From UHGV virus genome UHGV-0279745: a stretch of DNA of 64,000 nt, one strand, 5' to 3'. The position numbers were made by a program, and so were the translations under genes. This document shows, one piece after another, positions 1-64,000 of the stretch. Positions within the stretch are counted from its first letter, which is position 1; every line of letters begins with the position of its first letter. The notes below the pieces were generated by a model. That model ran no database searches. It was not told where the DNA came from and worked only from the letters and a program-made list of their open reading frames with translations. Origin of the DNA: a virus.

Positions 1-576
1 AATGATCTGTCTGACGAACAACGTAAGAACTACGCTTTTCGTACTTTGGAAACGTTTAACAAACGCGAATACTGGGCGTATTATTTAAAACGCATCGACA
101 TGCGCGCTGTAAAAACCACCGATTACGATATCAGGCGTGAGAACGGTGTTGAGACCGTCGAAGACTTTGTGTACACAGACACGGAATTAAACCCCGTACC
201 GAAGGTATTGCCGGACTACGATTACGACGACGATGGCACCGTTGCAATCCCAGATGGCCGTTATGTGGAGTCAGGTGCTGACCTGGTTATTCCGTGGACA
301 GACTTTGATGTTCAGGAATATATGAACGTAACGAGCATTATGCGTGGTAGCCCGCGTAGTTCAATTATCTCTGAACTGGCGCTCTGCTCAGGGTTAGACC
401 AGGTCGCGTCCGGGGATTCTGCAACTGGGTCTAAATTCAGTTATAACGAGGCTATCGGTGTTCAGGCGTTGTACTATATTTCGATGTTTACCAACCTGGC
501 ACAGACGAATGACAAATTGTCTTTGACCATTCGTATCGGACAGCCTGCACCGTTCTTCCTGGGGACAGCTAACTGA
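1..576 (+). CDS. hypothetical protein (5' partial; ORF open to window edge)
   Basis: Frame 1 is open from base 1 to the stop at 574-576; the stop overlaps the next start (TGATG). No motif recognised. Confidence 0.5.
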   Translation, partial: NDLSDEQRKNYAFRTLETFNKREYWAYYLKRIDMRAVKTTDYDIRRENGVETVEDFVYTDTELNPVPKVLPDYDYDDDGTVAIPDGRYVESGADLVIPWTDFDVQEYMNVTSIMRGSPRSSIISELALCSGLDQVASGDSATGSKFSYNEAIGVQALYYISMFTNLAQTNDKLSLTIRIGQPAPFFLGTAN

Positions 577-1220
577 TGTTGATACCCGAGCCGAGACTTC
601 CAGATAAGATGGTAAGAATCGCGGCAATAGACCCCGGTACGAGCCATCTTGGTATGGCAGTATTGGATTGGGAATACGGCAGCGATCAAGCCGAAGTGGT
701 TTGGGCTGATACCATGCATGTATTAGACCCAACGCATCCAAATGCGTTTGCAGAGTGTGTCGGTAAGCGTGACGATCGTTTAGTTAAGCTCGAAGCTTGT
801 TACCGTGAATTTCTTCGGATTGCCTGCCCAACTTTCGTTGCAACAGAGACACCGTTTATGCGGAGAGCAAAACTCTCCGCTTATGAATCTGGTGTCGAAC
901 TACAATTAATGTTGCGACGTACTTTGTGGGACGTTTACCCGGAGAAAATTTTACACGGCTTCAATCCTATCATTGTAAAATCATTCGTTGGGGTGGAAGC
1001 GAAGGGGACGGATAAAACCGATATGTTTCGGGCCGTGACCAAGCTCTATCGCGAACATGCTTTGTTTGATATTACAACGTTAGATGAGCACAGTATTGAT
1101 GCTGTGGCGGTGGGAAATATTTTCGTCAGGGTAAATCTGTTAAACTTAAACAGCCTGCTACCGCCTAAACAAAAGTCGACTAAGACCTCCAGGCGGAGAA
1201 GGCGTCGGAGAAAACGATAA
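576..1220 (+). CDS. RuvC-like Holliday junction resolvase (putative)
   Basis: N-terminal IAAIDPGTSHLGMAV resembles the RuvC-fold catalytic motif; Arg-rich C-terminal tail (RRRRRRRKR); start overlaps upstream stop. Confidence 0.55.
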   Translation: MLIPEPRLPDKMVRIAAIDPGTSHLGMAVLDWEYGSDQAEVVWADTMHVLDPTHPNAFAECVGKRDDRLVKLEACYREFLRIACPTFVATETPFMRRAKLSAYESGVELQLMLRRTLWDVYPEKILHGFNPIIVKSFVGVEAKGTDKTDMFRAVTKLYREHALFDITTLDEHSIDAVAVGNIFVRVNLLNLNSLLPPKQKSTKTSRRRRRRRKR

Positions 1221-1798
1221 TGGAACCGAGCACACAAGCACTACCCACTGAAATACTTGACTTATTGATCCAAGCTGGAAACAGAAAGTTAAGTAAAGAA
1301 CAGTCTGAACAGTTAACGAAACTCTTGAAAGCGGCGTATGGGGATGATGTCGATGTTGACGTCACCCGTTCGGGAACAAAGATTCTTTCCGACTTACGCC
1401 CGACGCTAATCGATAACTTAGGCAAACTGTCAGAACAATTCCATCAGCAGGCAACTGACGCTGTGGAATCTCTAGGGGATGAGATTAGCAAAGAAACCAT
1501 GCTAACCTTATGGCCGAAATTATCCGCTCCCCAGAAGTTCATTATTGCCCTCCTGACGTTAGCGACGGTTGTTGTAACCGGTTTCCTGGGTTACGACACG
1601 CATCAACATTTTCCAGAAGACAGTTTAGATGTTCTGATTGTGACGTTGGTACCGTTCTTTGCGTTGGTTGTTTTTGCGACTTGGCCGATTAAAACGTTGG
1701 CTTATAAGTCTCTTGAGATAGCCACAAAAGTTGTTGAGAAGAAGCTTGAGAAATCAGGCCAGCTTAAGTCGAAGACAGAAAGCCCAACAACGAAATAA
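1220..1798 (+). CDS. predicted membrane protein
   Basis: Two hydrophobic helix-length segments (FIIALLTLATVVVTGFLGY; LIVTLVPFFALVVFATW); TAATG overlap with upstream gene; terminator follows. Confidence 0.55.
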   Translation: MEPSTQALPTEILDLLIQAGNRKLSKEQSEQLTKLLKAAYGDDVDVDVTRSGTKILSDLRPTLIDNLGKLSEQFHQQATDAVESLGDEISKETMLTLWPKLSAPQKFIIALLTLATVVVTGFLGYDTHQHFPEDSLDVLIVTLVPFFALVVFATWPIKTLAYKSLEIATKVVEKKLEKSGQLKSKTESPTTK

Positions 1799-1802
1799 CA
1801 TT

Positions 1803-1842
1803 AACCTCTACCTTCGGGTAGAGGTTACTTCTTTTTATTTTT
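1803..1842 (+). terminator. rho-independent terminator
   Basis: Perfect 10-bp stem (AACCTCTACC/GGTAGAGGTT) with TTCG loop, then T-run. Confidence 0.75.
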
Positions 1843-1887
1843 ACAATTTTTAAACATACTGTGAGACTTAAAAGAAGGAGTGCTATT

Positions 1888-2541
1888 GTGGAACCATTAC
1901 GCTTAATGACCAGAACGTTACTGATACCTATTCAGGACCTGAAGGTTGGACCGTTGGTCACCTCTAATGGGGAAATTGTTGATTTCGTTAAAGAGGAAAA
2001 AATTCTTACGGCGGCTTTTCAAGAGACGCTCCATCGCTATTATCGTGCAGTACCTTTATCCGGCAGTCTAGATTGTCCGGGTGTAGAGGGGAGTACGTCT
2101 GCGTTAATAGCGGAGCATTTAGAAAAGAAAGGGTTTGGAGTCGGGAAAGGACAGGTTTTTGTAGACACTGTCACACTGAACAAATACCAAAACGACCTAA
2201 TGTTACAGATAAGGAGATTACTTGCCCGTTATGGTCTGTTCTCGATTAATTGTAAGTTTGACGACGTTCGGATGTTAGACCACGGTTTTACTACCAGCCT
2301 TAAAATCTGTCGTGGTAAAAGATTCATACAGTTTACCTGGTGGGTGCCGTCCCTACGTGGTGAGAGAAAAACAGTGGAGGGGTTGTACGGTTGGGCTTTA
2401 TGGGCCGAAGTTCCAGTAACGAAACTCGATGCGATTATTCCACAGCATCGAAACGTTCCACTTAGCAGTTTATTTACTTCTGGTGGGAACACCACGTGGG
2501 ATGAATTTGTTAAAAACGTTTTATCGATAGGGGAACAATAA
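1888..2541 (+). CDS. hypothetical protein
   Basis: ORF 1861-2541; start moved to GTG 1888, which sits 8 nt after AAGGAG (1874-1879). Confidence 0.5.
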   Translation: MEPLRLMTRTLLIPIQDLKVGPLVTSNGEIVDFVKEEKILTAAFQETLHRYYRAVPLSGSLDCPGVEGSTSALIAEHLEKKGFGVGKGQVFVDTVTLNKYQNDLMLQIRRLLARYGLFSINCKFDDVRMLDHGFTTSLKICRGKRFIQFTWWVPSLRGERKTVEGLYGWALWAEVPVTKLDAIIPQHRNVPLSSLFTSGGNTTWDEFVKNVLSIGEQ

Positions 2542-3017
2542 TGCAGCAGTTAGATATTACCGAAGACAAAATTTCCGCTAAATTTCCTGAATTACGTGAA
2601 TACGTCAAAGACTTAAATTCGATTCGGGAAACGCCAGTTAGAATCACGTTGGCTGTTGAAGACGATATTACACATGGGGTTGCAATCTGGGAGCCGGGGA
2701 ATCTTATCTACCTGGTAGTGGCCGAAGGTTCTCGACGTAGCGGTGTAGGTTCCTTTTTACTGAAATACGTTCAACTTAATTCAGATCGTCAAATGGTGAT
2801 GTGTCGTGTCCATCCCTCAAACATAGACGGGCTGTGTTTCTTTTCCAAAAAAGGCTTCCAAATAGACCGATGGTTTATTGCCAGTGACTCCCGTCGGTAT
2901 TTTCGTATGACGAACAGTAACGTTGATTCGTCATACGCCCCGCCGGAAGAAGGATATTTGGTGGATTTTATTGAAAACACCCCCATCTTTCTCTCTGTTG
3001 CGGATAAGATTTATTAG
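2541..3017 (+). CDS. GNAT-like acetyltransferase (putative)
   Basis: RRSGVGSFLLKYV resembles the GNAT acetyl-CoA binding motif (R-x-x-G-x-G/A). Confidence 0.4.
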   Translation: MQQLDITEDKISAKFPELREYVKDLNSIRETPVRITLAVEDDITHGVAIWEPGNLIYLVVAEGSRRSGVGSFLLKYVQLNSDRQMVMCRVHPSNIDGLCFFSKKGFQIDRWFIASDSRRYFRMTNSNVDSSYAPPEEGYLVDFIENTPIFLSVADKIY

Positions 3018-3036
3018 AAACAGTTGAGAGCCCAAA

Positions 3037-3516
3037 ATGATTCGTGTCGAATATGAGACGCGGTGCTTGGAAGGCAATAAAGCAAAAGTGTTACGTTGCG
3101 TTGAAGTTATCCCCGCACACGAGGTTGATTTACGTACAGGTCGTGTTCGGGGAGTTCCTGTAACGATACTACAACATAATCCTTGTTCGCAATTTAAAGA
3201 GAAGGCAACTCCAGCAGTACGTTCTCGTCGTCGAGAGGACTTTTCTGATCTCCGCAAATCTTTTACACGGCACTACCGACGCAGTAAATGGAAAGTGTTG
3301 GTATTAATTTTAGTGGACGATTTTATTAAAGACTTGGTTTGGGAGGAGGTGCTAAAAGAGCGCGGTTTTACACCCAAACCTTTCTCGTATCACTGGGAAC
3401 GTTTCAAAAAGAAATATCGTGAAGCGCTATGGTTTTCGCCGAACACACGGAATATGATTCCGCGCTTAGAGTCGATGCCATGGCTACGCGATCATCTTGA
3501 TGAGGTAGACCGATGA
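3037..3516 (+). CDS. hypothetical basic protein
   Basis: Long ORF in a co-directional array; no motif recognised. Confidence 0.5.
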   Translation: MIRVEYETRCLEGNKAKVLRCVEVIPAHEVDLRTGRVRGVPVTILQHNPCSQFKEKATPAVRSRRREDFSDLRKSFTRHYRRSKWKVLVLILVDDFIKDLVWEEVLKERGFTPKPFSYHWERFKKKYREALWFSPNTRNMIPRLESMPWLRDHLDEVDR

Positions 3517-3905
3517 AACGAACTGTCATTACCCTATTTCTAACGTTACTTTCATTTTCCGCGTTCGCGGAATTTAAACCGCACGATATTAGTCGTTTTG
3601 AACCTACAGTGCCGGGCGATAAACCCGTCGTTTTTAAATCTACCGACCAGCCAGTTGTTGCAGTTCAAAACGATGAGTTCGCCACGGTAAATTACGGTAA
3701 AACCGAATTGTGCCCGGCAGGCGGCTACTATTTGGTAAACATCAAACGGCGTACATATCAGTTTGTTGATCCGGGTAGTTGTTCTGCCAGTGTAAAGGTA
3801 ACGTTAGAAACTGTACCCTACGCAAATAAAAGTATTAATGTTCAACGTTTAACTTTCTATGTTGGTGATGAGATCACCGCACGGTACCCATTATACGGGT
3901 ATTAG
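3513..3905 (+). CDS. secreted/periplasmic protein (signal peptide)
   Basis: N-terminus MKRTVITLFLTLLSFSAFA has signal-peptide character (basic n-region, hydrophobic core, AFA site). Confidence 0.55.
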   Translation: MKRTVITLFLTLLSFSAFAEFKPHDISRFEPTVPGDKPVVFKSTDQPVVAVQNDEFATVNYGKTELCPAGGYYLVNIKRRTYQFVDPGSCSASVKVTLETVPYANKSINVQRLTFYVGDEITARYPLYGY

Positions 3906-3928
3906 TGATTAACCCCCGCGGAGTTTGT

Positions 3929-4567
3929 ATGTCTTTTGTAATTGATTTTGAAGTTGGTCATAGACAGAACTTACTCAACCTCGTTAGTTACTGTAATAGC
4001 GGCAGTGTACGTAAAAAGCTTTCGGCTGAGAAAGTGGATGTTTCTTTAATAGGCGCACCCACACCGGAAGGTCGGTATCGAGTAAAGTTAACTAACCGCA
4101 ATGATATTAACGACGCGGTGATGATATCTTACACGAAACTTCAATTGAACGACTTTCTTGATATTCCCGGTAAGTATCTGGATTGGTTCGATTTCGAAAA
4201 CGGCCAACCTAAAAATTACGATAAATGGGCAGAGTCCGCGAAAGTGTCGGTGGAGAAGATGTGTCAAGACCGTGGTATGGTTTTGTCGCGTGCATGGGAC
4301 ACGGGCTCGCAGTGTCACGTTGAGTATGATGAGGATCTCGAGCGCTATGTGGTAATTTACGAATGTGATTCGTTTATTTATAGCGCACGAAATAGATTTA
4401 TTCTACCGCTTCATATTGGGCAAATTATTACGAATAAAACCCTTGACGGACTTAATTACAACAACGAACTGAATAAACGTCCTTTAGGGGGCTTAGATGG
4501 TGAGTTGGACGTCTGGATGGGCAAAGCGTTACTCGAGACCGTCGTTTTAAGTGGTTTAGAAGCGTGA
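3929..4567 (+). CDS. hypothetical protein
   Basis: ORF 3905-4567; ATG 3929 follows GGAG; terminator hairpin follows at 4581-4624. Confidence 0.5.
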   Translation: MSFVIDFEVGHRQNLLNLVSYCNSGSVRKKLSAEKVDVSLIGAPTPEGRYRVKLTNRNDINDAVMISYTKLQLNDFLDIPGKYLDWFDFENGQPKNYDKWAESAKVSVEKMCQDRGMVLSRAWDTGSQCHVEYDEDLERYVVIYECDSFIYSARNRFILPLHIGQIITNKTLDGLNYNNELNKRPLGGLDGELDVWMGKALLETVVLSGLEA

Positions 4568-4580
4568 TAACATCACCGAT

Positions 4581-4624
4581 AGGAGAGAACCCTGAAAAGG
4601 TTCTCTCCTGCTTTCTTTTTTTTT
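4581..4624 (+). terminator. rho-independent terminator
   Basis: 11-bp stem AGGAGAGAACC/GGTTCTCTCCT followed by a T-run. Confidence 0.75.
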
Positions 4625-4654
4625 CACTTCACAACTTCAGTATGGAGGTGACAA

Positions 4655-5203
4655 ATGTATAAAATTGCTATTATTGGTTCTCGAGAAACGCCCGAAGACA
4701 CGATGCATGAAATGTTGGATGTGTTGCAACGTGGGTTCAAAATTCTTCGTAATAAACAGCACAGTATCGAAACGCGGTCAGGCGGTTGTTACAAAGGACC
4801 AGACCAATTACAGTTTATGTTAGCACGTACTGAACCAGGTCCACATATTTGTTATTTGCCTGACGAACGTAAGTTGTGGTTACGTAAGTTACATCCGAAA
4901 GTGGATTTTCGCGTTATTCCACAAGACGTCCGTTATCGTGGGATTGTGGCATCGCTTCACCCTAATCCTGATAAGCTATCGGAAATAGCTTGGGCGTTGC
5001 ATGGACGAAACTTAAATATTGTATCCGGTGATTCTTTGGACGATCATGTAGACGCCGTCTATTATTACGCCGAGCATGATAAAAAGGGAAATCCAAAAGG
5101 GGGTACGGCGATGGGTGTTCGCTACGCACAGTCACTGAACATCCCTTGTTATTATCATGTTACGGATGCATCTAAGTGGTTAGAAGACCTACGCTTATTA
5201 TGA
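4655..5203 (+). CDS. SLOG/DprA-like Rossmann-fold protein (putative)
   Basis: IAIIGSRE...RSGGCYKGPDQ resembles the DprA/Smf/LOG (SLOG) nucleotide-binding core; weak, motif level only. Confidence 0.4.
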   Translation: MYKIAIIGSRETPEDTMHEMLDVLQRGFKILRNKQHSIETRSGGCYKGPDQLQFMLARTEPGPHICYLPDERKLWLRKLHPKVDFRVIPQDVRYRGIVASLHPNPDKLSEIAWALHGRNLNIVSGDSLDDHVDAVYYYAEHDKKGNPKGGTAMGVRYAQSLNIPCYYHVTDASKWLEDLRLL

Positions 5204-5253
5204 AGTTAGTCAGGGCGGGCTTCTCCCCGCTTTAGCTTAAAATGGGGTAAAGG

Positions 5254-6387
5254 ATGTCAACATTAGATTCCGATTTAGAAGTCCTTTGCGATGACTACGA
5301 TCGATTGGTCGCGTTAGAATCGCTTAATGTTAAAGACAATTATCCGGCGGTTGTCGCTATCCGAAAACGGTGGGCTTTAGATGATGTCCACGTTGCGTTG
5401 GAGTCTGCAGCGATGATGGAACGCGCGCAATTTGTTGCGGACACCGAACCTTACGCAGGGGTAGGTAAAGCGGTCGCACGCGCGACCGGCAGAGCGGTTA
5501 AGGGAGTTGGACGCGTTGCTGGAAAAGCAGCAGTGGCAGGAGCCAAAGCGTCTGGAAAATTCGCAGGTAAACATTCTAAGCAATTGGCCTTACGTTTTAT
5601 CGACTTCGCGGAAGCCGCCGGTAAAGAAGTTATTAATGAACTGAAAGAAGCGACGTCCAAAGCATCGTCGTTAGAGCGCAAGCTACAGAAGTTAGAAGCA
5701 CGTTTAAGTTTACTCGGTATCAAGGACACTTTAGAACCGGTTGACTGTGACACGGGAAGTTGGACAACCAAAGTTTGTTTAGAAGACAAGCCTAACGTAA
5801 AAGCATGTATTGAGTTCAGTAAGAACCTGAGTGCAATGGATGCGATGGTCAACGAGTATACCGTTAAAACACGTACGTTAATCGGTAAGAGCAAGAAAGT
5901 TACCGAGAGCGGTTTGGAGAAAGTGGGCCGGTCAACGAACTGGGCGATTAAACGAAGCGCAGGGCTGTTCGGTATTATCGATCCGTTTAAAACGGTGAAG
6001 GCATATCCGTGGCCAGGTAACGTGGTGGTCGTTGAACACAACAACGGTAAGATTGAGTGGGCGATTGCCCGCGATGGTGATTTTGGTCACACAATCAAAT
6101 CTCTAAACTTGCACGAAATCGGTTCAGCTCTCGACGCCGTTAGAAACATTATCCGAGCGTTACGTCAGCGTGGTACGAAACGGCGTAGTGTTGGTTATAC
6201 CGGTATTTACGATGAAATTCAACGTATGCGTAAGGAACTTAAGTCGCTTGAAGGGCGGGAGTTACGCGACGCTACCGTACGTTATAAAAACGCACTGCGT
6301 TTAGAAGATGCGTTTACTACCTCGTTAGTGCGCGTTGCGGAAGGGTTACTGGAGTGGTGCAGGTTGTCACTGATTGAGGTTAAATAA
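5254..6387 (+). CDS. hypothetical protein (Ala/Gly/Lys-rich N-terminal half, coiled-coil segment)
   Basis: 377-aa ORF; no catalytic motif recognised. Confidence 0.55.
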   Translation: MSTLDSDLEVLCDDYDRLVALESLNVKDNYPAVVAIRKRWALDDVHVALESAAMMERAQFVADTEPYAGVGKAVARATGRAVKGVGRVAGKAAVAGAKASGKFAGKHSKQLALRFIDFAEAAGKEVINELKEATSKASSLERKLQKLEARLSLLGIKDTLEPVDCDTGSWTTKVCLEDKPNVKACIEFSKNLSAMDAMVNEYTVKTRTLIGKSKKVTESGLEKVGRSTNWAIKRSAGLFGIIDPFKTVKAYPWPGNVVVVEHNNGKIEWAIARDGDFGHTIKSLNLHEIGSALDAVRNIIRALRQRGTKRRSVGYTGIYDEIQRMRKELKSLEGRELRDATVRYKNALRLEDAFTTSLVRVAEGLLEWCRLSLIEVK

Positions 6388-6854
6388 TGCGTATCACTAT
6401 TATTCTCAAACCCGACAGTAAATACGGAAAGTTATACGGAGATCAGGTACTCAAACTGCACAACATGTTGTTCGCAGAAGAGAAAGTGCGTATTAGTCAG
6501 TTAACCGGACGTGACACGTTCAACCCAATTGAACACTTAGAAGAGATCTGGCCCCAAGATTATCTCTGTGCCTGTGCCGTGGATGACAACGAACAGATTC
6601 TGGGTTTCATGACGTTCTCAATAGGTTCTTGCTCGAAGGACACGTTTGTTTATATTGGGAACTACTACGTGATTCCCGAAGCGCGTTCTCAAGGGGTGGG
6701 TCGTGCGCTTATGGACAAAGTACGTGAATACGGAAAGTCCAAAGGTTGTGGTTGGATGAGTTTGGATGTGTTGGACAACAACGTTAAAGCTATCTCCTTG
6801 TATGAGAAAATGGGATTCCGTACTGAATGCAGGGAAATGATAAAGGAAATCTAA
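6387..6854 (+). CDS. GNAT family N-acetyltransferase
   Basis: RSQGVGRALMDKV...YEKMGF matches GNAT motifs A/B; ATAATG overlap with upstream stop. Confidence 0.7.
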   Translation: MRITIILKPDSKYGKLYGDQVLKLHNMLFAEEKVRISQLTGRDTFNPIEHLEEIWPQDYLCACAVDDNEQILGFMTFSIGSCSKDTFVYIGNYYVIPEARSQGVGRALMDKVREYGKSKGCGWMSLDVLDNNVKAISLYEKMGFRTECREMIKEI

Positions 6855-6855
6855 A

Positions 6856-7488
6856 ATGGCTGCAAGATTCGTACCGTTTCACGACGGGTCTAGATATACT
6901 TTTGGTGTAGAGCGTTACGCTGTGGGTTTTCGTCCTGGTTGGAGAGTGGTACGAATCGATAAGGCGTGCTGGTATTTACCGACGGGCATTTTTGATTACT
7001 TTACACCTGAAGCTTTAACGCGGTTTGTTTCTCTGGGTTCTCCCACGCAACGTGCTGCGTGGGAAAAGAATATCCGTTGTCGATATTTAGGCAAAACAAG
7101 AAACGCCACAGTACGGGCAGTTTATCATGTTGGGAGCCGTTGGTTACACGTCGAACCAACACGTCCACGATGTGCAGTGACGCCCTTTAATGGGGAGTAC
7201 AAAGGTCAGGTATACACAGGGTTGCATTTTGCTTTTCCAGACAACCCCGATCTTAATTACTTCTTAGCCACCCCGAAAGACGTTACGTTAGCTACGTTCT
7301 ATAAATACCTTTTGTTCTATCCTGCGTATGTCGTTGCAGAATTTGAACACAAAGCATTTCCTCTGCCATACGGTAGAGACAGGAGATTAGCAGGATGTTC
7401 TATCGAGAACTTCAGCAATACACCGACGCTCTCCGAAAAGCGACCATCGATGCGGACAACAACCTCAGAGATGTCGTTAGCACTATAG
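6856..7488 (+). CDS. hypothetical protein
   Basis: 210-aa ORF; its 3' 94 nt overlaps the next ORF, so the true end is uncertain. Confidence 0.45.
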   Translation: MAARFVPFHDGSRYTFGVERYAVGFRPGWRVVRIDKACWYLPTGIFDYFTPEALTRFVSLGSPTQRAAWEKNIRCRYLGKTRNATVRAVYHVGSRWLHVEPTRPRCAVTPFNGEYKGQVYTGLHFAFPDNPDLNYFLATPKDVTLATFYKYLLFYPAYVVAEFEHKAFPLPYGRDRRLAGCSIENFSNTPTLSEKRPSMRTTTSEMSLAL

Positions 7489-7766
7489 AACAGTGTTCGG
7501 ATGTATTGTATGCGGAAACGATTGAATCGCCGTCTCATGACGGTGTGAAATCGCTCCAGCTACACGTTTGTAGTAAACACGGGAGTCTGTCGTTAAACTT
7601 CCGTGTAGGTTTAGATTATTACATGGTTCGTAAGAGCTATTTAAGTTGTGACGGCGACCTCTATCCGGTTGTCTGGAACAACGATTATTCTAAGTTTGTT
7701 TATCCGCTTGAAGAACACCGACGCACGGTTTATGAATTTGTGAAAGCTGTTCTTGAGGGGTTCTAA
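7395..7766 (+). CDS. hypothetical protein
   Basis: ATG 7395 is preceded by AGGAGA at 8 nt spacing. Confidence 0.5.
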   Translation: MFYRELQQYTDALRKATIDADNNLRDVVSTIEQCSDVLYAETIESPSHDGVKSLQLHVCSKHGSLSLNFRVGLDYYMVRKSYLSCDGDLYPVVWNNDYSKFVYPLEEHRRTVYEFVKAVLEGF

Positions 7767-7780
7767 GAGAGGGCCTTGTA

Positions 7781-8386
7781 ATGTCAGAGATGATTCTCGA
7801 TTCATTACTATTGATTACAGTATCGTATATCAACAAAACGGGCAAGTTGCCTAAACGTGGCGTTACTATCGAACGTGACGGGTTTAAACACCGCTATCCC
7901 TTAACGAAAATTTTGGATTTAGCTGCACGTTTAGCCAAGATGCGTCGACCGAATAGCGAAGCGGCTCCGAAATACGTATTGCTGGTTTTACAACGCGCGA
8001 TTTCTGAGGTGCGACGTAAACGTCGCCGTGCCGCGTTTCGATTTTATCCCAATTCGACGCAACAAGTGGTGGGGGAATACAACGATATGGTTGTCGATCT
8101 TCGTGCAGGTCGGAGTAATGTAACTGGGCTGGCGTATAACCGCCTTAAACGCATTCTGGACGACAGTGATGCTTTAACCACACCGCAAGAGGGTCAAGCG
8201 GCTCTAACGCTTCTACGTGGCACTGAGCTCGTTATTGTGGACACCGCCGTGGAGGCAGCAAGAATGCAACACTATCTTGCTAAACAAGGGTTAGTCTTGC
8301 TGTGCGTAACGTCTGCACAGGCTGCTAACCTCACCGCACCACAAACGTCTGAAGTGTGGAGTGATCCGATTGTTGATCACCAATAA
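7781..8386 (+). CDS. hypothetical protein
   Basis: 201-aa ORF followed by terminator 8394-8428. Confidence 0.5.
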   Translation: MSEMILDSLLLITVSYINKTGKLPKRGVTIERDGFKHRYPLTKILDLAARLAKMRRPNSEAAPKYVLLVLQRAISEVRRKRRRAAFRFYPNSTQQVVGEYNDMVVDLRAGRSNVTGLAYNRLKRILDDSDALTTPQEGQAALTLLRGTELVIVDTAVEAARMQHYLAKQGLVLLCVTSAQAANLTAPQTSEVWSDPIVDHQ

Positions 8387-8393
8387 AACCTTA

Positions 8394-8428
8394 CCCCTAC
8401 TTAACGGTAGGGGCGGGTTTCTTTTTTT
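8394..8428 (+). terminator. rho-independent terminator
   Basis: CCCCTAC-ttaacg-GTAGGGG followed by a T-run. Confidence 0.7.
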
Positions 8429-8514
8429 ACCCTAAATTTTATTACAGATTGATATTATCAATGTGACAACCGTAGTGAGTCGGTAACTCACCAATTTAAA
8501 AAGAGAGATAAATT

Positions 8515-9129
8515 ATGGAAATTAAGCGCTTTGAACTCCCTAACAACTACACTTTAGTTGAAGTTGCTGAAAATGAAATTGGCGAAAATAGAAAGAATGC
8601 GGGCTTTGTCTCGAAAAATTCGCTTTTGATTTATGAAGGTGAGAAATTAAAGTATACCGTTGGTCATCTCTTCACTGAAAATGGAAAACTCTGGGAATCG
8701 CAGTACGAAAGACTGTTGTCGAAATTCCGTTCCCAATTATTGTTGAGATACCTTCGCGATGAGGAAGACTATAAACTCTTTGTAACAAAAGAACAACTAT
8801 TGGCTGATAAATATCCCGCTTATACGGCATGTTTAGCAGCTCTTAAATTGGTCGGCGGTTATGAGGAGTTCGTGGCGGGCAGTAGCAATTTTGCTATCTC
8901 ACGACACAGAGATCGCGTTATCATCAAAGATTTTGAGGTGACCCATATACGTACCGTCACGCTCAGCCTCAAGCATCCTGAAAAGGTGAGTATCGATGAC
9001 CGGTACGTCGTTGCAAACAAGGCCATTTCTTTTACAGCGAAATACCATACCGTCGGTTACCCTACGAGTAAGGAAGTGTACGAAGAACGTAACCTTGAGA
9101 GCTTAATTTCCACATATTTTGAATTGTAA
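8515..9129 (+). CDS. hypothetical protein
   Basis: 204-aa ORF with AGAGAGA upstream; terminator follows. Confidence 0.55.
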   Translation: MEIKRFELPNNYTLVEVAENEIGENRKNAGFVSKNSLLIYEGEKLKYTVGHLFTENGKLWESQYERLLSKFRSQLLLRYLRDEEDYKLFVTKEQLLADKYPAYTACLAALKLVGGYEEFVAGSSNFAISRHRDRVIIKDFEVTHIRTVTLSLKHPEKVSIDDRYVVANKAISFTAKYHTVGYPTSKEVYEERNLESLISTYFEL

Positions 9130-9137
9130 GTAAAACT

Positions 9138-9164
9138 AAGGGGTGTTTTTACACCCCTTTTATC
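9138..9164 (+). terminator. rho-independent terminator
   Basis: AGGGGTG-ttttta-CACCCCT followed by TTTTAT. Confidence 0.6.
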
Positions 9165-9190
9165 TAAAAGCGCGTAAAGGTAAAACAATA

Positions 9191-9814
9191 ATGCTTAAGA
9201 CCGTGTCTATTGATGGTCCTGATTTTTCTGGGAAATCAACGTTGTGTAAAATGGTAAAAGCGATGTTGGAATCCGCAGGGTTAAAAGTTTGTATTCGGAA
9301 CCATCCGACGTCTGAAACCGAGGCAGGCATTCGTGCACGTAGCTTGGTTGTACAGTCTGCTTCGAAAACAAAAATTGCTGAAGCAATGTGTGATGACTTC
9401 CTTCACACGTTAGACCATGTTGTTGACGAGTATGATGTCGTTATTTTCGATCGCTTCTGTCCTTCAACGATCGTTTATCAGGGGACAGATGGTAAGGACG
9501 TGGTTTTCCAACGTAAGCTAACTCGTCATTTCCATACACCAGACCTTTATATTTGGACAGATGTTGATTACCCAACAGCGTTAGCGCGATTTAAGAAACG
9601 TGTAGAAGAACAAGGTAAGAATTGGGACGATGAGGTACTTACGGTTAAGTACCTAAAGGACAATCAATCTTGGGATGGCTTACGCGACCATTATCGTTTC
9701 GCGCATCACATCTTAACAGAAGGTGGTTGTCTTCACGCATTATTACCAGTAACGCAGAATGACGATTACCGTTTGAAAGCCGCTGAGATTGTTACGCACA
9801 TTTTAGCAAACTAA
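9191..9814 (+). CDS. dNMP/thymidylate-kinase-like P-loop kinase
   Basis: Walker A GPDFSGKST and a DR-containing segment (FDRFCPSTIVYQG) as in thymidylate/dNMP kinases. The ORF-track start 9143 lies inside the upstream terminator hairpin, so ATG 9191 is used. Confidence 0.6.
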   Translation: MLKTVSIDGPDFSGKSTLCKMVKAMLESAGLKVCIRNHPTSETEAGIRARSLVVQSASKTKIAEAMCDDFLHTLDHVVDEYDVVIFDRFCPSTIVYQGTDGKDVVFQRKLTRHFHTPDLYIWTDVDYPTALARFKKRVEEQGKNWDDEVLTVKYLKDNQSWDGLRDHYRFAHHILTEGGCLHALLPVTQNDDYRLKAAEIVTHILAN

Positions 9815-9820
9815 CCGCTT

Positions 9821-9858
9821 AGGTACCACCCAACGGTGGTACCTATATTTTATTTTTT
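9821..9858 (+). terminator. rho-independent terminator
   Basis: AGGTACCACC-caac-GGTGGTACCT followed by a T-rich run. Confidence 0.75.
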
Positions 9859-9899
9859 CTCAGATATATTTTACTTAGGTGAGAGTTATGATTAACTCT
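9854..9899 (+). promoter_or_regulatory. conserved promoter-like motif (copy 1) with downstream stem-loop
   Basis: TTTTTTCTCAGATATATTTTACTTAGGTGAGAG; one of four near-identical copies, each after a terminator and before a gene start. Confidence 0.5.
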
Positions 9900-9934
9900 T
9901 TACACCGACTTGTTAACCTAAAGGAGTATTTACA

Positions 9935-10294
9935 ATGGCTTACAATCACAATTCCATCATTCTGGCAAAGCGTAAATTCGGTCTTCACTTGTCTTACGTA
10001 ATTCGTCATTTGACCACAAAAGACATTACTCAGCGTGAACTTGCCCAGCTTGCGAAAGTTTCACAACCTGTTATCTCGTCTATTAAGAACGATCACTCAG
10101 AACGTTTAAGCTTGCCGATTATGATGAAAGTTGCTGATGCGATTCGTCTGAAATACCAGATTAGTTTTAATTCCGTTAAGGGTCGTTGCTCAGTAACCGT
10201 TCACGTAGAGTCCGCGTTGGACTACGTTGCAAACACGTCCATTAAACGCACCACGAAGAATGTGCGTTTTATCACTAACACCGCAACGCACTAA
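9935..10294 (+). CDS. helix-turn-helix (XRE-like) DNA-binding protein
   Basis: ITQRELAQLAKVSQPVISSIKND fits the HTH_XRE pattern; preceded by promoter-like motif and AAGGAG. Confidence 0.6.
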   Translation: MAYNHNSIILAKRKFGLHLSYVIRHLTTKDITQRELAQLAKVSQPVISSIKNDHSERLSLPIMMKVADAIRLKYQISFNSVKGRCSVTVHVESALDYVANTSIKRTTKNVRFITNTATH

Positions 10295-10315
10295 TCAACC
10301 TGAAGGAGTATTATC

Positions 10316-10987
10316 ATGCCACCGAAAATTGGTAAAACTGTAATTGAAGAAACTGTAAAGAACGAGACTAAAGTTAACGAAGCTCAACCGCCTGTGAAAG
10401 TTGAGCTTTTACCCTGCGTTAATGAAATACTCGGGGTGAAATTCTTAACTTTTAGCCCGTATACTGACCTGGTTTTCGAACTTTATCAAGACCAGCCTTT
10501 CAACTTATTCACACTTGTCTGCACTTATAATGGTGATGTTTTGGCGGTTGCACCTGGTCTCAATAGAGACAAATTACTTACAGGCACGGTTATTACTGAA
10601 ATTCTTCTGCGGTTAATGCATAAGTTTGAAGGGCCTGAACTTGACAAAATCGCTGTTAAGTTAGCGGACTTGCTAATCAATGCCGCCACCTGGTTGTGTT
10701 TTAACCCTTCTATCTATTTCCATTTCAGTACAAATATTCTTCACGCCGTAACAGACGACGGTAAAAAGTATCGCATCTTAATTAAGGGTGGGGTGCAACA
10801 ACCTTTGTTCTCTAGACAAAACTGCCATATTAAGTTTTCGCCTGACTTGGTAGAAGTTTACGGCCAGCGAGTAGCGGCTGGCCACTACGATGCCCATCTC
10901 AGATTTTTCAACTACCTGTATGAAAAATTAGGGAAAGCTGGCTTGACACCCAATCTTGCTTTTACAAACTCTGCCCCTTCTGCATGA
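10316..10987 (+). CDS. hypothetical protein
   Basis: 223-aa ORF with GAAGGAG upstream; terminator follows. Confidence 0.55.
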   Translation: MPPKIGKTVIEETVKNETKVNEAQPPVKVELLPCVNEILGVKFLTFSPYTDLVFELYQDQPFNLFTLVCTYNGDVLAVAPGLNRDKLLTGTVITEILLRLMHKFEGPELDKIAVKLADLLINAATWLCFNPSIYFHFSTNILHAVTDDGKKYRILIKGGVQQPLFSRQNCHIKFSPDLVEVYGQRVAAGHYDAHLRFFNYLYEKLGKAGLTPNLAFTNSAPSA

Positions 10988-10999
10988 TGTTTAATAATT

Positions 11000-11035
11000 G
11001 GGGAACTTCGGTTCCCCTTTCTTTTTTGTTTTTAC
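11000..11035 (+). terminator. rho-independent terminator
   Basis: GGGGAAC-ttcg-GTTCCCC followed by a T-run. Confidence 0.75.
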
Positions 11036-11081
11036 AACTTTAGCGTATTGTTTTGAGACGACCTTTTAAGGAGTAATTAAC

Positions 11082-12080
11082 ATGGCTTTTATGAAGATTA
11101 TAAAACATACCGCCACGGATTTAACAGTAGGTCGGTTAGCACGTAGAGATATTCGCAACCCTCAACTTCAGGCATGTTTATCGGGCCCTAACGGTGCTGT
11201 GATTCGTGAGGCGTTGTGCAATAGTGAACTGAATACGTTCTCTTTACAAAAAGGAAAAACAATCCAAGGGTTTATCATCACAAAACACATTTACGGCGAC
11301 CCAACGTTACACTGCTTGTATATGCATGAAATTGTACCGGGTTGTTTGAACAAACTGAACCTGCTACTGGTACTCGACTATACCGGTTTTACGTATCTTA
11401 ATCGAATCGCCAGTGGTGTAGAAGAAATCGCTGAGCTTAACGACTTAGGATTTAGACACACTCACACTACGTATCGCTTAGGTACACGCTCGTTGTTGGA
11501 TATCGCTCTACCAACAAACGTGAAGAACATCTCCGGCGATTTTTATAAAGAGCTAACCGCTGCACAACGTGAACAGCTTATGTTGCTTTTGGGTACGAGT
11601 GTCGTTGAAAACATCAACGCTGACCCTGTGAGTCGCTCACGTCAAATCATGCCACAAGTCGAAACGTTGGTGGAGTTAGTACGTCATGTCAACCACCACA
11701 CCTACGTTTGGATGGATGGCAATGATATTGTGGGCGCGGTGCAAGTTAAATTGCGTAATCTTAACGAGTGTGAATTAAAAGCCATTGCGGTAAGTGAGAC
11801 ACATCGGGGTCGTGGTATCGGACGGACTTTATTGTATCGTGCTCTACAAATTGCATCGACAACAGCGGCACCATTAGAGATAGGGTGTTTCAATAACAAC
11901 CCTGCATTCAGGCACCTGGCCGTCGAATTATTTAAATTTCGCCCCTACGAATACGAACTTGTTTTAGTGCGTGACGAAAACGTCGTCAGTTGGGAGCGTC
12001 AGAAAAATCATGTCAGATTGGTGTTAGTCGACGAAGCGTCATCGTTACAAGGCGGATATAATGCGGAAACCGATAATTAA
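11082..12080 (+). CDS. hypothetical protein with C-terminal GNAT-like domain
   Basis: C-terminal HRGRGIGRTLLYRALQ resembles GNAT motif A; N-terminal 200 aa unknown. Confidence 0.5.
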   Translation: MAFMKIIKHTATDLTVGRLARRDIRNPQLQACLSGPNGAVIREALCNSELNTFSLQKGKTIQGFIITKHIYGDPTLHCLYMHEIVPGCLNKLNLLLVLDYTGFTYLNRIASGVEEIAELNDLGFRHTHTTYRLGTRSLLDIALPTNVKNISGDFYKELTAAQREQLMLLLGTSVVENINADPVSRSRQIMPQVETLVELVRHVNHHTYVWMDGNDIVGAVQVKLRNLNECELKAIAVSETHRGRGIGRTLLYRALQIASTTAAPLEIGCFNNNPAFRHLAVELFKFRPYEYELVLVRDENVVSWERQKNHVRLVLVDEASSLQGGYNAETDN

Positions 12081-12876
12081 ATGGATGGGTGGGAAAACAC
12101 GCGTTTTGGGTGAATTACAAAAGGTCTTACCTAAACGTACAACCTTTGTAGAACCGTTTGTGGGCGCAGGGTCTGTTTTCCTAAATACGAATTACAGCCG
12201 GTATATTCTATCGGATTCTAACCCCGATTTGATACGCTTACTTTGTGTTGCGCGTGAACAGCCTGAAGAACTGATCGCTGCATCGCAACCGTTGTTCTTA
12301 GACGGTAATACCACTGTAAAGTATATGGAACGTCGTGAACTGTTTAATAGCGGTAAATCGATGTCCGAAGTTGAACGTGCTGCAATGTTTTTATACTTAA
12401 TGCGTCACGGCTATAACGGGATGTGTCGTTATAACAGTAGTGGTGGGTTCAATGTTCCGTTTGGACGTTACCCGAATGGCGTTTATTATCCATTAGAAGA
12501 AATTCGGGATTGGGCTAAACGTTGCGCAGAAGTTGAGTATCTGGAAATTGTTTGTGAAGACTTTCGTTCTGTATTAGCACGGACACCTGAAGATGCCGTG
12601 ATTTATGCTGATCCTCCTTATATTCCGTTATCGGATACCGCGAAACACGCGCAATACCACCGTAAGGAATTCTCACAAACGGATCATCGTGAATTAGCCA
12701 AGTTACTACAGCAGCAGGTGGAACGTGGCAACAGCGTCGTGCTGTCAAATGCAGACACCCTACTCACCCGAGAAATTTATTACGGTTTTGAGTGGCGCAG
12801 TATTGAGGTTGGTCGCTATATGGGTGCGTCTGGTGCCGCTCGGAAAACAGTGACTGAATTACTGGGAGTGCTCTAA
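12061..12876 (+). CDS. dam: DNA adenine methyltransferase (Dam, GATC-type)
   Basis: Near-colinear match to E. coli Dam as recalled: KWMGGK, VEPFVGAGSVFLNT, GYNGMCRYN..GGFNVPFGRY, and catalytic DPPY (ADPPYIPLS). Confidence 0.92.
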   Translation: MRKPIIKWMGGKTRVLGELQKVLPKRTTFVEPFVGAGSVFLNTNYSRYILSDSNPDLIRLLCVAREQPEELIAASQPLFLDGNTTVKYMERRELFNSGKSMSEVERAAMFLYLMRHGYNGMCRYNSSGGFNVPFGRYPNGVYYPLEEIRDWAKRCAEVEYLEIVCEDFRSVLARTPEDAVIYADPPYIPLSDTAKHAQYHRKEFSQTDHRELAKLLQQQVERGNSVVLSNADTLLTREIYYGFEWRSIEVGRYMGASGAARKTVTELLGVL

Positions 12877-13649
12877 TGCGCATAGTGGATATCCACGATT
12901 ATCGTAATGACCATTTAGCAATCGGTGTGGATGGCAAAATGGTTTCGCTAACCCGTGTACGGAAAGGGTTACTGGAAAAGGACGTCATTCGCGAATCTGA
13001 AGATCCGACCTTTATCATTCTTTCGAACACGAATCAGCTGCAAGGAATTTTCTCCGGTCGCACTGACGGTAAGATTTTCTACATGTCAGCAATCGTTGTG
13101 TTTGCGAAGAAGAACATCAATTTCGCACAACTCAAACGGTTGTTAAATGTGGAGGTGTTTGATATAACCTACCCTGCCAACGACCTAAAACGTCGCGATC
13201 AGTTAATGGCGTTTTTGGGTATGCAGCCGACGTCTATCGACTATGAGCTGACGTTTACTGAAAAACCTGAGGTTCGTACCGATTTACCTGATGTCGATGA
13301 TATTGAATCTCTAACGTTAGAAGAAACGTTTACGATTCCTAAGGTGGCTAATGTCAGTTTGGATACGTACTGCCTGGGTTTGTTAGCGATTGGGGCTGCC
13401 GAAGGGCTGTGCTGTCGTAAAGACGGTAAAGTTGAAGGTATCTTAGTCTATTCGAAAATCAACGAAAAGACGTTTGCCACCGAAGGTTTCTTCTATAATG
13501 ACTGTACTTACGGGAATGCACTCTTAACCACATACTGTCGTATTGCGTATTTAAAGGGTGCAGCCGTGCGTCTTACTTTTCCATACTCAGCACCACCGGC
13601 GATGCCTGGTGTTGAAGTAGAAGCTTTAACTGGCCATTTTATCTTTTAA
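12876..13649 (+). CDS. hypothetical protein
   Basis: 257-aa ORF; start overlaps the Dam stop (TAATG). Confidence 0.55.
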   Translation: MRIVDIHDYRNDHLAIGVDGKMVSLTRVRKGLLEKDVIRESEDPTFIILSNTNQLQGIFSGRTDGKIFYMSAIVVFAKKNINFAQLKRLLNVEVFDITYPANDLKRRDQLMAFLGMQPTSIDYELTFTEKPEVRTDLPDVDDIESLTLEETFTIPKVANVSLDTYCLGLLAIGAAEGLCCRKDGKVEGILVYSKINEKTFATEGFFYNDCTYGNALLTTYCRIAYLKGAAVRLTFPYSAPPAMPGVEVEALTGHFIF

Positions 13650-13658
13650 GGACATTGA

Positions 13659-13886
13659 ATGGAAATCAAACGTATTGTAACCAAAGACAAAAAGATTACT
13701 TACGTCGCAGGTGATAACGAATTCTCGGCGGTTATTAATACTGAGAACGTGCTGATTATCGGTTATCCAGGTAAAGTCATTACTCGTAGCCATCAGCGCG
13801 TGATTGACAAGCTCATCGCCAAAGCAAAAGCGCGTGATGGTGTTGGTTCAGTAGAAACCCATACCGGGTTAACGTTGGCACTCTAA
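13659..13886 (+). CDS. hypothetical small protein
   Basis: 75-aa ORF in co-directional array. Confidence 0.45.
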   Translation: MEIKRIVTKDKKITYVAGDNEFSAVINTENVLIIGYPGKVITRSHQRVIDKLIAKAKARDGVGSVETHTGLTLAL

Positions 13887-13924
13887 CCAGCAGGTAATAT
13901 GACCTCTTAACTGGAGACTTAGAG

Positions 13925-14431
13925 ATGAAAGAGACTCTGGATTTTAATCAGCTTGAGCAGCACGATTTTGATCTCGGTGTTCGCGACTTAGAAGCTGACT
14001 ACGAAACGCGTTGTAAAGAATTCTTTAATCGCTACGGGCAATTGATTACCGGGGCATCTGAAGACACCGAATTCTCGTTAGACGATTTCGAAAAGATTCT
14101 ATCTTGCTTTATCACCGACAGCTTAGCGAAACAGGCGTTGCTGGTAGAACAGAACCTGCAAATGGTGGAGCCTACGGATGCTCACGCCGTGCTAAAAGAA
14201 TCCATTATTCCGAACGACGAAATTATGGATGCGGTAGCAGGTATTCGTGGTACGTTCGACAGCGCTGTGGAAGACTATACCGAGCAGCTTCGTGAGTCTG
14301 GGCTAACGTTATGTGCACCTGCGGGCGAACAGTTACCTTCTGAAGAAGAAACGGAAGAAGCACGCAGTCGCTTAGCACGTTATGTGATTACTTCTATTTT
14401 AGTAGACGATCGCGAAGAAAACGTACTGTAA
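13925..14431 (+). CDS. hypothetical acidic protein
   Basis: 168-aa Asp/Glu-rich ORF; terminator follows. Confidence 0.5.
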   Translation: MKETLDFNQLEQHDFDLGVRDLEADYETRCKEFFNRYGQLITGASEDTEFSLDDFEKILSCFITDSLAKQALLVEQNLQMVEPTDAHAVLKESIIPNDEIMDAVAGIRGTFDSAVEDYTEQLRESGLTLCAPAGEQLPSEEETEEARSRLARYVITSILVDDREENVL

Positions 14432-14435
14432 ACTT

Positions 14436-14474
14436 CCCCTCTCTCCGTTTGGAGGGAGGGAGTATTTATTTTTA
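14436..14474 (+). terminator. rho-independent terminator
   Basis: CCCCTCTCTCC-gttt-GGAGGGAGGG followed by a T-run; near-duplicate of the terminator at 15501. Confidence 0.7.
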
Positions 14475-14528
14475 CGCTTTCGTGTCTAATTATGCACACG
14501 TAAACAAAATTAATTGAGGAACAGCTAA

Positions 14529-14864
14529 ATGTGGTTAAGTGCGATTCACCGTGATTTACCAAAACAAGAAATGGTATTTACTGTTGGCGAGCCAGCAACT
14601 GTAGTAGGTGTTGCTAAGTTCGAAAGGGTAGAAGAAGGTCAATTCGTCGTAGTGGACGACAACGAAAACGAATTCATGCTGTTCCACCCTGAGGTCGATA
14701 CCTCTGAAATCTGTGAGGGTTCTCTTTTGTTGTCCTGGCAAGATCCTGAAACCGGTGCATGGAAGTGGCGTGTCGCTAAACCGACGCTTGAAACAGAATC
14801 TGCATACGTGACTGAACACGTATACGTGTTTGGGGAAACTTATGTCGAACCAAAACCACACTAA
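14529..14864 (+). CDS. hypothetical protein
   Basis: 111-aa ORF. Confidence 0.45.
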   Translation: MWLSAIHRDLPKQEMVFTVGEPATVVGVAKFERVEEGQFVVVDDNENEFMLFHPEVDTSEICEGSLLLSWQDPETGAWKWRVAKPTLETESAYVTEHVYVFGETYVEPKPH

Positions 14865-15150
14865 TACCGACGAAACGAATTTACAGCGCTTGCAACGGGC
14901 ACTAACTGCACCGCTAGGTGGCGAGATTCACGAACGCTGGGTAATTGCGAGGGTGGTAGAAATTGACTATTCTCAGGATCAGTTACTGTTAAATAACTGC
15001 TCGACGAACGTGTCCTTCACGCTACCTCGCACTGTATTCCGTCTTACGCCCAACGTTGATGAAATACTGACTATTGACAGGAAACTTCTGTCGATAGAAC
15101 TACAGCATTTCCCGCTACCTGGTAAGTCGGTTAACATCGCGTTATGCTGA
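14842..15150 (+). CDS. hypothetical protein
   Basis: ORF 14830-15150; ATG 14842 preferred over the TTG at 14830. Confidence 0.45.
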   Translation: MSNQNHTNTDETNLQRLQRALTAPLGGEIHERWVIARVVEIDYSQDQLLLNNCSTNVSFTLPRTVFRLTPNVDEILTIDRKLLSIELQHFPLPGKSVNIALC

Positions 15151-15160
15151 TAATTGTCTA

Positions 15161-15206
15161 AAAAATTTAAGATATATTTCATCTATGTGAGAATTCTCAC
15201 TTAACT
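15161..15206 (+). promoter_or_regulatory. conserved promoter-like motif (copy 2, diverged) with palindromic stem-loop
   Basis: AAGATATATTTCATCTATGTGAGAATTCTCACTTAAC; the GTGAGA...TCTCACTTAAC part matches copy 4. Confidence 0.4.
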
Positions 15207-15223
15207 AAATGGAGTAATCTAAA

Positions 15224-15493
15224 ATGGGTAAGATTTATATTGTTGAAAAACGTGCAGGTAATGTTCTTTCCTATTACGAAGAAGGTAAACCTGAAAAGGT
15301 TAAAACACTCAAACTCGACGGATTTGATGTGAAGAGTTTACGCAAGGGTGTGAAGATTACCTTTAAAGGTCTGACTCGCGTAAATAACTTACACATTGTT
15401 AAGGCCGATGGTACGATGGCTGCGTTAGCGCCTGTCAGTGCTGCGAAAACTACAGCCGGTCGTGGTTGCTACGGTAGCAGTCGTAAGATTTAA
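15224..15493 (+). CDS. hypothetical small protein
   Basis: 89-aa ORF downstream of promoter-like motif copy; terminator follows. Confidence 0.5.
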   Translation: MGKIYIVEKRAGNVLSYYEEGKPEKVKTLKLDGFDVKSLRKGVKITFKGLTRVNNLHIVKADGTMAALAPVSAAKTTAGRGCYGSSRKI

Positions 15494-15500
15494 GCAGTGC

Positions 15501-15540
15501 CCCTCTCTCCGTTAGGAGAGAGGGTACTTTTATTTTTCTT
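15501..15540 (+). terminator. rho-independent terminator
   Basis: CCCTCTCTCC-gtta-GGAGAGAGGG followed by a T-run. Confidence 0.75.
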
Positions 15541-15548
15541 CGAGGTGT

Positions 15549-16040
15549 GTGATGACAACAGTTTTAGTAACAAACGATTACATTTTAGCTGATCGGTTGG
15601 TTGATTATGGCGGTACAGTTAAAGCGACACCTAAATTACACAAGTACAAAAACAAATTCGTTGTTTATACTGGGGAACGCGTATTGGACTCGGATTTCTG
15701 GAAAAAGACGATGATGGCCGCAGTAGAAAAATATTTGATTGAAGAAAAGCGAGCCAAGGTTGAAGGATTATTTAAAGATCTTATCGAAAAAGAGCAGTTT
15801 TACGATCAGTTGATCATTTACACAGCTGAGGAAACACACTGGCTCGGTCTGCTAGAGGGTAAATTTGAATCTCGTGTACTGAATAAAAACACGGTTTGGG
15901 CAACGGGCTCTGGTGGAGGATTTGCGCGGGCTGCTTGGGCAACTGGAATATCAGAAAAGAATATTATTCCATTAGTAGGTTCGATTGATACAGCTACATC
16001 ACAAACGTACGACTTATTTTACAGGAAGCACTTACGATGA
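15549..16040 (+). CDS. hypothetical protein
   Basis: 163-aa ORF. Confidence 0.5.
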   Translation: MMTTVLVTNDYILADRLVDYGGTVKATPKLHKYKNKFVVYTGERVLDSDFWKKTMMAAVEKYLIEEKRAKVEGLFKDLIEKEQFYDQLIIYTAEETHWLGLLEGKFESRVLNKNTVWATGSGGGFARAAWATGISEKNIIPLVGSIDTATSQTYDLFYRKHLR

Positions 16041-16558
16041 AGATAAACGCTGTCTTAATTGGCGATGAAATATTCGTTAATACAAAAACGCAATATCTGT
16101 ATTACGAAGGCATTACTGTAATAGAGGATTATTACGGTAAGTACGGTTGGTGGATTCCGTCCCCTAACTCCTTACGATTAGAAGAAGCATTAACTGCTGA
16201 AGAGAACAAACTAGAAGGAGAGTGGACTTATATTAGTTCTATAATTGATGTTAGTGGACGTATTAAGGATGTCTATTGGGCTAAAGAGTCAGGGTGGCGT
16301 GTTACGCTACACCAACTAACACCAGTAAGATTGTTGTACGACCACTCGGACAGTTCAGAGTTAGCGTTTACCATTGAGACGCTCTCGGTACGTAAGGATC
16401 TAGACAACGTAGGGAAAGGGAAGTGGTCTATTGAGCGCATTGAGGAGATTCTCAGCCGCTTTAAAGCTAACAACCAATTTAAACGTTGGTGTACATTGCC
16501 TGAGTTAGTAGAGGAGTTGAAAAAGCGGGATTGCAAGCCGCTACCTTTTAACCCGTAG
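16037..16558 (+). CDS. hypothetical protein
   Basis: 173-aa ORF; ATGA overlap with upstream gene. Confidence 0.5.
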   Translation: MKINAVLIGDEIFVNTKTQYLYYEGITVIEDYYGKYGWWIPSPNSLRLEEALTAEENKLEGEWTYISSIIDVSGRIKDVYWAKESGWRVTLHQLTPVRLLYDHSDSSELAFTIETLSVRKDLDNVGKGKWSIERIEEILSRFKANNQFKRWCTLPELVEELKKRDCKPLPFNP

Positions 16559-16604
16559 TCTTTTTTACAACTGCGGCTATTTTAATGATTAGGAGAATAT
16601 AGAG

Positions 16605-17000
16605 ATGACCGCAATAATAGGTATAATGTCAAGAAAAGCTGATGTCATTAAGACATTTATCGACCAATATAACAACTCACCGTATACGCGTCTTAGATTG
16701 CGTAAACCCCAGAATAGCACAGAATGGGTTCGCTGGTTTAATATTTGGGATAAAACAATAAGTAAAATCAATCCGTTATTCAGAATTAAGGTTGAGCCTG
16801 CTTATTGGATTGTAATGGAAATATCGCTATTACGTATTCTCGAAAAACGTCCTATAGACGTAAAGACGATGTTTGGAATAGATACGTATAAAATGTTGAA
16901 CAATGGTTTTGTGGGTAATGGGGAACACACATTGTATCAAGCGATGCTGGAAATGTGTTTGTTCGATTTAGTTACTTACGAATTGGGGATTTCAAAATGA
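16605..17000 (+). CDS. hypothetical protein
   Basis: 131-aa ORF. Confidence 0.5.
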   Translation: MTAIIGIMSRKADVIKTFIDQYNNSPYTRLRLRKPQNSTEWVRWFNIWDKTISKINPLFRIKVEPAYWIVMEISLLRILEKRPIDVKTMFGIDTYKMLNNGFVGNGEHTLYQAMLEMCLFDLVTYELGISK

Positions 17001-17461
17001 ATTACTTCGAATCTAAAGAAATTGTTGAGTTGTTTAAACAGCGTGAGAAAACTGCATTCCGTGACTTGTACGATTCTGATTATCGCCCACTGTTTGCGGT
17101 ATTAATGCGTCTGGATAAAGAACCCGAAGTCGCGTTAGCAGAGGTACAGCACCACCACGTCAGTTTCGTATTAACCGAAAACATGAGTCGGTGGGTAGAT
17201 GGTATGCTGATCCGTATTGGGCTCTTGGAAACGCCGCATCGTTGGGAAGTGGTTATTCAGAAATCACTGTTCCCACGGGAAGATATTTTCAACAAATATC
17301 GTCCGAAGCAGTATTACAATCACGACGGGTCACCAAAACGTCCTTTCCTGGCACCCCAACATTTTGTAACCTACGTAACGCTACGTTATAAAGACACTGT
17401 GGTGCCGTTTGACACCTACCTGGAAATGCGTGAGATAATTTTAGGGAAGAATCCAACATGA
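16997..17461 (+). CDS. hypothetical protein
   Basis: ORF 16955-17461; ATG 16997 preferred (ATGA coupling with upstream stop). Confidence 0.5.
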   Translation: MNYFESKEIVELFKQREKTAFRDLYDSDYRPLFAVLMRLDKEPEVALAEVQHHHVSFVLTENMSRWVDGMLIRIGLLETPHRWEVVIQKSLFPREDIFNKYRPKQYYNHDGSPKRPFLAPQHFVTYVTLRYKDTVVPFDTYLEMREIILGKNPT

Positions 17462-17940
17462 ATCAATTTTCTGTTGATGCAGAAAGACTAGCGTCATTTA
17501 AAGAACGTGCTCAGTCTGCAGCCAAAAACGGCTATATCGAAAAAGGGGTTCGTGACACCTGCAAGCTAATCAACGACCATCCACACTTGGCGACAATGTG
17601 GAGTTGTGAAGGTCACGGTATGTATTCTAAGTCACCTGGAAATCTGCATATCGTTTTTGCAACAGACGCTATTGGAAGTCAGATTCCAATGCAGGTTATG
17701 ACTGAACTTGCAAAATCGGATTTACCGAATTTCTGGAATCTTAGTTTGTGTCGTCTTTATATACCAGATGCATACACGGATTTGGTATATCTTGAACCTG
17801 ACTATGGATTAAATACCGATGACACTTCTTACTGGTCTTGGAAAATCGGATACATGTGCTTGATTAATCGTCCCGCGTTAATTGAGGCACGTCAAGCTCT
17901 TTATAAAGCATTTCACACAGTATTAGTTGAGAATAAATAA
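17458..17940 (+). CDS. hypothetical protein
   Basis: 160-aa ORF; ATGA overlap. Confidence 0.5.
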   Translation: MNQFSVDAERLASFKERAQSAAKNGYIEKGVRDTCKLINDHPHLATMWSCEGHGMYSKSPGNLHIVFATDAIGSQIPMQVMTELAKSDLPNFWNLSLCRLYIPDAYTDLVYLEPDYGLNTDDTSYWSWKIGYMCLINRPALIEARQALYKAFHTVLVENK

Positions 17941-18632
17941 TGGCTACCAAACAAAAGAAACCGCGTAACAAAAAGTATAACCCGAAAGCCGCTGCTAACC
18001 GTACTGCGCACACCATTGCTGAAAATGCGCTAAACCGCATTACTTTCGTCGGTAGCTCTATTCGTCCTATCGGTCCGTACGCAGGTCGTGGTTTCCAGTT
18101 TACAACGTCACCGCGTATGCGCATGGCGGCTACCGACATGTTAATCGGTGGTTTGTTTGACGAGCCACGTAACTGGAAACTGTGGGTTGCGCATCTGTAC
18201 GAAACAGATAATGGTGTGCAAGCAGAAACCATCGTGGCAACGCTTGACGACTACACGTTAAGTGATTTCTGTCAACACGGTGACAAGATCATCAAGTCGC
18301 TACGTGAGACGGAAGAAAACTACTTCGGTTATGCTTTCGTTGCTGCACCTAACGAACGTTATGATTTTGACCAGGGAGAAGAACGCTTACTGGAAAACTT
18401 CATGCATTCGGGTCTGTTAGACAAATCCTTACACTTACCTGAAGAAGAACTGATGGTTACACGTAAGGACATGGTAACGTTGTTGTTAGCCGATCGTGGT
18501 CGTTTTGATATTACCGAATCACATGTACGTAAAGTACAGAAACTTGTGGATAAGGTAGACGAAACTGACCTGGACACTAACGAAGTCGCATCCCGTATCC
18601 AATCGGTAGTGAATCAGGAAGAGGATTACTAA
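17940..18632 (+). CDS. hypothetical protein (basic N-terminus)
   Basis: 230-aa ORF; TAATG overlap. Confidence 0.55.
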   Translation: MATKQKKPRNKKYNPKAAANRTAHTIAENALNRITFVGSSIRPIGPYAGRGFQFTTSPRMRMAATDMLIGGLFDEPRNWKLWVAHLYETDNGVQAETIVATLDDYTLSDFCQHGDKIIKSLRETEENYFGYAFVAAPNERYDFDQGEERLLENFMHSGLLDKSLHLPEEELMVTRKDMVTLLLADRGRFDITESHVRKVQKLVDKVDETDLDTNEVASRIQSVVNQEEDY

Positions 18633-18634
18633 GC

Positions 18635-19156
18635 GTGATAGCGCGACTTGCGAGTTGGTTTAAGCAACGTCGGGCAAAGGCGGTCGAATGGCCGCCTATT
18701 ACGCACGATGAAAAGGTGGTTGCTTTTCTGAACTATAACAAAGACTTGAAAAGATTAGGCGAGTTAATGCGCTTAACGGAACGTCAGGTTTTTGCTAAGA
18801 TTTCAAGCAGCGCGTTACGTAAAGAAGTGTTCCCACACTTATCCTTTATGGAACAAATCCATGCTGAAAGTGTGGAGAAATTTCTTTCGTTAGTAAATAA
18901 TGAGACTCCACGAATACGGTACTCGGTTACGGATTCATCTGATGCTGTCGGTACGGTCGATTTCGGACGATTGTATCAGAGCATTAAAGACGTGGGCCAT
19001 ATACATGTTAAACGAGTATCAGAAACATCTGTAGTGATTTATCACCATACTGAGCATGATTTGTTAGGGTGCGTTATAACACTAACAAATTTACATAGTT
19101 TTTACGTTGATTTACTTACAGGGTTTTATCCAGAACCATGGTGTTTTATACGATGA
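18635..19156 (+). CDS. hypothetical protein
   Basis: 173-aa ORF with GTG start. Confidence 0.5.
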   Translation: MIARLASWFKQRRAKAVEWPPITHDEKVVAFLNYNKDLKRLGELMRLTERQVFAKISSSALRKEVFPHLSFMEQIHAESVEKFLSLVNNETPRIRYSVTDSSDAVGTVDFGRLYQSIKDVGHIHVKRVSETSVVIYHHTEHDLLGCVITLTNLHSFYVDLLTGFYPEPWCFIR

Positions 19157-19362
19157 AAAGAGCTAATGGATACATCATCTCAGCGATTGTTTCAACCGTG
19201 CTGGTTGTGACGATGCTGATGTTTTATGTCCGTGTGTCAGATGACTCGCGCAAAGAAAGCCTTTATCGTGAGTGTATGTCAGGAAAGACCGTAGACGATC
19301 CACGTTACGCCGAATTAGTAATGGCGTGTACGGAATACGCTAAACGAATGGGAGATGGATGA
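19138..19362 (+). CDS. small membrane-anchored protein (paralog 1 of a pair)
   Basis: One hydrophobic helix (YIISAIVSTVLVVTMLMFYV) then LYREC...C domain, paralogous to the next ORF. Confidence 0.45.
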   Translation: MVFYTMKRANGYIISAIVSTVLVVTMLMFYVRVSDDSRKESLYRECMSGKTVDDPRYAELVMACTEYAKRMGDG

Positions 19363-19559
19363 TGAAAATTTGGTTGCCGATTCTAGTTTTTATCCTTATC
19401 GCAGGTGCACTAGCAAGTGCTGAGTACGATAATCGTGTTCTAGAAACAAAACGTGAATTGTATCAGGATTGTATAAAGGATTACACACCCGGTACAGAGC
19501 TTCATGCACAGGCTGTGAAAAGTTGTGCGTTGATGGCTGAATCGCAGACTCGTTCCTAA
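19359..19559 (+). CDS. small signal-peptide/membrane protein (paralog 2 of a pair)
   Basis: N-terminal MMKIWLPILVFILIAGALASA then LYQDC...C, paralogous to the previous ORF. Confidence 0.45.
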   Translation: MMKIWLPILVFILIAGALASAEYDNRVLETKRELYQDCIKDYTPGTELHAQAVKSCALMAESQTRS

Positions 19560-19933
19560 TGCGTATCTGGACGTTACAGCTCGCTAAGTGGCGGTTAGCT
19601 AAGCAGAAAGGGTTTCACGCAGTGGATATCACTGTGAAGTCAGGGCGAAAGGAACTCGCCCCCGACTGGGATTTCTTAATGGCGTATAAAAACTCTGCAA
19701 AGGATGCAGCTGCTGAACGCGAGTACACGATAAAGTATTTGTACAAACTCGAACGACTGTTAGATACCGACGCCGAAACTTTAGTGTCGTTACTTAGGCA
19801 CGATGACTTGGTTTTGATGTGTTATTGTCCCGCAGGTAAGTTTTGCCATCGTCATCTACTGGCGAGCAAGCTTCAAGAGGTGGGATTGATATTCGGTATC
19901 GACATTGTGTTGTGTGGAGAATTAACGGACTGA
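19559..19933 (+). CDS. hypothetical protein with CxC...CHRH motif (DUF4326/DUF488-like?)
   Basis: LVLMCYCPAGKFCHRHLL resembles the conserved Cys/CHR motif of DUF4326/DUF488-type families; recall-level only. Confidence 0.4.
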   Translation: MRIWTLQLAKWRLAKQKGFHAVDITVKSGRKELAPDWDFLMAYKNSAKDAAAEREYTIKYLYKLERLLDTDAETLVSLLRHDDLVLMCYCPAGKFCHRHLLASKLQEVGLIFGIDIVLCGELTD

Positions 19934-19960
19934 TTTGATTTTTTAGCTGTAAAATGACTT

Positions 19961-20005
19961 CCTACCGCCCGATTCTATGGGCGGTAGGTGTTTTTATTTT
20001 TTTTG
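19961..20005 (+). terminator. rho-independent terminator
   Basis: CCTACCGCCC-gattctat-GGGCGGTAGG followed by a T-run. Confidence 0.75.
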
Positions 20006-20020
20006 ATCTGGGAGGTTTTA

Positions 20021-20581
20021 GTGACTACTTACGTACCTGATTTAAGTCTGGCCTCAGCCGAATTAGTGGTCGCTTTAATCAACCACGATAACGGTTCACG
20101 GTTGTCTCTAAACGAAATCCGTATTAGCAACACTATGGCAAACCCGTCCCCGACCACTTCGCGTCGTAACACACTGACAGAGATTACAAAAATCAGGAAA
20201 CCTGATGGTGCTTCTGTGGTTGTTTATTACGACCGTCTGGATGCGGACGAAGTGTTAGCGTCTGAACCTATTTTGATTTCGTTAGACGGTACTGAAGACA
20301 ACCTTCGTGACATTTTAGGTGTTGTAAATGAATTCTGCGGAACGAACTTACAACCCGAAGATTTACGTGCTGCAGATATCACCTTAGGTAACGAACCCAT
20401 TGCTGTTAACGTTGCTGACGATTCTCCTGCGTGGATGAATGCGTTCATGGTAACGTTATTCGATACAACAGAACGAGCATTAGCAAACGAAGATGATGCG
20501 ATCTTCTGTATTGGTGATGATGCCGTTCTTACCTTTGAGGTTCCAGATGACGATTCAGCTGAAGAAAACCCGGCTACATGA
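20021..20581 (+). CDS. family-X paralog (fibre-associated hypothetical protein)
   Basis: Start placed at GTG 20021, 5 nt after GGAGG; the ORF-track start 19988 lies in the terminator. N-terminus VPDLSLASAELVVALINHD and ...VVVYYDRL match five other paralogs. Confidence 0.55.
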   Translation: MTTYVPDLSLASAELVVALINHDNGSRLSLNEIRISNTMANPSPTTSRRNTLTEITKIRKPDGASVVVYYDRLDADEVLASEPILISLDGTEDNLRDILGVVNEFCGTNLQPEDLRAADITLGNEPIAVNVADDSPAWMNAFMVTLFDTTERALANEDDAIFCIGDDAVLTFEVPDDDSAEENPAT

Positions 20582-20783
20582 ACTTGACCGTTTTACCGGT
20601 AATGGAGGCCAAAGCAAACTTTTATCAAAACTTAACAATCCCAAATCATGAAGCGCGGAGTTGGGCATCACTTTCACGTTAGAAGATGATGGATTAAAAC
20701 CAGTATAATAATCCGCTTATAAAAATGTTGAGGGGTAAAACACTTCCTCAGATCTTTTAGCTCCCGATAGAGAATTAAATATC

Positions 20784-23700
20784 ATGGCTAAAGCGGTAAA
20801 GAAAATTCGTTTACACGATTTACGTCCATACACCGGGGATATCGGTGAAGGCGTTTTACTTTTTTCGAAAGACGAAAGGGATTATCAGTTACCTGTCCGC
20901 GAGATTGTTGCGGATATTGACACCGTCAGAAACGCGGTTGCTGACGCACAAACGGCGGCGGCCAAATCGCAACAGTCTGCAACAGAAGCCACACAAGCAA
21001 AAGACTTAGCAGAAACAGCGAAGCAACAAACTGACACGTTAGCTTCCACAGTTAGCGAGCAAGCGGGAACCGTTGCCACTAAAACTGCCGAGGTTAGCAA
21101 AAAACACGCTGAAGTTTTAGCCGCGAAAACTGCCGTAGATACTGTATTACAGTCGGTAAATGAGAAAGCTCAAGCTGTCGCTACAAGCGAACAATCGGTG
21201 ACGGCTGCAGCGGCTGACGTAACTAAGAAAGCAGAAACGGTTACGCAACAGGCCGGACAAGTCCAACAGACGGCTACCGGTGTCGAGAATACTGCGGCTT
21301 CAGTTGAGGCCAGTAAGGGCGCAGTGGAGAAGATTGCTGCACAGGTCGCGAAAGATAAAGAAAGTTCAGAAGGCGCAGCAACACGTTCGGAGTCAGCTGC
21401 CTTACGTGCGGAGAAAATCGCTGCGCAGGGCTTAATCGACGCTAGTACAACCGGTAAAGGTATCGTTAAACTTAACGATACACTGACTAGCGAATCCGTG
21501 ACTGAGGCCGCCACACCGTCCACGGTTAAACAGCTGAATGACGAATTACAGTTAAAAGCCAATAAACATTCGCCGAATTTTACGGGTAAACCGTCATCCC
21601 CAACACCCCCGAAAGATTCAAACGACACGAGTATTTCCACAACGGCCTGGGTGCGTGACGCGATTGCGGAACTGGTTGGTTCTTCACCCGAGACGTTAAA
21701 TACCTTAGCGGAATTAGCTGAGGCGTTAGGTAATGACCCTAACTTCGCAACAACGATTACTGGGGAACTTGCGCAGAAACAACCTCTCAGTCCGTTGCTC
21801 ACCGCCATTGCCGCAGTCACCACAGCGGCAAATAAACTCATGTATTTCACTGGCAGTAATAAAGTCGGATTAACGGATTTTACAGAAACTGCCAGATCCT
21901 TGTTAGCGAAAGGGTCAACTGCGGATATCATCAATTTCTTGGGATTAAAGGCTACTGTAGATAAAGCGAATGGCGCGTTACAGAAAAACTCTAACGGCGC
22001 TGATATCCCAGATAAAGAAACGTTTGCTCGCAATATCGGTCTGTCTCCTGACACCTATCTGCGTTTCCGTGGCGAAATGCCAGTAGATGCTGATATTAAC
22101 ACATTTGCTCCAGATGCCAATTACACAGGAACGTGGGCTAAGTCGACGTCAACCAATGCGTCGATGGCAAAACATTTCCCAGAAGACGGTGCAGTCGGTT
22201 ATCTGGAAGTGTATAAAGCCGGTAATTACAGTGGCGCACAGCGTTTTACCTGCCGTAATGGTAACGTGTACAACCGTATGCTGAGTGGCGCGTGGAATGG
22301 TGCCAATGGACCCTGGTCACCGTGGAGAATGGTAACTACTGGTGTACGTCCATTATCTACCTCTATAGACTTGAACAGTTTGGGTGGCGCTGAGCATATG
22401 GGTAACTGGCGAAACTCAAGCAGTTCGCTGGCTGTTTTTAGCAGACATTACCCTGAAGAAGGTGGCGGTGCGCAAGGCGTACTAGAAGTAATGGAAGGTG
22501 GTCTTTTCGGACGGTTGCAGCGATACACCACACGTCGTGGTACGATGTATGTTCGTGGTTTGACCGCAACGTGGGATTCATCAAACCCGCAATGGGAAGA
22601 TTGGATTCAGGTTGGTTATCAGACTGACGGTGCTTTCTTTAAAGCCAATTTTAACGATCTCGTTAAACCGGGACGTTTCAGTGTCACTGGTGAAGCAACT
22701 AACGGTCCACTTACCGGTTCTTCTGGTGAAACCATATTAGGCGTTTGTGAAGTTACCTTACGCTTAGACGGTACAGGGGTCGAACAGAATTATACTACAT
22801 ACGGTACGGGTACAGAAACTAAAGGTCGTAAATTCCAACGTATCCGTACGGGTAACGCTTGGAGTGACTGGCGTGAGGTTTTCACATCGTATTCGCTTCC
22901 GTTGGTATTAGGTATCGGCGGTGAACGTGCGAATGTTGATCCTTTAGACTGGCAAACCTATGACTTTAAACCAGGTGAGTTAATCTGTACGCCGCTTAAC
23001 ACCATGAAAAATATTCCTACGGGAATGGATTGGGGTGTTATTGACGGTAACTTAGTTAGCATTCTGGTTGGTCCATCAGATGGCGCTACATCAGGCCGGA
23101 GTATGTTGGTTTGGCGTAGTACGGTGTCTACTGCCAACTATCGATTCTTTGCAGTACGTATCGCTGGTGATAAAGGTAGTCGTACGATTACACCACGCCA
23201 GATGCCTGTATTGAATGCAGCACACACCTGGGCAGAAAAACAGACCTTTGCAAAAGGGTTAGCAGGTGAGTTAACAGGCAATGCTTCAACCGCAACGAAA
23301 TTAAAGACCGCACGTAGAATTGGTGGGGTCGCCTTCGACGGTAGTGGTGATATTAACCTCCCAGGTGTTAACCAACAGGGTAATCAAAACACCACGGGTA
23401 ATGCCGGGACAGCCACTAAACTTCAAACTGCCAGAAATATTAACGGTGTGAGATTCGATGGTTCTGCTGACATCAATATCAACACCCTGGTAGGTCGTGG
23501 TCGGGTTACTGCACTAACCGGTTCAAACAAAGGTACGCCTGGTATTCAGATGTACGAAGTTTACAATAACGGTTATCCGACCGCTTATGGTAACTTACTG
23601 CATTTGGGTGGTTCTGCCGCATTAGGTGAAGGTGAACTGTTAATCGGTTGGTCGGGCACGAGTGGTGCGCACGCGCCCGTTTATATTCGTAGTCGACGTG

Positions 23701-25385
23701 ATACAGCGGATGCGCCGTGGTCAGATTGGGCACAAGTTTATACTGCCCGTGATAGTATTCCTGGTGTAAATACCACAGGTAATCAAGATACTACTGGTAA
23801 CGCTGCTACCGCGACGAAACTGAAAACTGCTCGCAGAATCGGGGGCGTTACCTTTGACGGTACTGGGGATATCAATTTACCGGGGGTTAACCAGCAAGGT
23901 AACCAGAATACGACAGGTAATGCAGCAACCGCTACTAAGTTACAAACAGCACGTAAGATCGGCGGTGTTAACTTTGACGGTTCGCAAGACATTAGTCTGC
24001 CCGGTGTGAACCAAACCGGTAACCAATCGACTACGGGGAATGCTGCGACAGCGACTAAGCTCCAGACTGCGCGAAATATAGGTGGCGTAGCTTTTGATGG
24101 TACTAAAGACATCAACTTACCTGGCGTAAACCAAACGGGCAATCAGTCGACCACCGGAAACGCGGCCACTGCAACAAAATTGCAGACAGCGCGTACCATT
24201 AACGGTATCGCATTTGACGGCACCAAAAACATCGAAATAACGGCTGAAAGTTTAAATCTTGGCCAAACTGTAGAATTGGCCGGTGGGTCATTGCAGAAGA
24301 AACAGAATGGTGCCGATATTCCAGATAAGAGAAAATTCTTACGAAATGTTGGTGCCGCGAACACAACAACTGTGTCTTTTAATGGTGGTGCCGGATGGTT
24401 CAAACTGGCAACTGTAACGATGCCGCAAGCCAGTTCCGTGGTTTACATAAGCCTGATTGGTGGTGCAGGGTTTAACGTTGGTTCCCCACATCAAGCAGGT
24501 ATCTCTGAGCTGGTTCTGCGCGCAGGAAATGGGAATCCAAAAGGTATTACTGGTGCGTTATGGCGACTGACCTCAGTCGGCTTCACTAATTTTGCATGGG
24601 TGAATACATCTGGTGACACTTACGATATTTATGTTGAAATAGGTAATTACGCCACCGGTGTTAATATTCAGTGGGATTACACTAGTAATGCCAACGTAAC
24701 GATTCATACATCGCCAAGTTATACGGCTAATAAACCCGCAGGACTAACAGACGGTACCGTCTATCTGATTTACAGCACACACAACAAGCCTAACGCTGGT
24801 GACATCGGTGCGTTACCGTCAGGGGGCGGTACTATAGGTGGCGATTTAACCGTTAACGGTAAATTGGTCACTAAGTACCCTGATTTTCGAATCGCTTACG
24901 GCAACTACGGCTTTATGTTACGTAACGATGGTGCCAATACCTATTTCTTAGTAACCGACGCCGGTCAAGCTGCAACGGGTTCCTGGAACGGTCTACGTCC
25001 GTTGTATTTTAATAATGCTAACGGTCAAGTAACCTTTGGTCATAACGTTACTGGCAGCGGTAACGGTTCGTTTAACGACGTACAGATTCGTTCTGACCGT
25101 CGTAACAAACGTAATCTGGTGAAACTAGATAAAGCTTTGGATCGGTTAGAGTTACTAACCGGTTATTTGTACGAAATTCAGCATCCTGACGACGGCTGGC
25201 AGACCTCTGTAGGTCTAATTGCTCAAGACGCATTAGAAGCGTTACCTGAACTTGTGTCTGAGGATGATGATGTCATTTCAGGCGAAAAACGTTTACGTCT
25301 AAACTACAATGGTGTTATTGCGCTGTTAGTAGAGGGTATGAAAGCGTTGCGTCAAGAGATTAACGAAATCAAAGGGAGATCCTAG
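20784..25385 (+). CDS. long tail fibre protein with C-terminal intramolecular chaperone (S74-like) domain
   Basis: 1533 aa: Ala/Thr/Gln-rich N-terminal region, six 40-aa repeats (GNQxTTGNAATATKLQTAR..GV.FDG..DINLPGVNQ), and C-terminal SDRRNKRN...GLIAQDALEALPELV resembling the autoproteolytic chaperone domain of endosialidase-type fibres. Confidence 0.88.
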   Translation: MAKAVKKIRLHDLRPYTGDIGEGVLLFSKDERDYQLPVREIVADIDTVRNAVADAQTAAAKSQQSATEATQAKDLAETAKQQTDTLASTVSEQAGTVATKTAEVSKKHAEVLAAKTAVDTVLQSVNEKAQAVATSEQSVTAAAADVTKKAETVTQQAGQVQQTATGVENTAASVEASKGAVEKIAAQVAKDKESSEGAATRSESAALRAEKIAAQGLIDASTTGKGIVKLNDTLTSESVTEAATPSTVKQLNDELQLKANKHSPNFTGKPSSPTPPKDSNDTSISTTAWVRDAIAELVGSSPETLNTLAELAEALGNDPNFATTITGELAQKQPLSPLLTAIAAVTTAANKLMYFTGSNKVGLTDFTETARSLLAKGSTADIINFLGLKATVDKANGALQKNSNGADIPDKETFARNIGLSPDTYLRFRGEMPVDADINTFAPDANYTGTWAKSTSTNASMAKHFPEDGAVGYLEVYKAGNYSGAQRFTCRNGNVYNRMLSGAWNGANGPWSPWRMVTTGVRPLSTSIDLNSLGGAEHMGNWRNSSSSLAVFSRHYPEEGGGAQGVLEVMEGGLFGRLQRYTTRRGTMYVRGLTATWDSSNPQWEDWIQVGYQTDGAFFKANFNDLVKPGRFSVTGEATNGPLTGSSGETILGVCEVTLRLDGTGVEQNYTTYGTGTETKGRKFQRIRTGNAWSDWREVFTSYSLPLVLGIGGERANVDPLDWQTYDFKPGELICTPLNTMKNIPTGMDWGVIDGNLVSILVGPSDGATSGRSMLVWRSTVSTANYRFFAVRIAGDKGSRTITPRQMPVLNAAHTWAEKQTFAKGLAGELTGNASTATKLKTARRIGGVAFDGSGDINLPGVNQQGNQNTTGNAGTATKLQTARNINGVRFDGSADININTLVGRGRVTALTGSNKGTPGIQMYEVYNNGYPTAYGNLLHLGGSAALGEGELLIGWSGTSGAHAPVYIRSRRDTADAPWSDWAQVYTARDSIPGVNTTGNQDTTGNAATATKLKTARRIGGVTFDGTGDINLPGVNQQGNQNTTGNAATATKLQTARKIGGVNFDGSQDISLPGVNQTGNQSTTGNAATATKLQTARNIGGVAFDGTKDINLPGVNQTGNQSTTGNAATATKLQTARTINGIAFDGTKNIEITAESLNLGQTVELAGGSLQKKQNGADIPDKRKFLRNVGAANTTTVSFNGGAGWFKLATVTMPQASSVVYISLIGGAGFNVGSPHQAGISELVLRAGNGNPKGITGALWRLTSVGFTNFAWVNTSGDTYDIYVEIGNYATGVNIQWDYTSNANVTIHTSPSYTANKPAGLTDGTVYLIYSTHNKPNAGDIGALPSGGGTIGGDLTVNGKLVTKYPDFRIAYGNYGFMLRNDGANTYFLVTDAGQAATGSWNGLRPLYFNNANGQVTFGHNVTGSGNGSFNDVQIRSDRRNKRNLVKLDKALDRLELLTGYLYEIQHPDDGWQTSVGLIAQDALEALPELVSEDDDVISGEKRLRLNYNGVIALLVEGMKALRQEINEIKGRS
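23265..23483 (+). repeat. tandem 120-bp (40-aa) repeat block 1 within the tail fibre gene
   Basis: Two units encoding G(E/N).(T/N)TGNA.TATKL.TAR.I.GV.FDGS.DIN.... Confidence 0.8.
23778..24240 (+). repeat. tandem 120-bp (40-aa) repeat block 2 within the tail fibre gene
   Basis: About four consecutive units GNQ(D/N/S)TTGNAATATKLQTAR.IGGV.FDG..DI.LPGVNQ. with high DNA-level identity. Confidence 0.85.
25091..25382 (+). other. C-terminal intramolecular chaperone / autoproteolysis domain of the tail fibre
   Basis: SDRRNKRN...LTGYLYEI...GLIAQDALEALPELV matches the conserved pattern of endosialidase-type C-terminal chaperone domains as recalled. Confidence 0.7.
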
Positions 25386-26167
25386 TGGCAGTTGTCGGCG
25401 TAGGTGGTTGGATTGGTTCTTCAGCAAAAGCTGAAACTGGTAACGATTGGATGTCTGGCGCGATGCGCACACTTGGTGTGCCGGTTCCAGGCTGGATGTC
25501 GCAATTGGCGGGAAAATCAAAAGAGGTCCATTATTCTATTGGTGCTAACCATAGCTATAATAAGGATACTCTTATTAACTATTTACGTTCTTTAGGCTCT
25601 ACTGCTGTCGTTGTGACTATTACGGGGGATTTAGTGTCTTATAGTAGCGGAGTTCCTTGTTTAGAGTTCCCTGGCGACCTACCGAACTCCTCCATTACAC
25701 TCGTTATCAATCCTGGGGTTACAGTATACGGCAGAGGAGGCAACGGTGGTTCTAACTCGCCAGGCGGTGCAGGTGGAACCGCAGTACAGAACGGAATAGG
25801 AAACAGGTTACGTATAACTAACCGTGGCGCTATTGCCGGAGGCGGTGGCGGCGGTGGCGGCGGTAACAGGGGTAGACTAATATTTGGTGGTGGCGGTGGT
25901 CGCCCATTCGGTGCTGGTGGGTCTTCCTCTCATATGAGTTCCGGTGCAACTGCTGGTACTATTTCCGCTCCTGGTAAAGGATCTGTTGGTGAGGGGTCTC
26001 TTAGTGCATATACAGGCGGTTCGGGTGGTAATGTCGGTGCTGCTGGAGGAAGATGTAATACTCAAGGTAACGGTACAGAATATAACGGCGGAGCAGCTGG
26101 TAAAGCTGTTACTGGTAATGCGCCAAGATGGGACGCAGTAGGTGCAATATACGGTTCACGTGTTTAA
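25385..26167 (+). CDS. glycine-rich protein (poly-Gly tract), fibre-associated
   Basis: GTG start overlaps the fibre stop by 1 nt (TAGTG); contains GGGGGGGGGN and many GG/GGS tracts. Confidence 0.6.
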   Translation: MAVVGVGGWIGSSAKAETGNDWMSGAMRTLGVPVPGWMSQLAGKSKEVHYSIGANHSYNKDTLINYLRSLGSTAVVVTITGDLVSYSSGVPCLEFPGDLPNSSITLVINPGVTVYGRGGNGGSNSPGGAGGTAVQNGIGNRLRITNRGAIAGGGGGGGGGNRGRLIFGGGGGRPFGAGGSSSHMSSGATAGTISAPGKGSVGEGSLSAYTGGSGGNVGAAGGRCNTQGNGTEYNGGAAGKAVTGNAPRWDAVGAIYGSRV

Positions 26168-26242
26168 TTAAAAAGGAGGGTAGATGGGGTAGCGTCAGGA
26201 TGGGTCGGATCTTCAGCTAGGAATGAAACGGGCGAACAATGG

Positions 26243-26686
26243 ATGAGCGCTGCTGGTAGTAAATTAGGATTGGGTAGACCTTTTATGATGAGTCAAATGG
26301 TGGGAAGATCTATGGGCTGTAAAATTGCAACTGCTGCATATAGCGATTCTTTAGGTAAGAAATGGGGCGCGGTAGGGCCAAGCTGGCCGTTAAACCAGAA
26401 AAATCAGGGAACCATTCAAAACGCGGGTAACTGCGGGGTGGGAACTTTAGTAGGTATCGAGTTACAGTTAACGACGATAGTTGCTAACGCAAAACCCACT
26501 TTAGCGGTTTACTTACAAGGTGGGAGAGCCTCTAACATTACCGTAAATTTAGGTGGCAACACTTGTACGCTGACCTATCAGCAGGTTATTAACGGACAGC
26601 ATTATTACTGGACTAATAACATCAGCGCTGCGTTCCAAAACGTAATGAAATCAACAGGCGCGCTACGTGATTTGCGAATTAGTTAA
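26243..26686 (+). CDS. paralog of the glycine-rich protein N-terminus (5' end uncertain)
   Basis: Homology to the N-terminus of the 25385 ORF (GW[IV]GSSA+xETGxxWMS[AG]A) begins in frame upstream of ATG 26243, directly after the TAA of the preceding gene. Confidence 0.5.
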   Translation: MSAAGSKLGLGRPFMMSQMVGRSMGCKIATAAYSDSLGKKWGAVGPSWPLNQKNQGTIQNAGNCGVGTLVGIELQLTTIVANAKPTLAVYLQGGRASNITVNLGGNTCTLTYQQVINGQHYYWTNNISAAFQNVMKSTGALRDLRIS

Positions 26687-26773
26687 TTATTTTCAACTGA
26701 AATCGTAATTGAGGGGAGGGGGGTGAAATGATTCTAGTAACATTTTATCCCCCTACTGTAGGGGGTAAACTTT

Positions 26774-27289
26774 ATGGGACAATTCGTGCCGGATTTGTCA
26801 CTGACCTCACCTAACATGGTTATTTCGTTGATCAATCACGACCTTCAGCTTGATCTGCAAGAAACCGATGTTGAGTTTAGCGAACTAAAATCTAGCGACG
26901 CGATGGATCGTGATACCACTGCTGTTGTAAAGATCAAACGTCCGGGCAGCAGAACGTTACAGATCTATTACAATCGTTTAACCGCAGAGCGGTGGTTAAA
27001 CCAGCAACCTATTCTGGTAAAGGTCACCGGTAATGGCTTTACTACGCACGATCTGATCGACGGAATTAATGCGGTCTGTGGTAGTAATTTACAAGCCGAC
27101 GATCTTACCGACGAATCATTTACCGTAGGGAGGGACGCTGTAACATTACAAGTTTCACCCAACTCGCTAGGTTATAAAGGCCAATTCTCCGTTCTGGTTT
27201 TCGGTAACGATGAAGAAGCCGCAGTAACAAAAGACAACGATTTGATCGTTACTGCAGATAATCGTGTCTTAACATTCGGAGGTCACTAA
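26774..27289 (+). CDS. family-X paralog (fibre-associated hypothetical protein)
   Basis: MGQFVPDLSLTSPNMVISLINHD and ...LQIYYNRL are paralogous to 20021-20581; precedes the second fibre-like gene. Confidence 0.55.
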   Translation: MGQFVPDLSLTSPNMVISLINHDLQLDLQETDVEFSELKSSDAMDRDTTAVVKIKRPGSRTLQIYYNRLTAERWLNQQPILVKVTGNGFTTHDLIDGINAVCGSNLQADDLTDESFTVGRDAVTLQVSPNSLGYKGQFSVLVFGNDEEAAVTKDNDLIVTADNRVLTFGGH

Positions 27290-27909
27290 TGGCTGAACTG
27301 GTAGGAAAGGTACGCGTTCACGAACTACCGACACTTTCAGAAGACGTCACAGGTGTAGTCGTCTTAGCGTCTAAAGAACAAACTGAATACCAACTCCCGA
27401 TTGAAAAATTAGGGGGTGGTGAGGTTACAGTGAGTCCGTCGGCGAATAACATCCTTAAGTCTAACAGTGATGGGTTGTTTGTTAATGGTGCGCATCCGAT
27501 TGTACCAAAAATAGATGCAAAAACCGTATCGGGAAATATGGTAGTAGAAAAAACGTTGACGGGTGGTGCGGTAATCTGCAAAACAACGGTTGACGTTAAT
27601 AACAGGCTGGGTGTTACGCAATTATCAGGGGTATCAATTTATAGCCAGTGTCTGTTGGAAAATAAACTGGTTTACCTGGCAGCAGATGGTGGTATTATTG
27701 ATGCGTACTTCTACGTTAGTGGTACAAAAACCACAGCGAGTACAATAACCCACACCATTCGGGTTGTCTTAGCGAAAGTACCTTCTAAAGTTGTCGATAT
27801 CACCGATTTGTCTGAAACCGAAGTACAATACGAGAATAGTAATTTACCTGTTAAGATCGTTATTAAACATCTTGCAGGGACAACACTTTCTCAGAACGGA
27901 ATGAAATAA
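27289..27909 (+). CDS. short tail-fibre-like protein (fibre N-terminal domain paralog)
   Basis: N-terminus MAELVGKVRVHELPTLSEDVTGVVVLASKEQTEYQLPIEKL is paralogous to the N-terminus of the 1533-aa fibre; ATGA coupling with upstream gene. Confidence 0.6.
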   Translation: MAELVGKVRVHELPTLSEDVTGVVVLASKEQTEYQLPIEKLGGGEVTVSPSANNILKSNSDGLFVNGAHPIVPKIDAKTVSGNMVVEKTLTGGAVICKTTVDVNNRLGVTQLSGVSIYSQCLLENKLVYLAADGGIIDAYFYVSGTKTTASTITHTIRVVLAKVPSKVVDITDLSETEVQYENSNLPVKIVIKHLAGTTLSQNGMK

Positions 27910-27916
27910 TTTTTAG

Positions 27917-27956
27917 GTAGTAGGGGCTTAGCCCCTACTACCTTTTTTATTTTTTC
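27917..27956 (+). terminator. rho-independent terminator
   Basis: GGTAGTAGGGGC-tta-GCCCCTACTACC followed by a T-run. Confidence 0.8.
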
Positions 27957-28002
27957 TCAGATATATATTACCTAGAGGAGAGTGAAATTTACGTTCACTC
28001 CA
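27951..28002 (+). promoter_or_regulatory. conserved promoter-like motif (copy 3) with downstream stem-loop
   Basis: TTTTTTCTCAGATATATATTACCTAGAGGAGAG, then stem-loop GGAGAGTGAA...TTCACTCC. Confidence 0.5.
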
Positions 28003-28029
28003 TTAGTTATAGCCGAAAAGGAGGATTAG

Positions 28030-28881
28030 ATGCATCACCCGTATTATCTCCCGCACATTCTAGCAAATAGGGACCCCGCTTATTATTACGGACAAACAGA
28101 AGGATCTTTTAATCGACTATACATTCGTGAATTTGATACCGATGAAATGACGGATGACCAGTACCTAGAGTATCTAAAAGACCTTTACAGTTTTTCAAAA
28201 TCGAATAAAGATGGCTTTGGACGCCTCTCAGTCATTAGCGATGGTGAATATCGTCATTTAGCTAAGCCTGTTACGTACCCTATTATTACGCGAGCTTATA
28301 CATCGGATAGGCAATATCTTGCTGAACTAAAAATTCCTCTACGGATAGACGGGCCCCAAATTAGCTGTATGGAAGTAGAAATTCAACCAATTGCTGAAGA
28401 CTATATTGAGGACTACTTCAAGAAAGCTAAAGACGTACTCGACGAGGGTTTAAGTTTCTCTGAAGAAGGCACGATTTGTCTTCTCTCGCTACTCTCGAAG
28501 ACTTATGTCACAGCAAATTTCCGTGTCTCTGATTCCAGTAACTACAATACACTTACTCCCTCTAAGACAAAACCGGTTTATTGGGACGATCGGTTAGTCG
28601 ACAGACACCGTTGGCTTACTATCTTAGATAAAGTAAAATTCGAACCCCCTAAACACACCGAAGACAATTTTACTTTATTACACAACTTCGAACCGATCTA
28701 TATCCCGACGCATTTTGAACAAGCCTTACGTCATCGGTTGAAATATGTGTTGGAATTACGGTACGGAAAGATAAATGGGCTAACCTGTTCTGGTGAATTG
28801 AATGAAGATGAACGCGAGAAAATAAAAATCGTGTTTGATAAGTTGGTTGAAGATTACATTAAGAAGGAAGGGCAATTATGA
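28030..28881 (+). CDS. hypothetical protein
   Basis: 283-aa ORF; AAGGAGG upstream; first gene after promoter-like motif copy at 27957. Confidence 0.55.
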   Translation: MHHPYYLPHILANRDPAYYYGQTEGSFNRLYIREFDTDEMTDDQYLEYLKDLYSFSKSNKDGFGRLSVISDGEYRHLAKPVTYPIITRAYTSDRQYLAELKIPLRIDGPQISCMEVEIQPIAEDYIEDYFKKAKDVLDEGLSFSEEGTICLLSLLSKTYVTANFRVSDSSNYNTLTPSKTKPVYWDDRLVDRHRWLTILDKVKFEPPKHTEDNFTLLHNFEPIYIPTHFEQALRHRLKYVLELRYGKINGLTCSGELNEDEREKIKIVFDKLVEDYIKKEGQL

Positions 28882-29321
28882 AACCAAATACTACTAACGG
28901 CATTATGTTACTTTGTGATTCTGAAACGTTAGCAAACCGTATTCGTGGTTTGATGCAAGTACGTTGGCAGCAAAAAGTTCTCGTCGACTATGCTGCCCCA
29001 TTTGTTCACATTACCTGGTTGCCAGAAGCCAGCGATTTCAAAGAACGTATAACCACAAGAAGAATTAAAGAATGGTTATCAGCAATCATTAATAAGCAGA
29101 TTACCGTTATCAATTTCCAACTTTTCGGTACCGCTGAAGAACATGAAATCTTGAAACAGTGTTTAAGAGCGTTGGCTGTTTCCTTTTCTGTTCGTGGTAG
29201 CTGCTACACGGCTTATTTTATCGGTTCGCTTGAACTGTTTAAGAATACGCTAATGCTTCAGCTAAAAGATGACTACAAACTTTTAGATAAAATCGATTTC
29301 GAATTCCCAGGCATGATTTAA
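28878..29321 (+). CDS. hypothetical protein
   Basis: 147-aa ORF; ATGA overlap. Confidence 0.5.
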   Translation: MKPNTTNGIMLLCDSETLANRIRGLMQVRWQQKVLVDYAAPFVHITWLPEASDFKERITTRRIKEWLSAIINKQITVINFQLFGTAEEHEILKQCLRALAVSFSVRGSCYTAYFIGSLELFKNTLMLQLKDDYKLLDKIDFEFPGMI

Positions 29322-29332
29322 GGAACTATAAC

Positions 29333-30178
29333 ATGTTACAGTTCGAACTCACCAAAGAAGAAAAAGTCATTAACAGATTTAAGATCTCCCCTATCCCTAC
29401 TGAAGAACAAATTAAGGAAATCGCTGAGCTACAAAAAACGTACACTTTTTACTATAAAGTTAAATCGGAAACATTTAACATTTTCTGGGTAGAAGGTGAT
29501 GTCGATTTTCCTAACAAACTCATTAGTGCGATTACGGATATTTTAGTACGGTCTGTTGAGGTGTCTAAAGATCCAGAATTACCAGAACAATCGACTTGTG
29601 GGCTAATGGACAAGCCAACTATGAAAGACACCGCTCGTTACACAAGCGAGTTTCCACTTACCCCTAAACAAGCAGATAAAATTGAACCAATACTACACCA
29701 TTTTTTCAGCGATAAATTCACGTATGTGATTGAAGACAACGTGCTTAAAGCGAGCTATAAATATACTGGTTATCGTGCTCTTATAGATCAACTATTGAAA
29801 GATATAGAGGACGAGAATATTCTGCTATTTACCGTTGAAAATATCACAGAAGCCGATGCTGATGAGCTTATTATCCGCGCCGTGGATGTTGAAAAAGAAC
29901 TCGGTGGATTTATAATTTGTCAAAGCAAGTATCTTAAAGATAACTTACATCTCCTGATCAGAAACAAACCACGGTTTCTTAAAGCTTTGAAAACTCATGT
30001 GCGGGAAATTAAGAGATGTAATGAATCTTTTAAACACGTTCTCGAGAAATACGAAAAGGAAGTCAGCGAACGTCTTTCACGCCACTTTTTTGGGGAGTTC
30101 GAAAAACACGTTGACAAATACGCCCAGTTGTTTGATAAGTTTTGTAACGAGATGAGAGAAATTCGAAATCTTAAATAA
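29333..30178 (+). CDS. hypothetical protein
   Basis: 281-aa ORF. Confidence 0.5.
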   Translation: MLQFELTKEEKVINRFKISPIPTEEQIKEIAELQKTYTFYYKVKSETFNIFWVEGDVDFPNKLISAITDILVRSVEVSKDPELPEQSTCGLMDKPTMKDTARYTSEFPLTPKQADKIEPILHHFFSDKFTYVIEDNVLKASYKYTGYRALIDQLLKDIEDENILLFTVENITEADADELIIRAVDVEKELGGFIICQSKYLKDNLHLLIRNKPRFLKALKTHVREIKRCNESFKHVLEKYEKEVSERLSRHFFGEFEKHVDKYAQLFDKFCNEMREIRNLK

Positions 30179-30220
30179 CGAAGGCTTAAACACCACACTA
30201 TCTACCTAAAGGAGCATTAA

Positions 30221-30736
30221 ATGTCAGTAAATATTAACATGAATCTTTATACTAAACGTGAACGTCAGATTCTGGCGAATCAACCTGGCGTTACGACCAT
30301 CGACGGTAAACCTATTGACCGTTTAAAAGTTATCGTTGCGCGAAATTGTCATGAACGCGATTGGGATATCACCTACTTCCGTTGCTGTTCGGTCGCAAAC
30401 GCGCTTACTCAACTCTCTAACTATCACCCAGGACCGCTATTAAAAGACTGGGTTTGGTTAGTCCCTAAAACTCCCTCAGCAATTGAGTATCCCGCTGGGT
30501 TAGTCTATATTCGACCTGTCGCTTACCCAGAACGTCTGAAAGAGTATCTTGAAGTTATCTGGAACCGCCCTCGTAAAGAGCTGGCGTCGATTATTAATTT
30601 ACTGCAGCAGATCGATATCCCCGGTGTTTCGAATTTGAAACTCACGTCTCGCGATATTAACCAAGCTTACTGGGAACTGGAGTGGACTGAACCGAAATTC
30701 GAAAACACTAACCGTATTTTCTTGCACCGGGGGTAA
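30221..30736 (+). CDS. hypothetical protein
   Basis: 171-aa ORF preceded by ACCTAAAGGAGCATT. Confidence 0.5.
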   Translation: MSVNINMNLYTKRERQILANQPGVTTIDGKPIDRLKVIVARNCHERDWDITYFRCCSVANALTQLSNYHPGPLLKDWVWLVPKTPSAIEYPAGLVYIRPVAYPERLKEYLEVIWNRPRKELASIINLLQQIDIPGVSNLKLTSRDINQAYWELEWTEPKFENTNRIFLHRG

Positions 30737-30738
30737 AA

Positions 30739-31020
30739 ATGTTAGATTGGTTGTTGGGATTAATTAACTCACGTCAACAGGAGCTTTATAAAGAAAACGC
30801 ACGGTTACGGCAGGAACTTAGTAACAATCGTCAAACCAAACGACAATTAATTCGGATGGTAAAACAACAGGCGCGTTGTATACGGGATATCGATTATCAG
30901 TATCACCGTCTGAATACCTTAGACCCAACAACAAAAGCTTTAGGCAGTACGATTGGACATGCACGTAAAGTCAGTCACGATGCGTTAGTTCGATTAGATA
31001 CAATAGAAGAGAAACTGTGA
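30739..31020 (+). CDS. hypothetical small protein
   Basis: 93-aa ORF; basic/coiled-coil character. Confidence 0.45.
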   Translation: MLDWLLGLINSRQQELYKENARLRQELSNNRQTKRQLIRMVKQQARCIRDIDYQYHRLNTLDPTTKALGSTIGHARKVSHDALVRLDTIEEKL

Positions 31021-31054
31021 TTAGCTCTCCCTCGGGAACGCCGAGGGAGATAAG

Positions 31055-31453
31055 GTGATTTACATGATGCGTTTAGTTTACTTAAAAAGGCGTTTGTTAT
31101 TAAAAGCCCAACTGTTTGTTAACGGGAAAGTTAAAAACTGGCTGTGTGGTAAAAGAGTACAATATGTCGTTAAAGAAGGCGACTGGTATACGGAGGTTGT
31201 GACTTCCCCTAACGGTGAACTTATAAACGTTACTATTCGTGACGTTATGGTTAAGGTTGGCAGGGGAGGCGGTCGGTTGTTTGAATCGGAAACTATAAGA
31301 GTCGCTGCTAAACAATTGAAAGAAGGTCGAGTTATATTCAACTCTACTGCCCAGAAATACTACGACAATTTATTCGAGTGTCAACGAGCAATGGAGAGAA
31401 TGACCCGTGAGATGCGAAAAATGCACATCACGGAGATCACTATAGGAGTTTAA
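31055..31453 (+). CDS. hypothetical protein
   Basis: 132-aa ORF; start ambiguous between GTG 31055 and ATG 31064. Confidence 0.45.
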   Translation: MIYMMRLVYLKRRLLLKAQLFVNGKVKNWLCGKRVQYVVKEGDWYTEVVTSPNGELINVTIRDVMVKVGRGGGRLFESETIRVAAKQLKEGRVIFNSTAQKYYDNLFECQRAMERMTREMRKMHITEITIGV

Positions 31454-31455
31454 CG

Positions 31456-31764
31456 ATGGAAAGTAAAATCACAAACACATCGGTACCTGAGAACATTGTC
31501 AACTATATTCTCCGCGGTGGGTTGTTAGAAGACAATAAAGAAACGTGCGATAAACTCGTTTCTCAACTACTGCCTATTCGTTCAGAATACTGCGAAATCG
31601 TTATCTTAGGTTCCGAGTATTGCGTACGCTCTTACTGCCGTCGTTTCGAAGCCTTACGCGTTCCACGTACGTTAGGTGGCGTGATCTTACTGATTTCGTC
31701 TTTTCAAGACGCTCATGTGCGTGTGGCGACCTGGATTGCCAAAGGAGGCGATAGTGGTTTTTAA
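31456..31764 (+). CDS. hypothetical protein
   Basis: 102-aa ORF. Confidence 0.45.
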   Translation: MESKITNTSVPENIVNYILRGGLLEDNKETCDKLVSQLLPIRSEYCEIVILGSEYCVRSYCRRFEALRVPRTLGGVILLISSFQDAHVRVATWIAKGGDSGF

Positions 31765-32062
31765 ATTGCTAGGTTTCGGAAAATGCAAAGCGTGCGCAGA
31801 GCACGAAGAATTTATCAAGCTATTAGAAGAAACAGTTGAAACACAACAAGAACTTATCTCTGAATACCGTGCGAAAACAGGTTCAGTAGAATATTTGACT
31901 GTTCTCGTTTGTGCTATTGCTGAATTGGGTTGTGAGGGTAAATTGCCTAAAGAGGAGATATTAAAACTATTAAAAGAAAAAACGTCGTTTTACCGTAAAG
32001 ATATTGAAGACTGTAAACGTGAGATTATAAGAGCGAATTGGGAGATTATCAATGAAGCGTGA
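31754..32062 (+). CDS. hypothetical protein
   Basis: ORF 31715-32062; start placed at GTG 31754 after AAAGGAGG (31741-31748). Confidence 0.45.
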   Translation: MVFKLLGFGKCKACAEHEEFIKLLEETVETQQELISEYRAKTGSVEYLTVLVCAIAELGCEGKLPKEEILKLLKEKTSFYRKDIEDCKREIIRANWEIINEA

Positions 32063-32333
32063 AACAATTGTATTTTGTCAAAACGGTGATGTAAAACAGT
32101 ACCGGGGTAAGAAGTTAATTCGTACGTTAGATTATCGCGAAGCAAAACGTTTCGTTGAAGAGTGTGCGTGGTTAATGCATTACGAAGGGAACTATCGTGC
32201 CATCTTAGAAGCGCCGCGTTTAGAACGTGCAGTTGCGCAGATGGCAATAGGTAATCCTAAGAACTGTTACCTAGCACGCAAACCAAAATACCTACAGCGT
32301 GTCTCGCTAGGCAGTTTTATTGCGGGATTTTAA
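32052..32333 (+). CDS. hypothetical protein
   Basis: 93-aa ORF. Confidence 0.45.
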   Translation: MKRETIVFCQNGDVKQYRGKKLIRTLDYREAKRFVEECAWLMHYEGNYRAILEAPRLERAVAQMAIGNPKNCYLARKPKYLQRVSLGSFIAGF

Positions 32334-32337
32334 TAAA

Positions 32338-32390
32338 AATAATTTCAGATATATATTACTTAGGTGAGAGTACAAAAGCTCTCACTTAAC
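32338..32390 (+). promoter_or_regulatory. conserved promoter-like motif (copy 4) with downstream stem-loop
   Basis: ATTTCAGATATATATTACTTAGGTGAGAG, then stem-loop GTGAGAG-tacaaaag-CTCTCAC. Confidence 0.5.
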
Positions 32391-32415
32391 GAAAACCATT
32401 TTAGGAGAATATACC

Positions 32416-32910
32416 ATGAACTTCACTAGACTTGATTACACTAACGAATTAGTCGACAAAGAAAAATACAAATTCACAGTTGACTTGGGTTATGGGCTGT
32501 GGGACGTAGAAAAAGACGTCCTATACAAAGAATTCCGTGAGCAGTTCGGTGCTTTGTTCTGCGCAGGTTTCCGTAGAAACTCTATCGATGTCGGTTATAG
32601 CGCAACACCGTATACCGACGAAGAAATGTTTAAGCTGATAACAGAGATTGTCGGAACACGTGTGGCTAAACGTTTTAATTATTCTAACGAACTTGTTTCG
32701 AAAGACCATTACAAATTCACCGTTAGATTACACGTACCCCTCACCGAAGAAGATAAGAATACACTCTATAAAGCCCTACAAACCGAATTCGGTAAAACAC
32801 TCAAAGTCGGGTTCCGTAGTCGTAGTATCGACATCGGTATTAGCGTAGACTTGTGCAGTGACGATGACCTTTACGAATTAGTTTCGGAAGTTATCAGAAA
32901 ACATCTCTAA
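32416..32910 (+). CDS. hypothetical protein with internal tandem duplication (2 x ~80 aa)
   Basis: Two repeats: YTNELVDKEKYKFTVDL...GFRRNSIDVGYS and YSNELVSKDHYKFTVRL...GFRSRSIDIGIS. Confidence 0.55.
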   Translation: MNFTRLDYTNELVDKEKYKFTVDLGYGLWDVEKDVLYKEFREQFGALFCAGFRRNSIDVGYSATPYTDEEMFKLITEIVGTRVAKRFNYSNELVSKDHYKFTVRLHVPLTEEDKNTLYKALQTEFGKTLKVGFRSRSIDIGISVDLCSDDDLYELVSEVIRKHL

Positions 32911-32965
32911 GCATAAATCAACTCATTATCACTTCGACATGTAAAAACTAAAAAGGAAGATAAAA

Positions 32966-33742
32966 ATGAAAACTGTTGAGTTTAAAAATAGCAGTCTTTG
33001 GGCATACTCGCACATCATTACGAGTTTCCTGAAAAACGTTACTTCGCACCTCGCTTATCAGTTTTGTGGAAATGAGCTCACTATCGGTGGTTTTAACGAG
33101 GAAGAATTAAAACGTGCAAAAGAGTTCATTGACGATGTTCTTCATGGTGATGCGACGTGTTTAGTTGCGAGTTACGTTGCTAAAGACAAAGGAAGATTAA
33201 ACATCATGGCAATTTTCAGGGCGCTCTCCGAAAAAGTATACGAAGTTGAGAAGGTTAGTCATGGCGTTTATATTGTTTACTTTAAACGTTCGGCGGAGAA
33301 AAACGCTGATAAACTTCTGGAGTATTTCGACTGTAACCCAGGGGAAGGTATGGATGTTTATACGCTCGGTTATGATGGGGTACCTCACCGGAATAACCTT
33401 ATTCGTATTGACGAACCTTTTTCAGTCAATGATAGCTCCACGCCTATAGAGTTGGTTCTGGTACACAAAGATCGATTCGCGCATTACGATTCTGATACTA
33501 TTCAACGTGTCCTGAACAACGTTAATATACAGTTTTCACAAACCGAACACCTGGTACGTGCTTGTGTTAGGTCTAACGGCACAACATCATTTTTCCTCGA
33601 ACGTCAAATCGTTTGGCAGACTTATCTGGCTTTGATGGAAGAACTCGATAGGATCGAACCAGTTCAGGTTGGTACAAATTGCTTATATTGGATAAAAACA
33701 AAGGGGTTCATGAATGAAAACACTCAATTCAGATTTGCGTGA
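32966..33742 (+). CDS. hypothetical protein
   Basis: 258-aa ORF. Confidence 0.5.
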   Translation: MKTVEFKNSSLWAYSHIITSFLKNVTSHLAYQFCGNELTIGGFNEEELKRAKEFIDDVLHGDATCLVASYVAKDKGRLNIMAIFRALSEKVYEVEKVSHGVYIVYFKRSAEKNADKLLEYFDCNPGEGMDVYTLGYDGVPHRNNLIRIDEPFSVNDSSTPIELVLVHKDRFAHYDSDTIQRVLNNVNIQFSQTEHLVRACVRSNGTTSFFLERQIVWQTYLALMEELDRIEPVQVGTNCLYWIKTKGFMNENTQFRFA

Positions 33743-34142
33743 TTATATCCGTAAGTATCCAGCCAGTATTCCTGTACTGGCTTCACTTACGCTTTCAGGT
33801 ACTGACGTTAACGTCTTAACTGTGGAACAATTTCACGAGATAATAAAAACCGCATATAACTCCATTACCGCAACGTCAGTACGTAAACGTTGCGATTACC
33901 CAGACGGTGATTTCGGTACAGAGATGTTTACCGATTACGCGGTTGCGTTTCTGTTAGGCCGACACTGTCTCGATAAACTTAACACTGCTGTAGAAGGGGA
34001 AACAGTGACGGAAATAGTCAATGCTTGGCAGCAACGTATTCTGAATGACCCTTACTGTCGCCAAGCGTTAAAACGTATGTCCACAACGGCGATTACAAAC
34101 GACCAGCGTGCTTTAGAGTTCTTTAAGCACAACTACAGCTAA
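33714..34142 (+). CDS. hypothetical protein (paralog of 35008-35439)
   Basis: Shares L+DxIRNYIR..P and W..R..NDP...MS.T with the 35008 ORF. Confidence 0.5.
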   Translation: MKTLNSDLRDYIRKYPASIPVLASLTLSGTDVNVLTVEQFHEIIKTAYNSITATSVRKRCDYPDGDFGTEMFTDYAVAFLLGRHCLDKLNTAVEGETVTEIVNAWQQRILNDPYCRQALKRMSTTAITNDQRALEFFKHNYS

Positions 34143-34163
34143 TTTACCAAAAGGAAAAATGAC

Positions 34164-34931
34164 ATGTTTAATATCGAAATTACCCCGCTCGTTAAAACTG
34201 AAATCCGTCCGGTTCCCGAAGCACAATTACTCGATCAACTTTATCGCATATTCCTGGATAAAGGTGTACATTTCCGTGTAGAACAAGTCAATGATGAAAG
34301 CATCGTGTTCTACTGGACTCACAGCAACGATTATCTTTGTGACACTATTGCGAAAGAAATCGGTGAGTTACTCAACCCAGCAGAAGGTACCACGAACGCC
34401 TGGGTAGAAACGACCGAGACTGAACAACCGAAAGCCGAGGCCGAAAAACAGCAGAAAGACGAACCGCACGTCCTCTGGTACGAAGGTAAGAAGATTAAGG
34501 AAATTAAAGAAGCGTTAGAGACCCTCTATCACGACGATTTAGGCATTTACTGGGATAACAGCAAGCTCGTCGTTCGATTGAAGAAAGACGATCGTAACCT
34601 CATGGAAGATATTCGTTCTATCGTTAAGCTGATCGATAACGACGCTGTTCGACTTATTTCGATTCATGGTATCGGAAAAGATACCGCTGATGAACTCATG
34701 CGTGTGGCTGTTCACGAACATAAGGAGAAAATTCATCAATCCGTTTACAAAGGTGAAACGCTCACCGTTTTGATCGACAACGATGTTGAGGTTTTCAAAT
34801 CATTAACGAACTTTATGCGAATAGTTTCAACGGATTCTTATATCGAAAAAGCACGTGCCATGGTTCTCGAAAAGATTTTTGATATTTACAACAAAGATTG
34901 CGATTGTCCTAATTGTCAAAAACGTCGATAA
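34164..34931 (+). CDS. hypothetical protein (C-terminal CDCPNC motif)
   Basis: 255-aa ORF ending in DCDCPNCQKRR. Confidence 0.5.
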   Translation: MFNIEITPLVKTEIRPVPEAQLLDQLYRIFLDKGVHFRVEQVNDESIVFYWTHSNDYLCDTIAKEIGELLNPAEGTTNAWVETTETEQPKAEAEKQQKDEPHVLWYEGKKIKEIKEALETLYHDDLGIYWDNSKLVVRLKKDDRNLMEDIRSIVKLIDNDAVRLISIHGIGKDTADELMRVAVHEHKEKIHQSVYKGETLTVLIDNDVEVFKSLTNFMRIVSTDSYIEKARAMVLEKIFDIYNKDCDCPNCQKRR

Positions 34932-35007
34932 TTAACGACGTTCTAAATTCATCTAAGGGGTGGTAATCCGCCCCTCTATTATTGTATTTACCTAAAGGAG
35001 TATTAAA

Positions 35008-35439
35008 ATGTTTTTCGTACTAAAAGATGAAATCCGTAACTACATTCGTAACAACCCGATTGCTCTGGGCGTTTTAGCAGGTTTCTGTCGTCCAAATACT
35101 GATTTCGATTTAGTTAAGTTAGAAGAATATCAGGAAATTGTGAATACTAACTACTTGCACATCTGTAGCTGGGGTAAACGCCCTCGCGAAGAGTACCCTG
35201 TAGGTGAGTTAGGTGACACTATGCACCGTGACCAGAATCTGATGCACGAATTCGTTGAATACACACTGGAAAATCTTAACTATCCGCTTCTGGTCGACAC
35301 TGTACCAGAAATGGTTGACGAGTGGTTAAGTCGTGTTTACAATGATCCTACTGCCAGCACCCTGCTGAGCCAGATGTCGCAAACTTCTCGCGATATCGAC
35401 ACCCGCACGCTGATGTACTTAGCACACAACGTTCGTTAA
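35008..35439 (+). CDS. hypothetical protein (paralog of 33714-34142)
   Basis: Paralogous N- and C-terminal motifs; terminator follows. Confidence 0.5.
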   Translation: MFFVLKDEIRNYIRNNPIALGVLAGFCRPNTDFDLVKLEEYQEIVNTNYLHICSWGKRPREEYPVGELGDTMHRDQNLMHEFVEYTLENLNYPLLVDTVPEMVDEWLSRVYNDPTASTLLSQMSQTSRDIDTRTLMYLAHNVR

Positions 35440-35446
35440 TCTCACT

Positions 35447-35500
35447 CCGCTATAGGCTTCGGTCTATAGCGGAATTAATTTTCTTTCCCTTTTCTTTTTT
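35447..35500 (+). terminator. rho-independent terminator
   Basis: CCGCTATAG-gcttcggt-CTATAGCGG followed by a T-rich tract. Confidence 0.65.
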
Positions 35501-35605
35501 GTTATTTTGACACTACTTTACTTACCCTCTACTCGACTATTCCTATGCTGGCTGAGGGATGTAAAACGACCTCTTAAACCTTTTTACTTATTGTGAGTTA
35601 ACGCG

Positions 35606-36454
35606 ATGTCTCTTACGTCAAAACAGAAACTGCTAAAACTCATCAACACTGAAAACAATATTGTTCCGCCATTGACCTTCAGTGATGTTGATATCGGCGA
35701 ACCTACTGGTACTAGGGTTGATACCCAGGTGGTTCTGACTTCTAAACTCAAAGGCGATGAGTCTACTACTTTAACAGTGACTTACCATCGTCGTAATTTG
35801 CCCGAATACCTAACAGGTGAATTGGTATTCGGTAACGACGGTGTTGTAACCGCTACAGATTTGCTTAATGCAATCAACGCAAAATACGATTTAAATATCC
35901 TGCCGTCGGATATCGTTGATGCGAAAGTTGAAGGTGAAACCCATCAGCTTACCGCTAACGAGAAATCCTACGAATGGTGTGGCGAGGTGACACTTACGCT
36001 ACGCGATCCTATTGATCTGGCTAAACTGTTACCTGTTACTCAATTAGAAAACCTGGTAGAGTATCCGTCCACTAAGAAAGGTAACGCAGCGGTTTATTCT
36101 TATCCAATTGACTTCACCGCAGAAAAAGATTACCTCGATCCGATTACCATTAACGACACTGTCGACCTGGCTGAGTTAGCCACTAAACTGGTCAACGTCG
36201 TTGATGAGAAATGGGTAAGCGTACCTAAAAACGCTGCTAATAACCTCTACGGTGCTAAGGTTATCTACGATGGCCCTACCGCAGGTTACGAAGGTGCAAA
36301 TACGAAGTACACGCGTGTGCTGGTACTCGCACTCAGTGGACTGTGTGCTAACCTGACCGGTAATCTGTTAATCCACTTTAACGGTACCGATCGTCCGAAG
36401 TCGAAGATTGAATTAGCTAAAACTAATTCGGTCTTACCGGGATTCTTAGATTAA
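35606..36454 (+). CDS. family-X paralog (putative virion-associated protein)
   Basis: N-terminal KLINTENN...LTFSDVDIGEP...TLTVTYHRRNL matches the family-X signature. Confidence 0.55.
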   Translation: MSLTSKQKLLKLINTENNIVPPLTFSDVDIGEPTGTRVDTQVVLTSKLKGDESTTLTVTYHRRNLPEYLTGELVFGNDGVVTATDLLNAINAKYDLNILPSDIVDAKVEGETHQLTANEKSYEWCGEVTLTLRDPIDLAKLLPVTQLENLVEYPSTKKGNAAVYSYPIDFTAEKDYLDPITINDTVDLAELATKLVNVVDEKWVSVPKNAANNLYGAKVIYDGPTAGYEGANTKYTRVLVLALSGLCANLTGNLLIHFNGTDRPKSKIELAKTNSVLPGFLD

Positions 36455-36467
36455 GAGGATTACAGTA

Positions 36468-36944
36468 ATGACCAGTCAAGAAACTATCTTCGACCTTATT
36501 AAAAAGGCTAACCCAGACGCTGAGCTTGACACCGCCAAAGTTACATTGGGTGAGCCCGTCGTAAGTACCGGTGCGTACAACACCGAAGTTACGGTTGCGT
36601 CAATTAAGAATCTCGGTTATGCTAATAAGCAAACGTTCCAGTATAACCGCATCGATGCAGGTTTGTATTTCCTCAACGTATTGCCGAAACTGTTAGTTGA
36701 ATCAGCCACCACGACTGCGGACCTGTTGCCTGTAATTAACGAACAATATGGCTTAACCCTTACTGAAGACGACGTATGGGTAGAGCAGGTTGGTGAGTTA
36801 CCGCTGGACGGCAGCGCAATCGAGCACGGCATTTTCTTCCGTCCTGAGTGCCTAACCTGGGTCGGTGGTTTTACAGTGCGCGTTGCGCGTAAACCGACTG
36901 TTGAAACACCGCCAGCTAATCCATCGCGCGCTAAGAAGAAATAA
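36468..36944 (+). CDS. family-X paralog (putative virion-associated protein)
   Basis: DLIKKANPDAELDTAKVTLGEP...TFQYNRID matches the family-X signature; terminator follows. Confidence 0.55.
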   Translation: MTSQETIFDLIKKANPDAELDTAKVTLGEPVVSTGAYNTEVTVASIKNLGYANKQTFQYNRIDAGLYFLNVLPKLLVESATTTADLLPVINEQYGLTLTEDDVWVEQVGELPLDGSAIEHGIFFRPECLTWVGGFTVRVARKPTVETPPANPSRAKKK

Positions 36945-36947
36945 CGA

Positions 36948-36984
36948 CAGGGTGGGGTAATCCCACCCTCTTTTCTTTTTTTGT
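36948..36984 (+). terminator. rho-independent terminator
   Basis: AGGGTGGG-gtaat-CCCACCCT followed by a T-run. Confidence 0.75.
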
Positions 36985-37005
36985 GTAAAAGAGGAGTTAA
37001 ACAAA

Positions 37006-37596
37006 ATGGCCGAACGTTGGACTAAAGAAGGTATTATTGCTTCGAAAACAGATTTAGAAGGAGGGTACGTAAACGACCCTGACGATAAAGGTGGGGAAAC
37101 CTGTCACGGTGTAACACTAACAACTGCACGCGAATACGGGTATAAAGGGAGAATGAAGGATCTGACCCGTGCGCAGGCGTTTGATATTTACGATCGCGGT
37201 TGGTGGAAGAAACTTAAACTCGATGAGATTTTAGCTATCTCACCCTTACTCGCAGACCGGATGTTTGATTTTGCTATTAACTCTGGCCGCGTTAACTGTG
37301 TGAAATCGTTACAACGTATTCTGAACGTTTTAAATAACGAAGGGAAACTTTACGCAGATATTGACACTGATGGCGGTATGGGACCTAAAACGCTAGGTGC
37401 CCTGAATGCTTATCTGAATTACCGTAAAGACGAGGGGTTAGGCATCTTAATCTTTGCCTTAATCTCACACCAGGTAACTTACTACACAGAAATCTCCGAA
37501 AAGCGTAAGAAGAATGAAAAATTCGCTTACGGTTGGTATGCGCGTGTGTTCAGGGAAATGCCGGATTATGTGGCGAAGGCGGGGTTAGTAAAATGA
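37006..37596 (+). CDS. GH108-family lysozyme-like peptidoglycan hydrolase (putative endolysin)
   Basis: N-terminal KTDLEGGYVNDPDDKGGETCHGVT matches the GH108 signature (EGG..D..D.GG.T..G[IV]T) as recalled. Confidence 0.7.
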   Translation: MAERWTKEGIIASKTDLEGGYVNDPDDKGGETCHGVTLTTAREYGYKGRMKDLTRAQAFDIYDRGWWKKLKLDEILAISPLLADRMFDFAINSGRVNCVKSLQRILNVLNNEGKLYADIDTDGGMGPKTLGALNAYLNYRKDEGLGILIFALISHQVTYYTEISEKRKKNEKFAYGWYARVFREMPDYVAKAGLVK

Positions 37597-37697
37597 ACTG
37601 GTTTGCTAAACTCTTAGCACTATTGTGGAAAGCGTTAACGTCTGGACGGAAACGTAAAGACGAAAAGCGTGGGTACGAATTTTTCTGGTTTCTATAA
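37593..37697 (+). CDS. 34-aa amphipathic/basic peptide, translationally coupled to the lysozyme gene
   Basis: ATG 37593 overlaps the lysozyme TGA (ATGA); translates to MNWFAKLLALLWKALTSGRKRKDEKRGYEFFWFL; below the ORF-track size cutoff. Confidence 0.3.
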   Translation: MNWFAKLLALLWKALTSGRKRKDEKRGYEFFWFL

Positions 37698-37712
37698 GGG
37701 AAGGTGTGGGTA

Positions 37713-38378
37713 ATGGAGAAGCTTCAATATAAACGTTTAGACAATAAGTGGTTTGTATTAACGGAGGATTACCATTATCCGTTTACGTTACGTGAAATTT
37801 ATCACGACCACGTACACTTAGACCGTGCGGTTTATTTAACGGGTGTATTGCCTGACACACAACTGTGGTTAACGGCACCGAAAGGGTTCGTTACCGATTT
37901 AGCGTCGATTCCTGAACACCTCCAGGGAATTTTCCATCCTGACGGGCCGTGGGCACCTGCGGCCTGCATTCACGACCTACTCTATCAAAAATGCAGTACG
38001 GAACGTAGCTATCCCATGACACCGGGTGGTAACGTTTCGCGTATTATCGACAAAGAGTTTTCTGACTTAACGTTCCTGCGTATTATGCAGTCGTTAGAAA
38101 TCTCGCCTTATATCTGCCAAACATTTTATAAGGCCGTCGTTGAATTCGGCTGGGATTCCTACGTAGATCCTAATGCAAAGCCATCCTACAACACTAACGC
38201 GTTTCGTACGTTAGATTATAATCGAAACTATTTATTCGTTCGCGAGTTTAAGGAACCTGCAATCCCTGACCACGAACGTATTGATATCACCACAGATCAG
38301 CCCGTTAATGTCAAATACCTGAACATCAAACGTGCTTTTCTGTCTGGGAGGGAAGATGTTTCATCCAAATCCGAGTAA
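37713..38378 (+). CDS. DUF1353-like protein
   Basis: GFVTDLASIPEHL...ACIHDLLY resembles the DUF1353 signature (F.TDGASIP...HD.LY); ATG 37713 preferred over GTG 37704. Confidence 0.45.
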   Translation: MEKLQYKRLDNKWFVLTEDYHYPFTLREIYHDHVHLDRAVYLTGVLPDTQLWLTAPKGFVTDLASIPEHLQGIFHPDGPWAPAACIHDLLYQKCSTERSYPMTPGGNVSRIIDKEFSDLTFLRIMQSLEISPYICQTFYKAVVEFGWDSYVDPNAKPSYNTNAFRTLDYNRNYLFVREFKEPAIPDHERIDITTDQPVNVKYLNIKRAFLSGREDVSSKSE

Positions 38379-38871
38379 CTTTAAACTCAAAGAGTTAGTA
38401 CCACAGTCTTATATTGCCAAATACGGCGATTCTGCAATTCGGTTTATGAATCCGTTGTTAATGATTTCGCTACAACAGATTCGTAACCGTTTCGGTAGAA
38501 TGGTGATTAACTCGCCTGCTGCGCAACAGCGTGGCCTAAGAACCTTAGACTTTTTCATCAACCAAGAAAAGCCTAAAGGCGGTAACTATAAACAACGTGC
38601 TTTACAACTCTACTCTGATTCGGGGAGTCAGCACAAGTTCGGTAATGCGATTGATGCAACGTTGTTGGACAGTACCGTAAAGCAGGTTCACGACTACATC
38701 GCCGCTAACCCTGATGAGTTTCCGTTCATTCACTTTATTGAATGCGACATCAGTTGGTTACACATCGACGTTCGTAACCAACCTAACATTACTTTCTGGT
38801 CACCAAATCGAGGTACTGTGAAAGTGGTTAAGCAAAAACCAATCGACTGGAGCTCCTTAGTCGAGATTTAA
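38356..38871 (+). CDS. peptidase M15-like (zinc D,D-/L,D-peptidase fold) cell-wall hydrolase (putative)
   Basis: SGSQHKFGNAIDAT and SWLHIDVRN resemble the M15 zinc-ligand motifs (SxHxxGxAxD ... H.D); ATG 38356 follows GGGAGGGAAG. Confidence 0.5.
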   Translation: MFHPNPSNFKLKELVPQSYIAKYGDSAIRFMNPLLMISLQQIRNRFGRMVINSPAAQQRGLRTLDFFINQEKPKGGNYKQRALQLYSDSGSQHKFGNAIDATLLDSTVKQVHDYIAANPDEFPFIHFIECDISWLHIDVRNQPNITFWSPNRGTVKVVKQKPIDWSSLVEI

Positions 38872-38954
38872 CTATTTCTAAGGTGTTTATACCTTATTTT
38901 GTATAAAGACGCTTAGAATGCGTTCTACGCACGATTTGACGGTTAAAATGAATA

Positions 38955-38990
38955 TACCCTACTCCTTATCGGGAGTAGGGTAGTTTTTAT
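38955..38990. terminator. terminator between convergent genes
   Basis: ACCCTACTCC-ttatcg-GGAGTAGGGT followed by TTTTTAT on the plus strand. Confidence 0.65.
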
Positions 38991-39469
38991 TATTCCGCAG
39001 GATGGAGCATTGTTCCGGTGTCAGGAGCTACACCTTCTTTACAGTGGAAGAAAGTAATGCCTTTACCATCACCCGTTTTATATTCTAAAGTAGAATACGC
39101 AAACGTTGGTGTTTTTGAAAGTAACCCATTTACACGGTAGTAACGTTGCCCCGTGATAGGATCGATATTTCCATTAACTTTACCTAATAAATCTTTATAA
39201 AGTTGGGGTGACTCAATCTTACCATTTGGCCAAGTGGCTACCCAGTTAGCGCCAGTATCGATCACAGTTACTGAACCTAACATTAGGTTAGTCGAACTAA
39301 CGACAGGTTTGTAATTTACAAAATCCTGCTCTACACCCATACAGGTGTAAATAACCATGTCGTGTGGCTCTACGGGTACAGTTGAGAATTGGCCGTTAGC
39401 GGTGGGTTGTAAAGCACATCCTGCTAATGAAAAAACACCAACCATAGCGATAAGAAAACGTTTTAGCAT
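38990..39469 (-). CDS. lipoprotein (signal peptide with lipobox LAGC)
   Basis: MLKRFLIAMVGVFSLAGCALQP has a type II signal peptide/lipobox; start trimmed from the ORF-track 39529 to ATG 39469. Confidence 0.6.
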   Translation of the reverse strand: MLKRFLIAMVGVFSLAGCALQPTANGQFSTVPVEPHDMVIYTCMGVEQDFVNYKPVVSSTNLMLGSVTVIDTGANWVATWPNGKIESPQLYKDLLGKVNGNIDPITGQRYYRVNGLLSKTPTFAYSTLEYKTGDGKGITFFHCKEGVAPDTGTMLHPAE

Positions 39470-39531
39470 GTTTTCACCTTTTATAAAAAAGTTAAAAATA
39501 ATAATTTTACAGACGACCCTTACTGCCATCT

Positions 39532-39560
39532 GTCATAACTATTAAAACCACTTCTATAAT
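39532..39560 (+). promoter_or_regulatory. putative sigma70-like -10 element upstream of high-expression family-X gene
   Basis: TATAAT at 39555-39560, 48 nt upstream of ATG 39608, in a divergent intergenic region; -35 match is weak (GTCATA). Confidence 0.3.
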
Positions 39561-39607
39561 CCGAACAATACTATGCAATCCACCCTGCCACACACGAGGT
39601 AAAAACG

Positions 39608-40144
39608 ATGGCTAAAGCTTTCAATCTGCAGCTCATTGAAGCTGTTAAAGCTAAAAACCCAGACACTGCGTCTAAACTGACCGTAGAAGACGTTGATTTT
39701 GGCGCTGTTGCTGCGTTCAGCGGCAAATCTGGACGTAATACTAAAATTACGCTGACTGCAAAAGAAAAAAGTGCTAACTTTACCGGCAGCAAAGAATTCC
39801 ATTATATCCGTCTGGCATCCCAAGACCTGATCGGTGCTAAAGCTTACCAGCAGGAAGGTAGCCTCGAACTGGAAAACGCTGCCATTGTAGCCAAACTGAA
39901 CGAAGAGATGGTTACTAAAGGTTATGTAGATGACGCGTTTGCAGAAGGCGAACTCACCATCGAAAAATCTGATGGCGAAAGCGGTGCTAAAGTTTACACC
40001 GTTAAAGTAAACGATGCGCACATCAAATTCTTAGCCGGTACCATTGCCACCTTCACCTATACCAACCCGGTTCCTCCGAAGGTAGCTCTGAGCGGCCTGG
40101 AAGGTGAACTGGATAGCTTCACCGCTCCGGGTATCGGGGGCTAA
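39608..40144 (+). CDS. family-X paralog with high-expression codon usage (putative abundant virion protein)
   Basis: Family signature (TKITLTA...FHYIRL); strongly biased codon choice (CTG, CCG, GGT/GGC, CGT, AAA, GAA) unlike neighbours. Confidence 0.65.
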   Translation: MAKAFNLQLIEAVKAKNPDTASKLTVEDVDFGAVAAFSGKSGRNTKITLTAKEKSANFTGSKEFHYIRLASQDLIGAKAYQQEGSLELENAAIVAKLNEEMVTKGYVDDAFAEGELTIEKSDGESGAKVYTVKVNDAHIKFLAGTIATFTYTNPVPPKVALSGLEGELDSFTAPGIGG

Positions 40145-40214
40145 GTAAGTTAAATCGGGGAGGGGGTAACCTCCCCGATATTTCTTTAACTCGTACTATT
40201 AAGGATTTAAGATA

Positions 40215-40745
40215 ATGGCAGCTACTAACCAGATGATGTTGGTCGCGCTTTATAATGCTGCTAACACTGAGCTACCACATCAGATTACTGATAAAGAAGT
40301 GTCCTTTGGTCTCCCTACTGCGCTGGAAGGCGAAGGTAAGAATACCAAAGTTACCATGACTGCACTGCCGGGTTCTGAGAATTTCAAAGGCGCAATCGAA
40401 CTGAAATACGATCGTCTGGAGCCGGGTGTTGTAGGTCGTATTGAGCTAACTGACGATCTGTCTCGCTGGGTTCAAGAAAATGAACTGCGCGCTTGGTTAC
40501 AATATTACATCAACAAAGTAAAACCTGACGACGCTATCGCACCAGCTGACGTTGTGTACAACACCGAAGACCAGAAAGACGAACATGAAAACGTCACTCT
40601 GCGTACCGTGACGTGCACCGTTACTGAAAGAAACCTCCGTTATAAACCAGGTGTAATGGCAACTTTCGTAATTACGCCGAAAGTTGTTGATAATCGTATT
40701 GACCTGGCCACCACCAACGGCGAGCTGGACGGTTTTACGTCCTAA
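40215..40745 (+). CDS. family-X paralog with high-expression codon usage (putative abundant virion protein)
   Basis: Family signature (TKVTMTAL...LKYDRL); similar codon bias; bidirectional terminator follows. Confidence 0.65.
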   Translation: MAATNQMMLVALYNAANTELPHQITDKEVSFGLPTALEGEGKNTKVTMTALPGSENFKGAIELKYDRLEPGVVGRIELTDDLSRWVQENELRAWLQYYINKVKPDDAIAPADVVYNTEDQKDEHENVTLRTVTCTVTERNLRYKPGVMATFVITPKVVDNRIDLATTNGELDGFTS

Positions 40746-40801
40746 GAAAAAATAAAAATACCTACCTCCTATTACGGGAGGTAGGTATACTATTTTTTTT
40801 C
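40746..40801. terminator. bidirectional rho-independent terminator
   Basis: TACCTACCTCC-tattacg-GGAGGTAGGTA flanked by an A-run (left) and T-run (right), between convergent genes. Confidence 0.8.
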
Positions 40802-40809
40802 GCTGTCGA

Positions 40810-41481
40810 TTACAGCCCTTGCTCTAACGCAAACGCTTTTATCGAATCGTAATCACGTGCTTCAGCCCAAGCCCTGACTTCTCTTTTCTGCTCAGACATT
40901 GCGTGGTGTAGTTTTTGATCGCGCTCAACGATTGCTGCCAGCAACGTCTTGCACTGTTCTAACGTAAACGGTTCGATACGGGTGTTGTTAGCCGTTAACC
41001 AATACGCTGGCGCAGTTTCTGACTGGATATAACGACTCAGTGCTACCTGTGACTTCTCATCTGCCTGGAAAGTGAAATCACCTACCTGAATCTCAGCATA
41101 GCGTGCATCCTGATAACGGAATTCCAAAGCGCTTAGAATTTTCTGAACATCGGTAAAGATGTACCGCACCGTGGAACGTAAACCTGTACGAATTTCTTCC
41201 AGGTCAATCCCCAACGTGTCGTTAACAAAGTCTTTCGCTTTCTGTAGCGTAAACCGTGCTTCGATTTCAGACATGTCGTAGTTACGCATTTGTTCCAATG
41301 CTTCGCGATCAGACATCCCATCAATCAACTTATAGTGCAGTAACGCACAAAACCCTGTACGGCCGTGATCTTCGCTACCGATTTTCTCCATGTAGTTACC
41401 ATGACGATCAATCGGTAAATCGTGCGCAAAATAACGGCGACGGATTTCTTCTTTCGTTAAGCCTTCACCAGTAGCAGACAT
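40810..41481 (-). CDS. hypothetical protein (last gene of rSAM-containing operon)
   Basis: 223-aa ORF overlapping the upstream gene end by 25 nt. Confidence 0.55.
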   Translation of the reverse strand: MSATGEGLTKEEIRRRYFAHDLPIDRHGNYMEKIGSEDHGRTGFCALLHYKLIDGMSDREALEQMRNYDMSEIEARFTLQKAKDFVNDTLGIDLEEIRTGLRSTVRYIFTDVQKILSALEFRYQDARYAEIQVGDFTFQADEKSQVALSRYIQSETAPAYWLTANNTRIEPFTLEQCKTLLAAIVERDQKLHHAMSEQKREVRAWAEARDYDSIKAFALEQGL

Positions 41482-42029
41482 TCATCGTCTCCTTTAATCA
41501 ACCCTAATTCGATTAACAGTTCAAAATCGATATGACGGAATCTTGTGTCGAAGTCCGATTCCCAATCGATACGGATACCCTGGCATTCTTCTGGCGTTAG
41601 CTCAGGAAAAATCACGCTATTAAATTTCTCCCGCTCATCGTAAAACCCATCAATCGGTGAGTTCGGGTTACGTGTTGCGAAGATAGTAATGCCGGGGAAG
41701 GACAATGCCAACACAGTGATAGATTCTGCGCTGGGTTCGCTTAAAGAGCGGCGTAGAAACGCAATTTTGTGACGTGGGAAATCCAATACCCGTTCTTCAA
41801 ACCCTGGGTTACGTTTTTCAATTTCCGCGACCGACAGGTCAGTAAGTTCGGTGCAGTACATTGGGATGATTACAGTCACACCGTGACGAATCAGCAAGCG
41901 TTTTACGTCATCGGTGAAATCTTCACCGTTAATCACCACATAACAACCAAATAGCTTACTGTTTTCCAGAAACTTATCCAGAAGTCGAATTCTACGCTTC
42001 GTAATATTGTTGATCAGAATTGGTTTCAT
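41457..42029 (-). CDS. hypothetical protein (rSAM-operon accessory)
   Basis: 190-aa ORF; start overlaps the 3' end of the radical SAM gene. Confidence 0.5.
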   Translation of the reverse strand: MKPILINNITKRRIRLLDKFLENSKLFGCYVVINGEDFTDDVKRLLIRHGVTVIIPMYCTELTDLSVAEIEKRNPGFEERVLDFPRHKIAFLRRSLSEPSAESITVLALSFPGITIFATRNPNSPIDGFYDEREKFNSVIFPELTPEECQGIRIDWESDFDTRFRHIDFELLIELGLIKGDDECLLLVKA

Positions 42030-43314
42030 CTTTGGCTTCTCTTAATAATTTTTCCTTTTGGGCACGTTCACGAACACAGCGTGGGCAATAACACATGCTC
42101 GTGTCGTGGAACGCTTTTGCTGACGTCGTACCCATCTTCTGTTTCCAGTATTCCGCCACCATCAGTTTCGCTGTCGTCCAGCCACACTGACGTCGTTCAG
42201 CGTGATACGCTTTACGGTCTTCTAACGTTCCTTCCCCGTTCTCGTAAGAAGCCGCCGCGCAGCTACCACAAGCGTGTTTCATCGGACAACCTAAACAGGT
42301 CTCTGGGTAGTTGGTATATTGCGTTTGAATCTCTTCTAACAATTTACCGTTGTCCAGACTGACGAATTCCCGACCTACCAACTCAAACACCGCAGAACGC
42401 GACGTTACCGTTGACATAAAGCGGTTACAGCCAAAGATCTTACGGTCAAATCCTAAGCACGTCATGTGCGTTAACGTCCCACAGAACGGACGTAAGCGTT
42501 CTGGGTTCAGCCGTACGGTGTCATTATACAGTAACTGGTCACGCCAGTTCGGTTCCCAAATCGTATCGAAATCCAACCCTTCTGGAATGATGTGCGATAA
42601 GATATTACGTGGGTTGGTGTGTAATCCTTTCTCAACCCAGTAATCTATCACATCCATCATCTGTAAAGCGATTGACGTCGCCATGCTACGTGGCATAACG
42701 TCTTCGAAAGTTACGTTTCCAGAAATTGTCCCACCGCCAGTAATGTCAATTAATGACTTCATCCCCGCAGCATAGAACGGCAGCGTTTCTAACGTAAAGG
42801 TTGCTTTTACGCCGAGCTCTGCAATGCCAACCTCTTTTAAGTAGTTATAGCCACGTACTGCGGCTTCGTAAGAACCCTGGCGTGTTGTTGTGAATATACG
42901 ATAACGGTCATGGGATTCAGGTAAGCCGTCAATCGAAACCCCAACCGAAAGTTTGTCTTTCCAACGTTCTACAATCTCACGGTTCAACGGACGATCTAAC
43001 AGCGTTCCGTTCGTGGAGATACTAAACATAAACGGTCGGTTGTGTTCTTTACACAACTGCTCAGCGGTTTCAAACGCAGCCAGCAGCAGTTTAGGTTGCA
43101 TGAACGGTTCACCACCGATAATGTCAATAATAACTTCAACATTCGGTTCGTTTTTATCACGTTCAAAACAGGCGTGTAAGAAATCAACAATATCTGCCGC
43201 TTTGTTGTTACGCGGGTACTTACGTTCGTAACAATACTCGCAGTCCAGGTTACACGAAAGGTTGGTTACGATCTGATACGTTAACTGCTTAGGGAATTCA
43301 TTTACTTGACTCAT
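41992..43314 (-). CDS. radical SAM enzyme with C-terminal SPASM-like Cys cluster
   Basis: CNLDCEYC (CxxxCxxC) near the N-terminus, GGEPFM glycine-rich SAM motif, and C-terminal clusters CGTLTHMTC...C and CLGCPMKHACGSC; GAGGGG SD before ATG. Confidence 0.85.
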   Translation of the reverse strand: MSQVNEFPKQLTYQIVTNLSCNLDCEYCYERKYPRNNKAADIVDFLHACFERDKNEPNVEVIIDIIGGEPFMQPKLLLAAFETAEQLCKEHNRPFMFSISTNGTLLDRPLNREIVERWKDKLSVGVSIDGLPESHDRYRIFTTTRQGSYEAAVRGYNYLKEVGIAELGVKATFTLETLPFYAAGMKSLIDITGGGTISGNVTFEDVMPRSMATSIALQMMDVIDYWVEKGLHTNPRNILSHIIPEGLDFDTIWEPNWRDQLLYNDTVRLNPERLRPFCGTLTHMTCLGFDRKIFGCNRFMSTVTSRSAVFELVGREFVSLDNGKLLEEIQTQYTNYPETCLGCPMKHACGSCAAASYENGEGTLEDRKAYHAERRQCGWTTAKLMVAEYWKQKMGTTSAKAFHDTSMCYCPRCVRERAQKEKLLREAKDETNSDQQYYEA

Positions 43315-44221
43315 TTGCCGCCCCTCTATTACGCCCTGCCATCACCACACGACGAATATATTCGTACGCCTCTACACCGATAGAGAAGGCCAGTTGGTTA
43401 CATCCCGATTCCAGAACGTTAGGTGCATTCTGGAGTTGGTGCTCACCACCGTCTGCATTAATCCAAAGACTTTCGCTGCAAACGTTACACCCTTCTTCAA
43501 ACACTTTACTTACTGTAAAGCCGCATTCACGACTATTTACTACATTCAGTCGTTCAATGTTATCCTGAACCTGATAGTAGCCGTAAATAAAGTTCATGAC
43601 GTGGTCGGGCGATAAAGGTTTTGGCATTTTCGCATCTAAGAGTAACGTCATTGCACGGAAACCGTAATGGTAAATCGCGCTGTGCAGCTGAATAATATCT
43701 TCGTGCCAGCGTTTGTCCCCTAAACGGTCCCGTGTCAGGACACCCCAAGTCTGGACATTATCCAGCTCGTAGATCGTTTCCAGTGCTTCGTAACAGCCTT
43801 CGTCAATAAAGCGCATAAACGGGCGCTCAGACGACTTAAACCCATCGATGCTAACGTAGACATTGTCAAACTGTTTTAGCAACGGGAGATGCGATTTACG
43901 CATCTTTAAGCCATTGGTATACAACTGGTGTTTGAGTTCTGGACGAATCACTTTTAATTCGTCAACAAACGCCTCAATTTTACGGGTTGCCAGTAATGGC
44001 TCACCACCCGTCCACTGAATTTCGGTAATGGTTGGATTAGCTTCCAACGCTTCCAAAATTCGTTCACGTTGAAACTCTCGCGGAGAATCTTCACGATTCA
44101 TGTAATAGGCTCCACCGCAGAAGCTACAATCCAGGTTGCACTTGGACGTAGCGACTACGGACAATACGGTGGGTTTATCGTATAAACGATTCGATAACCT
44201 TGGTTCTGCATTGGTTGTCAT
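43298..44221 (-). CDS. radical SAM enzyme (second, shorter; twitch-like C-terminal Cys)
   Basis: CNLDCSFC (CxxxCxxC), GGEPLL motif, C-terminal C-x14-C-x2-C...C; 3' end overlaps the next rSAM start by 17 nt. Confidence 0.85.
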   Translation of the reverse strand: MTTNAEPRLSNRLYDKPTVLSVVATSKCNLDCSFCGGAYYMNREDSPREFQRERILEALEANPTITEIQWTGGEPLLATRKIEAFVDELKVIRPELKHQLYTNGLKMRKSHLPLLKQFDNVYVSIDGFKSSERPFMRFIDEGCYEALETIYELDNVQTWGVLTRDRLGDKRWHEDIIQLHSAIYHYGFRAMTLLLDAKMPKPLSPDHVMNFIYGYYQVQDNIERLNVVNSRECGFTVSKVFEEGCNVCSESLWINADGGEHQLQNAPNVLESGCNQLAFSIGVEAYEYIRRVVMAGRNRGAANESSK

Positions 44222-44242
44222 TGCAGGTGACTCCGGTCGTTT

Positions 44243-45130
44243 TTAAATATAATCAATGGCGAACAAAGGATCGTCGTCTACGTTAGCACCAGGGGTTAAC
44301 AAGAATGGAGAGTTATACGCTTCCAAAATACGGTTAAGGTCTTTATAACGGACATTTAAACGTTCTAAATCCGCTAACGTTACGTTACGGTCCAACACCG
44401 CCGACACTGCTGCTTTCTCTTCGTCAGTTAACGTGACTTTCGTCATTAAGAAACTAACGAGTTTTGCCAGATCCGCTTCTGTTGACGGATGCTCGCCAAT
44501 ACGCGTTTGAATCAAATGCTGCATCCAAGGCTTACGGATGCGTTTTGTGATTTCGTGTTCATCCGTCAGGGCAACCCACACGGAACGTTCACGATCCCAC
44601 ACGAACTTATAGCTATACGCCATTAAATCCGCTAAGCAATTAATCCCTAACGCTTCGTACCCTTCAATTTCGATATACGATTCCGTATCGAAATAGTTCT
44701 TCGTTTCTGGTGTTACCAGGGTAAAGAAATACGGGAACGAACCTAAGTAATCCGGCGACCACCAACGACGGGCAACCGGTTTTGCGCCCATTTCTTCAAA
44801 TGGGGTAAAGAACAATTCCATATCTACGGAGTTATTCAAAATCCCGTCACTAAAGAAATATTTACCCGCAACCAGTTTACCACGCAACTCGGAGTCACCG
44901 GTAAAGACCACTACACTTTCTGCCGTCAGATCACGAATCTTAAACGTATTTTCTACACGATAGTTTTTACGATCGGTGAAGAAACGTCCGCGCACTTTAG
45001 GCCATTCGCCCGGCAACTGAGTCAACAGACGAACTTCATCTGCTAAGTGTGCACGTACGGAATCAGGGGAAGAAATGTGAAGTGGATGATTGAAAATTGT
45101 TTTGTACGCTAAATGTAAATCATTCTTCAT
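44243..45130 (-). CDS. hypothetical protein (rSAM-operon accessory)
   Basis: ORF 44243-45142; ATG 45130 preferred (TGGAG 7 nt upstream). No motif recognised. Confidence 0.5.
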   Translation of the reverse strand: MKNDLHLAYKTIFNHPLHISSPDSVRAHLADEVRLLTQLPGEWPKVRGRFFTDRKNYRVENTFKIRDLTAESVVVFTGDSELRGKLVAGKYFFSDGILNNSVDMELFFTPFEEMGAKPVARRWWSPDYLGSFPYFFTLVTPETKNYFDTESYIEIEGYEALGINCLADLMAYSYKFVWDRERSVWVALTDEHEITKRIRKPWMQHLIQTRIGEHPSTEADLAKLVSFLMTKVTLTDEEKAAVSAVLDRNVTLADLERLNVRYKDLNRILEAYNSPFLLTPGANVDDDPLFAIDYI

Positions 45131-45279
45131 TGATTGCTCCAATTATTTCACGGTCAAACGGACATTCAGGGTATAGAAACCACCGCACCGTTGCCTACCG
45201 ATAACTTGAAACTCAGTAGTAAACCCGTACAATTAACTCAGTTATTGCGTAATAGACATACTACCACTGGAGGGCTTAG

Positions 45280-45486
45280 TTACCTTCCCCCCGCACCTTT
45301 ACTACAGCTACCACTGCACGACCAGCTACATCCGCCGTTACAGTTATAATGGCTTAAAGGTAAACCGGCAAGGTTATTGGTTGAAGACACAGTGCCCTGG
45401 TTTGCAATATAGTTGTTTGCGTTAGCGGTCGTAATATACCCTTCCGCTGTTACTAACCGATCACGAAGGTTCTTAAGGCTAATCAC
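45280..45486 (-). CDS. Cys-rich repeat protein C (short paralog)
   Basis: GTG start 2 nt after the stop of paralog B with GGGAGG SD; N-terminal ISLKNLRDRL then NCNGGCSWSCSGSC. Confidence 0.55.
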   Translation of the reverse strand: MISLKNLRDRLVTAEGYITTANANNYIANQGTVSSTNNLAGLPLSHYNCNGGCSWSCSGSCSKGAGGR

Positions 45487-45488
45487 AA

Positions 45489-45887
45489 TTACCTCCCAGA
45501 ACACCCACCAGAACAACTACCTGAGCAGCCTGCAGAACAGTTTCCTACACACGAGTTAGAACAACTCCCCGTACAGCTTCCTGAACAGCCACCAGAACAG
45601 GTATTCGAACATCCACTACAGCCTGCACTACAACCTGATACACAGTTTGCAGAACAGGAAGAACCACAGCCGCCTGATGCGTTCCCTGTACAACCACCAG
45701 AACAGCTCGAACAGGTCCAGCTACAGCTCCCACCACAGTCATAGTGGTTGCGAGCTTGCCCACCGAATAAGTCTGCGTTGTTCGTCGCTTTCCCACGAAT
45801 ATAGTTTTGTACTGCACCCGTATTCTTCAATGCAGTGTTGTCAATGTTATTTAGCCGCGCTTGTAGCGCAGGTAATCCAATTGCCAT
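45489..45887 (-). CDS. Cys/Gly/Ser-rich CxxxC-repeat protein B
   Basis: Strong SD (AAGAGGTGA); ~45-aa N-terminal region then DCGGSCSWTCS and ~20 CxxxC-spaced Cys. Confidence 0.65.
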   Translation of the reverse strand: MAIGLPALQARLNNIDNTALKNTGAVQNYIRGKATNNADLFGGQARNHYDCGGSCSWTCSSCSGGCTGNASGGCGSSCSANCVSGCSAGCSGCSNTCSGGCSGSCTGSCSNSCVGNCSAGCSGSCSGGCSGR

Positions 45888-45897
45888 TTTTCACCTC

Positions 45898-46293
45898 TTA
45901 GGTTGGGCCAGAACAGCCACCAGAGCAAGCACCAGAACAACCCGTAGAACAACGGCCCGAGCAAGCACCCCCACAGGTCCCACTGCAACCTGAGCAGCCA
46001 CCGGAACACGTTGAACTACATCCAGTACACTGGTTACCGCACGCAGAGGAGCAGCTACCTACACACACTGACGTACAGGTGCCCGAACAACTCGTACAGC
46101 CATGCGTACAACCGTTTGAGCACGTCCAGCTGCAACTCCCCCCGCAGTCTAACCGACTTGGCGTCCAACCCGAAAAAGTGTCGGCGGCATTATGTGCTTT
46201 CGACGCAACTTGCGGATCAACACGTGGGCCAGTTGCCATTTGGTTCTCTACGTTGGTGATTCGGTCACGTACATTTTTAACACTGATCGCCAT
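45898..46293 (-). CDS. Cys/Gly/Ser-rich CxxxC-repeat protein A
   Basis: N-terminal MAISVKNVRDRITNVENQ... then DCGGSCSWTCS and a CxxxC-repeat core; first gene after the minus-strand terminator. Confidence 0.65.
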   Translation of the reverse strand: MAISVKNVRDRITNVENQMATGPRVDPQVASKAHNAADTFSGWTPSRLDCGGSCSWTCSNGCTHGCTSCSGTCTSVCVGSCSSACGNQCTGCSSTCSGGCSGCSGTCGGACSGRCSTGCSGACSGGCSGPT

Positions 46294-46304
46294 CACGTAT
46301 CCTT

Positions 46305-46350
46305 AAAATAAAAAAGAATGGAGGACTACGCCCATAAGCATAGTTCCTCC
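46305..46350 (-). terminator. rho-independent terminator (minus strand) between fibritin-like gene and Cys-rich gene A
   Basis: Minus-strand RNA forms GGAGGAACUAUGC-uuaugg-GCGUAGUCCUCC followed by a U-run (A-run 46307-46315 on plus). Confidence 0.65.
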
Positions 46351-46360
46351 TGTAATAAAG

Positions 46361-47560
46361 TTATTTCGTACCCGCTTCTGCCTGAACGTCATCACGGGAC
46401 GTCAAGTTAGCGTTAACGTGTACTGAAGCCTGAACCACACCACCGTATTTCTTGTGGAGATAGCCTGTGTGTGGGTTATCTGCCGCAATATGGTTTTGCA
46501 GGTTCTGATTCGCCTGACTGATCGCGTTCGTGTTATTCGCGACCTGTTGTTTAAGCGCATCCAAGTTTTGTTGCAGATTATCAATTTTCTGATCGGACTC
46601 ATTACCCCGCTGTTCTAACGCAGCAATGCGCTGAATCGCTTGATTGAGTTTGGTGCTCAGATCGTTGATATTTTTCTGTAACTGTAACACTAGCGAATTT
46701 AGGTTCGCCAATGCCAATGCCATTTTCTGGTAGTTTTGTGCAACGATGTTAAGTTGGTCGTTCCACGCTTCCAAAGATTTGACAACAGCATCAATACGTT
46801 TTCCTAACGCTTCATCCGCTTTCTTCAACGCATTAATATCAGTAATGGTTGCATCGATGGCAGACTGTACGTCACGGATAAGTGCACGGATCTCCGTTTC
46901 TGTTAACCCGTTAACCTGGTGAATATCCAGATGGTGGACGTTACCCGTGGCGTTAATGTGCGCGTTCAGCGCGTCCAGGAAATCGTTTTTCAGGCTTTCG
47001 AGAATCGCTTTGATGTTCTCAAGCTGTACAGCATCGCCCGCCGTTATCGCATCTTTAATGCCAGCGAGCACTGTAATGATATATTCGAAGCCGTAAATAT
47101 CGCCGACGTCTTTATACGTCGGTGCCGACGGAAATGTATCAGGAACATTTCGCAAGTCTTTAAAGCCAACAGTTCGATTATCGAGATTCAACTCAGCAAT
47201 CGCCTGTTCTATCGCAGTCACGTTTGCCGACTGCGGACCCCCGACTACTTGCGCCGATACCGTGATATCGGTCGGAATCGCGGTGTTCGTTACAACAACC
47301 GCCATTACCACTTCCCGGTTCTTCGTCAATTTCTCGTAAGCCGGGTGTGCAAAAATCAACTCATAGTCCGTTCCGCGCTCATACGTCGCATCGGGGCGGT
47401 TAGCAACCCGCAAGCGGAACGTATCAGCATAAAACGGACCGTCAGGAAAAGCAAACGCACGGTTAACTTTACCTGTGCCTAACGTAACCTGACGCTCCAC
47501 GGCGTTAGAGGTTAGGGTTCCCGTTAAATCTAAAGGGTATTGGTATACAATGGAGGCCAT
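46361..47560 (-). CDS. fibritin-like coiled-coil fibre protein
   Basis: N-terminal domain shared with the three giant fibre proteins (PDGPFY...GTDYELIF); long Asn/Gln/Leu/Ala-rich heptad region; start trimmed to ATG 47560 after AAGGAGAG. Confidence 0.7.
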   Translation of the reverse strand: MASIVYQYPLDLTGTLTSNAVERQVTLGTGKVNRAFAFPDGPFYADTFRLRVANRPDATYERGTDYELIFAHPAYEKLTKNREVVMAVVVTNTAIPTDITVSAQVVGGPQSANVTAIEQAIAELNLDNRTVGFKDLRNVPDTFPSAPTYKDVGDIYGFEYIITVLAGIKDAITAGDAVQLENIKAILESLKNDFLDALNAHINATGNVHHLDIHQVNGLTETEIRALIRDVQSAIDATITDINALKKADEALGKRIDAVVKSLEAWNDQLNIVAQNYQKMALALANLNSLVLQLQKNINDLSTKLNQAIQRIAALEQRGNESDQKIDNLQQNLDALKQQVANNTNAISQANQNLQNHIAADNPHTGYLHKKYGGVVQASVHVNANLTSRDDVQAEAGTK

Positions 47561-47600
47561 GGCCACTCTCCTTAATCCGAGACGTCCTTGTCTCGTGGCG

Positions 47601-50600
47601 TTAAGATGTAAACATAAGATTGAACTGGAGCTTATCGATATCGCGGGTTTGTGCTGGGTTAACCGCATCGTACGTGGTTGCCACGTAGACCGTTAATGTC
47701 CCGTCAGCAAACGAAGTTTTCACCGGTGGCGTAGTCCCTGTCTGTCCATCAGTTACAATGACGACAGGTTGAGCCGGGAGTTGATGGAACTGACCCTTAA
47801 CCGCTTTATACACCAAACCAGATTGCGCTGATAACTCCGTGTCGGTATAGACGATAAACGGCGTGTCGATATCTGTCTGTTTAATGACAGTGTTCGTCTC
47901 AACGTCAATCAGCTGAACAGCACCGAACTTCGTACGGTAGCTATCGTATTCATTTTTTGGAATGACAAACGTAGCATGTACACGGACTTCTTCGGCGGGC
48001 TTAAATCCGGCGTGTTCTTTTTCCAGATAGCTGTTAGCAGTTAACGTTACTGTCTGTTCAGTCATCGTACCACCAGACTGGTTTAACCCGTAACGAACTT
48101 GGGTTATACCTGTCGGAGCCGCAAGCCTGATTTTTAGTCTACGGTTAGCGGTGCCGGGATTACCAGGCACTCTAACACGCAGGCTCAAAGCCAGATATGC
48201 ATTCGTACCGGTAGTCGGTTTCGTATACGCACCCAACCACTTCATATTCGCGGTTGCCGCTTGACTGTTCTCAGAAGCAGTAGCCGCTACAACGTTTGCA
48301 GCGACCGCTTTCTGCCAGAACTGGTCAGCGCAGTTCTCATACGCTACTCTACCGATACTTTTATAACCTGCATAGGTTTCCTGTATCGGCAGATTGGGGC
48401 GTGTTGTGATCCCGCTCAACGCATTCCATCTCTGACCATCGACATACCCCGCACCATTGCTCGCGGATGCCGTGGGGGCTTTCAGCGGTTGGTTAACCAA
48501 GGTTTGGAGTGGACCCGTTTTTCGATCGTACGCCGCTGCAACGTCGTGCTGATCTCTAACAGCAGCGTGTTCTTCTAATTCACGAACCCTGCCTAACCGT
48601 TTCACTTTATCGATGTTAATAGCAACTATGCGCTTTTTATCGGTTGTAACTGTACCAACAAATAATCGCGAAGTCGTATCCGGCAGCTTTTCCAGCCCGA
48701 TCCGATATTGAGCTTTCGAACCTACAAGAGCAGCATGAACATAGAACGTCTGGTTAGCATGGTTTTCTGGGAATTCGTTGCTTAAATCCACCGACCACGT
48801 CGGTAATGTATAGCTATTACTACCGAAATCTAACCTGACCTCTTCCGTCAAGTATAGAATCCAACCTTCCGCAGTCTCCACGCCTGCAATAATAACCGCC
48901 TGCCCCGCTGTTGAGAATGTGGTATCATTAACGAACTCTTCGACTGTATATGCGTTACCTGAACAGAAAACGCGGTCAGCTTTAGAGAAAATTCGTGCCA
49001 TCTTGTCCCAATTACCCGCACCCATGTAACAACCAGATTCTGGGTTGTGGGCAGGAGCCATCTGACGCAACTGTGACTTACCGGGAACGCGAGTCCAACC
49101 CGACCCAGGGTTAAAGGTATACTTCGCAGCGTAACCCAAAGCATTTAGGTCCCCGATATTCCGTATTGTCAGCGTATAAGGCAACCATAGACCGAAGTTT
49201 ACACCGTCGGCAGAAGCAAAAATTGGCTGGCCTACACGTCGCGTTTTATTGCCCGCTTCTTCCCTCAGAGACTGATAACTTAAGCCGTAATCAAGGTCTA
49301 AGAACCAATCAACGAGTTTGAAAGTAGCCGAGTTAAAACGTAGATAACCGTTTTCTTTGGTCGGACTTACCATGAAGTAATAGATGTCGAGAACTCGACG
49401 TCCGTTACTCAGGGTTTTCATACATGAGACTTGTAATAAGTCGAACTCACAAACAGTGTTAATGCCTAGCAACCAGAGCGCAAACAACGCGTTGCCGCTT
49501 TGGTGTGCTGCACTGATGCGTTCGTTCGCGTAACCGTTTGCTTGACCAGATGGTGCACCGTCGACAATCATCCTAATCATCTTCTGGCGATCCGCTTCCT
49601 CTAACGTCAGCCGTTCTGATGACAGGGCAAAGTTACCGTAGATGTTTCGATATGGGAAGGTTTCCGCTTTCGTCAAATACCAACCGTTTAATTGCCCGTG
49701 ACGCTCCTCAGGAGTCATGCAAGCAGCCATACAGCTTAACTGTTCGTAAAGGGTTGCATCAACTTCTCGACGGTTGTTGTTCGGACCATAACCACTATAT
49801 CCGGGAACGTCATAAGGTTTACTTGGGTCAACTTCTACTTCGATCGTATAGCGGTTGCGCGGATTGGATAGCCAAACCTTATTCGAACCACCAATACCGA
49901 CAGGATGAGAAAGACCGATTGTATAGATAGAACCGCGACCTTTATCCCATGTAAATGTTGCTTCGCCTGAGGTATTGTTTGGGTTATCATAACGCAGATA
50001 ATCAAAAAACTCTTTGCCTTGCGTACTTTTAATAGTAACGTTCGGCATCTGGTCCGCATCGTTAATCTGCCAGCAGGAAAGCATCATTCCCGAGACATTA
50101 GGTTTAGCATACGTCGCAAAACAACGATTGTTTGCTTGGCCGCCACCCCACTTACGACTGGTTTCTACAGTTGAGCCATCCGCGAACGTCAGTGTGGTAG
50201 TATCAACCTTAATGGGGAAACGTTCGGCACCCTCTAACGTAACTCTGCCCGTTAACGTATCGATTGTGAAACTTGTTGACCATTGACGGAAATTAATCGT
50301 CGAACCGTCGGCAGCCGCAAACCACACGGTGGGTACATGGTTCACACGAATCACGCTGTCGCGCACCGCACAAGCATGGCTACATTCTGGACCGTGAACA
50401 AAACTGTGACCGATTGTCCATTTAGCCCGTGCCTCTGGCGGGTAATACGTAAAGAACTGACCAGTCTGCGACTCTTCGGTCTTCTGACCAATTCGTAAAC
50501 AGAGGTTATCTCCGAATTGCCCCATTTCTCCGGTTAGGGTTACACGTTCAAATTCTAACTCAGTATTGTTAGTCAAATCGGCTTTACGTAAACGCCATGC

Positions 50601-52784
50601 CGCCACGGCATAAGCAGAGTTATTTACCGTGGAACGAAGAAGATAAACGTGGTCGTCAACTAACACAACATCGTCGGCTTCTGGCCAAGGATTCCAGGTT
50701 TGTTCCACAGTACCGCTGGGGTTGCCATTACGGTACTTAGGCATTGTAACACGACACACCACCGTGTGTTTACTGTGGTCCATCGAACCATTGAACAACA
50801 CCAAATAACGGTTATTGTCAGAACCCAGACAAATAATCGCTTCCTGACCACCGATCAATATCGCTTTTAAGGTCACCCCAGGGTATTTACTCATCCCAAC
50901 AGGATGGTATTTCACCGAAGTTTGCTGAGGGTTCACAAACACATTCGACGTATTGATATCAGCATAGCCGTAGTAAATAGCCTCTGTACCAGGTACACCA
51001 TTAGAAGCATTACGTAACGAATAAACTTTACCTTGTTGGAATCCTACAACGCCTTTCTGATAGGACTGGTTCTTTGTAAAACCTGAATAATTACCGAGCG
51101 CCGGAATGGGTAAGAAGTTTTTGTTACCGAACTTCGCCCCACCGACAGTCCACGCAGGTAAGATGGTATTCAGTTTATCAGAAACTTTCTTGATCTCTTT
51201 TGCGAACAACCACCCTTGACGCGAAGTGGCAGCTTTATCGTTCGTGGTATCAATCGCATCCCACAACTGTAAGATACCATCCACAGTCGCACTGCCAATC
51301 GGGACATTATCCAAATCGGCGGTAGTGTGCGTGTGCTCCTTCACACTTTTATTTTTCAGCACATTCGCTAACGCTTTTGTTACCGGTTTAGCGATCGGCA
51401 TGGTGTTATCCATCTTATCGATACCGAAATCGGTTTTCGTTAAGGTTAACACCATTTTATCGCCCGTCTTAACAAACCCTTTACCGTTAACCGTATAGTC
51501 ATCGTCAACGTACAGGTCCAAGCGGTCTTTTAATTCGGTCACCGCCTTTTGGGAAATAGCAGTGCCTAGTGCTACGGATGTTGCGATATTCGTAATCGAA
51601 AACACCCCATAAACCGACTCGGTTGCTGTGGGAATATTCGCGTTCAACGTTAGCGGATTAGACTGCTTCGCCGTACCGTACGGTTTTACGCTGTCTGATG
51701 GTTTGAAATAGGCATTCGCTTCAAGTAACGTTACAGACGTCAGGTACATGTTCACCATTTCTGGTGTAACCAAATACACAGAGTTGTAAACCGGCGCTAA
51801 TACATCCTGCTCTGACCCAGAGTGTACCCAAAGCGTATTCAGTCCCGCACTAAATTCAACCGCTAAACCCGATTCGTTGTTGTCCTGGTCCGCTTTAATC
51901 ACTAACGGTTGCGGTGAGGTAATTAACCACTTATCACCACGGATACTGATAATGTGCCCGCCTGCGGTTTTAAACGTCAGTTCGTTACCGTTCGTGCTCC
52001 CCCATCGACCGTAAACAGTGCCGAGGGCTTCACCCATTAACTGATCAACGTCTGACTGCTCAATACCCGCCGAACCCATCAGCGTAGCCAACTCGTCAAT
52101 CGTCAGTCCAAACGCTTTTGTCGCGTCAACAGCACGTCCCAAAACCGGAAGGGCACCAACGTCAGTGGTCGTATACTGGTGTGCGTTAGGATTAAGGTGG
52201 TGTTGGTATAACTCCTCGTCGAAAACCTTTTTACCGTTCTCGTAAATCAGGTTAGTGACTTCGGTAAACGCTGCATCTAACTCTGTTGAACGTTGAACGA
52301 TTTTCTTACGGATGTCGTTTAACGCTTTAACAACCTCATCCCTCAGAATAGCTTCTTCTAAGTTAGCAGGAGGATCGATGGGTTGAATAACTGGCGCATA
52401 CGCCATTAACTCTGACCAGTCCACGTTACGTGGGTCTTTCAGGTCAGTACGAACTAAGAACTTTCCGATTTCAGATTGCGGTACACGATACTGGCGTGCT
52501 ACCCCTAAAATCTCATATTCGATTTCTGTTGCGGTCAGCAACATGAACCCGCCGTAGATCTGATCTTGCTCAGCTTCTGCGAGTTCTTTAAAGTAATAGC
52601 CTAAATAGTAGTCCAACCCCTCAATCAGAGTACGACGTCCGTTAGGCGCGGTATCGTCGGCTACTGTGAGTTTTAATCCGATACGATAAAAAGGTCCTTC
52701 AGGCGGAATGACCACATTAAATCGGTTAGGGTACGTCGCTGTGCTTAACGTACCGTTAAACTGCGCCGCGTCTTCTCTCGGCAT
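47601..52784 (-). CDS. giant virion fibre/spike-like protein (1727 aa)
   Basis: N-terminal domain (PPEGPFYRIGLKLTV...GLDYYLGYYF) shared with neighbouring fibre proteins; AGGAG SD. Confidence 0.75.
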   Translation of the reverse strand: MPREDAAQFNGTLSTATYPNRFNVVIPPEGPFYRIGLKLTVADDTAPNGRRTLIEGLDYYLGYYFKELAEAEQDQIYGGFMLLTATEIEYEILGVARQYRVPQSEIGKFLVRTDLKDPRNVDWSELMAYAPVIQPIDPPANLEEAILRDEVVKALNDIRKKIVQRSTELDAAFTEVTNLIYENGKKVFDEELYQHHLNPNAHQYTTTDVGALPVLGRAVDATKAFGLTIDELATLMGSAGIEQSDVDQLMGEALGTVYGRWGSTNGNELTFKTAGGHIISIRGDKWLITSPQPLVIKADQDNNESGLAVEFSAGLNTLWVHSGSEQDVLAPVYNSVYLVTPEMVNMYLTSVTLLEANAYFKPSDSVKPYGTAKQSNPLTLNANIPTATESVYGVFSITNIATSVALGTAISQKAVTELKDRLDLYVDDDYTVNGKGFVKTGDKMVLTLTKTDFGIDKMDNTMPIAKPVTKALANVLKNKSVKEHTHTTADLDNVPIGSATVDGILQLWDAIDTTNDKAATSRQGWLFAKEIKKVSDKLNTILPAWTVGGAKFGNKNFLPIPALGNYSGFTKNQSYQKGVVGFQQGKVYSLRNASNGVPGTEAIYYGYADINTSNVFVNPQQTSVKYHPVGMSKYPGVTLKAILIGGQEAIICLGSDNNRYLVLFNGSMDHSKHTVVCRVTMPKYRNGNPSGTVEQTWNPWPEADDVVLVDDHVYLLRSTVNNSAYAVAAWRLRKADLTNNTELEFERVTLTGEMGQFGDNLCLRIGQKTEESQTGQFFTYYPPEARAKWTIGHSFVHGPECSHACAVRDSVIRVNHVPTVWFAAADGSTINFRQWSTSFTIDTLTGRVTLEGAERFPIKVDTTTLTFADGSTVETSRKWGGGQANNRCFATYAKPNVSGMMLSCWQINDADQMPNVTIKSTQGKEFFDYLRYDNPNNTSGEATFTWDKGRGSIYTIGLSHPVGIGGSNKVWLSNPRNRYTIEVEVDPSKPYDVPGYSGYGPNNNRREVDATLYEQLSCMAACMTPEERHGQLNGWYLTKAETFPYRNIYGNFALSSERLTLEEADRQKMIRMIVDGAPSGQANGYANERISAAHQSGNALFALWLLGINTVCEFDLLQVSCMKTLSNGRRVLDIYYFMVSPTKENGYLRFNSATFKLVDWFLDLDYGLSYQSLREEAGNKTRRVGQPIFASADGVNFGLWLPYTLTIRNIGDLNALGYAAKYTFNPGSGWTRVPGKSQLRQMAPAHNPESGCYMGAGNWDKMARIFSKADRVFCSGNAYTVEEFVNDTTFSTAGQAVIIAGVETAEGWILYLTEEVRLDFGSNSYTLPTWSVDLSNEFPENHANQTFYVHAALVGSKAQYRIGLEKLPDTTSRLFVGTVTTDKKRIVAINIDKVKRLGRVRELEEHAAVRDQHDVAAAYDRKTGPLQTLVNQPLKAPTASASNGAGYVDGQRWNALSGITTRPNLPIQETYAGYKSIGRVAYENCADQFWQKAVAANVVAATASENSQAATANMKWLGAYTKPTTGTNAYLALSLRVRVPGNPGTANRRLKIRLAAPTGITQVRYGLNQSGGTMTEQTVTLTANSYLEKEHAGFKPAEEVRVHATFVIPKNEYDSYRTKFGAVQLIDVETNTVIKQTDIDTPFIVYTDTELSAQSGLVYKAVKGQFHQLPAQPVVIVTDGQTGTTPPVKTSFADGTLTVYVATTYDAVNPAQTRDIDKLQFNLMFTS

Positions 52785-52878
52785 CGTAAAGACTCCTACT
52801 TTTAAATAAAATGGATACCCCTCCCCGTTACAGGGAGGGGTTACCTACGGACACACAACTGCCCGCAGGCAGCCTGTC

Positions 52879-55800
52879 CTAAGTACGATCCCCTAACTGC
52901 TTCCCGTTAAGTTCTCGTTTCAGTACAGCCAAAATCCACTTCCACGCTTTACTCGTGATGTGGTACGGATTGCGTTTCTCCATTAAGAACTGACTTTCGC
53001 CGCTACGGAGTTCGAAGCTCTGCGCATTGAGTTGGTCTTGGCGAACACCTTTCTCGTCAGTGACATCTAACGAACAGGTAAAGTTAAGCTCGTAGCCTTC
53101 AGGATTATTACCCGGTGGTTCTAAGACAATATAAATGTCCTGCCCTACACGTAGGTCCTTTGGCGTAAGGGTAACTGCTTTACCTGTGTCCGCGCTGGTC
53201 GAAAGCGCAAACGGCACGCTATCGATAGCTGATACATACGCGTCCTTCCCAGCATCACCGATAATCACCTTACCCGGCCAGTTACACTTCACCGTTCCTG
53301 TCACTTTTGCAACACGGTACTGCTGTTTATCAGCACCTTGTGCAAAGCGTAAAATGAGTTTATGCCGATACCGGTTTGCGGCAGCTTTGGATGTACTCCA
53401 CTCATTGTTCCAGGATGCATGAAGTTCACCTTTCTTGGCCATCAAAGCACCACGAGACAGCTTACGTGGGAAGAATTGTGCCGGAAGTTGCCCTTCGTGG
53501 GAAATCGCTACACTCCCTTGTCCGGTTGGAAGTGCTATTGTTTCCGTAGGGCAATAATTTAACTCGTACACGTGTGTTGTAGGATCGATCAATTTCTGAT
53601 AGTAATCGCCGTCCTTACTGTCCGCTAACCAACCAACGGAAGAGTCCGTATACGATTCAAACAGTGAACGTAAATAGTGATACTTATCGATATCGATGTT
53701 ACCCGTTTTTGGATCGATCAGGGCATGGTTAATAGTGAGGAAACACTTCTCACTCAAACCATTAAACGCCAGCCCCACTCCGTCGCCGGTAAAATAGTCT
53801 ACCAGGTCAAATGGAAGCGTCATTTCTATTTGTCGCAAGTTGATAGTCGTTGAACCAAACTGCGAAAAAGATAGCGCTAAACGAAGTACACGAGTATTAA
53901 CATTATAACGATAACGAATCATCCCACGCGGCGCATGGTTCGCGGAGATCTTATCACCGTTTGGACCCCACCCAATTAAATCGAGTATTTCGGCGTTTGC
54001 TACTTCACCATTAAACAAAACGTCTTTAGTCGTGATTTCAACTGACGTTTCCCTTCCGGCATCCATCAACATCGAACCGTTATTCAACTCGAAGCTCTTG
54101 TGCCAAACTTCAGAAGTCGAACCAGCACCTACACCCACCTTACAAGTTTTACTAGTAAGGTTAATACGCACATAACGGCGTCCCACTGTACCACCCTGCG
54201 AGCTTGCGCACAAAATAAGATCAGGTGCCGCAGACAGTGCCTTGGTCCCTCCAATGTCATCAACATCGAAAACGAATGAGCCTTCGAACGTTGGTGCGTT
54301 ATTTTCCTTCGGGTTAAATGGCGTGAACCAACAATAAGGCGTCGCGCCCTCGGTTGAGAAAATCAACTCTAAGTCAGATTTAACATTTAATCCGTGGGAA
54401 TAAGAAAAGAGACCGCGACTTAAGGTACAAAGCGTTCCACCGCTTCCGCTACCTAAGGTTTTTCGATATATTAAAGCGCGGGGTTCAGCAATAGCACGGT
54501 TTAATAACGGCAACCGTGGGTTATCCGTTAACGTCCAGTCGACAGAACTGAGTCCGTGTGCTTTACGAGCGTCGATGTGCTCACTAACCTCGGTACTTTT
54601 CCCGAAATCAAACGTAGTTTCAAAACTCACGGTTTTATTCGAGTAAGATTCACCGGCAACAATATCAACGTAGCCGATATAACCGCGCTCAGGGTCAACT
54701 GCAATACTCTGAATTGGCTCAGTACGCGAATACAGAGAGCCTGTGAGCATGTTAACGTACAGATAATGACGAATGCCTACGTGTGTTGTAACGAACTCTT
54801 GGAGAAGCTCTACGTGCGTTTCAGGGCCACTGAAATAAACGGGGTAGTCACCGTCGTAAATTTCGAATTGCACCGCTGCGGATTTAGCCGTGTCGCTACA
54901 CTCAGCTTTAACCGCCACGGTGTAGTTTTCAACGTCTGCTGATGTTTCATACACTGCAACGAGCGGAGACTGGCCTGTGGCTGCCTGGATACCGTTAATG
55001 TAAACTGTAACCGGGCCACCCCCTGCGGCATAAACCCAAAGCTTCGGCTGGCGTGCTCTTACCCGCGTTTTGGCCAACACAGTAACAACTGACTGGTCAC
55101 CCATCTGTGAGGCAGTTTTACCTACCGGAACAGATTGGAAACCCATTAGTGGTGGTTCTTCAATACCTGTCCAGTTAATGCCCTTACCAGCACTCACTTT
55201 CCCCGTAGGCCAAGTCGTCTCAATTTGGTTGTTCGGTGAGAACCAGTTAAACATCGGCGTAGTTTGCAGGTCAATCGAACCTGTAACGGCGCTATCAGCT
55301 TTCGCACCGTTCAGCAAATAGAAATACTTCAAATCTTGAACGGAGATTGCCGTACCCTGACTATTAAAACGCCAGTCTGCACCTTTTACCGCAGCAAAAT
55401 CCGTTACCGACCCTTCTTTCGCGTTTGCAATCGCCGCAGCAACCACATCTAAACGCGCCGAAAGTTCTTTTAAGATGTTCGGTACCACTGCACGGTTTTC
55501 AACCAAACCGTTCTGGTTAGTTGCGTAACGACCGATACCGTAAACGGATTGCGAGGCTTTATAAATGCCTAGTTCCGACCAATCGTGATGGTGACCCGCA
55601 TCCGCTAAGCCGCTAAGCGCCGCATTTAACTCGGTAGACAACGGCTTGTCAACGTCTGCGGTGTTATCCGCTTGCCCTAACCCCAGATCAGCTTTCGTGA
55701 TTGTCCTGGAGCCGTCGTTCATCGGCTTACCGTTAATCATGGTCGTTTTAGCCACATACCCCGATAGGTCAGTCGAGTATGGTGCTAACGACGCCGGTGT

Positions 55801-57081
55801 TGCAGCAACCCCAGTCGTTTCTGTACCTTTACCTGTTTTAAGTTTAGCGACGCCTTTTTCGGCGGTTGTCGCTTTTGTTGGGTCGATAGTCCCGACAATG
55901 GGATCGGCGCGAGAACCTTTACCGGTAAAGCTAATCCCATTACGACCTTCAATGTACACCTTCGAATCGTCAGGGTCGCCACCGCCACCAGAACCCGCAT
56001 CTGGATCTTGTTGGTATTCCATCAACGCCGTGGTAGTCAGTAACGGGTTACCGTTCAGGGTGAGTTTGTTCATCCCTAAAGCATCGCCTGTTGACTCGAT
56101 GCGTAATGTGTTTTTACCGGCACGCCAATTAATGTAACGTCCTGCACCTGTGCCTTCCAGATGTCCTACCGCTAATACCACAGAACCGTTGGATTTTAAC
56201 GTAAAACCATCGTTAGCAAAAATGATTTCGGACTCACCGTTTTTCGAACGGAACTGTGCGCGGTTTCCTGACAGCGTACAGTTAAACACGCCCCGTACTT
56301 CCGAAGAAATCCAGTGAGAGATATACGTGTCGATAACTGACTGGGGTAAACGAAACGCTTTCAGCTCATCCGTCAGTGCTTTCAACTTTAACCCGTAGGC
56401 CATAAAGGTGTCGGGCGTTTTCAAGTTAACAGGATGCGCGTTAATCTGCGCGGATGTGGTTTCGTGCGGGTTCTTCGCTGCGATATGTGCTGGGTAGTTA
56501 AATGCTTCGATTTCTTTACCCAACGCAGTCACTAACGCTTTAACTTCAGCTAATTTGTCTTTAATTAGCTGGTTAGCGTCGTCGGTTTTCAATTCAATAT
56601 CGTGAACTGCCGACGCTAAATATTTTTTGTTCAGCAAATCCGCCCAGGACGTTGCTGCTGGCGTCGCTGGATATAACGATGGTCTACCGTCTAATAACAA
56701 CCAGTCAGCACTGACTGGGTTATTCAAATATTTCACCAGTTCATCGAGAATATCAACAAACGGGTCGTAGAACGTACCGCCGAGCATTTGTCCTTCAAAG
56801 GTTACGATACCCTTGATGGATGGGTTGATAAGGTGTACCCCACAATACACGTTGGCTGCTACCGAGTCATCCAGTTCCGTCAGCTGATATTGCAGTTCGT
56901 AGTCCACCCCACGACTCAGTGGGGTGGTTGAACCTGGTTGTCTGACGACCAAATCTTCAAAGAACGGGCGGTGGTCTAAAATCACCACCCGATCGTTGTT
57001 ATTTTCTGACCCGATGATACGCTCCTCTAAGAAGTGATTCTCGGCTTTCGTCCCCCGAGGATCGTAAGGATACGCTTTCAT
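52879..57081 (-). CDS. tail fibre protein (~1400 aa)
   Basis: Shared N-terminal domain; typical tail-fibre motifs (AEKGVAKLKT; TKADLGLGQADNTADVDKPLS); ATG 57081 preferred over TTG 57084. Confidence 0.8.
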   Translation of the reverse strand: MKAYPYDPRGTKAENHFLEERIIGSENNNDRVVILDHRPFFEDLVVRQPGSTTPLSRGVDYELQYQLTELDDSVAANVYCGVHLINPSIKGIVTFEGQMLGGTFYDPFVDILDELVKYLNNPVSADWLLLDGRPSLYPATPAATSWADLLNKKYLASAVHDIELKTDDANQLIKDKLAEVKALVTALGKEIEAFNYPAHIAAKNPHETTSAQINAHPVNLKTPDTFMAYGLKLKALTDELKAFRLPQSVIDTYISHWISSEVRGVFNCTLSGNRAQFRSKNGESEIIFANDGFTLKSNGSVVLAVGHLEGTGAGRYINWRAGKNTLRIESTGDALGMNKLTLNGNPLLTTTALMEYQQDPDAGSGGGGDPDDSKVYIEGRNGISFTGKGSRADPIVGTIDPTKATTAEKGVAKLKTGKGTETTGVAATPASLAPYSTDLSGYVAKTTMINGKPMNDGSRTITKADLGLGQADNTADVDKPLSTELNAALSGLADAGHHHDWSELGIYKASQSVYGIGRYATNQNGLVENRAVVPNILKELSARLDVVAAAIANAKEGSVTDFAAVKGADWRFNSQGTAISVQDLKYFYLLNGAKADSAVTGSIDLQTTPMFNWFSPNNQIETTWPTGKVSAGKGINWTGIEEPPLMGFQSVPVGKTASQMGDQSVVTVLAKTRVRARQPKLWVYAAGGGPVTVYINGIQAATGQSPLVAVYETSADVENYTVAVKAECSDTAKSAAVQFEIYDGDYPVYFSGPETHVELLQEFVTTHVGIRHYLYVNMLTGSLYSRTEPIQSIAVDPERGYIGYVDIVAGESYSNKTVSFETTFDFGKSTEVSEHIDARKAHGLSSVDWTLTDNPRLPLLNRAIAEPRALIYRKTLGSGSGGTLCTLSRGLFSYSHGLNVKSDLELIFSTEGATPYCWFTPFNPKENNAPTFEGSFVFDVDDIGGTKALSAAPDLILCASSQGGTVGRRYVRINLTSKTCKVGVGAGSTSEVWHKSFELNNGSMLMDAGRETSVEITTKDVLFNGEVANAEILDLIGWGPNGDKISANHAPRGMIRYRYNVNTRVLRLALSFSQFGSTTINLRQIEMTLPFDLVDYFTGDGVGLAFNGLSEKCFLTINHALIDPKTGNIDIDKYHYLRSLFESYTDSSVGWLADSKDGDYYQKLIDPTTHVYELNYCPTETIALPTGQGSVAISHEGQLPAQFFPRKLSRGALMAKKGELHASWNNEWSTSKAAANRYRHKLILRFAQGADKQQYRVAKVTGTVKCNWPGKVIIGDAGKDAYVSAIDSVPFALSTSADTGKAVTLTPKDLRVGQDIYIVLEPPGNNPEGYELNFTCSLDVTDEKGVRQDQLNAQSFELRSGESQFLMEKRNPYHITSKAWKWILAVLKRELNGKQLGDRT

Positions 57082-57094
57082 CAAAAAATTCTCC

Positions 57095-60000
57095 TTAATC
57101 GCGAATGATTACCGCCTGCACTTTATTGTTGGTGTCGATAAACGACATTACGCGCTCCTTGTTAAGATAAGGAGGTATCGGTAACGCAGCGTAATCCGCC
57201 AGGTTGTTATTAAATTCAGTTGCCACTAACGCATTAAGCGTTTCGGGGTCTGAACTGACACCGGTCAATTCCATAACGCGCACACGATTTAATGAGGAAT
57301 AGTTGCTAATATAGTCTAACAACGTACCATAGACTTTATTCGCGGTTGCGCTGTCTGCCGTAGAACGGATGTTGGCACGAACCTCATCCTCATAAAGTCC
57401 CCCTAAACCGTAGTAAATAGGGGTATACGGATCGTTAACGATAGGTGCGATATTGAACCCTGTTAGACGGTCAGTTAGAGGGATTTTCTGCGTAGCTCCC
57501 CCTGCTGCCGTGCAACTTACGTATTTATCAGTCGCAGATAAAAACACCACGATGGTATACGTAGTGCCCGCTAAGGTCAATGTTGCGTTAAACGTTATTG
57601 CGTTATTTGCAGCACGGGTGTGGGTAAACGTTACGTCAGGTTGTAACGTATTCCACGGTGCAGGCGTAACACGCTTCGTTGGTGTGAAACCTAACACTAC
57701 CGATTTCCCGCTACCGAAGTTCAAACCGAACCCTGCGTAACAATATTCACCGTTGCTGTCAGTTAAACGATAACCACGAGTGATAAGTAACGACAACCGC
57801 ATAAACTCGCCGTCGGTGTTTTTCCAACAACCTAAAACAGTTTCTAGCACCGTGCCGGTTTTTGCGTTGCTTTCTGTTTCCCAACTGACTCGCATTCCTG
57901 CGTTCTTAAAAGCTGGGAACATGTTGTGGATAAACCCGTGTAGGTTATCGCTTACCCCTTTCGCGTCAAAAATCCACTTGGATGCGAGCTGGTCGTATTT
58001 CACCCCGTCTAAAGCTTTATACTGCCCACCGGCAACATAACGCCAATCTGCTTCACCGCGTACTACTGCCTGGAGTCCAGAAGCCCAGCAAGGCGCGCCT
58101 ACCGTTAAGTTAGCTAACCCAAGCGCTGCACGTGACGCGGAGCGCTGAATGTGTGCGTTGTCATCGGCTTTATGATCTTTCAGTTCACGGAAATCACCCA
58201 ACCGTGTGACATTACGCATTTCCGTAACGAACACCTCAGAAATGTCGTTAACACCAATCAACCCTACACGCGTCATGGTATCCGTTTCAGCCTGACTGTA
58301 GCTGTCGTGGACAATATACTTCGCTTTGTTGTCAACGATGTCAACAAAAATCCCTGCGTAGATTTCTGTATTCAATTTCGGAAAACGTTCACTGACGTTA
58401 ATCGTCATCAACGGAACGTCGTACGTTTCACCACCGATAAAATACGTTGAAGCTGGAAGCGTGACCAGAATTTTGTCTTTGACCGTAAGGTCTATTAAGT
58501 CGTTACCAGACTCACCAAAACGTATAATGTCAAGACGTGCCTCCGAGTCAACGCCGCCGACAGCGCGCTCCAATTTTTCAATCTGGGAAGTCTGCGCCAT
58601 TACCACACTCCCATCGAGTGCTAAAGTCGCATCATCCACATCCAGACCAAATTTAATCAGACCACGTTGCGCTGTGGTTGCGTTCCCAGTACCAAAAGCG
58701 GTAAACGGGTGTTGGTGAACTTTAGGCGAGTATTTATCTAACTCCGCACGTTGTGCTGTAGAAATCGGTAAATCAACATCAGGCGTATTCGCAACATTAC
58801 CTAAACCAAAGGTAATCTTATCGATAGTGACCGAGCTGGTAAGTTGCATGTCGTTAATGTACGATTTAACTGCAACTAACTTACCGGTGAACTCAGCATC
58901 GAGTTTTTTAATCAGTGCTGGCGTTGCTGCAAGGTTTTCAGCGGTACCGAACTCATCGGTCAACTGCCAAGCTGCCAGAGCTGTTGTATCAGTCGCGGTA
59001 GGGAGAATAAAGGTCGCTACGAACGGCGAGGCTTTTATCCCGCTACCGGTGATCGTAACCGTTGTTGTCGAGTTTGCGTAGAATAAACCTGTACCACCTG
59101 CGGTATTGCCTGGTAGATACGGGGCCACGGTGGTGGGGTCTAAAAGTTTTTTACCACGCCACAACAATCCTCGGTCATCAGGGTATAGCACAAGCTGGTT
59201 AGTACCTGCTTGGAACGTTACGGGGTTGTTACCCACGTTAACATCAGTTGAACCTTGGCCAATAAACTTGATGGATTTCGGATCAACGACAAACTGAGCG
59301 CCTAAACGTGTCTCGTCAACAACATCCGGTGCTTTCTTAATGGTAACCGTGTTACCTTTGTTTTGCGAACTAATGGTAACGGCGTCGGCAACATTATTGA
59401 TCAGCGATTTAAAGTGGTGCTGATTCTCTAATGCTTCTAACGCGGCGTCCATGTTATTGAAGTTAATCCGACCGCTATACGTTTTACTGTTTACGGTAAT
59501 AACGACGTCAAACACATTCCCTGTACGCTTCAGTTGAAAACGTAGCGCAAAATCCCCATCCGGTATTGCCGGATTAGGAGCTTGCGAAATATACCGAACT
59601 GCCGGTACCGGACTACCGTAACCGTGCAACGCCAGTTCGATAGTAAGAGTACCGGACCAGACTTCACCGCTAATCTCTACGTACTTACCGGAGTTACTAC
59701 CAGGATTTTCGTAGAAACGTAAACCAACCCTACCGACCGCTTCATTACCAGACGCTGTTTTACGTCCAGTAACAATAAAGTCAATATCTTGCAGGTTGGC
59801 AGGCACCGCATTAAAGTTAGCACTGAAACCGCTTTTCGCTCCTGTATAACGAAGCGCACCGTGATATCTGTGACCACTACTAACATAGCTTTCGCTAAAA
59901 TAAGGACTCACGTATTTCGACATCGAGACCGGATCAACTTCCGTCGTGAACGAAGTAAAACCCGGAAGTGTGGTAATCGTGCCGTTAACGTTCTTGCTCG

Positions 60001-61417
60001 CCGATTCACGAAGCAGTTTTTTCTGTGCGGTTAACGTTGCTTGTGTTGGGTACTTAGCATTAACGTAATCCGTTAACTGCTGTTTCGTTTTCCCGTAAGC
60101 TAACGCGGCATCCGACGCAATACCATTCAGTTCTAACGCACGGATCGGACCCCACGTATCGGTGTGCGGGTTGTCCTTACGTGTAACGTGTTCGTGTGCA
60201 GGCGCGTTACGATACAGCTGCTCAACTAACTGATGGTATTTAACTATTAACTGGTAAACATCGTTATCGACGTCAGGTTCTGGTGCGCCGGGTAAAGAAC
60301 GAATTTGAATATAATCGTTTTCGGCCGCATACCAGTTTAGATTAATGTTCGTTTTAAACTTCAACCATTTAGCAACATCCGTTTTCGAATACCCTGCCGA
60401 GAACTCATCAGGCGGCGTATCGACATTGAATGTGTAATCCATGGTCTGTTTATTTGTTTTTACTACGATGACGTAAACACCGTTTCCGGGTTGACGGGTT
60501 ACACTAAAATCGATATCGTTTTTTAACTCATCGTCAGTTAAACCGTTGATTAACGTATAATCGTAGTTTGTTGAACCGCTACCAATAGCGACCGTTAAGA
60601 CCAGTGAGATTTTGCGCTGTTTTAGCTGCAACCGTAGAATGCTTGCCCCGCCGTTAGCATAACAGAGCATCCAATCGATCTGTTCGTTTGGATTCAATTT
60701 CGTCATGTCTGGCAGAATAGCAGGAATTCTGTGTTTCACTGACAGGGCGTAGTCGTTAAAGGTTGCAGTTTTATAACTCAAGCTATAACGATGACGGGTA
60801 GTGTTGTAGGTGAAGCCACCTTTATTGTCGTATACGGCATACTGCTCGGAAGTGATAACCTTGCTATTAGCACGGTATTCTAAATCCAGGGTATTACGCG
60901 CGATGGGGTTAAGCCGACTCACGACTTCCCCTAACGAATCGCCTAATCCAGCAATAGCCTGCATTAATTCCAGTTCACCTTTCCAATTCTCCCAATCGAA
61001 CTGGATATCGACCGGCGGAAAGTAAACGTCCCCGATGACGGTGTCCCACTGACACGCAGACGGGTATTTATCTTTATTGAGTTCGCGTTCTGCGGTAATC
61101 TGTTGTTGGGTAGCCTGACCACAACCAACGGCGTGGTAATCTACCGTGAAATTCGATTTGTATTTGTCGTTAACAATCCAAATCATCCCGTGAATGAGAT
61201 AGGCTGTGCGCAACATACCGGTCTCGTACGGGTGTGTAATAACGTAATCGTCGCCTAAGGTCAGTGTTTTGCCGCCGCTCTTGACCACCAGGGATGTGGT
61301 GAAAAAAGGGGCGTGGGCAGGTACCAACATTCGGTATTTCGTACCAATGACGGCGACCGCTTCACCGGTTATTTTATTCCCCGGTTTTTTGAAGTGTGGG
61401 TCTAGGACGACAGCCAT
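57095..61417 (-). CDS. tail fibre protein (1440 aa)
   Basis: Shared N-terminal domain; tail-fibre motif ITFGLGNVANTPDVDLPIS; AGGAG SD; first gene of the minus-strand operon. Confidence 0.8.
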   Translation of the reverse strand: MAVVLDPHFKKPGNKITGEAVAVIGTKYRMLVPAHAPFFTTSLVVKSGGKTLTLGDDYVITHPYETGMLRTAYLIHGMIWIVNDKYKSNFTVDYHAVGCGQATQQQITAERELNKDKYPSACQWDTVIGDVYFPPVDIQFDWENWKGELELMQAIAGLGDSLGEVVSRLNPIARNTLDLEYRANSKVITSEQYAVYDNKGGFTYNTTRHRYSLSYKTATFNDYALSVKHRIPAILPDMTKLNPNEQIDWMLCYANGGASILRLQLKQRKISLVLTVAIGSGSTNYDYTLINGLTDDELKNDIDFSVTRQPGNGVYVIVVKTNKQTMDYTFNVDTPPDEFSAGYSKTDVAKWLKFKTNINLNWYAAENDYIQIRSLPGAPEPDVDNDVYQLIVKYHQLVEQLYRNAPAHEHVTRKDNPHTDTWGPIRALELNGIASDAALAYGKTKQQLTDYVNAKYPTQATLTAQKKLLRESASKNVNGTITTLPGFTSFTTEVDPVSMSKYVSPYFSESYVSSGHRYHGALRYTGAKSGFSANFNAVPANLQDIDFIVTGRKTASGNEAVGRVGLRFYENPGSNSGKYVEISGEVWSGTLTIELALHGYGSPVPAVRYISQAPNPAIPDGDFALRFQLKRTGNVFDVVITVNSKTYSGRINFNNMDAALEALENQHHFKSLINNVADAVTISSQNKGNTVTIKKAPDVVDETRLGAQFVVDPKSIKFIGQGSTDVNVGNNPVTFQAGTNQLVLYPDDRGLLWRGKKLLDPTTVAPYLPGNTAGGTGLFYANSTTTVTITGSGIKASPFVATFILPTATDTTALAAWQLTDEFGTAENLAATPALIKKLDAEFTGKLVAVKSYINDMQLTSSVTIDKITFGLGNVANTPDVDLPISTAQRAELDKYSPKVHQHPFTAFGTGNATTAQRGLIKFGLDVDDATLALDGSVVMAQTSQIEKLERAVGGVDSEARLDIIRFGESGNDLIDLTVKDKILVTLPASTYFIGGETYDVPLMTINVSERFPKLNTEIYAGIFVDIVDNKAKYIVHDSYSQAETDTMTRVGLIGVNDISEVFVTEMRNVTRLGDFRELKDHKADDNAHIQRSASRAALGLANLTVGAPCWASGLQAVVRGEADWRYVAGGQYKALDGVKYDQLASKWIFDAKGVSDNLHGFIHNMFPAFKNAGMRVSWETESNAKTGTVLETVLGCWKNTDGEFMRLSLLITRGYRLTDSNGEYCYAGFGLNFGSGKSVVLGFTPTKRVTPAPWNTLQPDVTFTHTRAANNAITFNATLTLAGTTYTIVVFLSATDKYVSCTAAGGATQKIPLTDRLTGFNIAPIVNDPYTPIYYGLGGLYEDEVRANIRSTADSATANKVYGTLLDYISNYSSLNRVRVMELTGVSSDPETLNALVATEFNNNLADYAALPIPPYLNKERVMSFIDTNNKVQAVIIRD

Positions 61418-61485
61418 TCTCTACTCCTATAGTCCGTGGGCGTCGAAGTTCATACTATGACTTGAATCTATAGAGGAAAAGAGCT

Positions 61486-62748
61486 GTGACTACTGCTTAT
61501 CAAGTGCGGCCCGACAGCGCTTTTGGCTTCTCTCGAGAGTCCCGTACCTGGGGAGCCATCGATGTCACGCAACCCTTAAATACGTTGTGTTCAGACTACC
61601 ACACCTTTGAGATCGGTTTAAGTGCACTTGGTAAAGACTATACGTTAGTCAGCCAATACCATCTTGCCGAACTACAAAACCGAACAGACACTTTACAAGA
61701 TTGGTTAAATGAAAAAGCCGGAAACGTCATCCCTACTCTAAAAGCCGGATTGCCGAAACTCGAATTCGGTTGGGCACATTACCAATCGATTAATGCCGAC
61801 GTACCCGTTGAAACATATCTGTGTCCGTCTGGGTACCACCACAGTCAAGATTTCAGCTTAGATGATGCTGATGACGTTGTCATCGTTTGTGAGGACAAGT
61901 GGAAGGACAAATACCGTAATAGTGTACTGTACAACATTAACGGTCAATGGGTACCGCACCAGACAGATACCGTAGGTGTCCGATTACCCGGGGCCGGTAA
62001 AATCGTACGGAGAGCCTGTACGCCAGATATCGGCTGTATGGTTTTTGGTCAGTTAGGGAATGTTAAAACTTACCCCATTGCCAACCTTACCCTAAACAAG
62101 CTCGACACTACACGTGACTATTACTCCACGTTAATGATTTCGCTACCTGAGTCTATTACGGGAAAAACGGTGGGTTTCGTCATCGGTGGACTGTTACGTT
62201 GGTTACCTCCTGGCGGTTATTTCTCCGACCGTGCGATCATGATTTCTTTACCGAATTTTGATCTTGCGCGGACCGTTCTGGAAACCCGTCGCTATTACGA
62301 CTGGGACGCCATCGGTGTAGGGGATTTATCAACGCCTACTAATGTCCAACGCATTCGCAACCCCGAAACATTAAAGGCGCTTTTACTCCACGAGTCTTCG
62401 TTTATCTTTACGGTAGATAATCCGTATTTAGAAGAAGAGGTTGTGGGTGTATCGCATAACGCAGTTTGGGGACGTTGTTATCTCAAGGACCCTAGCGATC
62501 CTGATTCTGAAAAACCATTAGGGTACTTAAATAATCGCTTCGGAAAGACGGTGGGCTATTGGCCTACATGGGAGGAGGGTGAGTGGGTATTTAACACCAC
62601 CGAATTCGACAGTCAAAACTACGTCTTTCGTGAAGCCCGGTGGTATAATCAGAAGAAGATTAACGACGCGCAAGCAATCGTCGGTCCATTCGGTCCCTGG
62701 GAAAAAGTGTATTTAGAAATGCATCGCTTTAGAGCACGAAAAAAATAA
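61486..62748 (+). CDS. hypothetical protein (possibly virion-associated)
   Basis: 420-aa ORF with GTG start after GAGGAAAAGAG; divergent from the fibre operon; bidirectional terminator follows. Confidence 0.55.
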   Translation: MTTAYQVRPDSAFGFSRESRTWGAIDVTQPLNTLCSDYHTFEIGLSALGKDYTLVSQYHLAELQNRTDTLQDWLNEKAGNVIPTLKAGLPKLEFGWAHYQSINADVPVETYLCPSGYHHSQDFSLDDADDVVIVCEDKWKDKYRNSVLYNINGQWVPHQTDTVGVRLPGAGKIVRRACTPDIGCMVFGQLGNVKTYPIANLTLNKLDTTRDYYSTLMISLPESITGKTVGFVIGGLLRWLPPGGYFSDRAIMISLPNFDLARTVLETRRYYDWDAIGVGDLSTPTNVQRIRNPETLKALLLHESSFIFTVDNPYLEEEVVGVSHNAVWGRCYLKDPSDPDSEKPLGYLNNRFGKTVGYWPTWEEGEWVFNTTEFDSQNYVFREARWYNQKKINDAQAIVGPFGPWEKVYLEMHRFRARKK

Positions 62749-62797
62749 AGTAACCTCCTACCCTCTAAGAGGGTAGGAGTAGCACGTTTTTTTTTCG
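62739..62797. terminator. bidirectional rho-independent terminator
   Basis: CTCCTACCCTC-taag-AGGGTAGGAG flanked by an A-run and T-run, between convergent genes. Confidence 0.8.
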
Positions 62798-62798
62798 C

Positions 62799-63026
62799 TT
62801 AGTCTTTTTTGTAGACAATTGCGTTACCGTGCAGTTTGTTGTTGCCGGAAATACCGATAACTTTGAATGCGTCGCCGCCAATTTTTTCAGCTTCAGCAGC
62901 CAGCTTACCCGTTACATGATCAACGGTGTCGCCGAAAGCGCTAACGTTACCGATTTTCTTAAACTCTTCTGGAATATGCTCAGCAGAAGAGAACTCTTTA
63001 ATAGACATAACAGCTCTCCATTTCAA
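62799..63026 (-). CDS. DUF1471-like (YdgH/BhsA/McbA-type) small protein, no signal peptide
   Basis: KKIGNVSAFGDTVDHVTGKLAAEAEKIGGDAFKVIGISG...NAIVYKK matches the DUF1471 pattern as recalled. Confidence 0.5.
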   Translation of the reverse strand: MKWRAVMSIKEFSSAEHIPEEFKKIGNVSAFGDTVDHVTGKLAAEAEKIGGDAFKVIGISGNNKLHGNAIVYKKD

Positions 63027-63214
63027 AAGGAAGGTGGTCTAAGACCGACGTGTGTTACAACCGAAGCATAAGATAGCTCCTCCCCGTAGGGAGGAGTAGA
63101 GTGCGCGAAAAAAGTGGCCTGCTTAACTAAACGATGGGTTTAAGAAAAGTGTTGATAAAAAGCTTTACCAACGTCAGGTCACAATATATAAACACAACGT
63201 AAGAAAAAGGGGAA

Positions 63215-64000
63215 TTATTGCGGAGGTGATGTCGGACCATGTTTACCTTGGTGAATGTGAACGCTAAAGGTAATACCGGAAATAATGGCATCTTTAACCG
63301 TAAAGACACCCACACCTTCACCCGTACCACCGTATTTGAAGTTCTTAGCGATTTCCAAATTACCGGTGAACATCGCTTCCTTCCCTTCTTGTTTAAAGTT
63401 CGGCGTTTTGAACGTTGTCGAACTGCCCGCTTCTGTTAACCAGGTTTGTGTTTTAAACGTAACGGAATTCGCTGCTTCCGTATTGCGGACTTCGCATTTT
63501 TCATTAATCGTTTTCGTTTCCAGGTTAATAGAACGCTTTGAATAAATGAACGCATCTTCTTTGTTGATGTTCACTTTTGAAAGCATCGCATTCTCAAACC
63601 CGAGATCATCTTCAACCGAGTTAATGTAATACTTATTCCCTTTGTGGTCAACACACTGCCACGTGCCATTTGCATTATCAAACTGAAATAACCACGCCGC
63701 TTTCTCACCGTTCACCATACTTGTTCTTAGCGTGATATGTTTGTCAATCGTCGAGATATTCAACACATACGCATTGGACAGGTCATCCGCCATCTGGTTT
63801 TCAGAATCAGCAGACCACGCGTAAACCGCATCCTCTAATCGCTTAACGTTAGCAAAGTTCAGATCAATCCAAAAATAAATATCGGTTTTCCCCAAACGTA
63901 ACAAGATAACGTAATCTTCTCGTTTAACGTCAGGGGAATTAATTCGGTTGGAGTTAAACTTCCACCACTTTGCTGTTATCGTGTTACCCGTCTTAATGGT
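63215..64000 (-). CDS. hypothetical protein (5' partial; frame open to window edge)
   Basis: The minus-strand frame of the 63215-63904 ORF stays open upstream to base 64000; the TTG at 63904 is probably internal. Confidence 0.45.
   Translation of the reverse strand, partial: TIKTGNTITAKWWKFNSNRINSPDVKREDYVILLRLGKTDIYFWIDLNFANVKRLEDAVYAWSADSENQMADDLSNAYVLNISTIDKHITLRTSMVNGEKAAWLFQFDNANGTWQCVDHKGNKYYINSVEDDLGFENAMLSKVNINKEDAFIYSKRSINLETKTINEKCEVRNTEAANSVTFKTQTWLTEAGSSTTFKTPNFKQEGKEAMFTGNLEIAKNFKYGGTGEGVGVFTVKDAIISGITFSVHIHQGKHGPTSPPQ

What the first reader, a model, noticed from the sequence alone, without database searches (positions are those of the whole stretch)
19138..19559. Tandem paralogous small membrane/secreted proteins with a two-Cys motif
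Two adjacent 74- and 66-aa ORFs, with overlapping start and stop, each have an N-terminal hydrophobic segment then LY[RQ][ED]C ... C. This is a small periplasm-facing, probably disulfide-containing pair, far from the lysis genes. Candidate roles are superinfection exclusion or envelope modification.
Basis: partly seen in the sequence, partly recalled or inferred. Interest (0 to 1): 0.4.

Follow-up and report, generated by a model that had tools for sequence, protein, structure and literature searches.

The report
Small exported two-cysteine phage proteins
Two tiny neighbouring genes of a giant (jumbo) gut phage encode related mini-proteins that are sent to the space outside the bacterial inner membrane. 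They belong to a small, uncharacterised phage family whose design most resembles factors that stop further foreign DNA entering an already occupied cell, but their function is untested.

Summary
Two overlapping plus-strand genes, 19153-19362 (69 aa) and 19362-19559 (65 aa), are real. They recur in dozens of related jumbo-phage genomes and are under purifying selection (dN/dS 0-0.15).

ORF1 has an uncleaved N-terminal membrane anchor. ORF2 has a canonical Sec signal peptide (ASA|E). Both carry a roughly 45-aa helix-loop-helix with two invariant Cys (C-x17-C).

They are diverged paralogs in a narrow phage family that includes SPN3US gp116 and gp118 (phrog_28359, phrog_10627). Some relatives are lipoproteins instead, and 19 of 20 of those have Asp at +2, the inner-membrane retention signal. 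Every form therefore places the hairpin in the periplasm, in most forms tethered to the inner membrane.

No homology was found to Spackle, RI, Llp/Cor, spanins, MgrB or EexN. The closest design analogues are the small Asp+2 entry-exclusion lipoproteins of conjugative plasmids (TrbK, EexN) and T4 Spackle.

The best guess is exclusion of incoming DNA at the inner membrane, and this is inferred, not shown. Interest is modest: a testable candidate in jumbo phages, where a 2026 review mentions no superinfection or periplasmic biology.

The parts
19153..19362 (+). ORF1, 69 aa (an alternative upstream ATG at 19138 would give 74 aa). Predicted type II inner-membrane protein with a periplasmic two-Cys helical hairpin.
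   Evidence: The start at 19153 is the one conserved in relatives. dN/dS 0.13-0.15. AF2: H3-42, loop 43-51, H52-67, pLDDT 74.9. hhalign against phrog_10627-type cores: 95% probability, E = 3.6e-8.
19168..19230 (+). ORF1 hydrophobic segment (residues 6-26, GYIISAIVSTVLVVTMLMFYV), preceded by MKR. Read as an uncleaved signal-anchor, N-in/C-out.
   Evidence: 21 uncharged residues with no small -3/-1 cleavage site. Kyte-Doolittle 19-residue window 1.85.
19231..19359 (+). ORF1 exported domain (residues 27-69). Core is ...SLYREC41 - loop - YAELVMAC59TEYAKRMG. Cys codons at 19273-19275 and 19327-19329.
   Evidence: The core is nearly invariant across 27 cluster representatives.
19362..19559 (+). ORF2, 65 aa (an ATG at 19359 would give 66 aa). 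Secreted periplasmic two-Cys helical hairpin and paralog of ORF1.
   Evidence: dN/dS 0-0.09. AF2: helix to residue 39, loop 40-46, H47-64 (66-aa numbering), pLDDT 77.5. Paralogy.
19362..19421 (+). ORF2 Sec signal peptide, MKIWLPILVFILIAGALASA, with a predicted SPase I site ASA|EYDN.
   Evidence: The -3/-1 rule is met and conserved across variants (A-S-A, A-N-A, A-K-A, A-T-A).
19422..19556 (+). ORF2 mature 45-aa domain, EYDNRVLETKRELYQDC37 - loop - HAQAVKSC55ALMAESQTRS. Cys codons at 19470-19472 and 19524-19526.
   Evidence: Almost invariant across 51 cluster representatives.
19559..19933 (+). DUF488-N3a gene, translationally coupled to ORF2 (TAATG overlap). It is the conserved downstream neighbour of the family across the clade. 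Context only.
   Evidence: Pfam PF22751, E = 1.6e-11. Synteny.
18635..19156 (+). Upstream 173-aa ORF of unknown function whose stop overlaps the ORF1 start (ATGA). Context only.
   Evidence: No similarity to SPN3US gp117 or Asesino gp131.
15501..15524 (+). Intrinsic terminator that closes the preceding unit. The operon containing ORF1 and ORF2 starts after it (first gene at 15549).
   Evidence: 10-bp stem with 7 GC pairs and a T-run.
19961..19988 (+). Strong intrinsic terminator directly after DUF488. It separates the ORF1/ORF2 operon from the downstream virion-structural and tail-fibre genes.
   Evidence: 11-bp stem with 8 GC pairs and a T-run.

Best explanation
**What it is (well supported).** ORF1 and ORF2 are translationally coupled, diverged paralogs of a small phage-specific family.
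- Each is targeted to the Sec translocon.
- ORF1 stays in the inner membrane through an uncleaved N-terminal anchor, with its roughly 43-aa C-terminal domain in the periplasm.
- ORF2 loses a 20-aa signal peptide and becomes a soluble 45-aa periplasmic protein.
- Both domains fold as a helix-loop-helix carrying two invariant cysteines.
- In the oxidising periplasm these cysteines are expected to form a disulfide through DsbA. The disulfide is probably intramolecular, but an intermolecular one is not excluded.
- Relatives use a lipoprotein signal with Asp at +2 instead. This also tethers the hairpin to the periplasmic face of the inner membrane.

**How it most likely works (inferred).** The hairpins act as small binding modules at the inner-membrane surface of the infected cell. 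They would block the inner-membrane step of genome delivery by later-arriving phages, that is, superinfection exclusion.
- This would be analogous to the small Asp+2 inner-membrane lipoproteins TrbK and EexN, which block incoming conjugative DNA, and to T4 Imm and Spackle.
- The anchored and soluble copies may work as a pair.

**Confidence.** About 0.85 for the topology and family statement, and about 0.3-0.35 for the exclusion mechanism. The figure given below is for the whole statement.
For: **Real genes.** Purifying selection. The pair recurs with the same synteny in many genomes.

**Export.**
- ORF1: MKR + a 21-residue h-region without a cleavage site.
- ORF2: h-region + a conserved A-x-A|E site.
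- Homologs carry SPase I sites (gp118 AHA|A, Stratton AHA|E, P0118 VLA|E) or lipoboxes.

**Family membership.**
- The two Cys are the only invariant columns across 27 sequences.
- An HMM built only from non-window members ranks ORF1 first of 1,034 six-frame segments (E = 0.007).
- hhalign on cores: 95% for ORF1 and 37-46% for ORF2. All scores exceed 200 of 200 column shuffles.
- The full-family HMM separates members (E <= 3e-9, including the untrained P0118) from noise (E > 2).
- PHROGs independently unites the signal-peptide and lipoprotein forms as phrog_10627.

**Same fold.** AF2 gives the same helical hairpin for both proteins, with the Cys in equivalent positions.

**Inner-membrane face.**
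- 19 of 20 lipobox-bearing members have Asp at +2.
- By established knowledge (Yamaguchi 1988; cited in PMC8923210) this retains lipoproteins in the inner membrane of Enterobacterales.

**Design parallels with exclusion factors.**
- RP4 TrbK is a 69-aa cytoplasmic-membrane lipoprotein with Asp+2.
- R46 EexN is 75 aa, LVAC|DA, with two further Cys.
- T4 Spackle is an exported 75-aa helical protein with one disulfide.

**Accessory and mobile.**
- The family is present in about 41 of 66 clade genomes.
- One member lies in an opposite-strand cassette with its own terminator, inside a siphophage tail module.
Against: - There is no experimental datum and no homology to any characterised exclusion protein.
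  - EexN hits vanish when the signal peptide is removed, and hhalign gives 8%.
  - Nothing was found in Pfam, PADLOC or the PDB.
- The hairpin cores are almost invariant within the genus and dN/dS is low. This is not the diversifying pattern often seen in arms-race factors, although it is compatible with a conserved target.
- A strong terminator separates the genes from the tail-fibre module. They sit in an operon of unknown, non-structural genes whose timing is unknown.
- Cys-Cys proximity in the AF2 models could not be measured, because no coordinates were returned. Cys1 ends helix 1 while Cys2 is 7-9 residues into helix 2, so an intramolecular bond needs the loop to fold back.
- ORF2's own link to the wider family is only moderate (HH probability 37-46%).
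- The Asp+2 rule is established for Enterobacterales. At least one member (P0101) comes from a high-GC, unknown host.
Confidence: 0.35

Rival explanations
1. **Modulator of a host envelope machine or sensor.** The inner-membrane-tethered and periplasmic hairpins bind a conserved host component at the inner-membrane surface. Candidates are a sensor kinase (as the small inner-membrane protein MgrB does with PhoQ), peptidoglycan synthesis or turnover enzymes, Tol-Pal or Sec. The effect would be to keep the envelope stable, or to silence stress responses, during the long jumbo-phage cycle.
For: - Very strong conservation of the hairpin core within the genus and low dN/dS fit a conserved host target.
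- ORF1's topology (a TM segment plus a short periplasmic segment with a Cys pair) resembles that of MgrB. The MgrB sequence was recalled from memory.
- The family occurs in phages of several Enterobacterales genera.
Against: - No sequence relationship to MgrB (hhalign < 1%) or to any cellular family. In the exhaustive HMMER search of 1.84e9 representatives, the only hits beyond small proteins with this export-signal + two-Cys design, all tied to phage contigs where context was available, were TPR-repeat false positives.
- The family is dispensable in about one third of clade genomes.
- No partner was identified.
Confidence: 0.22
2. **Lysis-timing control (antiholin-like or holin accessory).** Like T4 RI, which has an N-terminal membrane signal and a small helical periplasmic domain, the hairpins would bind the periplasmic part of a phage holin or another lysis protein and delay or tune lysis.
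For: - The size, export and helical periplasmic domain resemble RI, which is present in the PDB as 6psk/6psh.
- In Asesino and in metagenome locus L016, a family member directly follows a conserved 58-59-aa two-TM protein that could be holin-like.
Against: - The pair lies about 18 kb from the endolysin-like genes.
- No similarity to RI (hhalign < 0.5%), and RI was not recovered by the profile or fold searches.
- No holin with a periplasmic domain was identified.
- The two-TM neighbour has no homolog anywhere in this window.
- ORF1's hydrophobic segment is not clearly SAR-like: 6 of 21 residues are Gly/Ala/Ser/Thr.
Confidence: 0.13
3. **Two-component spanin.** ORF1 would be the i-spanin and ORF2 the o-spanin, linking the inner and outer membranes for the last step of lysis.
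For: - Adjacent, overlapping genes, one with an N-terminal TM segment.
- Lipoprotein relatives give weak PHROG hits to Rz-like spanins (E = 0.02-0.2).
Against: - ORF2 has no lipobox Cys.
- ORF1's periplasmic part is only 43 aa, far too short to span the periplasm.
- Lipoprotein relatives carry Asp+2 (inner-membrane retention), the opposite of what an o-spanin needs.
- Most of the weak spanin hits are confined to the signal-peptide region, and all are non-significant.
Confidence: 0.03
4. **Remnant of a duplicated prohead protease.** For the SPN3US homolog gp118, Ali et al. 2017 noted that it has the right length to be the missing C-terminal part of the protease paralog gp117.
For: gp118 directly follows gp117 in SPN3US, and the lengths add up (PMC5694885).
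Against: - gp118 has its own Sec signal peptide and the two-Cys core, and it groups with lipoproteins in phrog_10627.
- Family members occur without any gp117 homolog, both in this window and in CR5.
Confidence: 0.02

Closest known systems
phrog_10627 / phrog_28359 (SPN3US gp118 and gp116; Asesino gp134; CR5_125 and CR5_126): uncharacterised PHROG families
   Same: - The same export-signal + [LF][YF]xxC ... [AV]xxC helical hairpin.
- The same genomic slot upstream of DUF488.
- One or two copies per genome.
- The ORF1 group reaches 95% HH probability against these cores.
   Different: - The window ORFs are too diverged to hit either PHROG by hmmscan.
- Their loop is shorter (C-x17-C compared with x21-23).
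- They lack the 20-45-aa C-terminal tails.
- They use a TM anchor or an SPase I signal rather than a lipobox.
- No function is known for any member.
TrbK (IncP RP4) and EexN (IncN R46/pKM101) entry-exclusion lipoproteins of conjugative plasmids
   Same: - Very small (69-75 aa) exported proteins tethered to the periplasmic face of the inner membrane.
- Lipobox followed by Asp at +2, as in 19 of 20 lipoprotein members of this family.
- EexN also has two Cys in its mature part.
- They block entry of incoming DNA.
   Different: - No detectable homology once the signal peptide is removed.
- EexN's Cys spacing is x11.
- They are encoded inside T4SS operons.
- The window proteins themselves are not lipoproteins.
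T4 Spackle (gp61.3), a periplasmic superinfection-exclusion protein
   Same: A phage-encoded, signal-peptide-exported, small all-helical periplasmic protein with one disulfide (PMC7677548).
   Different: - Spackle is a 75-aa multi-helix bundle with a Cys29-Cys81 disulfide that inhibits the gp5 tail lysozyme.
- Here there is only a 2-helix, roughly 45-aa hairpin.
- No Spackle match appeared among the profile or fold-search hits.
T5 Llp / Cor family superinfection-exclusion lipoproteins
   Same: Small phage lipoproteins with an intramolecular disulfide, acting from the periplasm (PMC9586334).
   Different: - Llp and Cor are outer-membrane lipoproteins that jam FhuA and are encoded next to the receptor-binding protein gene.
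- This family is predicted to be at the inner membrane (Asp+2 or a TM anchor).
- It is helical.
- A terminator separates it from the tail fibre.
- The only match to the Cor PHROG covers residues 1-23, the signal peptide (E = 0.36).
T4 RI antiholin
   Same: An N-terminal membrane signal plus a small helical periplasmic domain containing two Cys (sequence verified against PDB 6psk).
   Different: - No sequence similarity.
- RI's Cys pair is C-x5-C.
- RI's partner is the periplasmic domain of holin T, and no such holin is evident here.

Membership tests
Two-Cys exported hairpin family (phrog_10627-type; SPN3US gp118/gp116 relatives) | N-terminal export or anchor signal (TM anchor, SPase I signal or lipobox) | tested here: met
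   ORF1: MKR + a 21-residue h-region. ORF2: h-region + ASA|E.
Two-Cys exported hairpin family (phrog_10627-type; SPN3US gp118/gp116 relatives) | Core [LF][YF]xxC - loop - [DE]x[AV][IV]xxC with both Cys invariant | tested here: met
   The two Cys are the only invariant columns across 27 aligned members.
Two-Cys exported hairpin family (phrog_10627-type; SPN3US gp118/gp116 relatives) | Statistically significant profile similarity of the mature domain (signal peptide excluded) | tested here: met
   - ORF1 group: hhalign 95%, E = 3.6e-8.
- ORF2 group: weaker, 37% to the family and 46% to ORF1.
- All comparisons exceed 200 of 200 column shuffles, z = 5-15.
- Non-window HMM: ORF1 ranks 1 of 1,034 (E = 0.007); ORF2 ranks 9 (E = 3.8).
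Two-Cys exported hairpin family (phrog_10627-type; SPN3US gp118/gp116 relatives) | Direct hmmscan hit to the phrog_10627 or phrog_28359 model | tested here: not met
   Neither ORF hits them even at E <= 10. Membership rests on profile-profile comparison and bridging sequences (P0101).
Two-Cys exported hairpin family (phrog_10627-type; SPN3US gp118/gp116 relatives) | Conserved genomic slot: downstream of the phrog_6965 230-aa gene and upstream of DUF488-N3a | tested here: met
EexN / TrbK entry-exclusion lipoproteins | Lipobox with Asp at +2 (inner-membrane lipoprotein) | tested here: not met
   The window ORFs have no lipobox. Relatives do: 19 of 20 have Asp+2.
EexN / TrbK entry-exclusion lipoproteins | Sequence similarity of the mature domain to NF033894 (EexN) | tested here: not met
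   - Full-length lipoprotein relatives hit at E = 6e-5 and 8e-4, below the 33-bit cut-off.
- The hits disappear without the signal peptide.
- hhalign against mature R46 EexN gives 8%.
- TrbK itself could not be fetched.
EexN / TrbK entry-exclusion lipoproteins | Encoded within a T4SS (VirB/Trb) operon | tested here: not met
   The context is a phage operon. R46 eexN lies between virB5-like and virB6-like genes.
T4 Spackle | Sequence or fold similarity to the Spackle helical bundle with a Cys29-Cys81 disulfide | tested here: not met
T4 Spackle | Binds and inhibits the tail-associated lysozyme | not testable with these tools
   This needs a binding or activity assay, or a multimer prediction.
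T4 RI antiholin | Sequence similarity to the RI periplasmic domain | tested here: not met
   hhalign probability 0.1-0.5% for all four subgroups. The RI sequence was verified in the PDB.
T4 RI antiholin | SAR-type (releasable) N-terminal domain | tested here: inconclusive
   ORF1's h-region has 6 of 21 Gly/Ala/Ser/Thr, which is not clearly SAR-like. No predictor was available.
Two-component spanin (Rz/Rz1 type) | o-spanin: an outer-membrane lipoprotein (lipobox, non-Asp at +2) | tested here: not met
   ORF2 lacks a lipobox Cys. Lipoprotein relatives have Asp+2.
Two-component spanin (Rz/Rz1 type) | i-spanin: a TM segment plus a long periplasmic coiled coil able to reach the outer membrane | tested here: not met
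   ORF1's periplasmic part is a 43-aa hairpin.
Llp / Cor exclusion lipoproteins | An outer-membrane lipoprotein encoded next to the receptor-binding protein gene | tested here: not met
   - The window ORFs have no lipobox.
- Relatives are predicted to be retained in the inner membrane.
- The terminator at 19961-19988 lies between the pair and the tail-fibre gene at 20784.
- The Cor PHROG hit covers residues 1-23 only (E = 0.36).
MgrB-like small inner-membrane regulators | Sequence similarity to MgrB | tested here: not met
   hhalign < 1%. The MgrB sequence was recalled from memory and not verified.

The most novel reading that the evidence does not exclude
The pair (one inner-membrane-anchored hairpin and one soluble hairpin) would be the first superinfection-exclusion system described for nucleus-forming jumbo phages (the SPN3US-like group). 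[quoted passage not shown] This is the step that, in these phages, creates the early membrane vesicle around the injected DNA. The design (a tiny, disulfide-containing, inner-membrane-tethered binder) would be convergent with the plasmid entry-exclusion lipoproteins TrbK and EexN. Anchor type would be freely interchangeable during evolution (TM segment, cleaved signal peptide or Asp+2 lipoprotein).
Probability: 0.2. Interest if true: 0.65.

Novelty: new variant of a known kind. Interest (0 to 1): 0.38.

Why it matters
- A 2026 review of jumbo-phage biology (PMC13282480) contains no mention of superinfection, holins, spanins, periplasm or lipoproteins. Envelope-level functions of these phages therefore appear to be largely unexplored.
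- This family gives a compact, genetically tractable candidate: two roughly 45-aa domains with clear point mutants (Cys to Ser, and anchor swaps).
- If it excludes rival phages, it matters for phage-cocktail design against Salmonella and E. coli. It would also extend the 'small inner-membrane-tethered blocker' principle from plasmids to phages.
- The family is also a natural example of interchange between three membrane-targeting signals on one tiny domain.
- If the proteins do something else, the finding is a correctly annotated small accessory family of modest interest.

Tried and rejected
**Searches that found nothing.**
- Megablast of the locus against deposited phages: no match.
- tblastn of each ORF against phages: nothing.
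- Pfam, NCBIfam and PADLOC for the two ORFs: nothing meaningful.
- PDB sequence-profile search: best E = 0.13 (Maxadilan, Rop); chance helical matches.
- The afdb50 fold library was unavailable.

**Leads followed and dropped.**
- EexN: sub-threshold hits were shown to come from the signal peptide. The EexN family search returned only close relatives, so no broad profile could be built.
- RP4 TrbK could not be fetched.
- RI and MgrB homology: rejected.
- Spanin reading: rejected on the lipobox, Asp+2 and length criteria.
- The L015 121-aa neighbouring lipoprotein was considered as another paralog. It was rejected because its first Cys does not align and it belongs to a different PHROG.

**Other negative or inconclusive results.**
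- The exhaustive HMMER search found only 4 further small hits beyond the seeds: three lipoproteins and one scrambled SPN3US gp116-like entry (P0097). The long hits are TPR-repeat false positives.
- 'TTTTTACAAC' as a promoter motif is not enriched.
- Literature search for SPN3US gp116 found nothing. For gp118 it found only the protease-remnant speculation.
- The expression timing class could not be determined.
Full report
**1. What is in the sequence**

The window comes from a jumbo phage only distantly related to Salmonella phage SPN3US.
- There is no megablast hit among 50,697 deposited phage records.
- The neighbouring 230-aa protein is 62-64% identical to SPN3US-like phages and is found in 66 records from Salmonella, Erwinia, Cronobacter and other phages.

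Their likely true boundaries differ slightly.
- ORF1 most likely starts at ATG 19153. This forms an ATGA overlap with the stop of the upstream 173-aa ORF and is the only start conserved in relatives. It ends at 19362 and encodes 69 aa.
- ORF2 most likely starts at ATG 19362. A GGGAG lies 7 nt upstream and relatives are 65 aa. It ends at 19559, and its stop overlaps the start of a DUF488-N3a gene (TAATG; Pfam E = 1.6e-11).

Strong intrinsic terminators at 15501-15524 and 19961-19988 bracket a gap-free operon, 15549-19933. ORF1, ORF2 and DUF488 are its last three genes. The pair is therefore transcriptionally separate from the virion-structural gene (19988-) and the 1,533-aa tail fibre (20784-) that follow.

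**2. Are they real genes?**

Yes.
- Four near-identical IMG/VR genomes and eight further assemblies carry the same pair in the same synteny. Several of these assemblies are contigs of about 221-223 kb from metagenome samples. Gene callers independently report 70-aa and 65-aa products.
- The large protein database holds 27 distinct 90%-identity clusters of ORF1 and 51 of ORF2.
- Nei-Gojobori dN/dS against four relatives is 0.13-0.15 for ORF1 and 0-0.09 for ORF2, within the range of neighbouring genes (0.02-0.41 per comparison; 0.04-0.27 pooled).
- ORF1 is more diverged than its neighbours at both synonymous and non-synonymous sites (79-87% aa identity). ORF2 is 91-100% identical.
- In both proteins the variation lies in the N-terminal tail, the membrane segment and the C-terminal tip. 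The hairpin core is almost invariant.

**3. Targeting and fold**

Read directly from the sequence:
- ORF1 has MKR followed by a 21-residue uncharged segment with no small -3/-1 cleavage site. This is a signal-anchor with N-in/C-out orientation, leaving 43 residues outside.
- ORF2 has MK, an 18-residue hydrophobic core and a canonical ASA|E signal-peptidase-I site. The site is conserved as A-x-A in variants. The mature protein is 45 aa.

AlphaFold2 with family alignments gives the same architecture for both proteins.
- ORF1: helix to residue 42 (Cys41), loop 43-51, helix 52-67 (Cys59); mean pLDDT 74.9, about 81-87 over the core.
- ORF2: helix to residue 39 (Cys38), loop 40-46, helix 47-64 (Cys56), in 66-aa numbering; pLDDT 77.5.

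A disulfide is inferred from export plus the invariance of exactly these two Cys. Cys-Cys proximity could not be measured because no coordinates were returned.

**4. Paralogy and family**

*Evidence that ORF1 and ORF2 are paralogs.*
- BLASTP of ORF1 against ORF2 aligns the Cys-to-Cys region (8 of 26 identities, E = 0.001).

*Relatives in SPN3US and other phages.* In the SPN3US syntenic region I noticed two proteins of the same design.
- gp116 (69 aa; TM or signal peptide + FRMC-x17-C).
- gp118 (110 aa; signal peptide AHA|A + FLEC-x21-C).
- Further members are Asesino gp134, SPAsTU_37, Stratton_138 and the tandem pairs CR5_125/126, EarlPhillipIV gp126/127 and Phobos_127/128.

*Statistical tests.*
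- In alignments of up to 27 sequences at under 25% identity, the two Cys are the only invariant columns.
- An HMM built from the cores of non-window members only, with signal peptides removed, ranks ORF1 first of 1,034 six-frame segments of the window (E = 0.007). ORF2 ranks ninth (E = 3.8).
- Core-only profile-profile comparison gives the results below. Every observed score exceeds all 200 column-shuffled controls, with z between 5 and 15.

| Comparison | HH probability | E-value |
|---|---|---|
| ORF1 group vs phrog_10627-type cores | 95% | 3.6e-8 |
| gp116 group vs phrog_10627-type cores | 77% | 2e-5 |
| ORF1 group vs ORF2 group | 46% | 2e-4 |
| ORF2 group vs phrog_10627-type cores | 37% | 3.6e-4 |

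- A full-family HMM separates all members (E <= 2.7e-9) from noise (E > 2) among 4,569 segments. The members include P0118, which was not used in training. There is no third copy in the window.
- PHROGs independently groups the signal-peptide and lipoprotein forms as phrog_10627 and gp116 as phrog_28359, both of unknown function. The window ORFs themselves do not hit either model.

*Size and distribution of the family.*
- An exhaustive HMMER search of 1.84 billion representatives found only 8 small hits at E <= 1e-3: the four seed clusters, three new lipoproteins (P0096, P0101, P0104) and P0097, a scrambled SPN3US gp116-like entry. The remaining 12 were long multi-stretch proteins. The two that were read are TPR-repeat proteins, and I take all 12 as false positives.
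- Among deposited phages, the gp118-type is in 32 records and the CR5_126-type in 9. That is about 41 of the 66 clade genomes. It is absent near the slot in Wellington and Machina.
- The family is therefore narrow and accessory.

**5. The unifying feature: the periplasmic face of the inner membrane**

- Family members use three different targeting devices on the same domain: an uncleaved TM anchor, a cleaved Sec signal peptide or a lipobox.
- Of 20 lipobox-bearing members, 19 have Asp at position +2 (C|DT, C|DQ, C|DN, C|DD, C|DA). The exception has Ser-Asp.
- By established knowledge, Asp+2 is the Lol-avoidance signal that retains lipoproteins in the inner membrane of Enterobacterales (Yamaguchi et al. 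1988; Gennity & Inouye 1991, as cited in PMC8923210).
- The lipoprotein forms are therefore topologically equivalent to ORF1's TM anchor. The signal-peptide forms release the same hairpin into the periplasm.
- Many genomes carry two copies:
  - anchored + soluble in this window and in SPN3US;
  - two inner-membrane lipoproteins in CR5, EarlPhillipIV and Phobos.
- Asesino and locus L016 instead have a conserved 58-59-aa two-TM protein directly followed by one soluble family member.
- Some ORF2 variants have Cys at mature position +2 (ASA|ECDNR). This aligns with the lipoproteins' G|CDN, one or two point mutations from a lipobox.

**6. Context elsewhere**

- Within the jumbo-phage clade, the family always lies downstream of the phrog_6965 230-aa gene and upstream of a ~335-360-aa gene and DUF488, sometimes with an HslU-like ATPase in between.
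- This window keeps only DUF488 (58% identity). It has no homolog of gp117 (the prohead-protease paralog), gp119, the ATPase or the two-TM protein.
- This, together with gp118's own signal peptide, contradicts the suggestion of Ali et al. 2017 that gp118 might be the detached C-terminal part of gp117 (PMC5694885).
- One member (P0096) lies outside jumbo phages. It is in a five-gene plus-strand cassette with its own terminator, inserted in a minus-strand siphophage tail module with a tape measure, chaperones and a tail protein. This arrangement is moron-like.
- Another member (P0101) sits on a short high-GC contig beside a putative DNA methylase, judged by eye from a DPPH motif.

**7. Comparison with known systems**

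No homology was found to any characterised protein.

| Comparator | Result |
|---|---|
| Pfam, PADLOC | no match |
| PDB sequence profile | best E = 0.13 |
| T4 RI (sequence verified in the PDB) | hhalign < 0.5% |
| MgrB (sequence recalled from memory) | hhalign < 1% |

- Lipoprotein relatives gave sub-threshold NCBIfam hits to the EexN entry-exclusion lipoprotein (E = 6e-5 and 8e-4). These vanish when the signal peptide is removed. hhalign against mature R46 EexN gives 8%. Membership is rejected.
- The design parallel with entry-exclusion lipoproteins is nevertheless close.
  - R46 EexN is 75 aa, LVAC|DA (Asp+2), with two further Cys.
  - RP4 TrbK is a 69-aa cytoplasmic-membrane lipoprotein with a conserved Asp+2.
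  - Both block incoming conjugative DNA.
- T4 Spackle is an exported 75-aa helical protein with one disulfide that inhibits the tail lysozyme.
- T5 Llp and Cor are small disulfide-containing lipoproteins, but they act at the outer membrane and are encoded next to the receptor-binding protein gene.
- Spanins are excluded. ORF2 has no lipobox, ORF1's periplasmic part is only 43 aa, and relatives carry Asp+2.

**8. Interpretation**

*Shown.* The two genes are real, translationally coupled and paralogous. They carry export signals, are predicted to be helical hairpins with two invariant Cys, and belong to a narrow accessory phage family with interchangeable anchors.

*Inferred.* A DsbA-formed disulfide, residence at the inner-membrane face, and action as binding modules.

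*Most likely role, in my judgement (about 0.3-0.35).* Exclusion of incoming DNA or phage at the inner-membrane step.

*Rivals.* Modulation of a conserved host envelope component (about 0.2; favoured by the very high conservation of the core) and lysis-timing control (about 0.13).

*What could not be determined.* The timing of expression, the binding partner, and whether the disulfide is intra- or intermolecular.

**9. Verdict**

- The structural and topological interpretation is supported. The functional interpretation is plausible but untested.
- This is a new, diverged variant of a known kind of phage gene: small exported accessory proteins.
- Interest is modest (0.38). It would rise if the exclusion role were demonstrated in jumbo phages.

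Noticed in passing
whole window; loci L002-L005, L021-L028: This jumbo-phage genus has no megablast hit among deposited phages. It does appear as near-complete contigs of about 218-230 kb in metagenome assemblies (several apparently human gut), and in NCBI assemblies labelled Salmonella enterica (several serovars), E. coli and Shigella boydii. That suggests a carrier state, pseudolysogeny or contamination of the isolates.
   Followed up: partly
window 9862-9874, 27959-27971, 32347-32359 (+); degenerate copy near 15165: An intergenic element, AGATATAT[AT]TTAC, followed by a hairpin (TAGGTGAGAG...CTCTCAC). There are 3 exact copies against 0.36 expected. It may be the phage's own early promoter plus a 5' hairpin.
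   Followed up: partly
L001 5484-5816 (SPN3US gp118) and L001 5002-5487 (gp117): Ali et al. 2017 suggested that gp118 might be the missing C-terminal part of the prohead-protease paralog gp117. In fact gp118 has its own Sec signal peptide and the two-Cys core. Family members also occur without any gp117 homolog.
   Followed up: yes
window 19559-19933 and the absence of neighbours: DUF488-N3a is retained (58% identity to SPN3US gp120). However, the ~335-aa gene that precedes it in all fetched syntenic loci outside this phage's own genus (its N-terminus looks PP-loop-like by eye), the HslU-like ATPase and the gp117 paralog have no homolog anywhere in these 64 kb.
   Followed up: partly
L003 and L004 ORF2 homologs; P0077: Some ORF2 alleles carry a third Cys immediately after the predicted cleavage site (ASA|ECDNR). 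It aligns with the lipid-modified Cys of the lipoprotein relatives (G|CDN). This shows a short mutational path between a signal-peptidase-I site and a lipobox.
   Followed up: partly
window 38990-39529 (-): A predicted lipoprotein (internal start MLKRFLIAMVGVFSLAGC|AL; +2 = Ala, so outer-membrane type; phrog_9559, unknown function). It is encoded on the opposite strand, right next to the endolysin-like ORF at 38332-38871, and could be lysis-related.
   Followed up: no
window 19988-20581, 36468-36944, 39608-40144, 40215-40745: At least four paralogs of a virion-structural family (PHROGs 1037/2935/3589; the copy at 19988-20581 also matches Pfam DUF7941) are scattered through the window.
   Followed up: no
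window 20784-25385: The 1,533-aa tail fibre contains about six tandem copies of a roughly 35-aa motif (GNQ.TTGNA.TATKLQTAR.I.GV.FDG..DI.LPGVNQ). Relatives' gene calls carry Phage_fiber_2, Gp34_trimer and Peptidase_S74 domains. Its N-terminal part varies strongly between otherwise close genomes.
   Followed up: no
window 17458-17940: This 160-aa ORF gives a weak, sub-threshold Pfam hit to the N-terminus of methyltransferase TYW3 (E = 9e-4, 19 bits against a cut-off of 27). It matches phrog_7413.
   Followed up: no
L006 7748-7924 (Asesino gp133); L016 6775-6954: A conserved 58-59-aa two-TM protein (MEN[MV]Y...) directly precedes the soluble family member in Asesino-like phages. Other small two-TM proteins occupy the slot in Machina, Wellington and SPAsTU. 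None has a homolog in this window.
   Followed up: partly
SPFM phage records (hits H106-H117); P0097, P0121-P0126: In several deposited SPFM genomes the gp118 homolog is broken into 2-4 frame-shifted pieces, and one annotated protein (P0097) is a scrambled version of gp116. This looks like assembly or sequencing error in that region rather than biology.
   Followed up: no

What the first reader, a model, noticed from the sequence alone, without database searches (positions are those of the whole stretch)
19988..40745. Six-member paralogous protein family (family X); two copies have high-expression codon usage and two precede fibre genes
Six ORFs (20021-20581, 26774-27289, 35606-36454, 36468-36944, 39608-40144, 40215-40745) share an N-terminal ~70-aa signature: a [DN]LI[KN]..N-type segment, then a T[KE][IV]T[LM]T stretch and a [YF].Y.R[LI] motif. 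Two copies sit immediately upstream of the tail-fibre genes, and the last two use codons typical of highly expressed E. coli genes, unlike surrounding genes. This suggests a diversified family of abundant virion proteins (decoration or fibre-adaptor); I cannot name the family.
Basis: seen in the sequence. Interest (0 to 1): 0.7.

Follow-up and report, generated by a model that had tools for sequence, protein, structure and literature searches.

The report
Jumbo-phage DUF7941 virion filament proteins
The six related genes are real members of a known jumbo-phage virion protein family (Pfam DUF7941, SPN3US "paralog family B"); relatives are among the most abundant virion proteins and are proposed to form host-catching filaments, so this is correct but largely already described.

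Summary
All six ORFs exist as stated, and each matches Pfam PF25613 (DUF7941) above its curated cut-off. No seventh member is in the window.

They form three pairs:
- **X1/X2:** orthologues of SPN3US gp122.
- **X3/X4:** related to phiKZ gp127, SPN3US gp138/gp141 and Goslar gp22.
- **X5/X6:** related to SPN3US gp160 and Goslar gp23.

The codon claim holds. X5 and X6 have the two highest codon adaptation values of 63 window genes (0.68 and 0.58; window mean 0.37). Their homologues are among the most abundant virion proteins in SPN3US and Goslar.

X1 and X2 each precede a receptor-binding gene. Those downstream genes share a conserved ~42-residue N-terminal module.

The window is a Seoul-like chimallivirus (phiKZ-type jumbo phage). 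The family was described in 2016/2017 as SPN3US paralog family B and in 2026 as Goslar DUF7941 filaments. The best explanation is head-to-tail polymerising virion filament subunits plus fibre adaptors.

Where the proteins sit on the virion is disputed in the literature, baseplate or head. Small additions here are a conserved C-terminal "GELDGF" tail, an adaptor-plus-anchor cassette, and a relic of a swapped fibre gene.

The parts
20021..20581 (+). X1: short DUF7941 protein (186 aa), adaptor subtype (phrog_2935), orthologue of SPN3US gp122.
   Evidence: Pfam PF25613 68.4 bits. 45% identity to SPN3US gp122, E=2e-45. GTG start with a GGGAGG ribosome-binding site after a terminator hairpin.
20547..20651 (+). 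34-codon relic ORF (MTIQLKKTRLHELDRFTGNGG...). It is the 5' remnant of an earlier receptor-binding-protein gene and overlaps the X1 stop codon.
   Evidence: Matches positions 1-22 of the anchor-module HMM with E=9e-6. Sequence read directly.
20784..25385 (+). Long tail fibre (1533 aa). It has an N-terminal ~42-residue anchor module and a C-terminal Gp34_trimer plus Peptidase_S74 chaperone.
   Evidence: Pfam and PHROG hits. Module alignment.
25385..26167 (+). T-even-type gp38 fibre adhesin.
   Evidence: PF05268 232.6 bits. The DNA is 81-85% identical to gp38 of the RB49-group phages listed (JSE, RB49, Phi1, AV108).
26243..26686 (+). Second, partial gp38-like adhesin ORF.
   Evidence: Gp38_N 26.3 bits; phrog_1121 E=4e-32.
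26774..27289 (+). X2: short DUF7941 protein (171 aa), adaptor subtype, paralogue of X1.
   Evidence: PF25613 62.3 bits. X1-X2 E=3e-31. Its stop codon overlaps the next ATG.
27289..27909 (+). 206-aa putative receptor-binding protein. It carries the same N-terminal anchor module as the long fibre. In relatives this slot holds a 706-aa SASA-esterase protein.
   Evidence: Module HMM E=1e-24. phrog_33169 C-terminal domain. Related loci.
35606..36454 (+). X3: full-length DUF7941 (282 aa) with N-terminal domain, linker and C-terminal domain. Homologue of phiKZ gp127 and SPN3US gp138. It has an extra 23-residue C-terminal tail ending NSVLPGFLD.
   Evidence: PF25613 181.6 bits. PDB 9xqd_0 PHIKZ127 E=8e-7. 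44.5% identity to gp138.
36468..36944 (+). X4: N-terminal-domain-only DUF7941 (158 aa). Closest to the N-terminal domain of the abundant SPN3US gp141.
   Evidence: PF25613 102.6 bits. 40% identity to gp141, E=3e-25.
39608..40144 (+). X5: short DUF7941 (178 aa) with the highest codon adaptation in the window. Orthologue of the abundant SPN3US gp160. Carries the conserved C-terminal tail LSGLEGELDSF.
40215..40745 (+). X6: paralogue of X5 (176 aa) with the second-highest codon adaptation. C-terminal tail LATTNGELDGF.
   Evidence: PF25613 38.5 bits. X5-X6 E=1e-16. CAI 0.580. Best window match of Goslar gp23.
35446..35473 (+). Terminator-like hairpin upstream of the X3-X4 unit.
36949..36969 (.). 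Terminator-like hairpin directly after X4.
40154..40179 (+). Terminator-like hairpin directly after X5.
40758..40788 (.). Bidirectional terminator-like hairpin after X6.

Best explanation
The six genes encode members of the chimallivirus DUF7941 virion protein family (SPN3US paralog family B), in three functional pairs.

**X5 and X6** are the bulk subunits. They are made in very large amounts from their own terminator-bounded, codon-optimised transcription units.

**X3 and X4** are the counterparts of phiKZ gp127/gp126 and Goslar gp22. In phiKZ, gp127 caps each spoke of the outer peripheral baseplate.

As proposed for Goslar gp22/gp23, the subunits join head to tail. A conserved tail or linker after the globular N-terminal domain (here the 'GELDGF' C-terminal peptide) docks on the N-terminal domain of the next subunit. 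This gives long flexible filaments attached to the virion that increase the chance of meeting a host.

**X1 and X2** are adaptor-type members. Each is co-inherited and translationally coupled with a receptor-binding protein whose ~42-residue N-terminal module probably plugs into the adaptor. Different receptor binders can then be mounted: a T-even-like fibre with gp38 adhesin, a small binding protein, or an esterase in relatives.

**Shown here:** family membership, fold of X5, codon bias, gene adjacency, conserved module and conserved tail.

**Taken from the literature on homologues:** abundance, filament formation, baseplate location.

**Inferred:** the docking roles of the tail and of the N-terminal module.
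For: - **Family membership:** Pfam hits for all six. PHROG 'virion structural protein' families.
- **Baseplate position in phiKZ:** the structural atlas places gp127 at the end of the gp139 spoke (PMC13250141).
- **Goslar data:** gp22 and gp23 are present at hundreds to thousands of copies. Purified gp22 forms filaments. AlphaFold3 predicts head-to-tail oligomers. Three paralogues are fused to carbohydrate-binding, hydrolase or leucine-rich-repeat domains.
- **Orthology to the abundant proteins:**
- **Codon adaptation:** CAI ranks 1 and 2 of 63. CAI tracks abundance in SPN3US.
- **Transcription units:** terminators bracket X3-X4, X5 and X6.
- **C-terminal tail:** it is the most conserved block in X5 orthologues (0.92). 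It recurs at the extreme C-terminus of SPN3US gp145, gp148, gp151 and gp160. It is confidently packed in the X5 model.
- **Adaptor-module adjacency:** an adaptor gene followed by a module-bearing gene is conserved in this clade, SPN3US and two Erwinia phages. Adaptor and module identities co-vary (rho 0.74).
- **Fold distribution:** BFVD fold hits include long jumbo-phage 'tail fiber/tail protein' entries.
Against: - SPN3US proteomics found the whole family, including gp160, gp141 and gp138, in purified tailless particles, and assigned them to the head (PMC5105663, PMC5694885).
- SPN3US gp122, the X1/X2 orthologue, was not detected in virions.
- No filament density has been resolved on Goslar or phiKZ beyond one gp127 N-terminal domain per star lobe.
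- The X2 model was poor (pLDDT 52.8).
- Adaptor-module co-variation is also expected from plain co-inheritance.
Confidence: 0.6

Rival explanations
1. The proteins are head components, either internal proteins packaged with the DNA and possibly ejected, or proteins attached to the head or neck. They are not baseplate-anchored filaments. This is how SPN3US paralog family B was originally assigned.
For: SPN3US family B members, including gp160, gp141 and gp138, were detected in CsCl-purified tailless particles of the gene 64 amber mutant. Densitometry of that mutant supported more than 300 copies each of gp160 and gp141 per capsid. The Goslar preprint does not discuss these data.
Against: - phiKZ gp127 is modelled in cryo-EM density at the outer peripheral baseplate.
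- Purified Goslar gp22 forms filaments, and some paralogues carry receptor-binding-type domains.
- The family is not listed among the SPN3US head proteins cleaved by the prohead protease.
- Self-assembled filaments, or neck/collar attachment, could explain carry-over with tailless heads. This last point is inference.
Confidence: 0.2
2. X1 and X2 are not virion parts. They are dedicated assembly chaperones for the receptor-binding protein encoded next to them. They would use the DUF7941 N-terminal domain to hold the fibre's N-terminal module during folding or attachment.
For: SPN3US gp122 was not found in virions, whereas its neighbours gp123 and gp124 were. X1 and X2 are tightly or translationally coupled to the downstream gene. 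Their CAI is average (0.41 and 0.37).
Against: Small proteins present at 6-18 copies are easily missed by mass spectrometry. All other tested family members are virion proteins. In Goslar the DUF7941 module is covalently fused to receptor-binding domains, which argues for a structural connector.
Confidence: 0.18
3. The six-way similarity is a chance resemblance of short motifs, and only the X1/X2 and X5/X6 pairs are truly related.
For: Pairwise BLASTP between X5/X6 and X1/X2 is not significant. hhalign between the two subfamily profiles gives E=0.039 and probability 1.3%.
Confidence: 0.02

Closest known systems
Goslar gp22 / gp23 and eight further DUF7941 proteins (bioRxiv 10.64898/2026.04.21.720040)
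   Same: Same Pfam family. It has a full-length member (N-terminal domain, linker, C-terminal domain) and a short member (N-terminal domain plus tail) next to a GH108-type endolysin gene. The short form is the most abundant. gp23 best matches X6 and X5, and gp22 best matches X3. gp23 ends with a related ...ADGF tail.
   Different: - Sequence identity is only about 25-35%.
- Goslar has ten members, three of them fused to receptor-binding-type domains.
- In this window the receptor-binding proteins are separate polypeptides behind adaptor-type members.
- This window has two tandem short abundant-type genes, X5 and X6.
Salmonella phage SPN3US paralog family B (gp138-154, gp160, gp83, gp237, possibly gp122; PMC5105663, PMC5694885)
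   Same: Clear orthologues in conserved gene order: X1 with gp122 (45%), X3 with gp138 (44.5%), X4 with the gp141 N-terminal domain (40%), X5 with gp160 (46%). The abundant members have high codon adaptation in both phages. The same C-terminal NGELDGF tail occurs on gp145, gp148, gp151 and gp160.
   Different: - SPN3US has a 17-gene array between gp138 and the endolysin; this phage has only X3 and X4.
- SPN3US has one gp160-type gene and one gp122-type gene; this phage has two of each.
- The SPN3US authors placed the family in the head.
phiKZ gp127 (and gp126), outer peripheral baseplate, PDB 9XQD (PMC13250141)
   Different: phiKZ has about three members and one modelled gp127 per star lobe. 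gp127 ends at the ...LLIHYN motif and lacks the extra C-terminal tail seen on X3. The tails and filaments are not resolved experimentally.

Membership tests
Pfam PF25613 DUF7941 (chimallivirus virion protein family; SPN3US paralog family B) | Match to the family profile above the curated gathering score (27 bits). | tested here: met
   Scores of 68.4, 62.3, 181.6, 102.6, 34.5 and 38.5 bits for X1 to X6.
Pfam PF25613 DUF7941 (chimallivirus virion protein family; SPN3US paralog family B) | N-terminal globular domain with the fold of the phiKZ gp127 N-terminal domain. | tested here: met
Pfam PF25613 DUF7941 (chimallivirus virion protein family; SPN3US paralog family B) | Encoded by a phiKZ-like (Chimalliviridae) jumbo phage. 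| tested here: met
   Gene order matches SPN3US, with 45-54% protein identity. Relatives sit on contigs of about 220-227 kb. Chimallin itself was not looked for in the window.
Pfam PF25613 DUF7941 (chimallivirus virion protein family; SPN3US paralog family B) | Incorporated in the virion, some members at hundreds to thousands of copies. | not testable with these tools
   Indirect only. CAI ranks 1 and 2 for X5 and X6. Orthologues are abundant in SPN3US and Goslar.
Pfam PF25613 DUF7941 (chimallivirus virion protein family; SPN3US paralog family B) | Head-to-tail self-assembly into filaments through the linker or tail docking on the next N-terminal domain. | not testable with these tools
Indirect support: the C-terminal tail is the most conserved block and is confidently packed in the monomer model.
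Phage tail-fibre assembly chaperones / adhesins (T4 gp38, gp57A, Tfa-type, DUF1353-type) | Sequence match to a known chaperone or adhesin family. | tested here: not met
   X1 and X2 match only DUF7941 in Pfam. The true gp38 (25385-26167) and the DUF1353 chaperone (37704-38378) are separate genes.
Capsid decoration proteins (Hoc/Soc-like, Ig-like decoration) | Match to a decoration-protein family or an Ig-like fold. | tested here: not met
   No such Pfam or PHROG hit. The X5 fold search against the PDB returns only phiKZ gp127 as a credible hit.

The most novel reading that the evidence does not exclude
The adaptor-type members (X1/X2, SPN3US gp122) and the conserved ~42-residue N-terminal module on the downstream proteins could form a plug-and-socket system. 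It would mount interchangeable receptor-binding proteins on the DUF7941 filament network: a long T-even-like fibre with gp38 adhesin, a SASA esterase, or small binding proteins. The C-terminal 'GELDGF' peptide would be the common plug for subunit-to-subunit joining. This would be a split-gene version of the fused DUF7941-receptor-binding proteins of Goslar. It would also explain how these phages swap host range, as the relic 5' gene fragment at 20547-20651 suggests.
Probability: 0.3. Interest if true: 0.5.

Novelty: new member of a known kind. Interest (0 to 1): 0.3.

Why it matters
The family is one of the most abundant and least understood components of nucleus-forming jumbo phages. Its location is currently contradictory in the literature: head in SPN3US, baseplate filaments in phiKZ and Goslar.

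This window adds no new kind of system. It does offer a compact, well-delimited set for experiments: two bulk subunits, one full-length and one truncated gp127-type pair, and two adaptor-plus-receptor-binder cassettes. With it one could test filament assembly, the role of the conserved C-terminal tail, and how receptor-binding proteins are attached and exchanged. That bears on host-range engineering of jumbo phages.

Tried and rejected
- **Pairwise BLASTP** among the six supports only three tight or moderate links. It cannot by itself join X5/X6 to X1/X2.
- **hhalign** between the X5-family and X1/X2-family alignments was not significant: E=0.039, probability 1.3%, low alignment diversity.
- **AlphaFold2 of X2** with 19 sequences gave pLDDT 52.8. 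It was too poor for a fold search, although its order of secondary-structure elements resembles X5.
- **An HMM of the six** found no seventh member. The best other hit (3905-4567, E=0.21) has no Pfam match and belongs to a different PHROG.
- **An exact look-up of X5** found no record. The closest relative is 98% identical and lies in metagenome scaffolds with the same gene order.
- **Megablast** of the fibre region found no closely related phage genome, only fibre-tip and gp38 segments.
- **Rejected readings:** capsid decoration, chaperone families, and acquisition of X5/X6 from the host. Homologues occur only in jumbo phages.
Full report
**Observation.** The six ORFs are present on the + strand at the stated coordinates. 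X1 should start at GTG 20021. A GGGAGG ribosome-binding site lies 5 nt upstream. The alternative GTG at 19988 sits in the 3' arm of a terminator hairpin (19961-19988) followed by a T-run. Orthologues are also 186 aa.

All six proteins match Pfam PF25613 (DUF7941) above its 27-bit gathering score:

| Protein | Bits |
|---|---|
| X1 | 68.4 |
| X2 | 62.3 |
| X3 | 181.6 |
| X4 | 102.6 |
| X5 | 34.5 |
| X6 | 38.5 |

They also cross-hit the same PHROG 'virion structural protein' families. These split them into three pairs: X1/X2 phrog_2935, X3/X4 phrog_1037, X5/X6 phrog_4862.

Pairwise BLASTP alone is weaker. X1-X2 gives 3e-31, X5-X6 gives 1e-16, and X3 to X1 or X2 gives about 3e-5. X5/X6 against X1/X2 is not significant, and hhalign between those two subfamily alignments is not significant either.

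**Codon usage.** I derived codon weights from 28 E. coli MG1655 ribosomal-protein, rpoA and elongation-factor genes and scored 63 window genes.

| Gene(s) | CAI | Rank / note |
|---|---|---|
| X5 | 0.677 | rank 1, z=+4.0; reference set mean 0.684 |
| X6 | 0.580 | rank 2, z=+2.75 |
| X3 | 0.462 | rank 6 |
| X4 | 0.449 | rank 9 |
| X1 | 0.412 | average |
| X2 | 0.368 | average |
| Window | 0.373 | sd 0.075 |

Terminator-like hairpins bracket X3-X4 (35446-35473 and 36949-36969) and follow X5 (40154-40179) and X6 (40758-40788). X5 and X6 are thus separate, dedicated expression units.

**Genome context.** The window has no close DNA relative among 50,697 phage records, apart from fibre-tip and gp38 segments. 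Its proteins are 45-54% identical to Salmonella jumbo phage SPN3US and Erwinia relatives, with conserved gene order.

Closer relatives (55-98% for X5) occur on contigs of about 220-227 kb from metagenomes and from E. coli, Salmonella and Shigella isolate assemblies. This matches the 'Seoul-like persistent jumbo phages' already described (bioRxiv 10.1101/2024.12.31.630880). The window is a divergent Seoul-like chimallivirus.

**What is known about the family.**
- SPN3US workers defined 'paralog family B' (gp138-154, gp160, gp83, gp237, possibly gp122) as virion proteins. gp160 and gp141 are more abundant than the tail sheath by spectral count per mass. The whole family was assigned to the head because it was present in tailless particles (PMC5105663, PMC5694885).
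- The phiKZ structural atlas places one gp127 at the end of each gp139 spoke in the outer peripheral baseplate (PMC13250141).
- A 2026 Goslar preprint names the DUF7941 family and finds ten members. It estimates about 2140 copies of gp23 and about 580 of gp22 per virion, and shows that purified gp22 forms filaments. It predicts head-to-tail oligomers, notes three members fused to carbohydrate-binding, hydrolase or leucine-rich-repeat domains, and proposes a baseplate-anchored 'fibre cloud' for host recognition. It does not discuss the SPN3US head assignment.

**Orthology.** From:
- X1 with SPN3US gp122: 45%, E=2e-45.
- X3 with gp138: 44.5%, E=5e-71. X3 also matches phiKZ gp127.
- X4 with the gp141 N-terminal domain: 40%, E=3e-25.
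- X5 with gp160: 46%, E=3e-43.
- Goslar gp23 best matches X6 and X5. Goslar gp22 best matches X3.

The two codon-optimised genes are therefore the counterparts of the proteins measured as most abundant in two other phages. As a check on the proxy, among 22 detected proteins of one SPN3US region the three most abundant family members (gp141, gp160, gp143) have the three highest CAI values. Overall Spearman rho is 0.41, p=0.055.

**Fibre neighbourhood.** The gene after X1 (20784-25385) is a genuine 1533-aa tail fibre with Phage_fiber_2, Gp34_trimer and Peptidase_S74 domains. It is followed by a gp38 adhesin and a second partial gp38-like ORF.

The X2 stop overlaps the ATG of a 206-aa gene (27289-27909), with a GGAGG inside the end of X2. 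That protein is not a long fibre. Its first ~42 residues are homologous to the N-terminus of the long fibre.

The same module heads several other proteins:
- the 706-aa SASA-esterase/DUF6645 protein that occupies this slot in relatives;
- SPN3US gp123, a virion protein not flagged as head, which directly follows gp122;
- the equivalent genes in Erwinia phages Asesino and pEa_SNUABM_29.

Adaptor and module identities co-vary across seven cassettes (rho 0.74). This shows co-inheritance and is compatible with physical pairing.

A 34-codon ORF overlapping the X1 stop (20547-20651) matches the first 22 module positions (E=9e-6). It is a relic of an earlier downstream gene and a footprint of fibre replacement.

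**C-terminal tail.** X5 and X6 end in ...LSGLEGELDSF... and ...LATTNGELDGF.... X3 carries a degenerate copy (...NSVLPGFLD) on a 23-residue extension beyond the point where phiKZ gp127 and the Pfam model end.

The same NGELDGF ending occurs on SPN3US gp145, gp148, gp151 and gp160, proteins of 175-498 aa. Goslar gp23 ends with a related ...ADGF.

Among 26 X5 orthologues this tail is the most conserved 10-residue block, at 0.92. It is modelled with pLDDT of about 90. X1/X2-type proteins have their own conserved ending, D..VLTFG.

**Explanation and rivals.** The best-supported reading is as follows.
- X5/X6 are bulk filament subunits.
- X3/X4 are the gp127/gp126-type members that, by analogy with phiKZ, connect to the baseplate periphery.
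- X1/X2 are adaptors for exchangeable receptor-binding proteins.

The main rival is the SPN3US head assignment. It rests on direct proteomics of tailless particles and is not resolved by anything I could compute.

[quoted passage not shown] Chance similarity is excluded.

**Novelty.** The family, its abundance and its likely role are already published. This window contributes six new members in an uncharacterised Seoul-like phage. It adds modest new details: the adaptor-plus-anchor cassette, the conserved C-terminal tail, a relic of fibre exchange, and a much contracted gp138-154 array with duplicated gp160- and gp122-type genes. I rate it a new member of a known kind, with moderate-to-low interest.

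Noticed in passing
window 20547-20651 (+): A 34-codon ORF (MTIQLKKTRLHELDRFTGNGG...) overlaps the X1 stop. Its first ~20 residues match the conserved N-terminal anchor module of the fibre and receptor-binding proteins. It appears to be the relic 5' end of a gene displaced when the present long fibre was acquired. Relatives have a 43-codon gene call at the same place.
   Followed up: partly
window 24360-26169 (+): The distal fibre and the gp38 adhesin gene are 81-86% identical at DNA level to T-even-like RB49-group phages (JSE, RB49, Phi1), to a 107-kb phage (CMS-2020a) and to a Yersinia phage. The rest of the 8.1-kb fibre region searched (19900-28000) has no near DNA match. This points to horizontal exchange of a fibre tip and adhesin between a jumbo chimallivirus and unrelated myoviruses. 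A second, partial gp38-like ORF follows at 26243-26686.
   Followed up: partly
window 27289-27909 versus L005/L006/L007 10517-12637: The slot after the X2 orthologue holds a 706-aa SASA (sialate O-acetylesterase-type) + DUF6645 protein in relatives but a 206-aa protein here. Only the ~42-residue N-terminus is shared, so this is a variable receptor-binding slot.
   Followed up: partly
window 46361-61417 (-): Three giant virion proteins (1727, 1401 and 1440 aa) form a second paralogous family (BLASTP 1e-18, 5e-11, 3e-6; cross-hitting PHROGs). A fourth, 435-aa protein at 46361-47668 is linked to them only by a shared hit to phrog_2163. By size and position they probably correspond to SPN3US paralog family C (baseplate/fibre proteins similar to phiKZ gp131); this correspondence was not checked directly.
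   Followed up: partly
window 33714-34142 and 35008-35439 (+): Two paralogous ORFs of 142 and 143 aa and unknown function (34% identity, E=6e-27). The second has the third-highest codon adaptation in the window (0.529) and sits just upstream of X3.
   Followed up: no
window 36454-37006 versus SPN3US JN641803 115393-135425 (L003): SPN3US has a 17-gene virion-protein array (gp138-154; about 20 kb including gp155) between the X3 orthologue and the endolysin. This phage has only X3 and X4 there. My six-protein HMM does not recognise SPN3US gp146, 147, 149, 150, 152 and 153, which the SPN3US authors included in family B.
   Followed up: partly
homologue lists for X5 and X2; loci L005-L007, L011-L013: Close relatives of this phage occur as contigs of about 220-227 kb in E. 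coli, Salmonella and Shigella isolate assemblies as well as in metagenomes. This matches the published 'persistent virulent Seoul-like jumbo phages' in bacterial assemblies.
   Followed up: partly
window 39554-40021 (-): A 155-aa antisense ORF lies fully inside X5. It is most likely a shadow ORF of a strongly codon-biased gene, not a gene.
   Followed up: no

What the first reader, a model, noticed from the sequence alone, without database searches (positions are those of the whole stretch)
19988..27909. Duplicated fibre cassette: family-X gene plus fibre gene occurs twice, the second fibre only 206 aa
Cassette 1 is 20021-20581 plus the 1533-aa fibre; cassette 2 is 26774-27289 plus a 206-aa ORF (27289-27909) whose N-terminus is paralogous to the long fibre's N-terminus (MAKAVKKIRLHDLRPYTGD.GEGVLLFSKDE.DYQLP versus MAELVGKVRVHELPTLSED.TGVVVLASKEQ.EYQLP). 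The second fibre may be an alternative short receptor-binding protein, or a truncated remnant of a once-longer fibre.
Basis: seen in the sequence. Interest (0 to 1): 0.6.

Follow-up and report, generated by a model that had tools for sequence, protein, structure and literature searches.

The report
Short plug-in receptor protein, jumbo phage
The 206-residue "second fibre" is an intact, conserved, dispensable short host-recognition protein of a giant (about 225 kb) enterobacterial phage. It carries the same roughly 45-residue N-terminal module as the long fibre and, like it, lies downstream of a small baseplate-family (DUF7941) gene, which suggests a testable way that exchangeable receptor proteins attach to these phages.

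Summary
X1 (20021-20581) and X2 (26774-27289) are paralogues (33% identity, E 9e-33). The 1533-aa fibre and the 206-aa ORF share a roughly 45-aa N-terminal module (39% identity, E 7e-8).

The "truncated remnant / sequencing error" reading is rejected:
- The ORF is 205-206 aa in the 16 full-length sequence clusters found.
- dN/dS is 0.13-0.22.
- It has its own ribosome-binding site and is followed by a strong terminator.
- Short is the norm: the SPN3US counterpart gp123 is 156 aa and is a virion protein.

Family X is DUF7941, a family specific to Chimalliviridae (nucleus-forming jumbo phages). The X2 model matches only the PhiKZ gp127 N-terminal domain at the baseplate periphery.

"One cassette duplicated" is too simple:
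- X1's original partner genes were deleted, leaving a 34-codon relic at 20547-20651.
- The long fibre is a chimera tipped by a T-even gp38 adhesin.
- The slot after X2 holds different N-module proteins in relatives (206, 706, 731, 133 aa).
- One relative has deleted the 206-aa gene.

Best model: X proteins are baseplate sockets and the N-module is the plug. This is inferred from gene adjacency, translational coupling and X-receptor-protein fusions in other jumbo phages. It has not been shown.

The result is ordinary as phage modularity, but useful as a hypothesis about attachment in chimalliviruses.

The parts
19961..19988 (+). Intrinsic-terminator-like hairpin (11-bp stem, 8 G-C pairs, followed by a T-run) that closes the upstream DUF488 gene and marks the left border of the host-recognition module.
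   Evidence: sequence shown
20021..20581 (+). X1: a 186-aa DUF7941 protein (GTG start behind GGGAGG) and the orthologue of SPN3US gp122 (45% identity). It has an N-terminal globular domain and a short acidic tail with the motif IFCIGDDAVLTF.
   Evidence: Pfam PF25613 68.4 bits against a cutoff of 27; phrog_2935
20547..20651 (+). Relic of a third N-module gene: a 34-codon ORF (MTIQLKKTRLHELDRFTGNGG...) overlapping the end of X1. It is what remains of the gp123-like (153 aa) and gp124-like (1001 aa) gene pair that relatives still carry at this position.
   Evidence: N-module HMM E 3e-7; nucleotide alignment to L004; the same relic in L014/L015 and intact genes in L004, L011, L012 and L020
20784..25385 (+). 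Long fibre (LF), 1533 aa. It consists of the N-module (residues 1-45, 20784-20918), a shaft (Phage_fiber_2, internal repeats), a Gp34_trimer-like domain and a C-terminal Peptidase_S74 intramolecular chaperone.
25385..26167 (+). gp38-type glycine-rich adhesin, 260 aa. Its GTG start overlaps the LF stop codon. It is 82-93% identical at nucleotide level to T-even (Krischvirus and related) E. coli phages.
   Evidence: Pfam GP38 232.6 bits and Gp38_N; junction
26243..26686 (+). Second gp38-like gene (T4-type, phrog_1121), 147 aa as it reads here. Relatives have 167-170 aa. The native ATG is out of frame because of a 1-nt deletion in a G-run near 26186.
26774..27289 (+). X2: a 171-aa DUF7941 protein. 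The model has a globular domain (residues 1-150) that matches only the PhiKZ gp127 N-terminal domain, and a disordered tail (151-171) with the motif LIVTADNRVLTF. Its stop codon overlaps the SF start (TAATG).
   Evidence: Pfam 62.3 bits against a cutoff of 27; 47 clusters at 70-97% identity, mostly 170-172 aa; AF2 model; Foldseek 9xqd_0 E 1.6e-7, TM 0.61/0.68; junction
27289..27909 (+). SF: a 206-aa short N-module protein. It has the N-module (residues 1-45, 27289-27423), a conserved neck (46-72) and a beta-sandwich tip domain (about 72-200) that ends in the invariant GT.LSQNGM motif. A GGAGG ribosome-binding site lies 8 nt upstream of the ATG.
27915..27943 (+). Strong intrinsic-terminator-like hairpin (13-bp stem, 8 G-C pairs, then TTTTTATTTT) 6 nt after the SF stop codon. 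It marks the right border of the module.

Best explanation
The window comes from an uncultured jumbo phage of about 225 kb that infects enterobacteria. It is related to Seoulvirus (SPN3US-like phages), which belong to the Chimalliviridae.

Region 19961-27943 is one terminator-bracketed host-recognition module. It holds two small DUF7941 proteins (X1 and X2), which belong to the family of PhiKZ gp127, a protein that caps the outermost spoke of the baseplate. It also holds receptor-binding proteins that all begin with the same roughly 45-residue N-terminal module.

The 206-aa protein is a complete, functional but dispensable minimal receptor-binding protein. It consists of the N-module, a short neck and a lectin-like beta-sandwich tip, with no shaft.

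The long fibre carries the same N-module joined to a T-even-like fibre body, and is followed by a gp38 adhesin gene acquired from T-even phages.

Proposed mechanism:
- The X proteins sit on the peripheral baseplate and act as sockets.
- The N-module is the plug, so different tips can be swapped at each socket to change or widen host range.

Shown here:
- The gene is intact and under purifying selection.
- The N-module is shared.
- X belongs to DUF7941 and has the gp127-like fold.
- X is strictly adjacent to an N-module gene.
- The slot after X2 varies between relatives.
- A natural deletion of SF exists.

Inferred:
- SF is in the virion (by analogy with SPN3US gp123).
- SF binds a receptor, probably a carbohydrate.
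- The N-module physically docks on X. I give this last step about 0.45.
For: Intactness:
- 16 full-length clusters at 51-98% identity are all 205-206 aa.
- dN/dS is 0.13-0.22 over both halves of the protein.
- The gene has a ribosome-binding site and a terminator.

Precedent for short N-module proteins:
- SPN3US gp123 (156 aa) has the same N-module (43-50% identity) directly after the DUF7941 gene gp122.
- gp123 was detected in purified virions (supplement of PMC5694885).

The N-module:
- In 1.84 billion representative proteins it is found only at residue 1 of proteins of 133-1494 aa.
- In relatives it heads proteins of 153, 205/206, 273, 706 (SASA esterase), 710, 731 and 1385-1540 aa.

Adjacency of X and N-module genes:
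- X2 is followed by an N-module gene in all 16 fetched relative loci that still have a gene in that slot, mostly within 0-6 nt (167 nt in L023).
- 25 records of Seoulvirus-like isolates have exactly one such pair each.
- Klebsiella phage Eowyn has several X-then-fibre pairs with a diverged N-module, at 5-6 sites per genome in its group.

Fusions: in Serratia phage Moabite and in Goslar gp86/gp92/gp161 (bioRxiv 10.64898/2026.04.21.720040) the DUF7941 domain is covalently fused to tailspike or carbohydrate-binding domains.

X fold and location:
- Pfam PF25613 is well above its cutoff.
- The only significant PDB fold match is the PhiKZ gp127 N-terminal domain in the outer peripheral baseplate.
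- gp127 terminates the gp139 band in each star lobe of the baseplate (PMC13250141).

Tip domain:
- Residues 72-200 have pLDDT of about 90.
- Foldseek against BFVD (predicted viral protein structures) matches a 555-aa Serratia phage BF protein (E 1e-11) and an H-type lectin domain protein.
- The same domain ends an 842-aa PHROG family and a 338-aa fibre from an unrelated phage.

Accessory nature: the 222-kb element of E. coli 98232 has SF deleted and X2 retained.

Co-variation: the X2 C-terminal tail co-varies with the type of N-module that follows it.
Against: - No physical evidence for X-N-module contact. Complex prediction could not be run here.
- Adjacency and tail co-variation could reflect recombination linkage alone.
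- In SPN3US, gp122 (the X protein) was almost undetectable in virions (0, 0 and 5 spectra), whereas gp123 and gp124 were seen.
- The SPN3US group assigned the DUF7941 paralogue family to the head, because its members were present in a tailless mutant (PMC5694885).
- In L003/L004 there are more N-module genes than X genes, so the relation is not one-to-one.
- X2 persists where SF has been deleted.
- The N-terminal 71 residues are modelled with low confidence.
- The N-module HMM detects no similarity to DUF7941 linker or tail regions.
Confidence: 0.55

Rival explanations
1. The 206-aa ORF is a truncated remnant of a once-longer fibre, or a longer gene broken by a sequencing error.
For: The same tip domain occurs at the end of longer proteins elsewhere: phrog_33169 at positions 684-841 of 842, a 338-aa protein P0021 and a 555-aa Serratia phage BF protein. 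Other genes in this module do show damage: the start of gp38b is lost and a gp123-like relic remains.
Against: - The length is 205-206 aa in the 16 full-length clusters found.
- dN/dS is 0.13-0.22 in both halves.
- The N-module and the C-terminal motif GT.LSQNGM are both intact.
- The gene has a ribosome-binding site and is translationally coupled to X2.
- A strong terminator lies 6 nt after the stop codon.
- No relative has a longer version.
- Even shorter homologous-architecture proteins (133-156 aa) are widespread, and SPN3US gp123 is a virion protein.
Confidence: 0.03
2. SF and the long fibre are real receptor-binding proteins, but their shared N-module docks on some other peripheral-baseplate component, for example homologues of PhiKZ gp139, gp130 or gp26. 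The DUF7941 X proteins would be unrelated neighbours, such as subunits of the proposed DUF7941 filaments, or assembly factors.
For: - SPN3US gp122 is nearly absent from virion mass spectra while gp123 is present.
- There are more N-module genes than X genes in L003/L004.
- X2 is retained after SF was deleted.
- Other DUF7941 paralogues in the window have no fibre gene next to them.
- Co-variation of the X2 tail with the downstream gene can be explained by recombination breakpoints.
Against: - Strict X-then-N-module adjacency with overlapping stop and start codons holds across Seoulvirus-like isolates, the window lineage and the distant Eowyn group.
- DUF7941 is covalently fused to tailspike or carbohydrate-binding domains in Moabite and Goslar, as expected if the two parts work together.
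- The gp127-like fold places X at the outermost tip of the baseplate.
Confidence: 0.3
3. SF is not a receptor-binding protein. Instead it is a small structural adaptor, a cap that fills the docking site, or an assembly helper for another tail component.
For: - SPN3US gp123 (156 aa) precedes the 1005-aa tail protein gp124, which has no N-module, so gp123 could be an adaptor for gp124.
- The fold match of the SF tip to lectins and receptor-binding tips is modest.
- No receptor data exist.
Against: - In the window, SF is followed by a terminator and by non-structural-looking conserved genes, so there is no partner gene.
- Between lineages its N-module is conserved (80% nucleotide identity to L003) while its C-terminal domain is strongly diverged. 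The whole protein is 51% identical and synonymous sites in the C-domain are saturated. This is the usual pattern for a receptor-binding tip.
- The same slot holds an esterase-type protein and other large receptor-binding-like proteins in relatives.
- The tip domain is found at the distal end of longer fibres elsewhere.
Confidence: 0.1
4. The two cassettes are a recent tandem duplication of one X-plus-fibre unit, followed by loss of most of the second fibre.
For: Same gene order (X, then a gene with the N-module), same strand and same operon.
Against: - X1 and X2 are only 33% identical, and the N-modules 39%.
- X1 is closer to SPN3US gp122 (45%) than to X2, so the split predates the divergence from Seoulvirus or came by transfer.
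- The ancestral neighbour of X1 was a gp123-like gene, not the long fibre.
- The SF C-domain has no similarity to any part of the long fibre.
Confidence: 0.02

Closest known systems
SPN3US gp122-gp123(-gp124) locus (Seoulvirus; RefSeq tags ACQ60_gp144, gp143 and gp142)
   Same: A DUF488 gene lies upstream. A DUF7941 protein of about 180 aa follows, and its stop codon overlaps the start of a short protein carrying the same N-terminal module (43-50% identity to SF and LF). gp123 and gp124 are virion proteins by mass spectrometry.
   Different: - SPN3US and all 25 related isolate records have a single such pair. The window lineage has a second socket gene (X2), the SF tip and a T-even-like long fibre.
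- The gp123 C-domain (phrog_9017) is unrelated to the SF C-domain (phrog_33169).
- In the window the gp123/gp124 orthologues are deleted.
DUF7941 family: Goslar gp22/gp23 and others, PhiKZ gp126/gp127
   Same: X1 and X2 are clear sequence members. The X2 model superposes on the PhiKZ gp127 N-terminal domain. The architecture of a globular N-domain plus a disordered tail matches the description of Goslar gp23. The family is proposed to sit on the peripheral baseplate and to serve host recognition (bioRxiv 10.64898/2026.04.21.720040; PMC13250141).
   Different: The papers read here describe head-to-tail DUF7941 filaments and DUF7941 domains fused to carbohydrate-binding or hydrolase domains. They do not describe separate receptor-binding proteins with a shared N-terminal module encoded directly downstream of short DUF7941 genes. 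That pairing is the new element here, and it is inferred, not shown.
Branched multi-receptor-binding-protein systems with a conserved N-terminal docking peptide (Klebsiella podophages KP32/K11/KP34; also, from my own knowledge, CBA120 tailspikes, G7C gp63.1/gp66 and the phi92/rV5 multi-fibre baseplates)
   Same: Several receptor-binding proteins per virion; a short conserved N-terminal segment combined with highly variable distal domains; horizontal exchange of tips (PMC13352976 abstract).
   Different: In those systems the secondary protein docks on a branching domain of a primary receptor-binding protein. Here the candidate socket is a separate small DUF7941 protein, and there is no sequence similarity to those anchors. 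No Pfam or PHROG family covers the N-module in SF or LF.
T2/T6/S16-type long tail fibre tip with gp38 adhesin
   Same: The distal fibre gene is followed by a gp38 glycine-rich adhesin (PF05268, PF21721) with 82-93% nucleotide identity to T-even phages.
   Different: It sits on a chimallivirus fibre that starts with the N-module and ends with a Peptidase_S74 chaperone domain. It is followed by a second, T4-type gp38-like gene whose start is damaged in the window.

Membership tests
DUF7941 (PF25613), the chimallivirus peripheral-baseplate / filament family | Sequence match to the Pfam model above the gathering score | tested here: met
   X1 68.4 bits and X2 62.3 bits against a cutoff of 27. phrog_2935 'virion structural protein' E 1e-25 to 1e-27.
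DUF7941 (PF25613), the chimallivirus peripheral-baseplate / filament family | Fold of the N-terminal globular domain as in PhiKZ gp127 (PDB 9xqd chain 0), followed by a disordered linker or tail | tested here: met
   AF2 model of X2 (mean pLDDT 69; residues 151-171 below 50). Foldseek against the PDB gives 9xqd_0 as the only significant hit: E 1.6e-7, probability 1.00, TM 0.61/0.68 over 148 columns.
DUF7941 (PF25613), the chimallivirus peripheral-baseplate / filament family | Presence in the virion at the peripheral baseplate; head-to-tail oligomerisation | not testable with these tools
   Known only from the Goslar and PhiKZ work. SPN3US gp122 was hardly detected in virions.
N-module receptor-binding proteins of Seoulvirus-like phages (SPN3US gp123-like N-terminus) | Roughly 45-aa motif at residue 1: M-A-x-x-V-x-K-x-R-[LIV]-H-[DE]-L ... 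[VL]-L-x-S-K ... [DE]-Y-x-[LI]-P | tested here: met
   LF 85.7 bits and SF 83.0 bits to the HMM built from nine sequences, LF and SF among them, so these scores are partly by construction. Independent support: BLASTP of LF and SF against SPN3US gp123 gives E 2e-10 and 1e-8, and the library-wide search finds the module only at N-termini.
N-module receptor-binding proteins of Seoulvirus-like phages (SPN3US gp123-like N-terminus) | Gene lies directly downstream of a short DUF7941 gene | tested here: met
   SF: the X2 stop overlaps the SF start. The same holds in the 16 relative loci and in 25 isolate records. For LF the condition is met only secondarily, after a deletion.
SPN3US gp123 family proper (phrog_9017) | Homology over the whole protein, including the C-terminal domain | tested here: not met
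   SF hits only phrog_33169 with residues 47-205. gp123 and the L004 153-aa protein hit phrog_9017. BLASTP similarity is confined to residues 1-44. SF therefore works like gp123 but is not an orthologue.
H-type lectin fold (Helix pomatia agglutinin, discoidin C-domain) as receptor-binding tip | Beta-sandwich superposable on H-type lectins; trimeric sugar-binding site | tested here: inconclusive
Tail fibre with C-terminal intramolecular chaperone (Peptidase_S74) | S74 domain at the C-terminus of the fibre | tested here: met
   LF residues 1437-1491, 40.8 bits against a cutoff of 22. Gp34_trimer at 1342-1408, 61.4 bits. Autoproteolysis was not testable.
gp38 adhesin (T2/T6/S16 type) | Gp38_N plus the glycine-rich GP38 domain, encoded directly after the distal fibre gene | tested here: met
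   25385-26167: PF05268 232.6 bits, PF21721 57.4 bits. The start overlaps the LF stop. 82-93% nucleotide identity to T-even phages.
Branched receptor-binding systems with docking peptide (KP32-type) | Secondary protein's N-terminal peptide binds a branching domain in a primary receptor-binding protein | not tested
   No search for a branching domain in the primary receptor-binding protein (LF) was run. The Pfam and PHROG scans of LF only listed ordinary fibre families. The candidate partner here is a separate DUF7941 protein. The resemblance is functional only.

The most novel reading that the evidence does not exclude
Short DUF7941 proteins (X1, X2, SPN3US gp122, Eowyn gp226/228/229) are the general plug-in sockets of the chimallivirus peripheral baseplate, and the roughly 45-residue N-module is the matching plug. 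On this reading the split form (SPN3US, Eowyn, this phage) and the fused form (Goslar gp86/92/161, Moabite gp205/206) are two states of one attachment system. The X tail and the N-module type would then define orthogonal socket-plug pairs, letting one virion carry several independent, exchangeable receptor-binding proteins. This would explain part of the unassigned density in the PhiKZ and Goslar peripheral baseplates, and would give a rule for re-targeting nucleus-forming jumbo phages.
Probability: 0.4. Interest if true: 0.6.

Novelty: new variant of a known kind. Interest (0 to 1): 0.45.

Why it matters
Chimalliviruses are attractive for therapy and for basic biology because their phage nucleus shields the genome from many host defences. 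How they recognise hosts is poorly understood. Both 2026 cryo-EM studies (PhiKZ and Goslar) left much of the peripheral baseplate and the fibre attachment unassigned.

This locus offers three things:
- A concrete, testable pairing: a small DUF7941 protein as socket and a roughly 45-aa N-module as plug.
- A natural series of swapped tips at one slot (206, 706, 731 and 133 aa).
- A natural knock-out of the 206-aa gene.

If the pairing holds, it gives a design rule for host-range engineering of jumbo phages.

If it does not hold, the finding is ordinary. It would then be a conserved accessory short receptor-binding protein in a mosaic fibre cluster, one that has also captured a T-even gp38 adhesin.

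Tried and rejected
- tblastn of full-length SF against 50,697 phage records found no match, so no isolated phage carries it.
- phmmer of SF and X2 against PDB sequences gave nothing significant. PhiKZ gp127 was the top X2 hit only at E 0.49. The fold search was needed to show the relation.
- A word-indexed search with the N-module profile returned only seven short fragments. The exhaustive representative search was more informative.
- I tested the idea that the N-module mimics the DUF7941 linker or tail that docks on the next protomer. The N-module HMM gives no hit to any DUF7941 ORF in the window, even at E 10. The visual resemblance (GD..GVLLFS against GDDAVLTF) is therefore left as unsupported.
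- Weak tblastn hits of the N-module to Felixounavirus genomes (E 0.3-0.8) were not pursued, because they are not significant.
- Tandem Repeats Finder found no array in the long-fibre gene, although BLAST shows diverged internal repeats.
- Complex prediction for X2 plus SF could not be run.
- The hypothesis of a recent duplication was rejected on divergence. The hypothesis of truncation was rejected on conservation and dN/dS.
- The 206-aa ORF after X2 in L016 is a coincidence of length. It is the broken 5' part of the 706-aa esterase gene.


Full report
**1. What is in the sequence**

The region holds a co-directional gene row on the + strand:

| Gene | Coordinates | Length |
|---|---|---|
| X1 | 20021-20581 | 186 aa |
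| Long fibre (LF) | 20784-25385 | 1533 aa |
| gp38-type adhesin | 25385-26167 | 260 aa |
| Second gp38-like gene | 26243-26686 | 147 aa |
| X2 | 26774-27289 | 171 aa |
| Short ORF (SF) | 27289-27909 | 206 aa |

- X1 and X2 are 33% identical over their whole length (E 9e-33).
- LF and SF share only their first 41 residues (39% identity, E 7e-8).
- Two strong terminator-like hairpins bracket the row, at 19961-19988 and 27915-27943.
- LF/gp38 and X2/SF have overlapping stop and start codons (TAGTG and TAATG). SF has a GGAGG ribosome-binding site 8 nt upstream, and X1 starts at the GTG at 20021 behind GGGAGG.

**2. Whose genome is this**

- The rest of the window matches SPN3US-like (Seoulvirus) and Erwinia jumbo phages at about 73% nucleotide identity. 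Seoulvirus belongs to the Chimalliviridae (PMC11428620).
- No deposited phage is close in the fibre region. Only the gp38 gene and the fibre tip match, at 82-93%, and the matches are to T-even and other E. coli phages.
- Close relatives at 90-97% nucleotide identity exist as contigs of 220-226 kb. They come from gut metagenomes and from Salmonella, Shigella and E. coli assemblies.
- Two complete assemblies list such an element as a "plasmid": E. coli 98232 (221,873 bp, circular) and Enterobacter ludwigii (222,441 bp).

**3. Family X**

- X1 and X2 hit Pfam DUF7941 (PF25613) far above its cutoff, and PHROG "virion structural protein" families.
- DUF7941 corresponds to SPN3US "paralogue family B". 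The SPN3US authors suspected that gp122, the orthologue of X1, belongs to it (PMC5694885).
- It is also the family of Goslar gp22/gp23 and PhiKZ gp126/gp127. [quoted passage not shown]
- In the PhiKZ virion structure, gp127 terminates the gp139 band at the outer end of each star lobe of the baseplate (PMC13250141).
- An AF2 model of X2 has a globular domain (residues 1-150) and a disordered tail. Its only significant PDB fold match is the PhiKZ gp127 N-terminal domain (9xqd_0: E 1.6e-7, TM 0.61/0.68).
- The window holds at least two more DUF7941 paralogues, at 35606-36454 and 36468-36944, with no fibre gene beside them.

**4. The shared N-terminal module**

SPN3US has the gene order DUF488 - gp121 - gp122 (DUF7941) - gp123 (156 aa) - gp124 (1005 aa). 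gp123 begins with the same module (MATVVKKKRLHELDSYDGD...EYKLP), which is 48-50% identical to LF and 43% to SF.

In relatives of the window, the module heads proteins of these lengths:
- 153 aa
- 205/206 aa
- 273 aa
- 706 aa (SASA-type esterase)
- 710 aa
- 731 aa
- 133 aa
- 1385-1540 aa

An exhaustive profile search of 1.84 billion representative proteins finds the module in only about 16 clusters. It is always at residue 1, on proteins of 133-1494 aa. Seven of about twelve full-length representatives are 206 aa or shorter, so short is the rule rather than the exception.

**5. Is the 206-aa gene intact?**

Yes.
- 16 full-length clusters at 51-98% identity are all 205-206 aa. The few shorter entries among the hits are partial or internally deleted copies.
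- dN/dS is 0.13-0.22 against relatives, and about 0.13-0.15 separately for the N-module and the C-domain.
- The N-module and the invariant C-terminal motif GT.LSQNGM are both present.
- No relative has a longer version.
- Where another gene follows (710 aa in L003/L004), it has its own start and its own N-module.
- SPN3US gp123 (16.5 kDa) and gp124 were detected in purified virions and were not labelled as head proteins (supplement of PMC5694885). By analogy this supports SF being a virion protein.

**6. What SF looks like**

- The AF2 model gives a confident beta-sandwich for residues 72-200 (pLDDT about 90). Residues 1-71 are at low confidence, as expected for a segment that folds on a partner or in an oligomer.
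- Foldseek against viral models finds a 555-aa Serratia phage BF protein (E 1e-11) and an "H-type lectin domain" protein.
- The same domain ends an 842-aa PHROG family and a 338-aa fibre from an unrelated small contig.
- Between lineages the N-module is conserved while the C-domain is strongly diverged. SF of L003 is 51% identical overall, and synonymous sites in the C-domain are saturated. This is the usual pattern for a receptor-binding tip.

I conclude that SF is a minimal receptor-binding protein: plug, neck and tip, with no shaft. The ligand is unknown. A carbohydrate is a reasonable guess, but no more than that.

**7. The cassettes are not a simple duplication**

- X1 is closer to SPN3US gp122 (45%) than to X2.
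- Between X1 and LF lies a 34-codon relic of a third N-module gene (20547-20651, HMM E 3e-7). It aligns with the start of the 153-aa gp123-like gene of relatives.
- Relatives L004, L011, L012 and the E. coli 98232 element still carry the 153-aa and 1001-aa genes at this position. The X1-LF adjacency therefore arose by deletion.
- LF is itself a mosaic. It combines the N-module, a shaft, a Gp34_trimer-like domain and a Peptidase_S74 chaperone, and it is followed by a gp38 adhesin gene recently acquired from T-even phages.
- The slot after X2 is a swap site. SF, a 706-aa esterase, a 731-aa protein or a 133-aa protein occupy it in different relatives. The last 25 or so residues of X2 co-vary with the occupant.
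- In the nearest relatives (L006-L009), X2 is read as a 644-aa ORF. In it, 475 residues of a fibre C-terminal domain are fused upstream of the DUF7941 domain.
- In the E. coli 98232 element, SF is deleted internally and X2 remains. SF is therefore dispensable, as expected for an accessory host-range determinant.

**8. How it most likely works**

Shown:
- The shared N-module.
- DUF7941 membership and the gp127-like fold of X.
- Strict adjacency of X and N-module genes.

The adjacency evidence is as follows:
- All 16 fetched relative loci that still have a gene after X2 show an N-module gene there, mostly within 0-6 nt.
- 25 records of Seoulvirus-like isolates have exactly one pair each.
- The distant Klebsiella phage Eowyn has several X-then-fibre pairs with a diverged N-module, at 5-6 sites per genome in its group.
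- In Moabite and Goslar the DUF7941 domain is covalently fused to tailspike or carbohydrate-binding domains. This "Rosetta-stone" pattern is what one expects if the two parts work together.

Inferred:
- X proteins sit on the peripheral baseplate like gp127 and act as sockets.
- The N-module is the plug.
- The X tail may link X to another DUF7941 unit, as proposed for Goslar.

I give the direct X-N-module contact about 0.45. The main rival, docking elsewhere on the baseplate with X as a neighbour only, gets about 0.3.

Against the model:
- gp122 is hardly seen in SPN3US virions.
- There are more N-module genes than X genes in some relatives.
- X2 is retained without SF.
- The SPN3US group assigned family B to the head.

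**9. Comparison with what is known, and novelty**

- Multi-receptor-protein phages with conserved N-terminal anchors and exchangeable tips are well known. Examples are the KP32-type docking peptide (PMC13352976) and, from my own knowledge, CBA120, G7C and phi92.
- A recent compatibility map lists an adapter cluster within the Chimalliviridae (bioRxiv 10.64898/2026.02.20.706991).
- DUF7941 has been described, and RefSeq already calls SPN3US gp123 a "tail fiber protein".
- I did not find three things in the papers searched: the pairing of short DUF7941 genes with N-module proteins, the second socket in this lineage, and the series of alternative occupants.

I rate this a new variant of a known kind. 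It is of moderate interest: ordinary as phage modularity, but useful because it makes fibre attachment in nucleus-forming jumbo phages directly testable.

Noticed in passing
window 20547-20651 (+): A 34-codon relic ORF (MTIQLKKTRLHELDRFTGNGGQSKLLSKLNNPKS) with the first 26 positions of the N-module, overlapping the end of X1. It marks the deletion of the gp123-like (153 aa) and gp124-like (1001 aa) genes that L004, L011, L012 and L020 still carry. The same relic is present in L014/L015.
   Followed up: yes
window 26168-26245 (start region of the gene at 26243-26686): The second gp38-like gene has lost its native ATG through a 1-nt deletion in a G-run (relatives read GATGGGGGT, the window reads GATGGGGT). 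The ORF now starts 20 codons in, giving 147 aa against 167-170 aa. This is either a real frameshift or a homopolymer sequencing error.
   Followed up: partly
window 24291-26169: The fibre tip and the gp38 adhesin gene are 82-93% identical at nucleotide level to T-even (Krischvirus and others) and other E. coli phages (CMS-2020a, Yersinia phage vB_YpM_39). The rest of the window is only about 73% identical to any deposited phage. This indicates recent horizontal acquisition by a chimallivirus.
   Followed up: partly
L006-L009, positions 8067-10001 (equivalent to window 26706-27289): In the closest relatives X2 is a 644-aa ORF. Residues 1-475 match the C-terminal part of tail-fibre families (phrog_13714, phrog_7032) and are fused in frame upstream of the DUF7941 domain. 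This is the reverse order to the Goslar and Moabite fusions. It is unclear whether this is a functional fusion or a recombination scar.
   Followed up: partly
L020 (E. coli 98232 'plasmid' NZ_CP173450.1, 221,873 bp circular); Enterobacter ludwigii NZ_CP134650.1 (222,441 bp): Complete bacterial assemblies carry this jumbo-phage lineage as a circular replicon of about 222 kb annotated as a plasmid. Many draft Salmonella, Shigella and E. coli assemblies also contain it. This suggests a carrier state or pseudolysogeny, or phage in the sequenced cultures.
   Followed up: no
L020 9578-9640 (equivalent to window 27289-27909 and 28050-28817): A natural deletion of SF. Only the ATG and the last 12 or so codons (..AGTTLSQNGMK*) remain after an intact X2. 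The 283-aa gene downstream is also missing.
   Followed up: yes
L014, L017, L022, L023 (slot after X2); L016 10517-12638: Alternative occupants of the SF slot are a 706-aa SASA-esterase/DUF6645 protein, a 731-aa protein, and a 133-aa protein followed by a 348-aa protein. Each has its own N-module variant and a matching X2 tail variant. In L016 the esterase gene is split into 206 + 489 aa, so its 206-aa length is a coincidence.
   Followed up: partly
window 35606-36454, 36468-36944; weaker 39608-40144, 40215-40745: Further DUF7941 paralogues (282 and 158 aa, plus two weak candidates). They lie next to the gene that by synteny with L006 is a GH108 endolysin (37006-37596). None is followed by an N-module gene.
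   Followed up: partly
window 19933-20021: The 144-aa gene that sits between the DUF488 gene and X1 in L006-L009, L014, L015 and L017, in the same position as gp121 in SPN3US, is absent from the window and from L016. Only the terminator hairpin remains there.
   Followed up: no
L019 (Klebsiella phage Eowyn) and L018 (Serratia phage Moabite): Eowyn has alternating DUF7941 genes and fibre or 'bacteriolytic' genes whose N-termini match the N-module HMM (E 3e-6, 6e-6, 0.05). Its group has 5-6 such N-termini per genome. In Moabite the DUF7941 domain is fused to two tailspike proteins of about 685 aa.
   Followed up: partly
literature (PMC5694885 against bioRxiv 10.64898/2026.04.21.720040): There is a conflict over where DUF7941 proteins sit. 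The SPN3US work places family B in the head, because its members were detected in a tailless mutant. The Goslar and PhiKZ work places the family at the peripheral baseplate.
   Followed up: no
window 41994-45141: Two radical-SAM genes conserved with SPFM and SPN3US-like phages (about 73% nucleotide identity), seen while identifying the phage.
   Followed up: no
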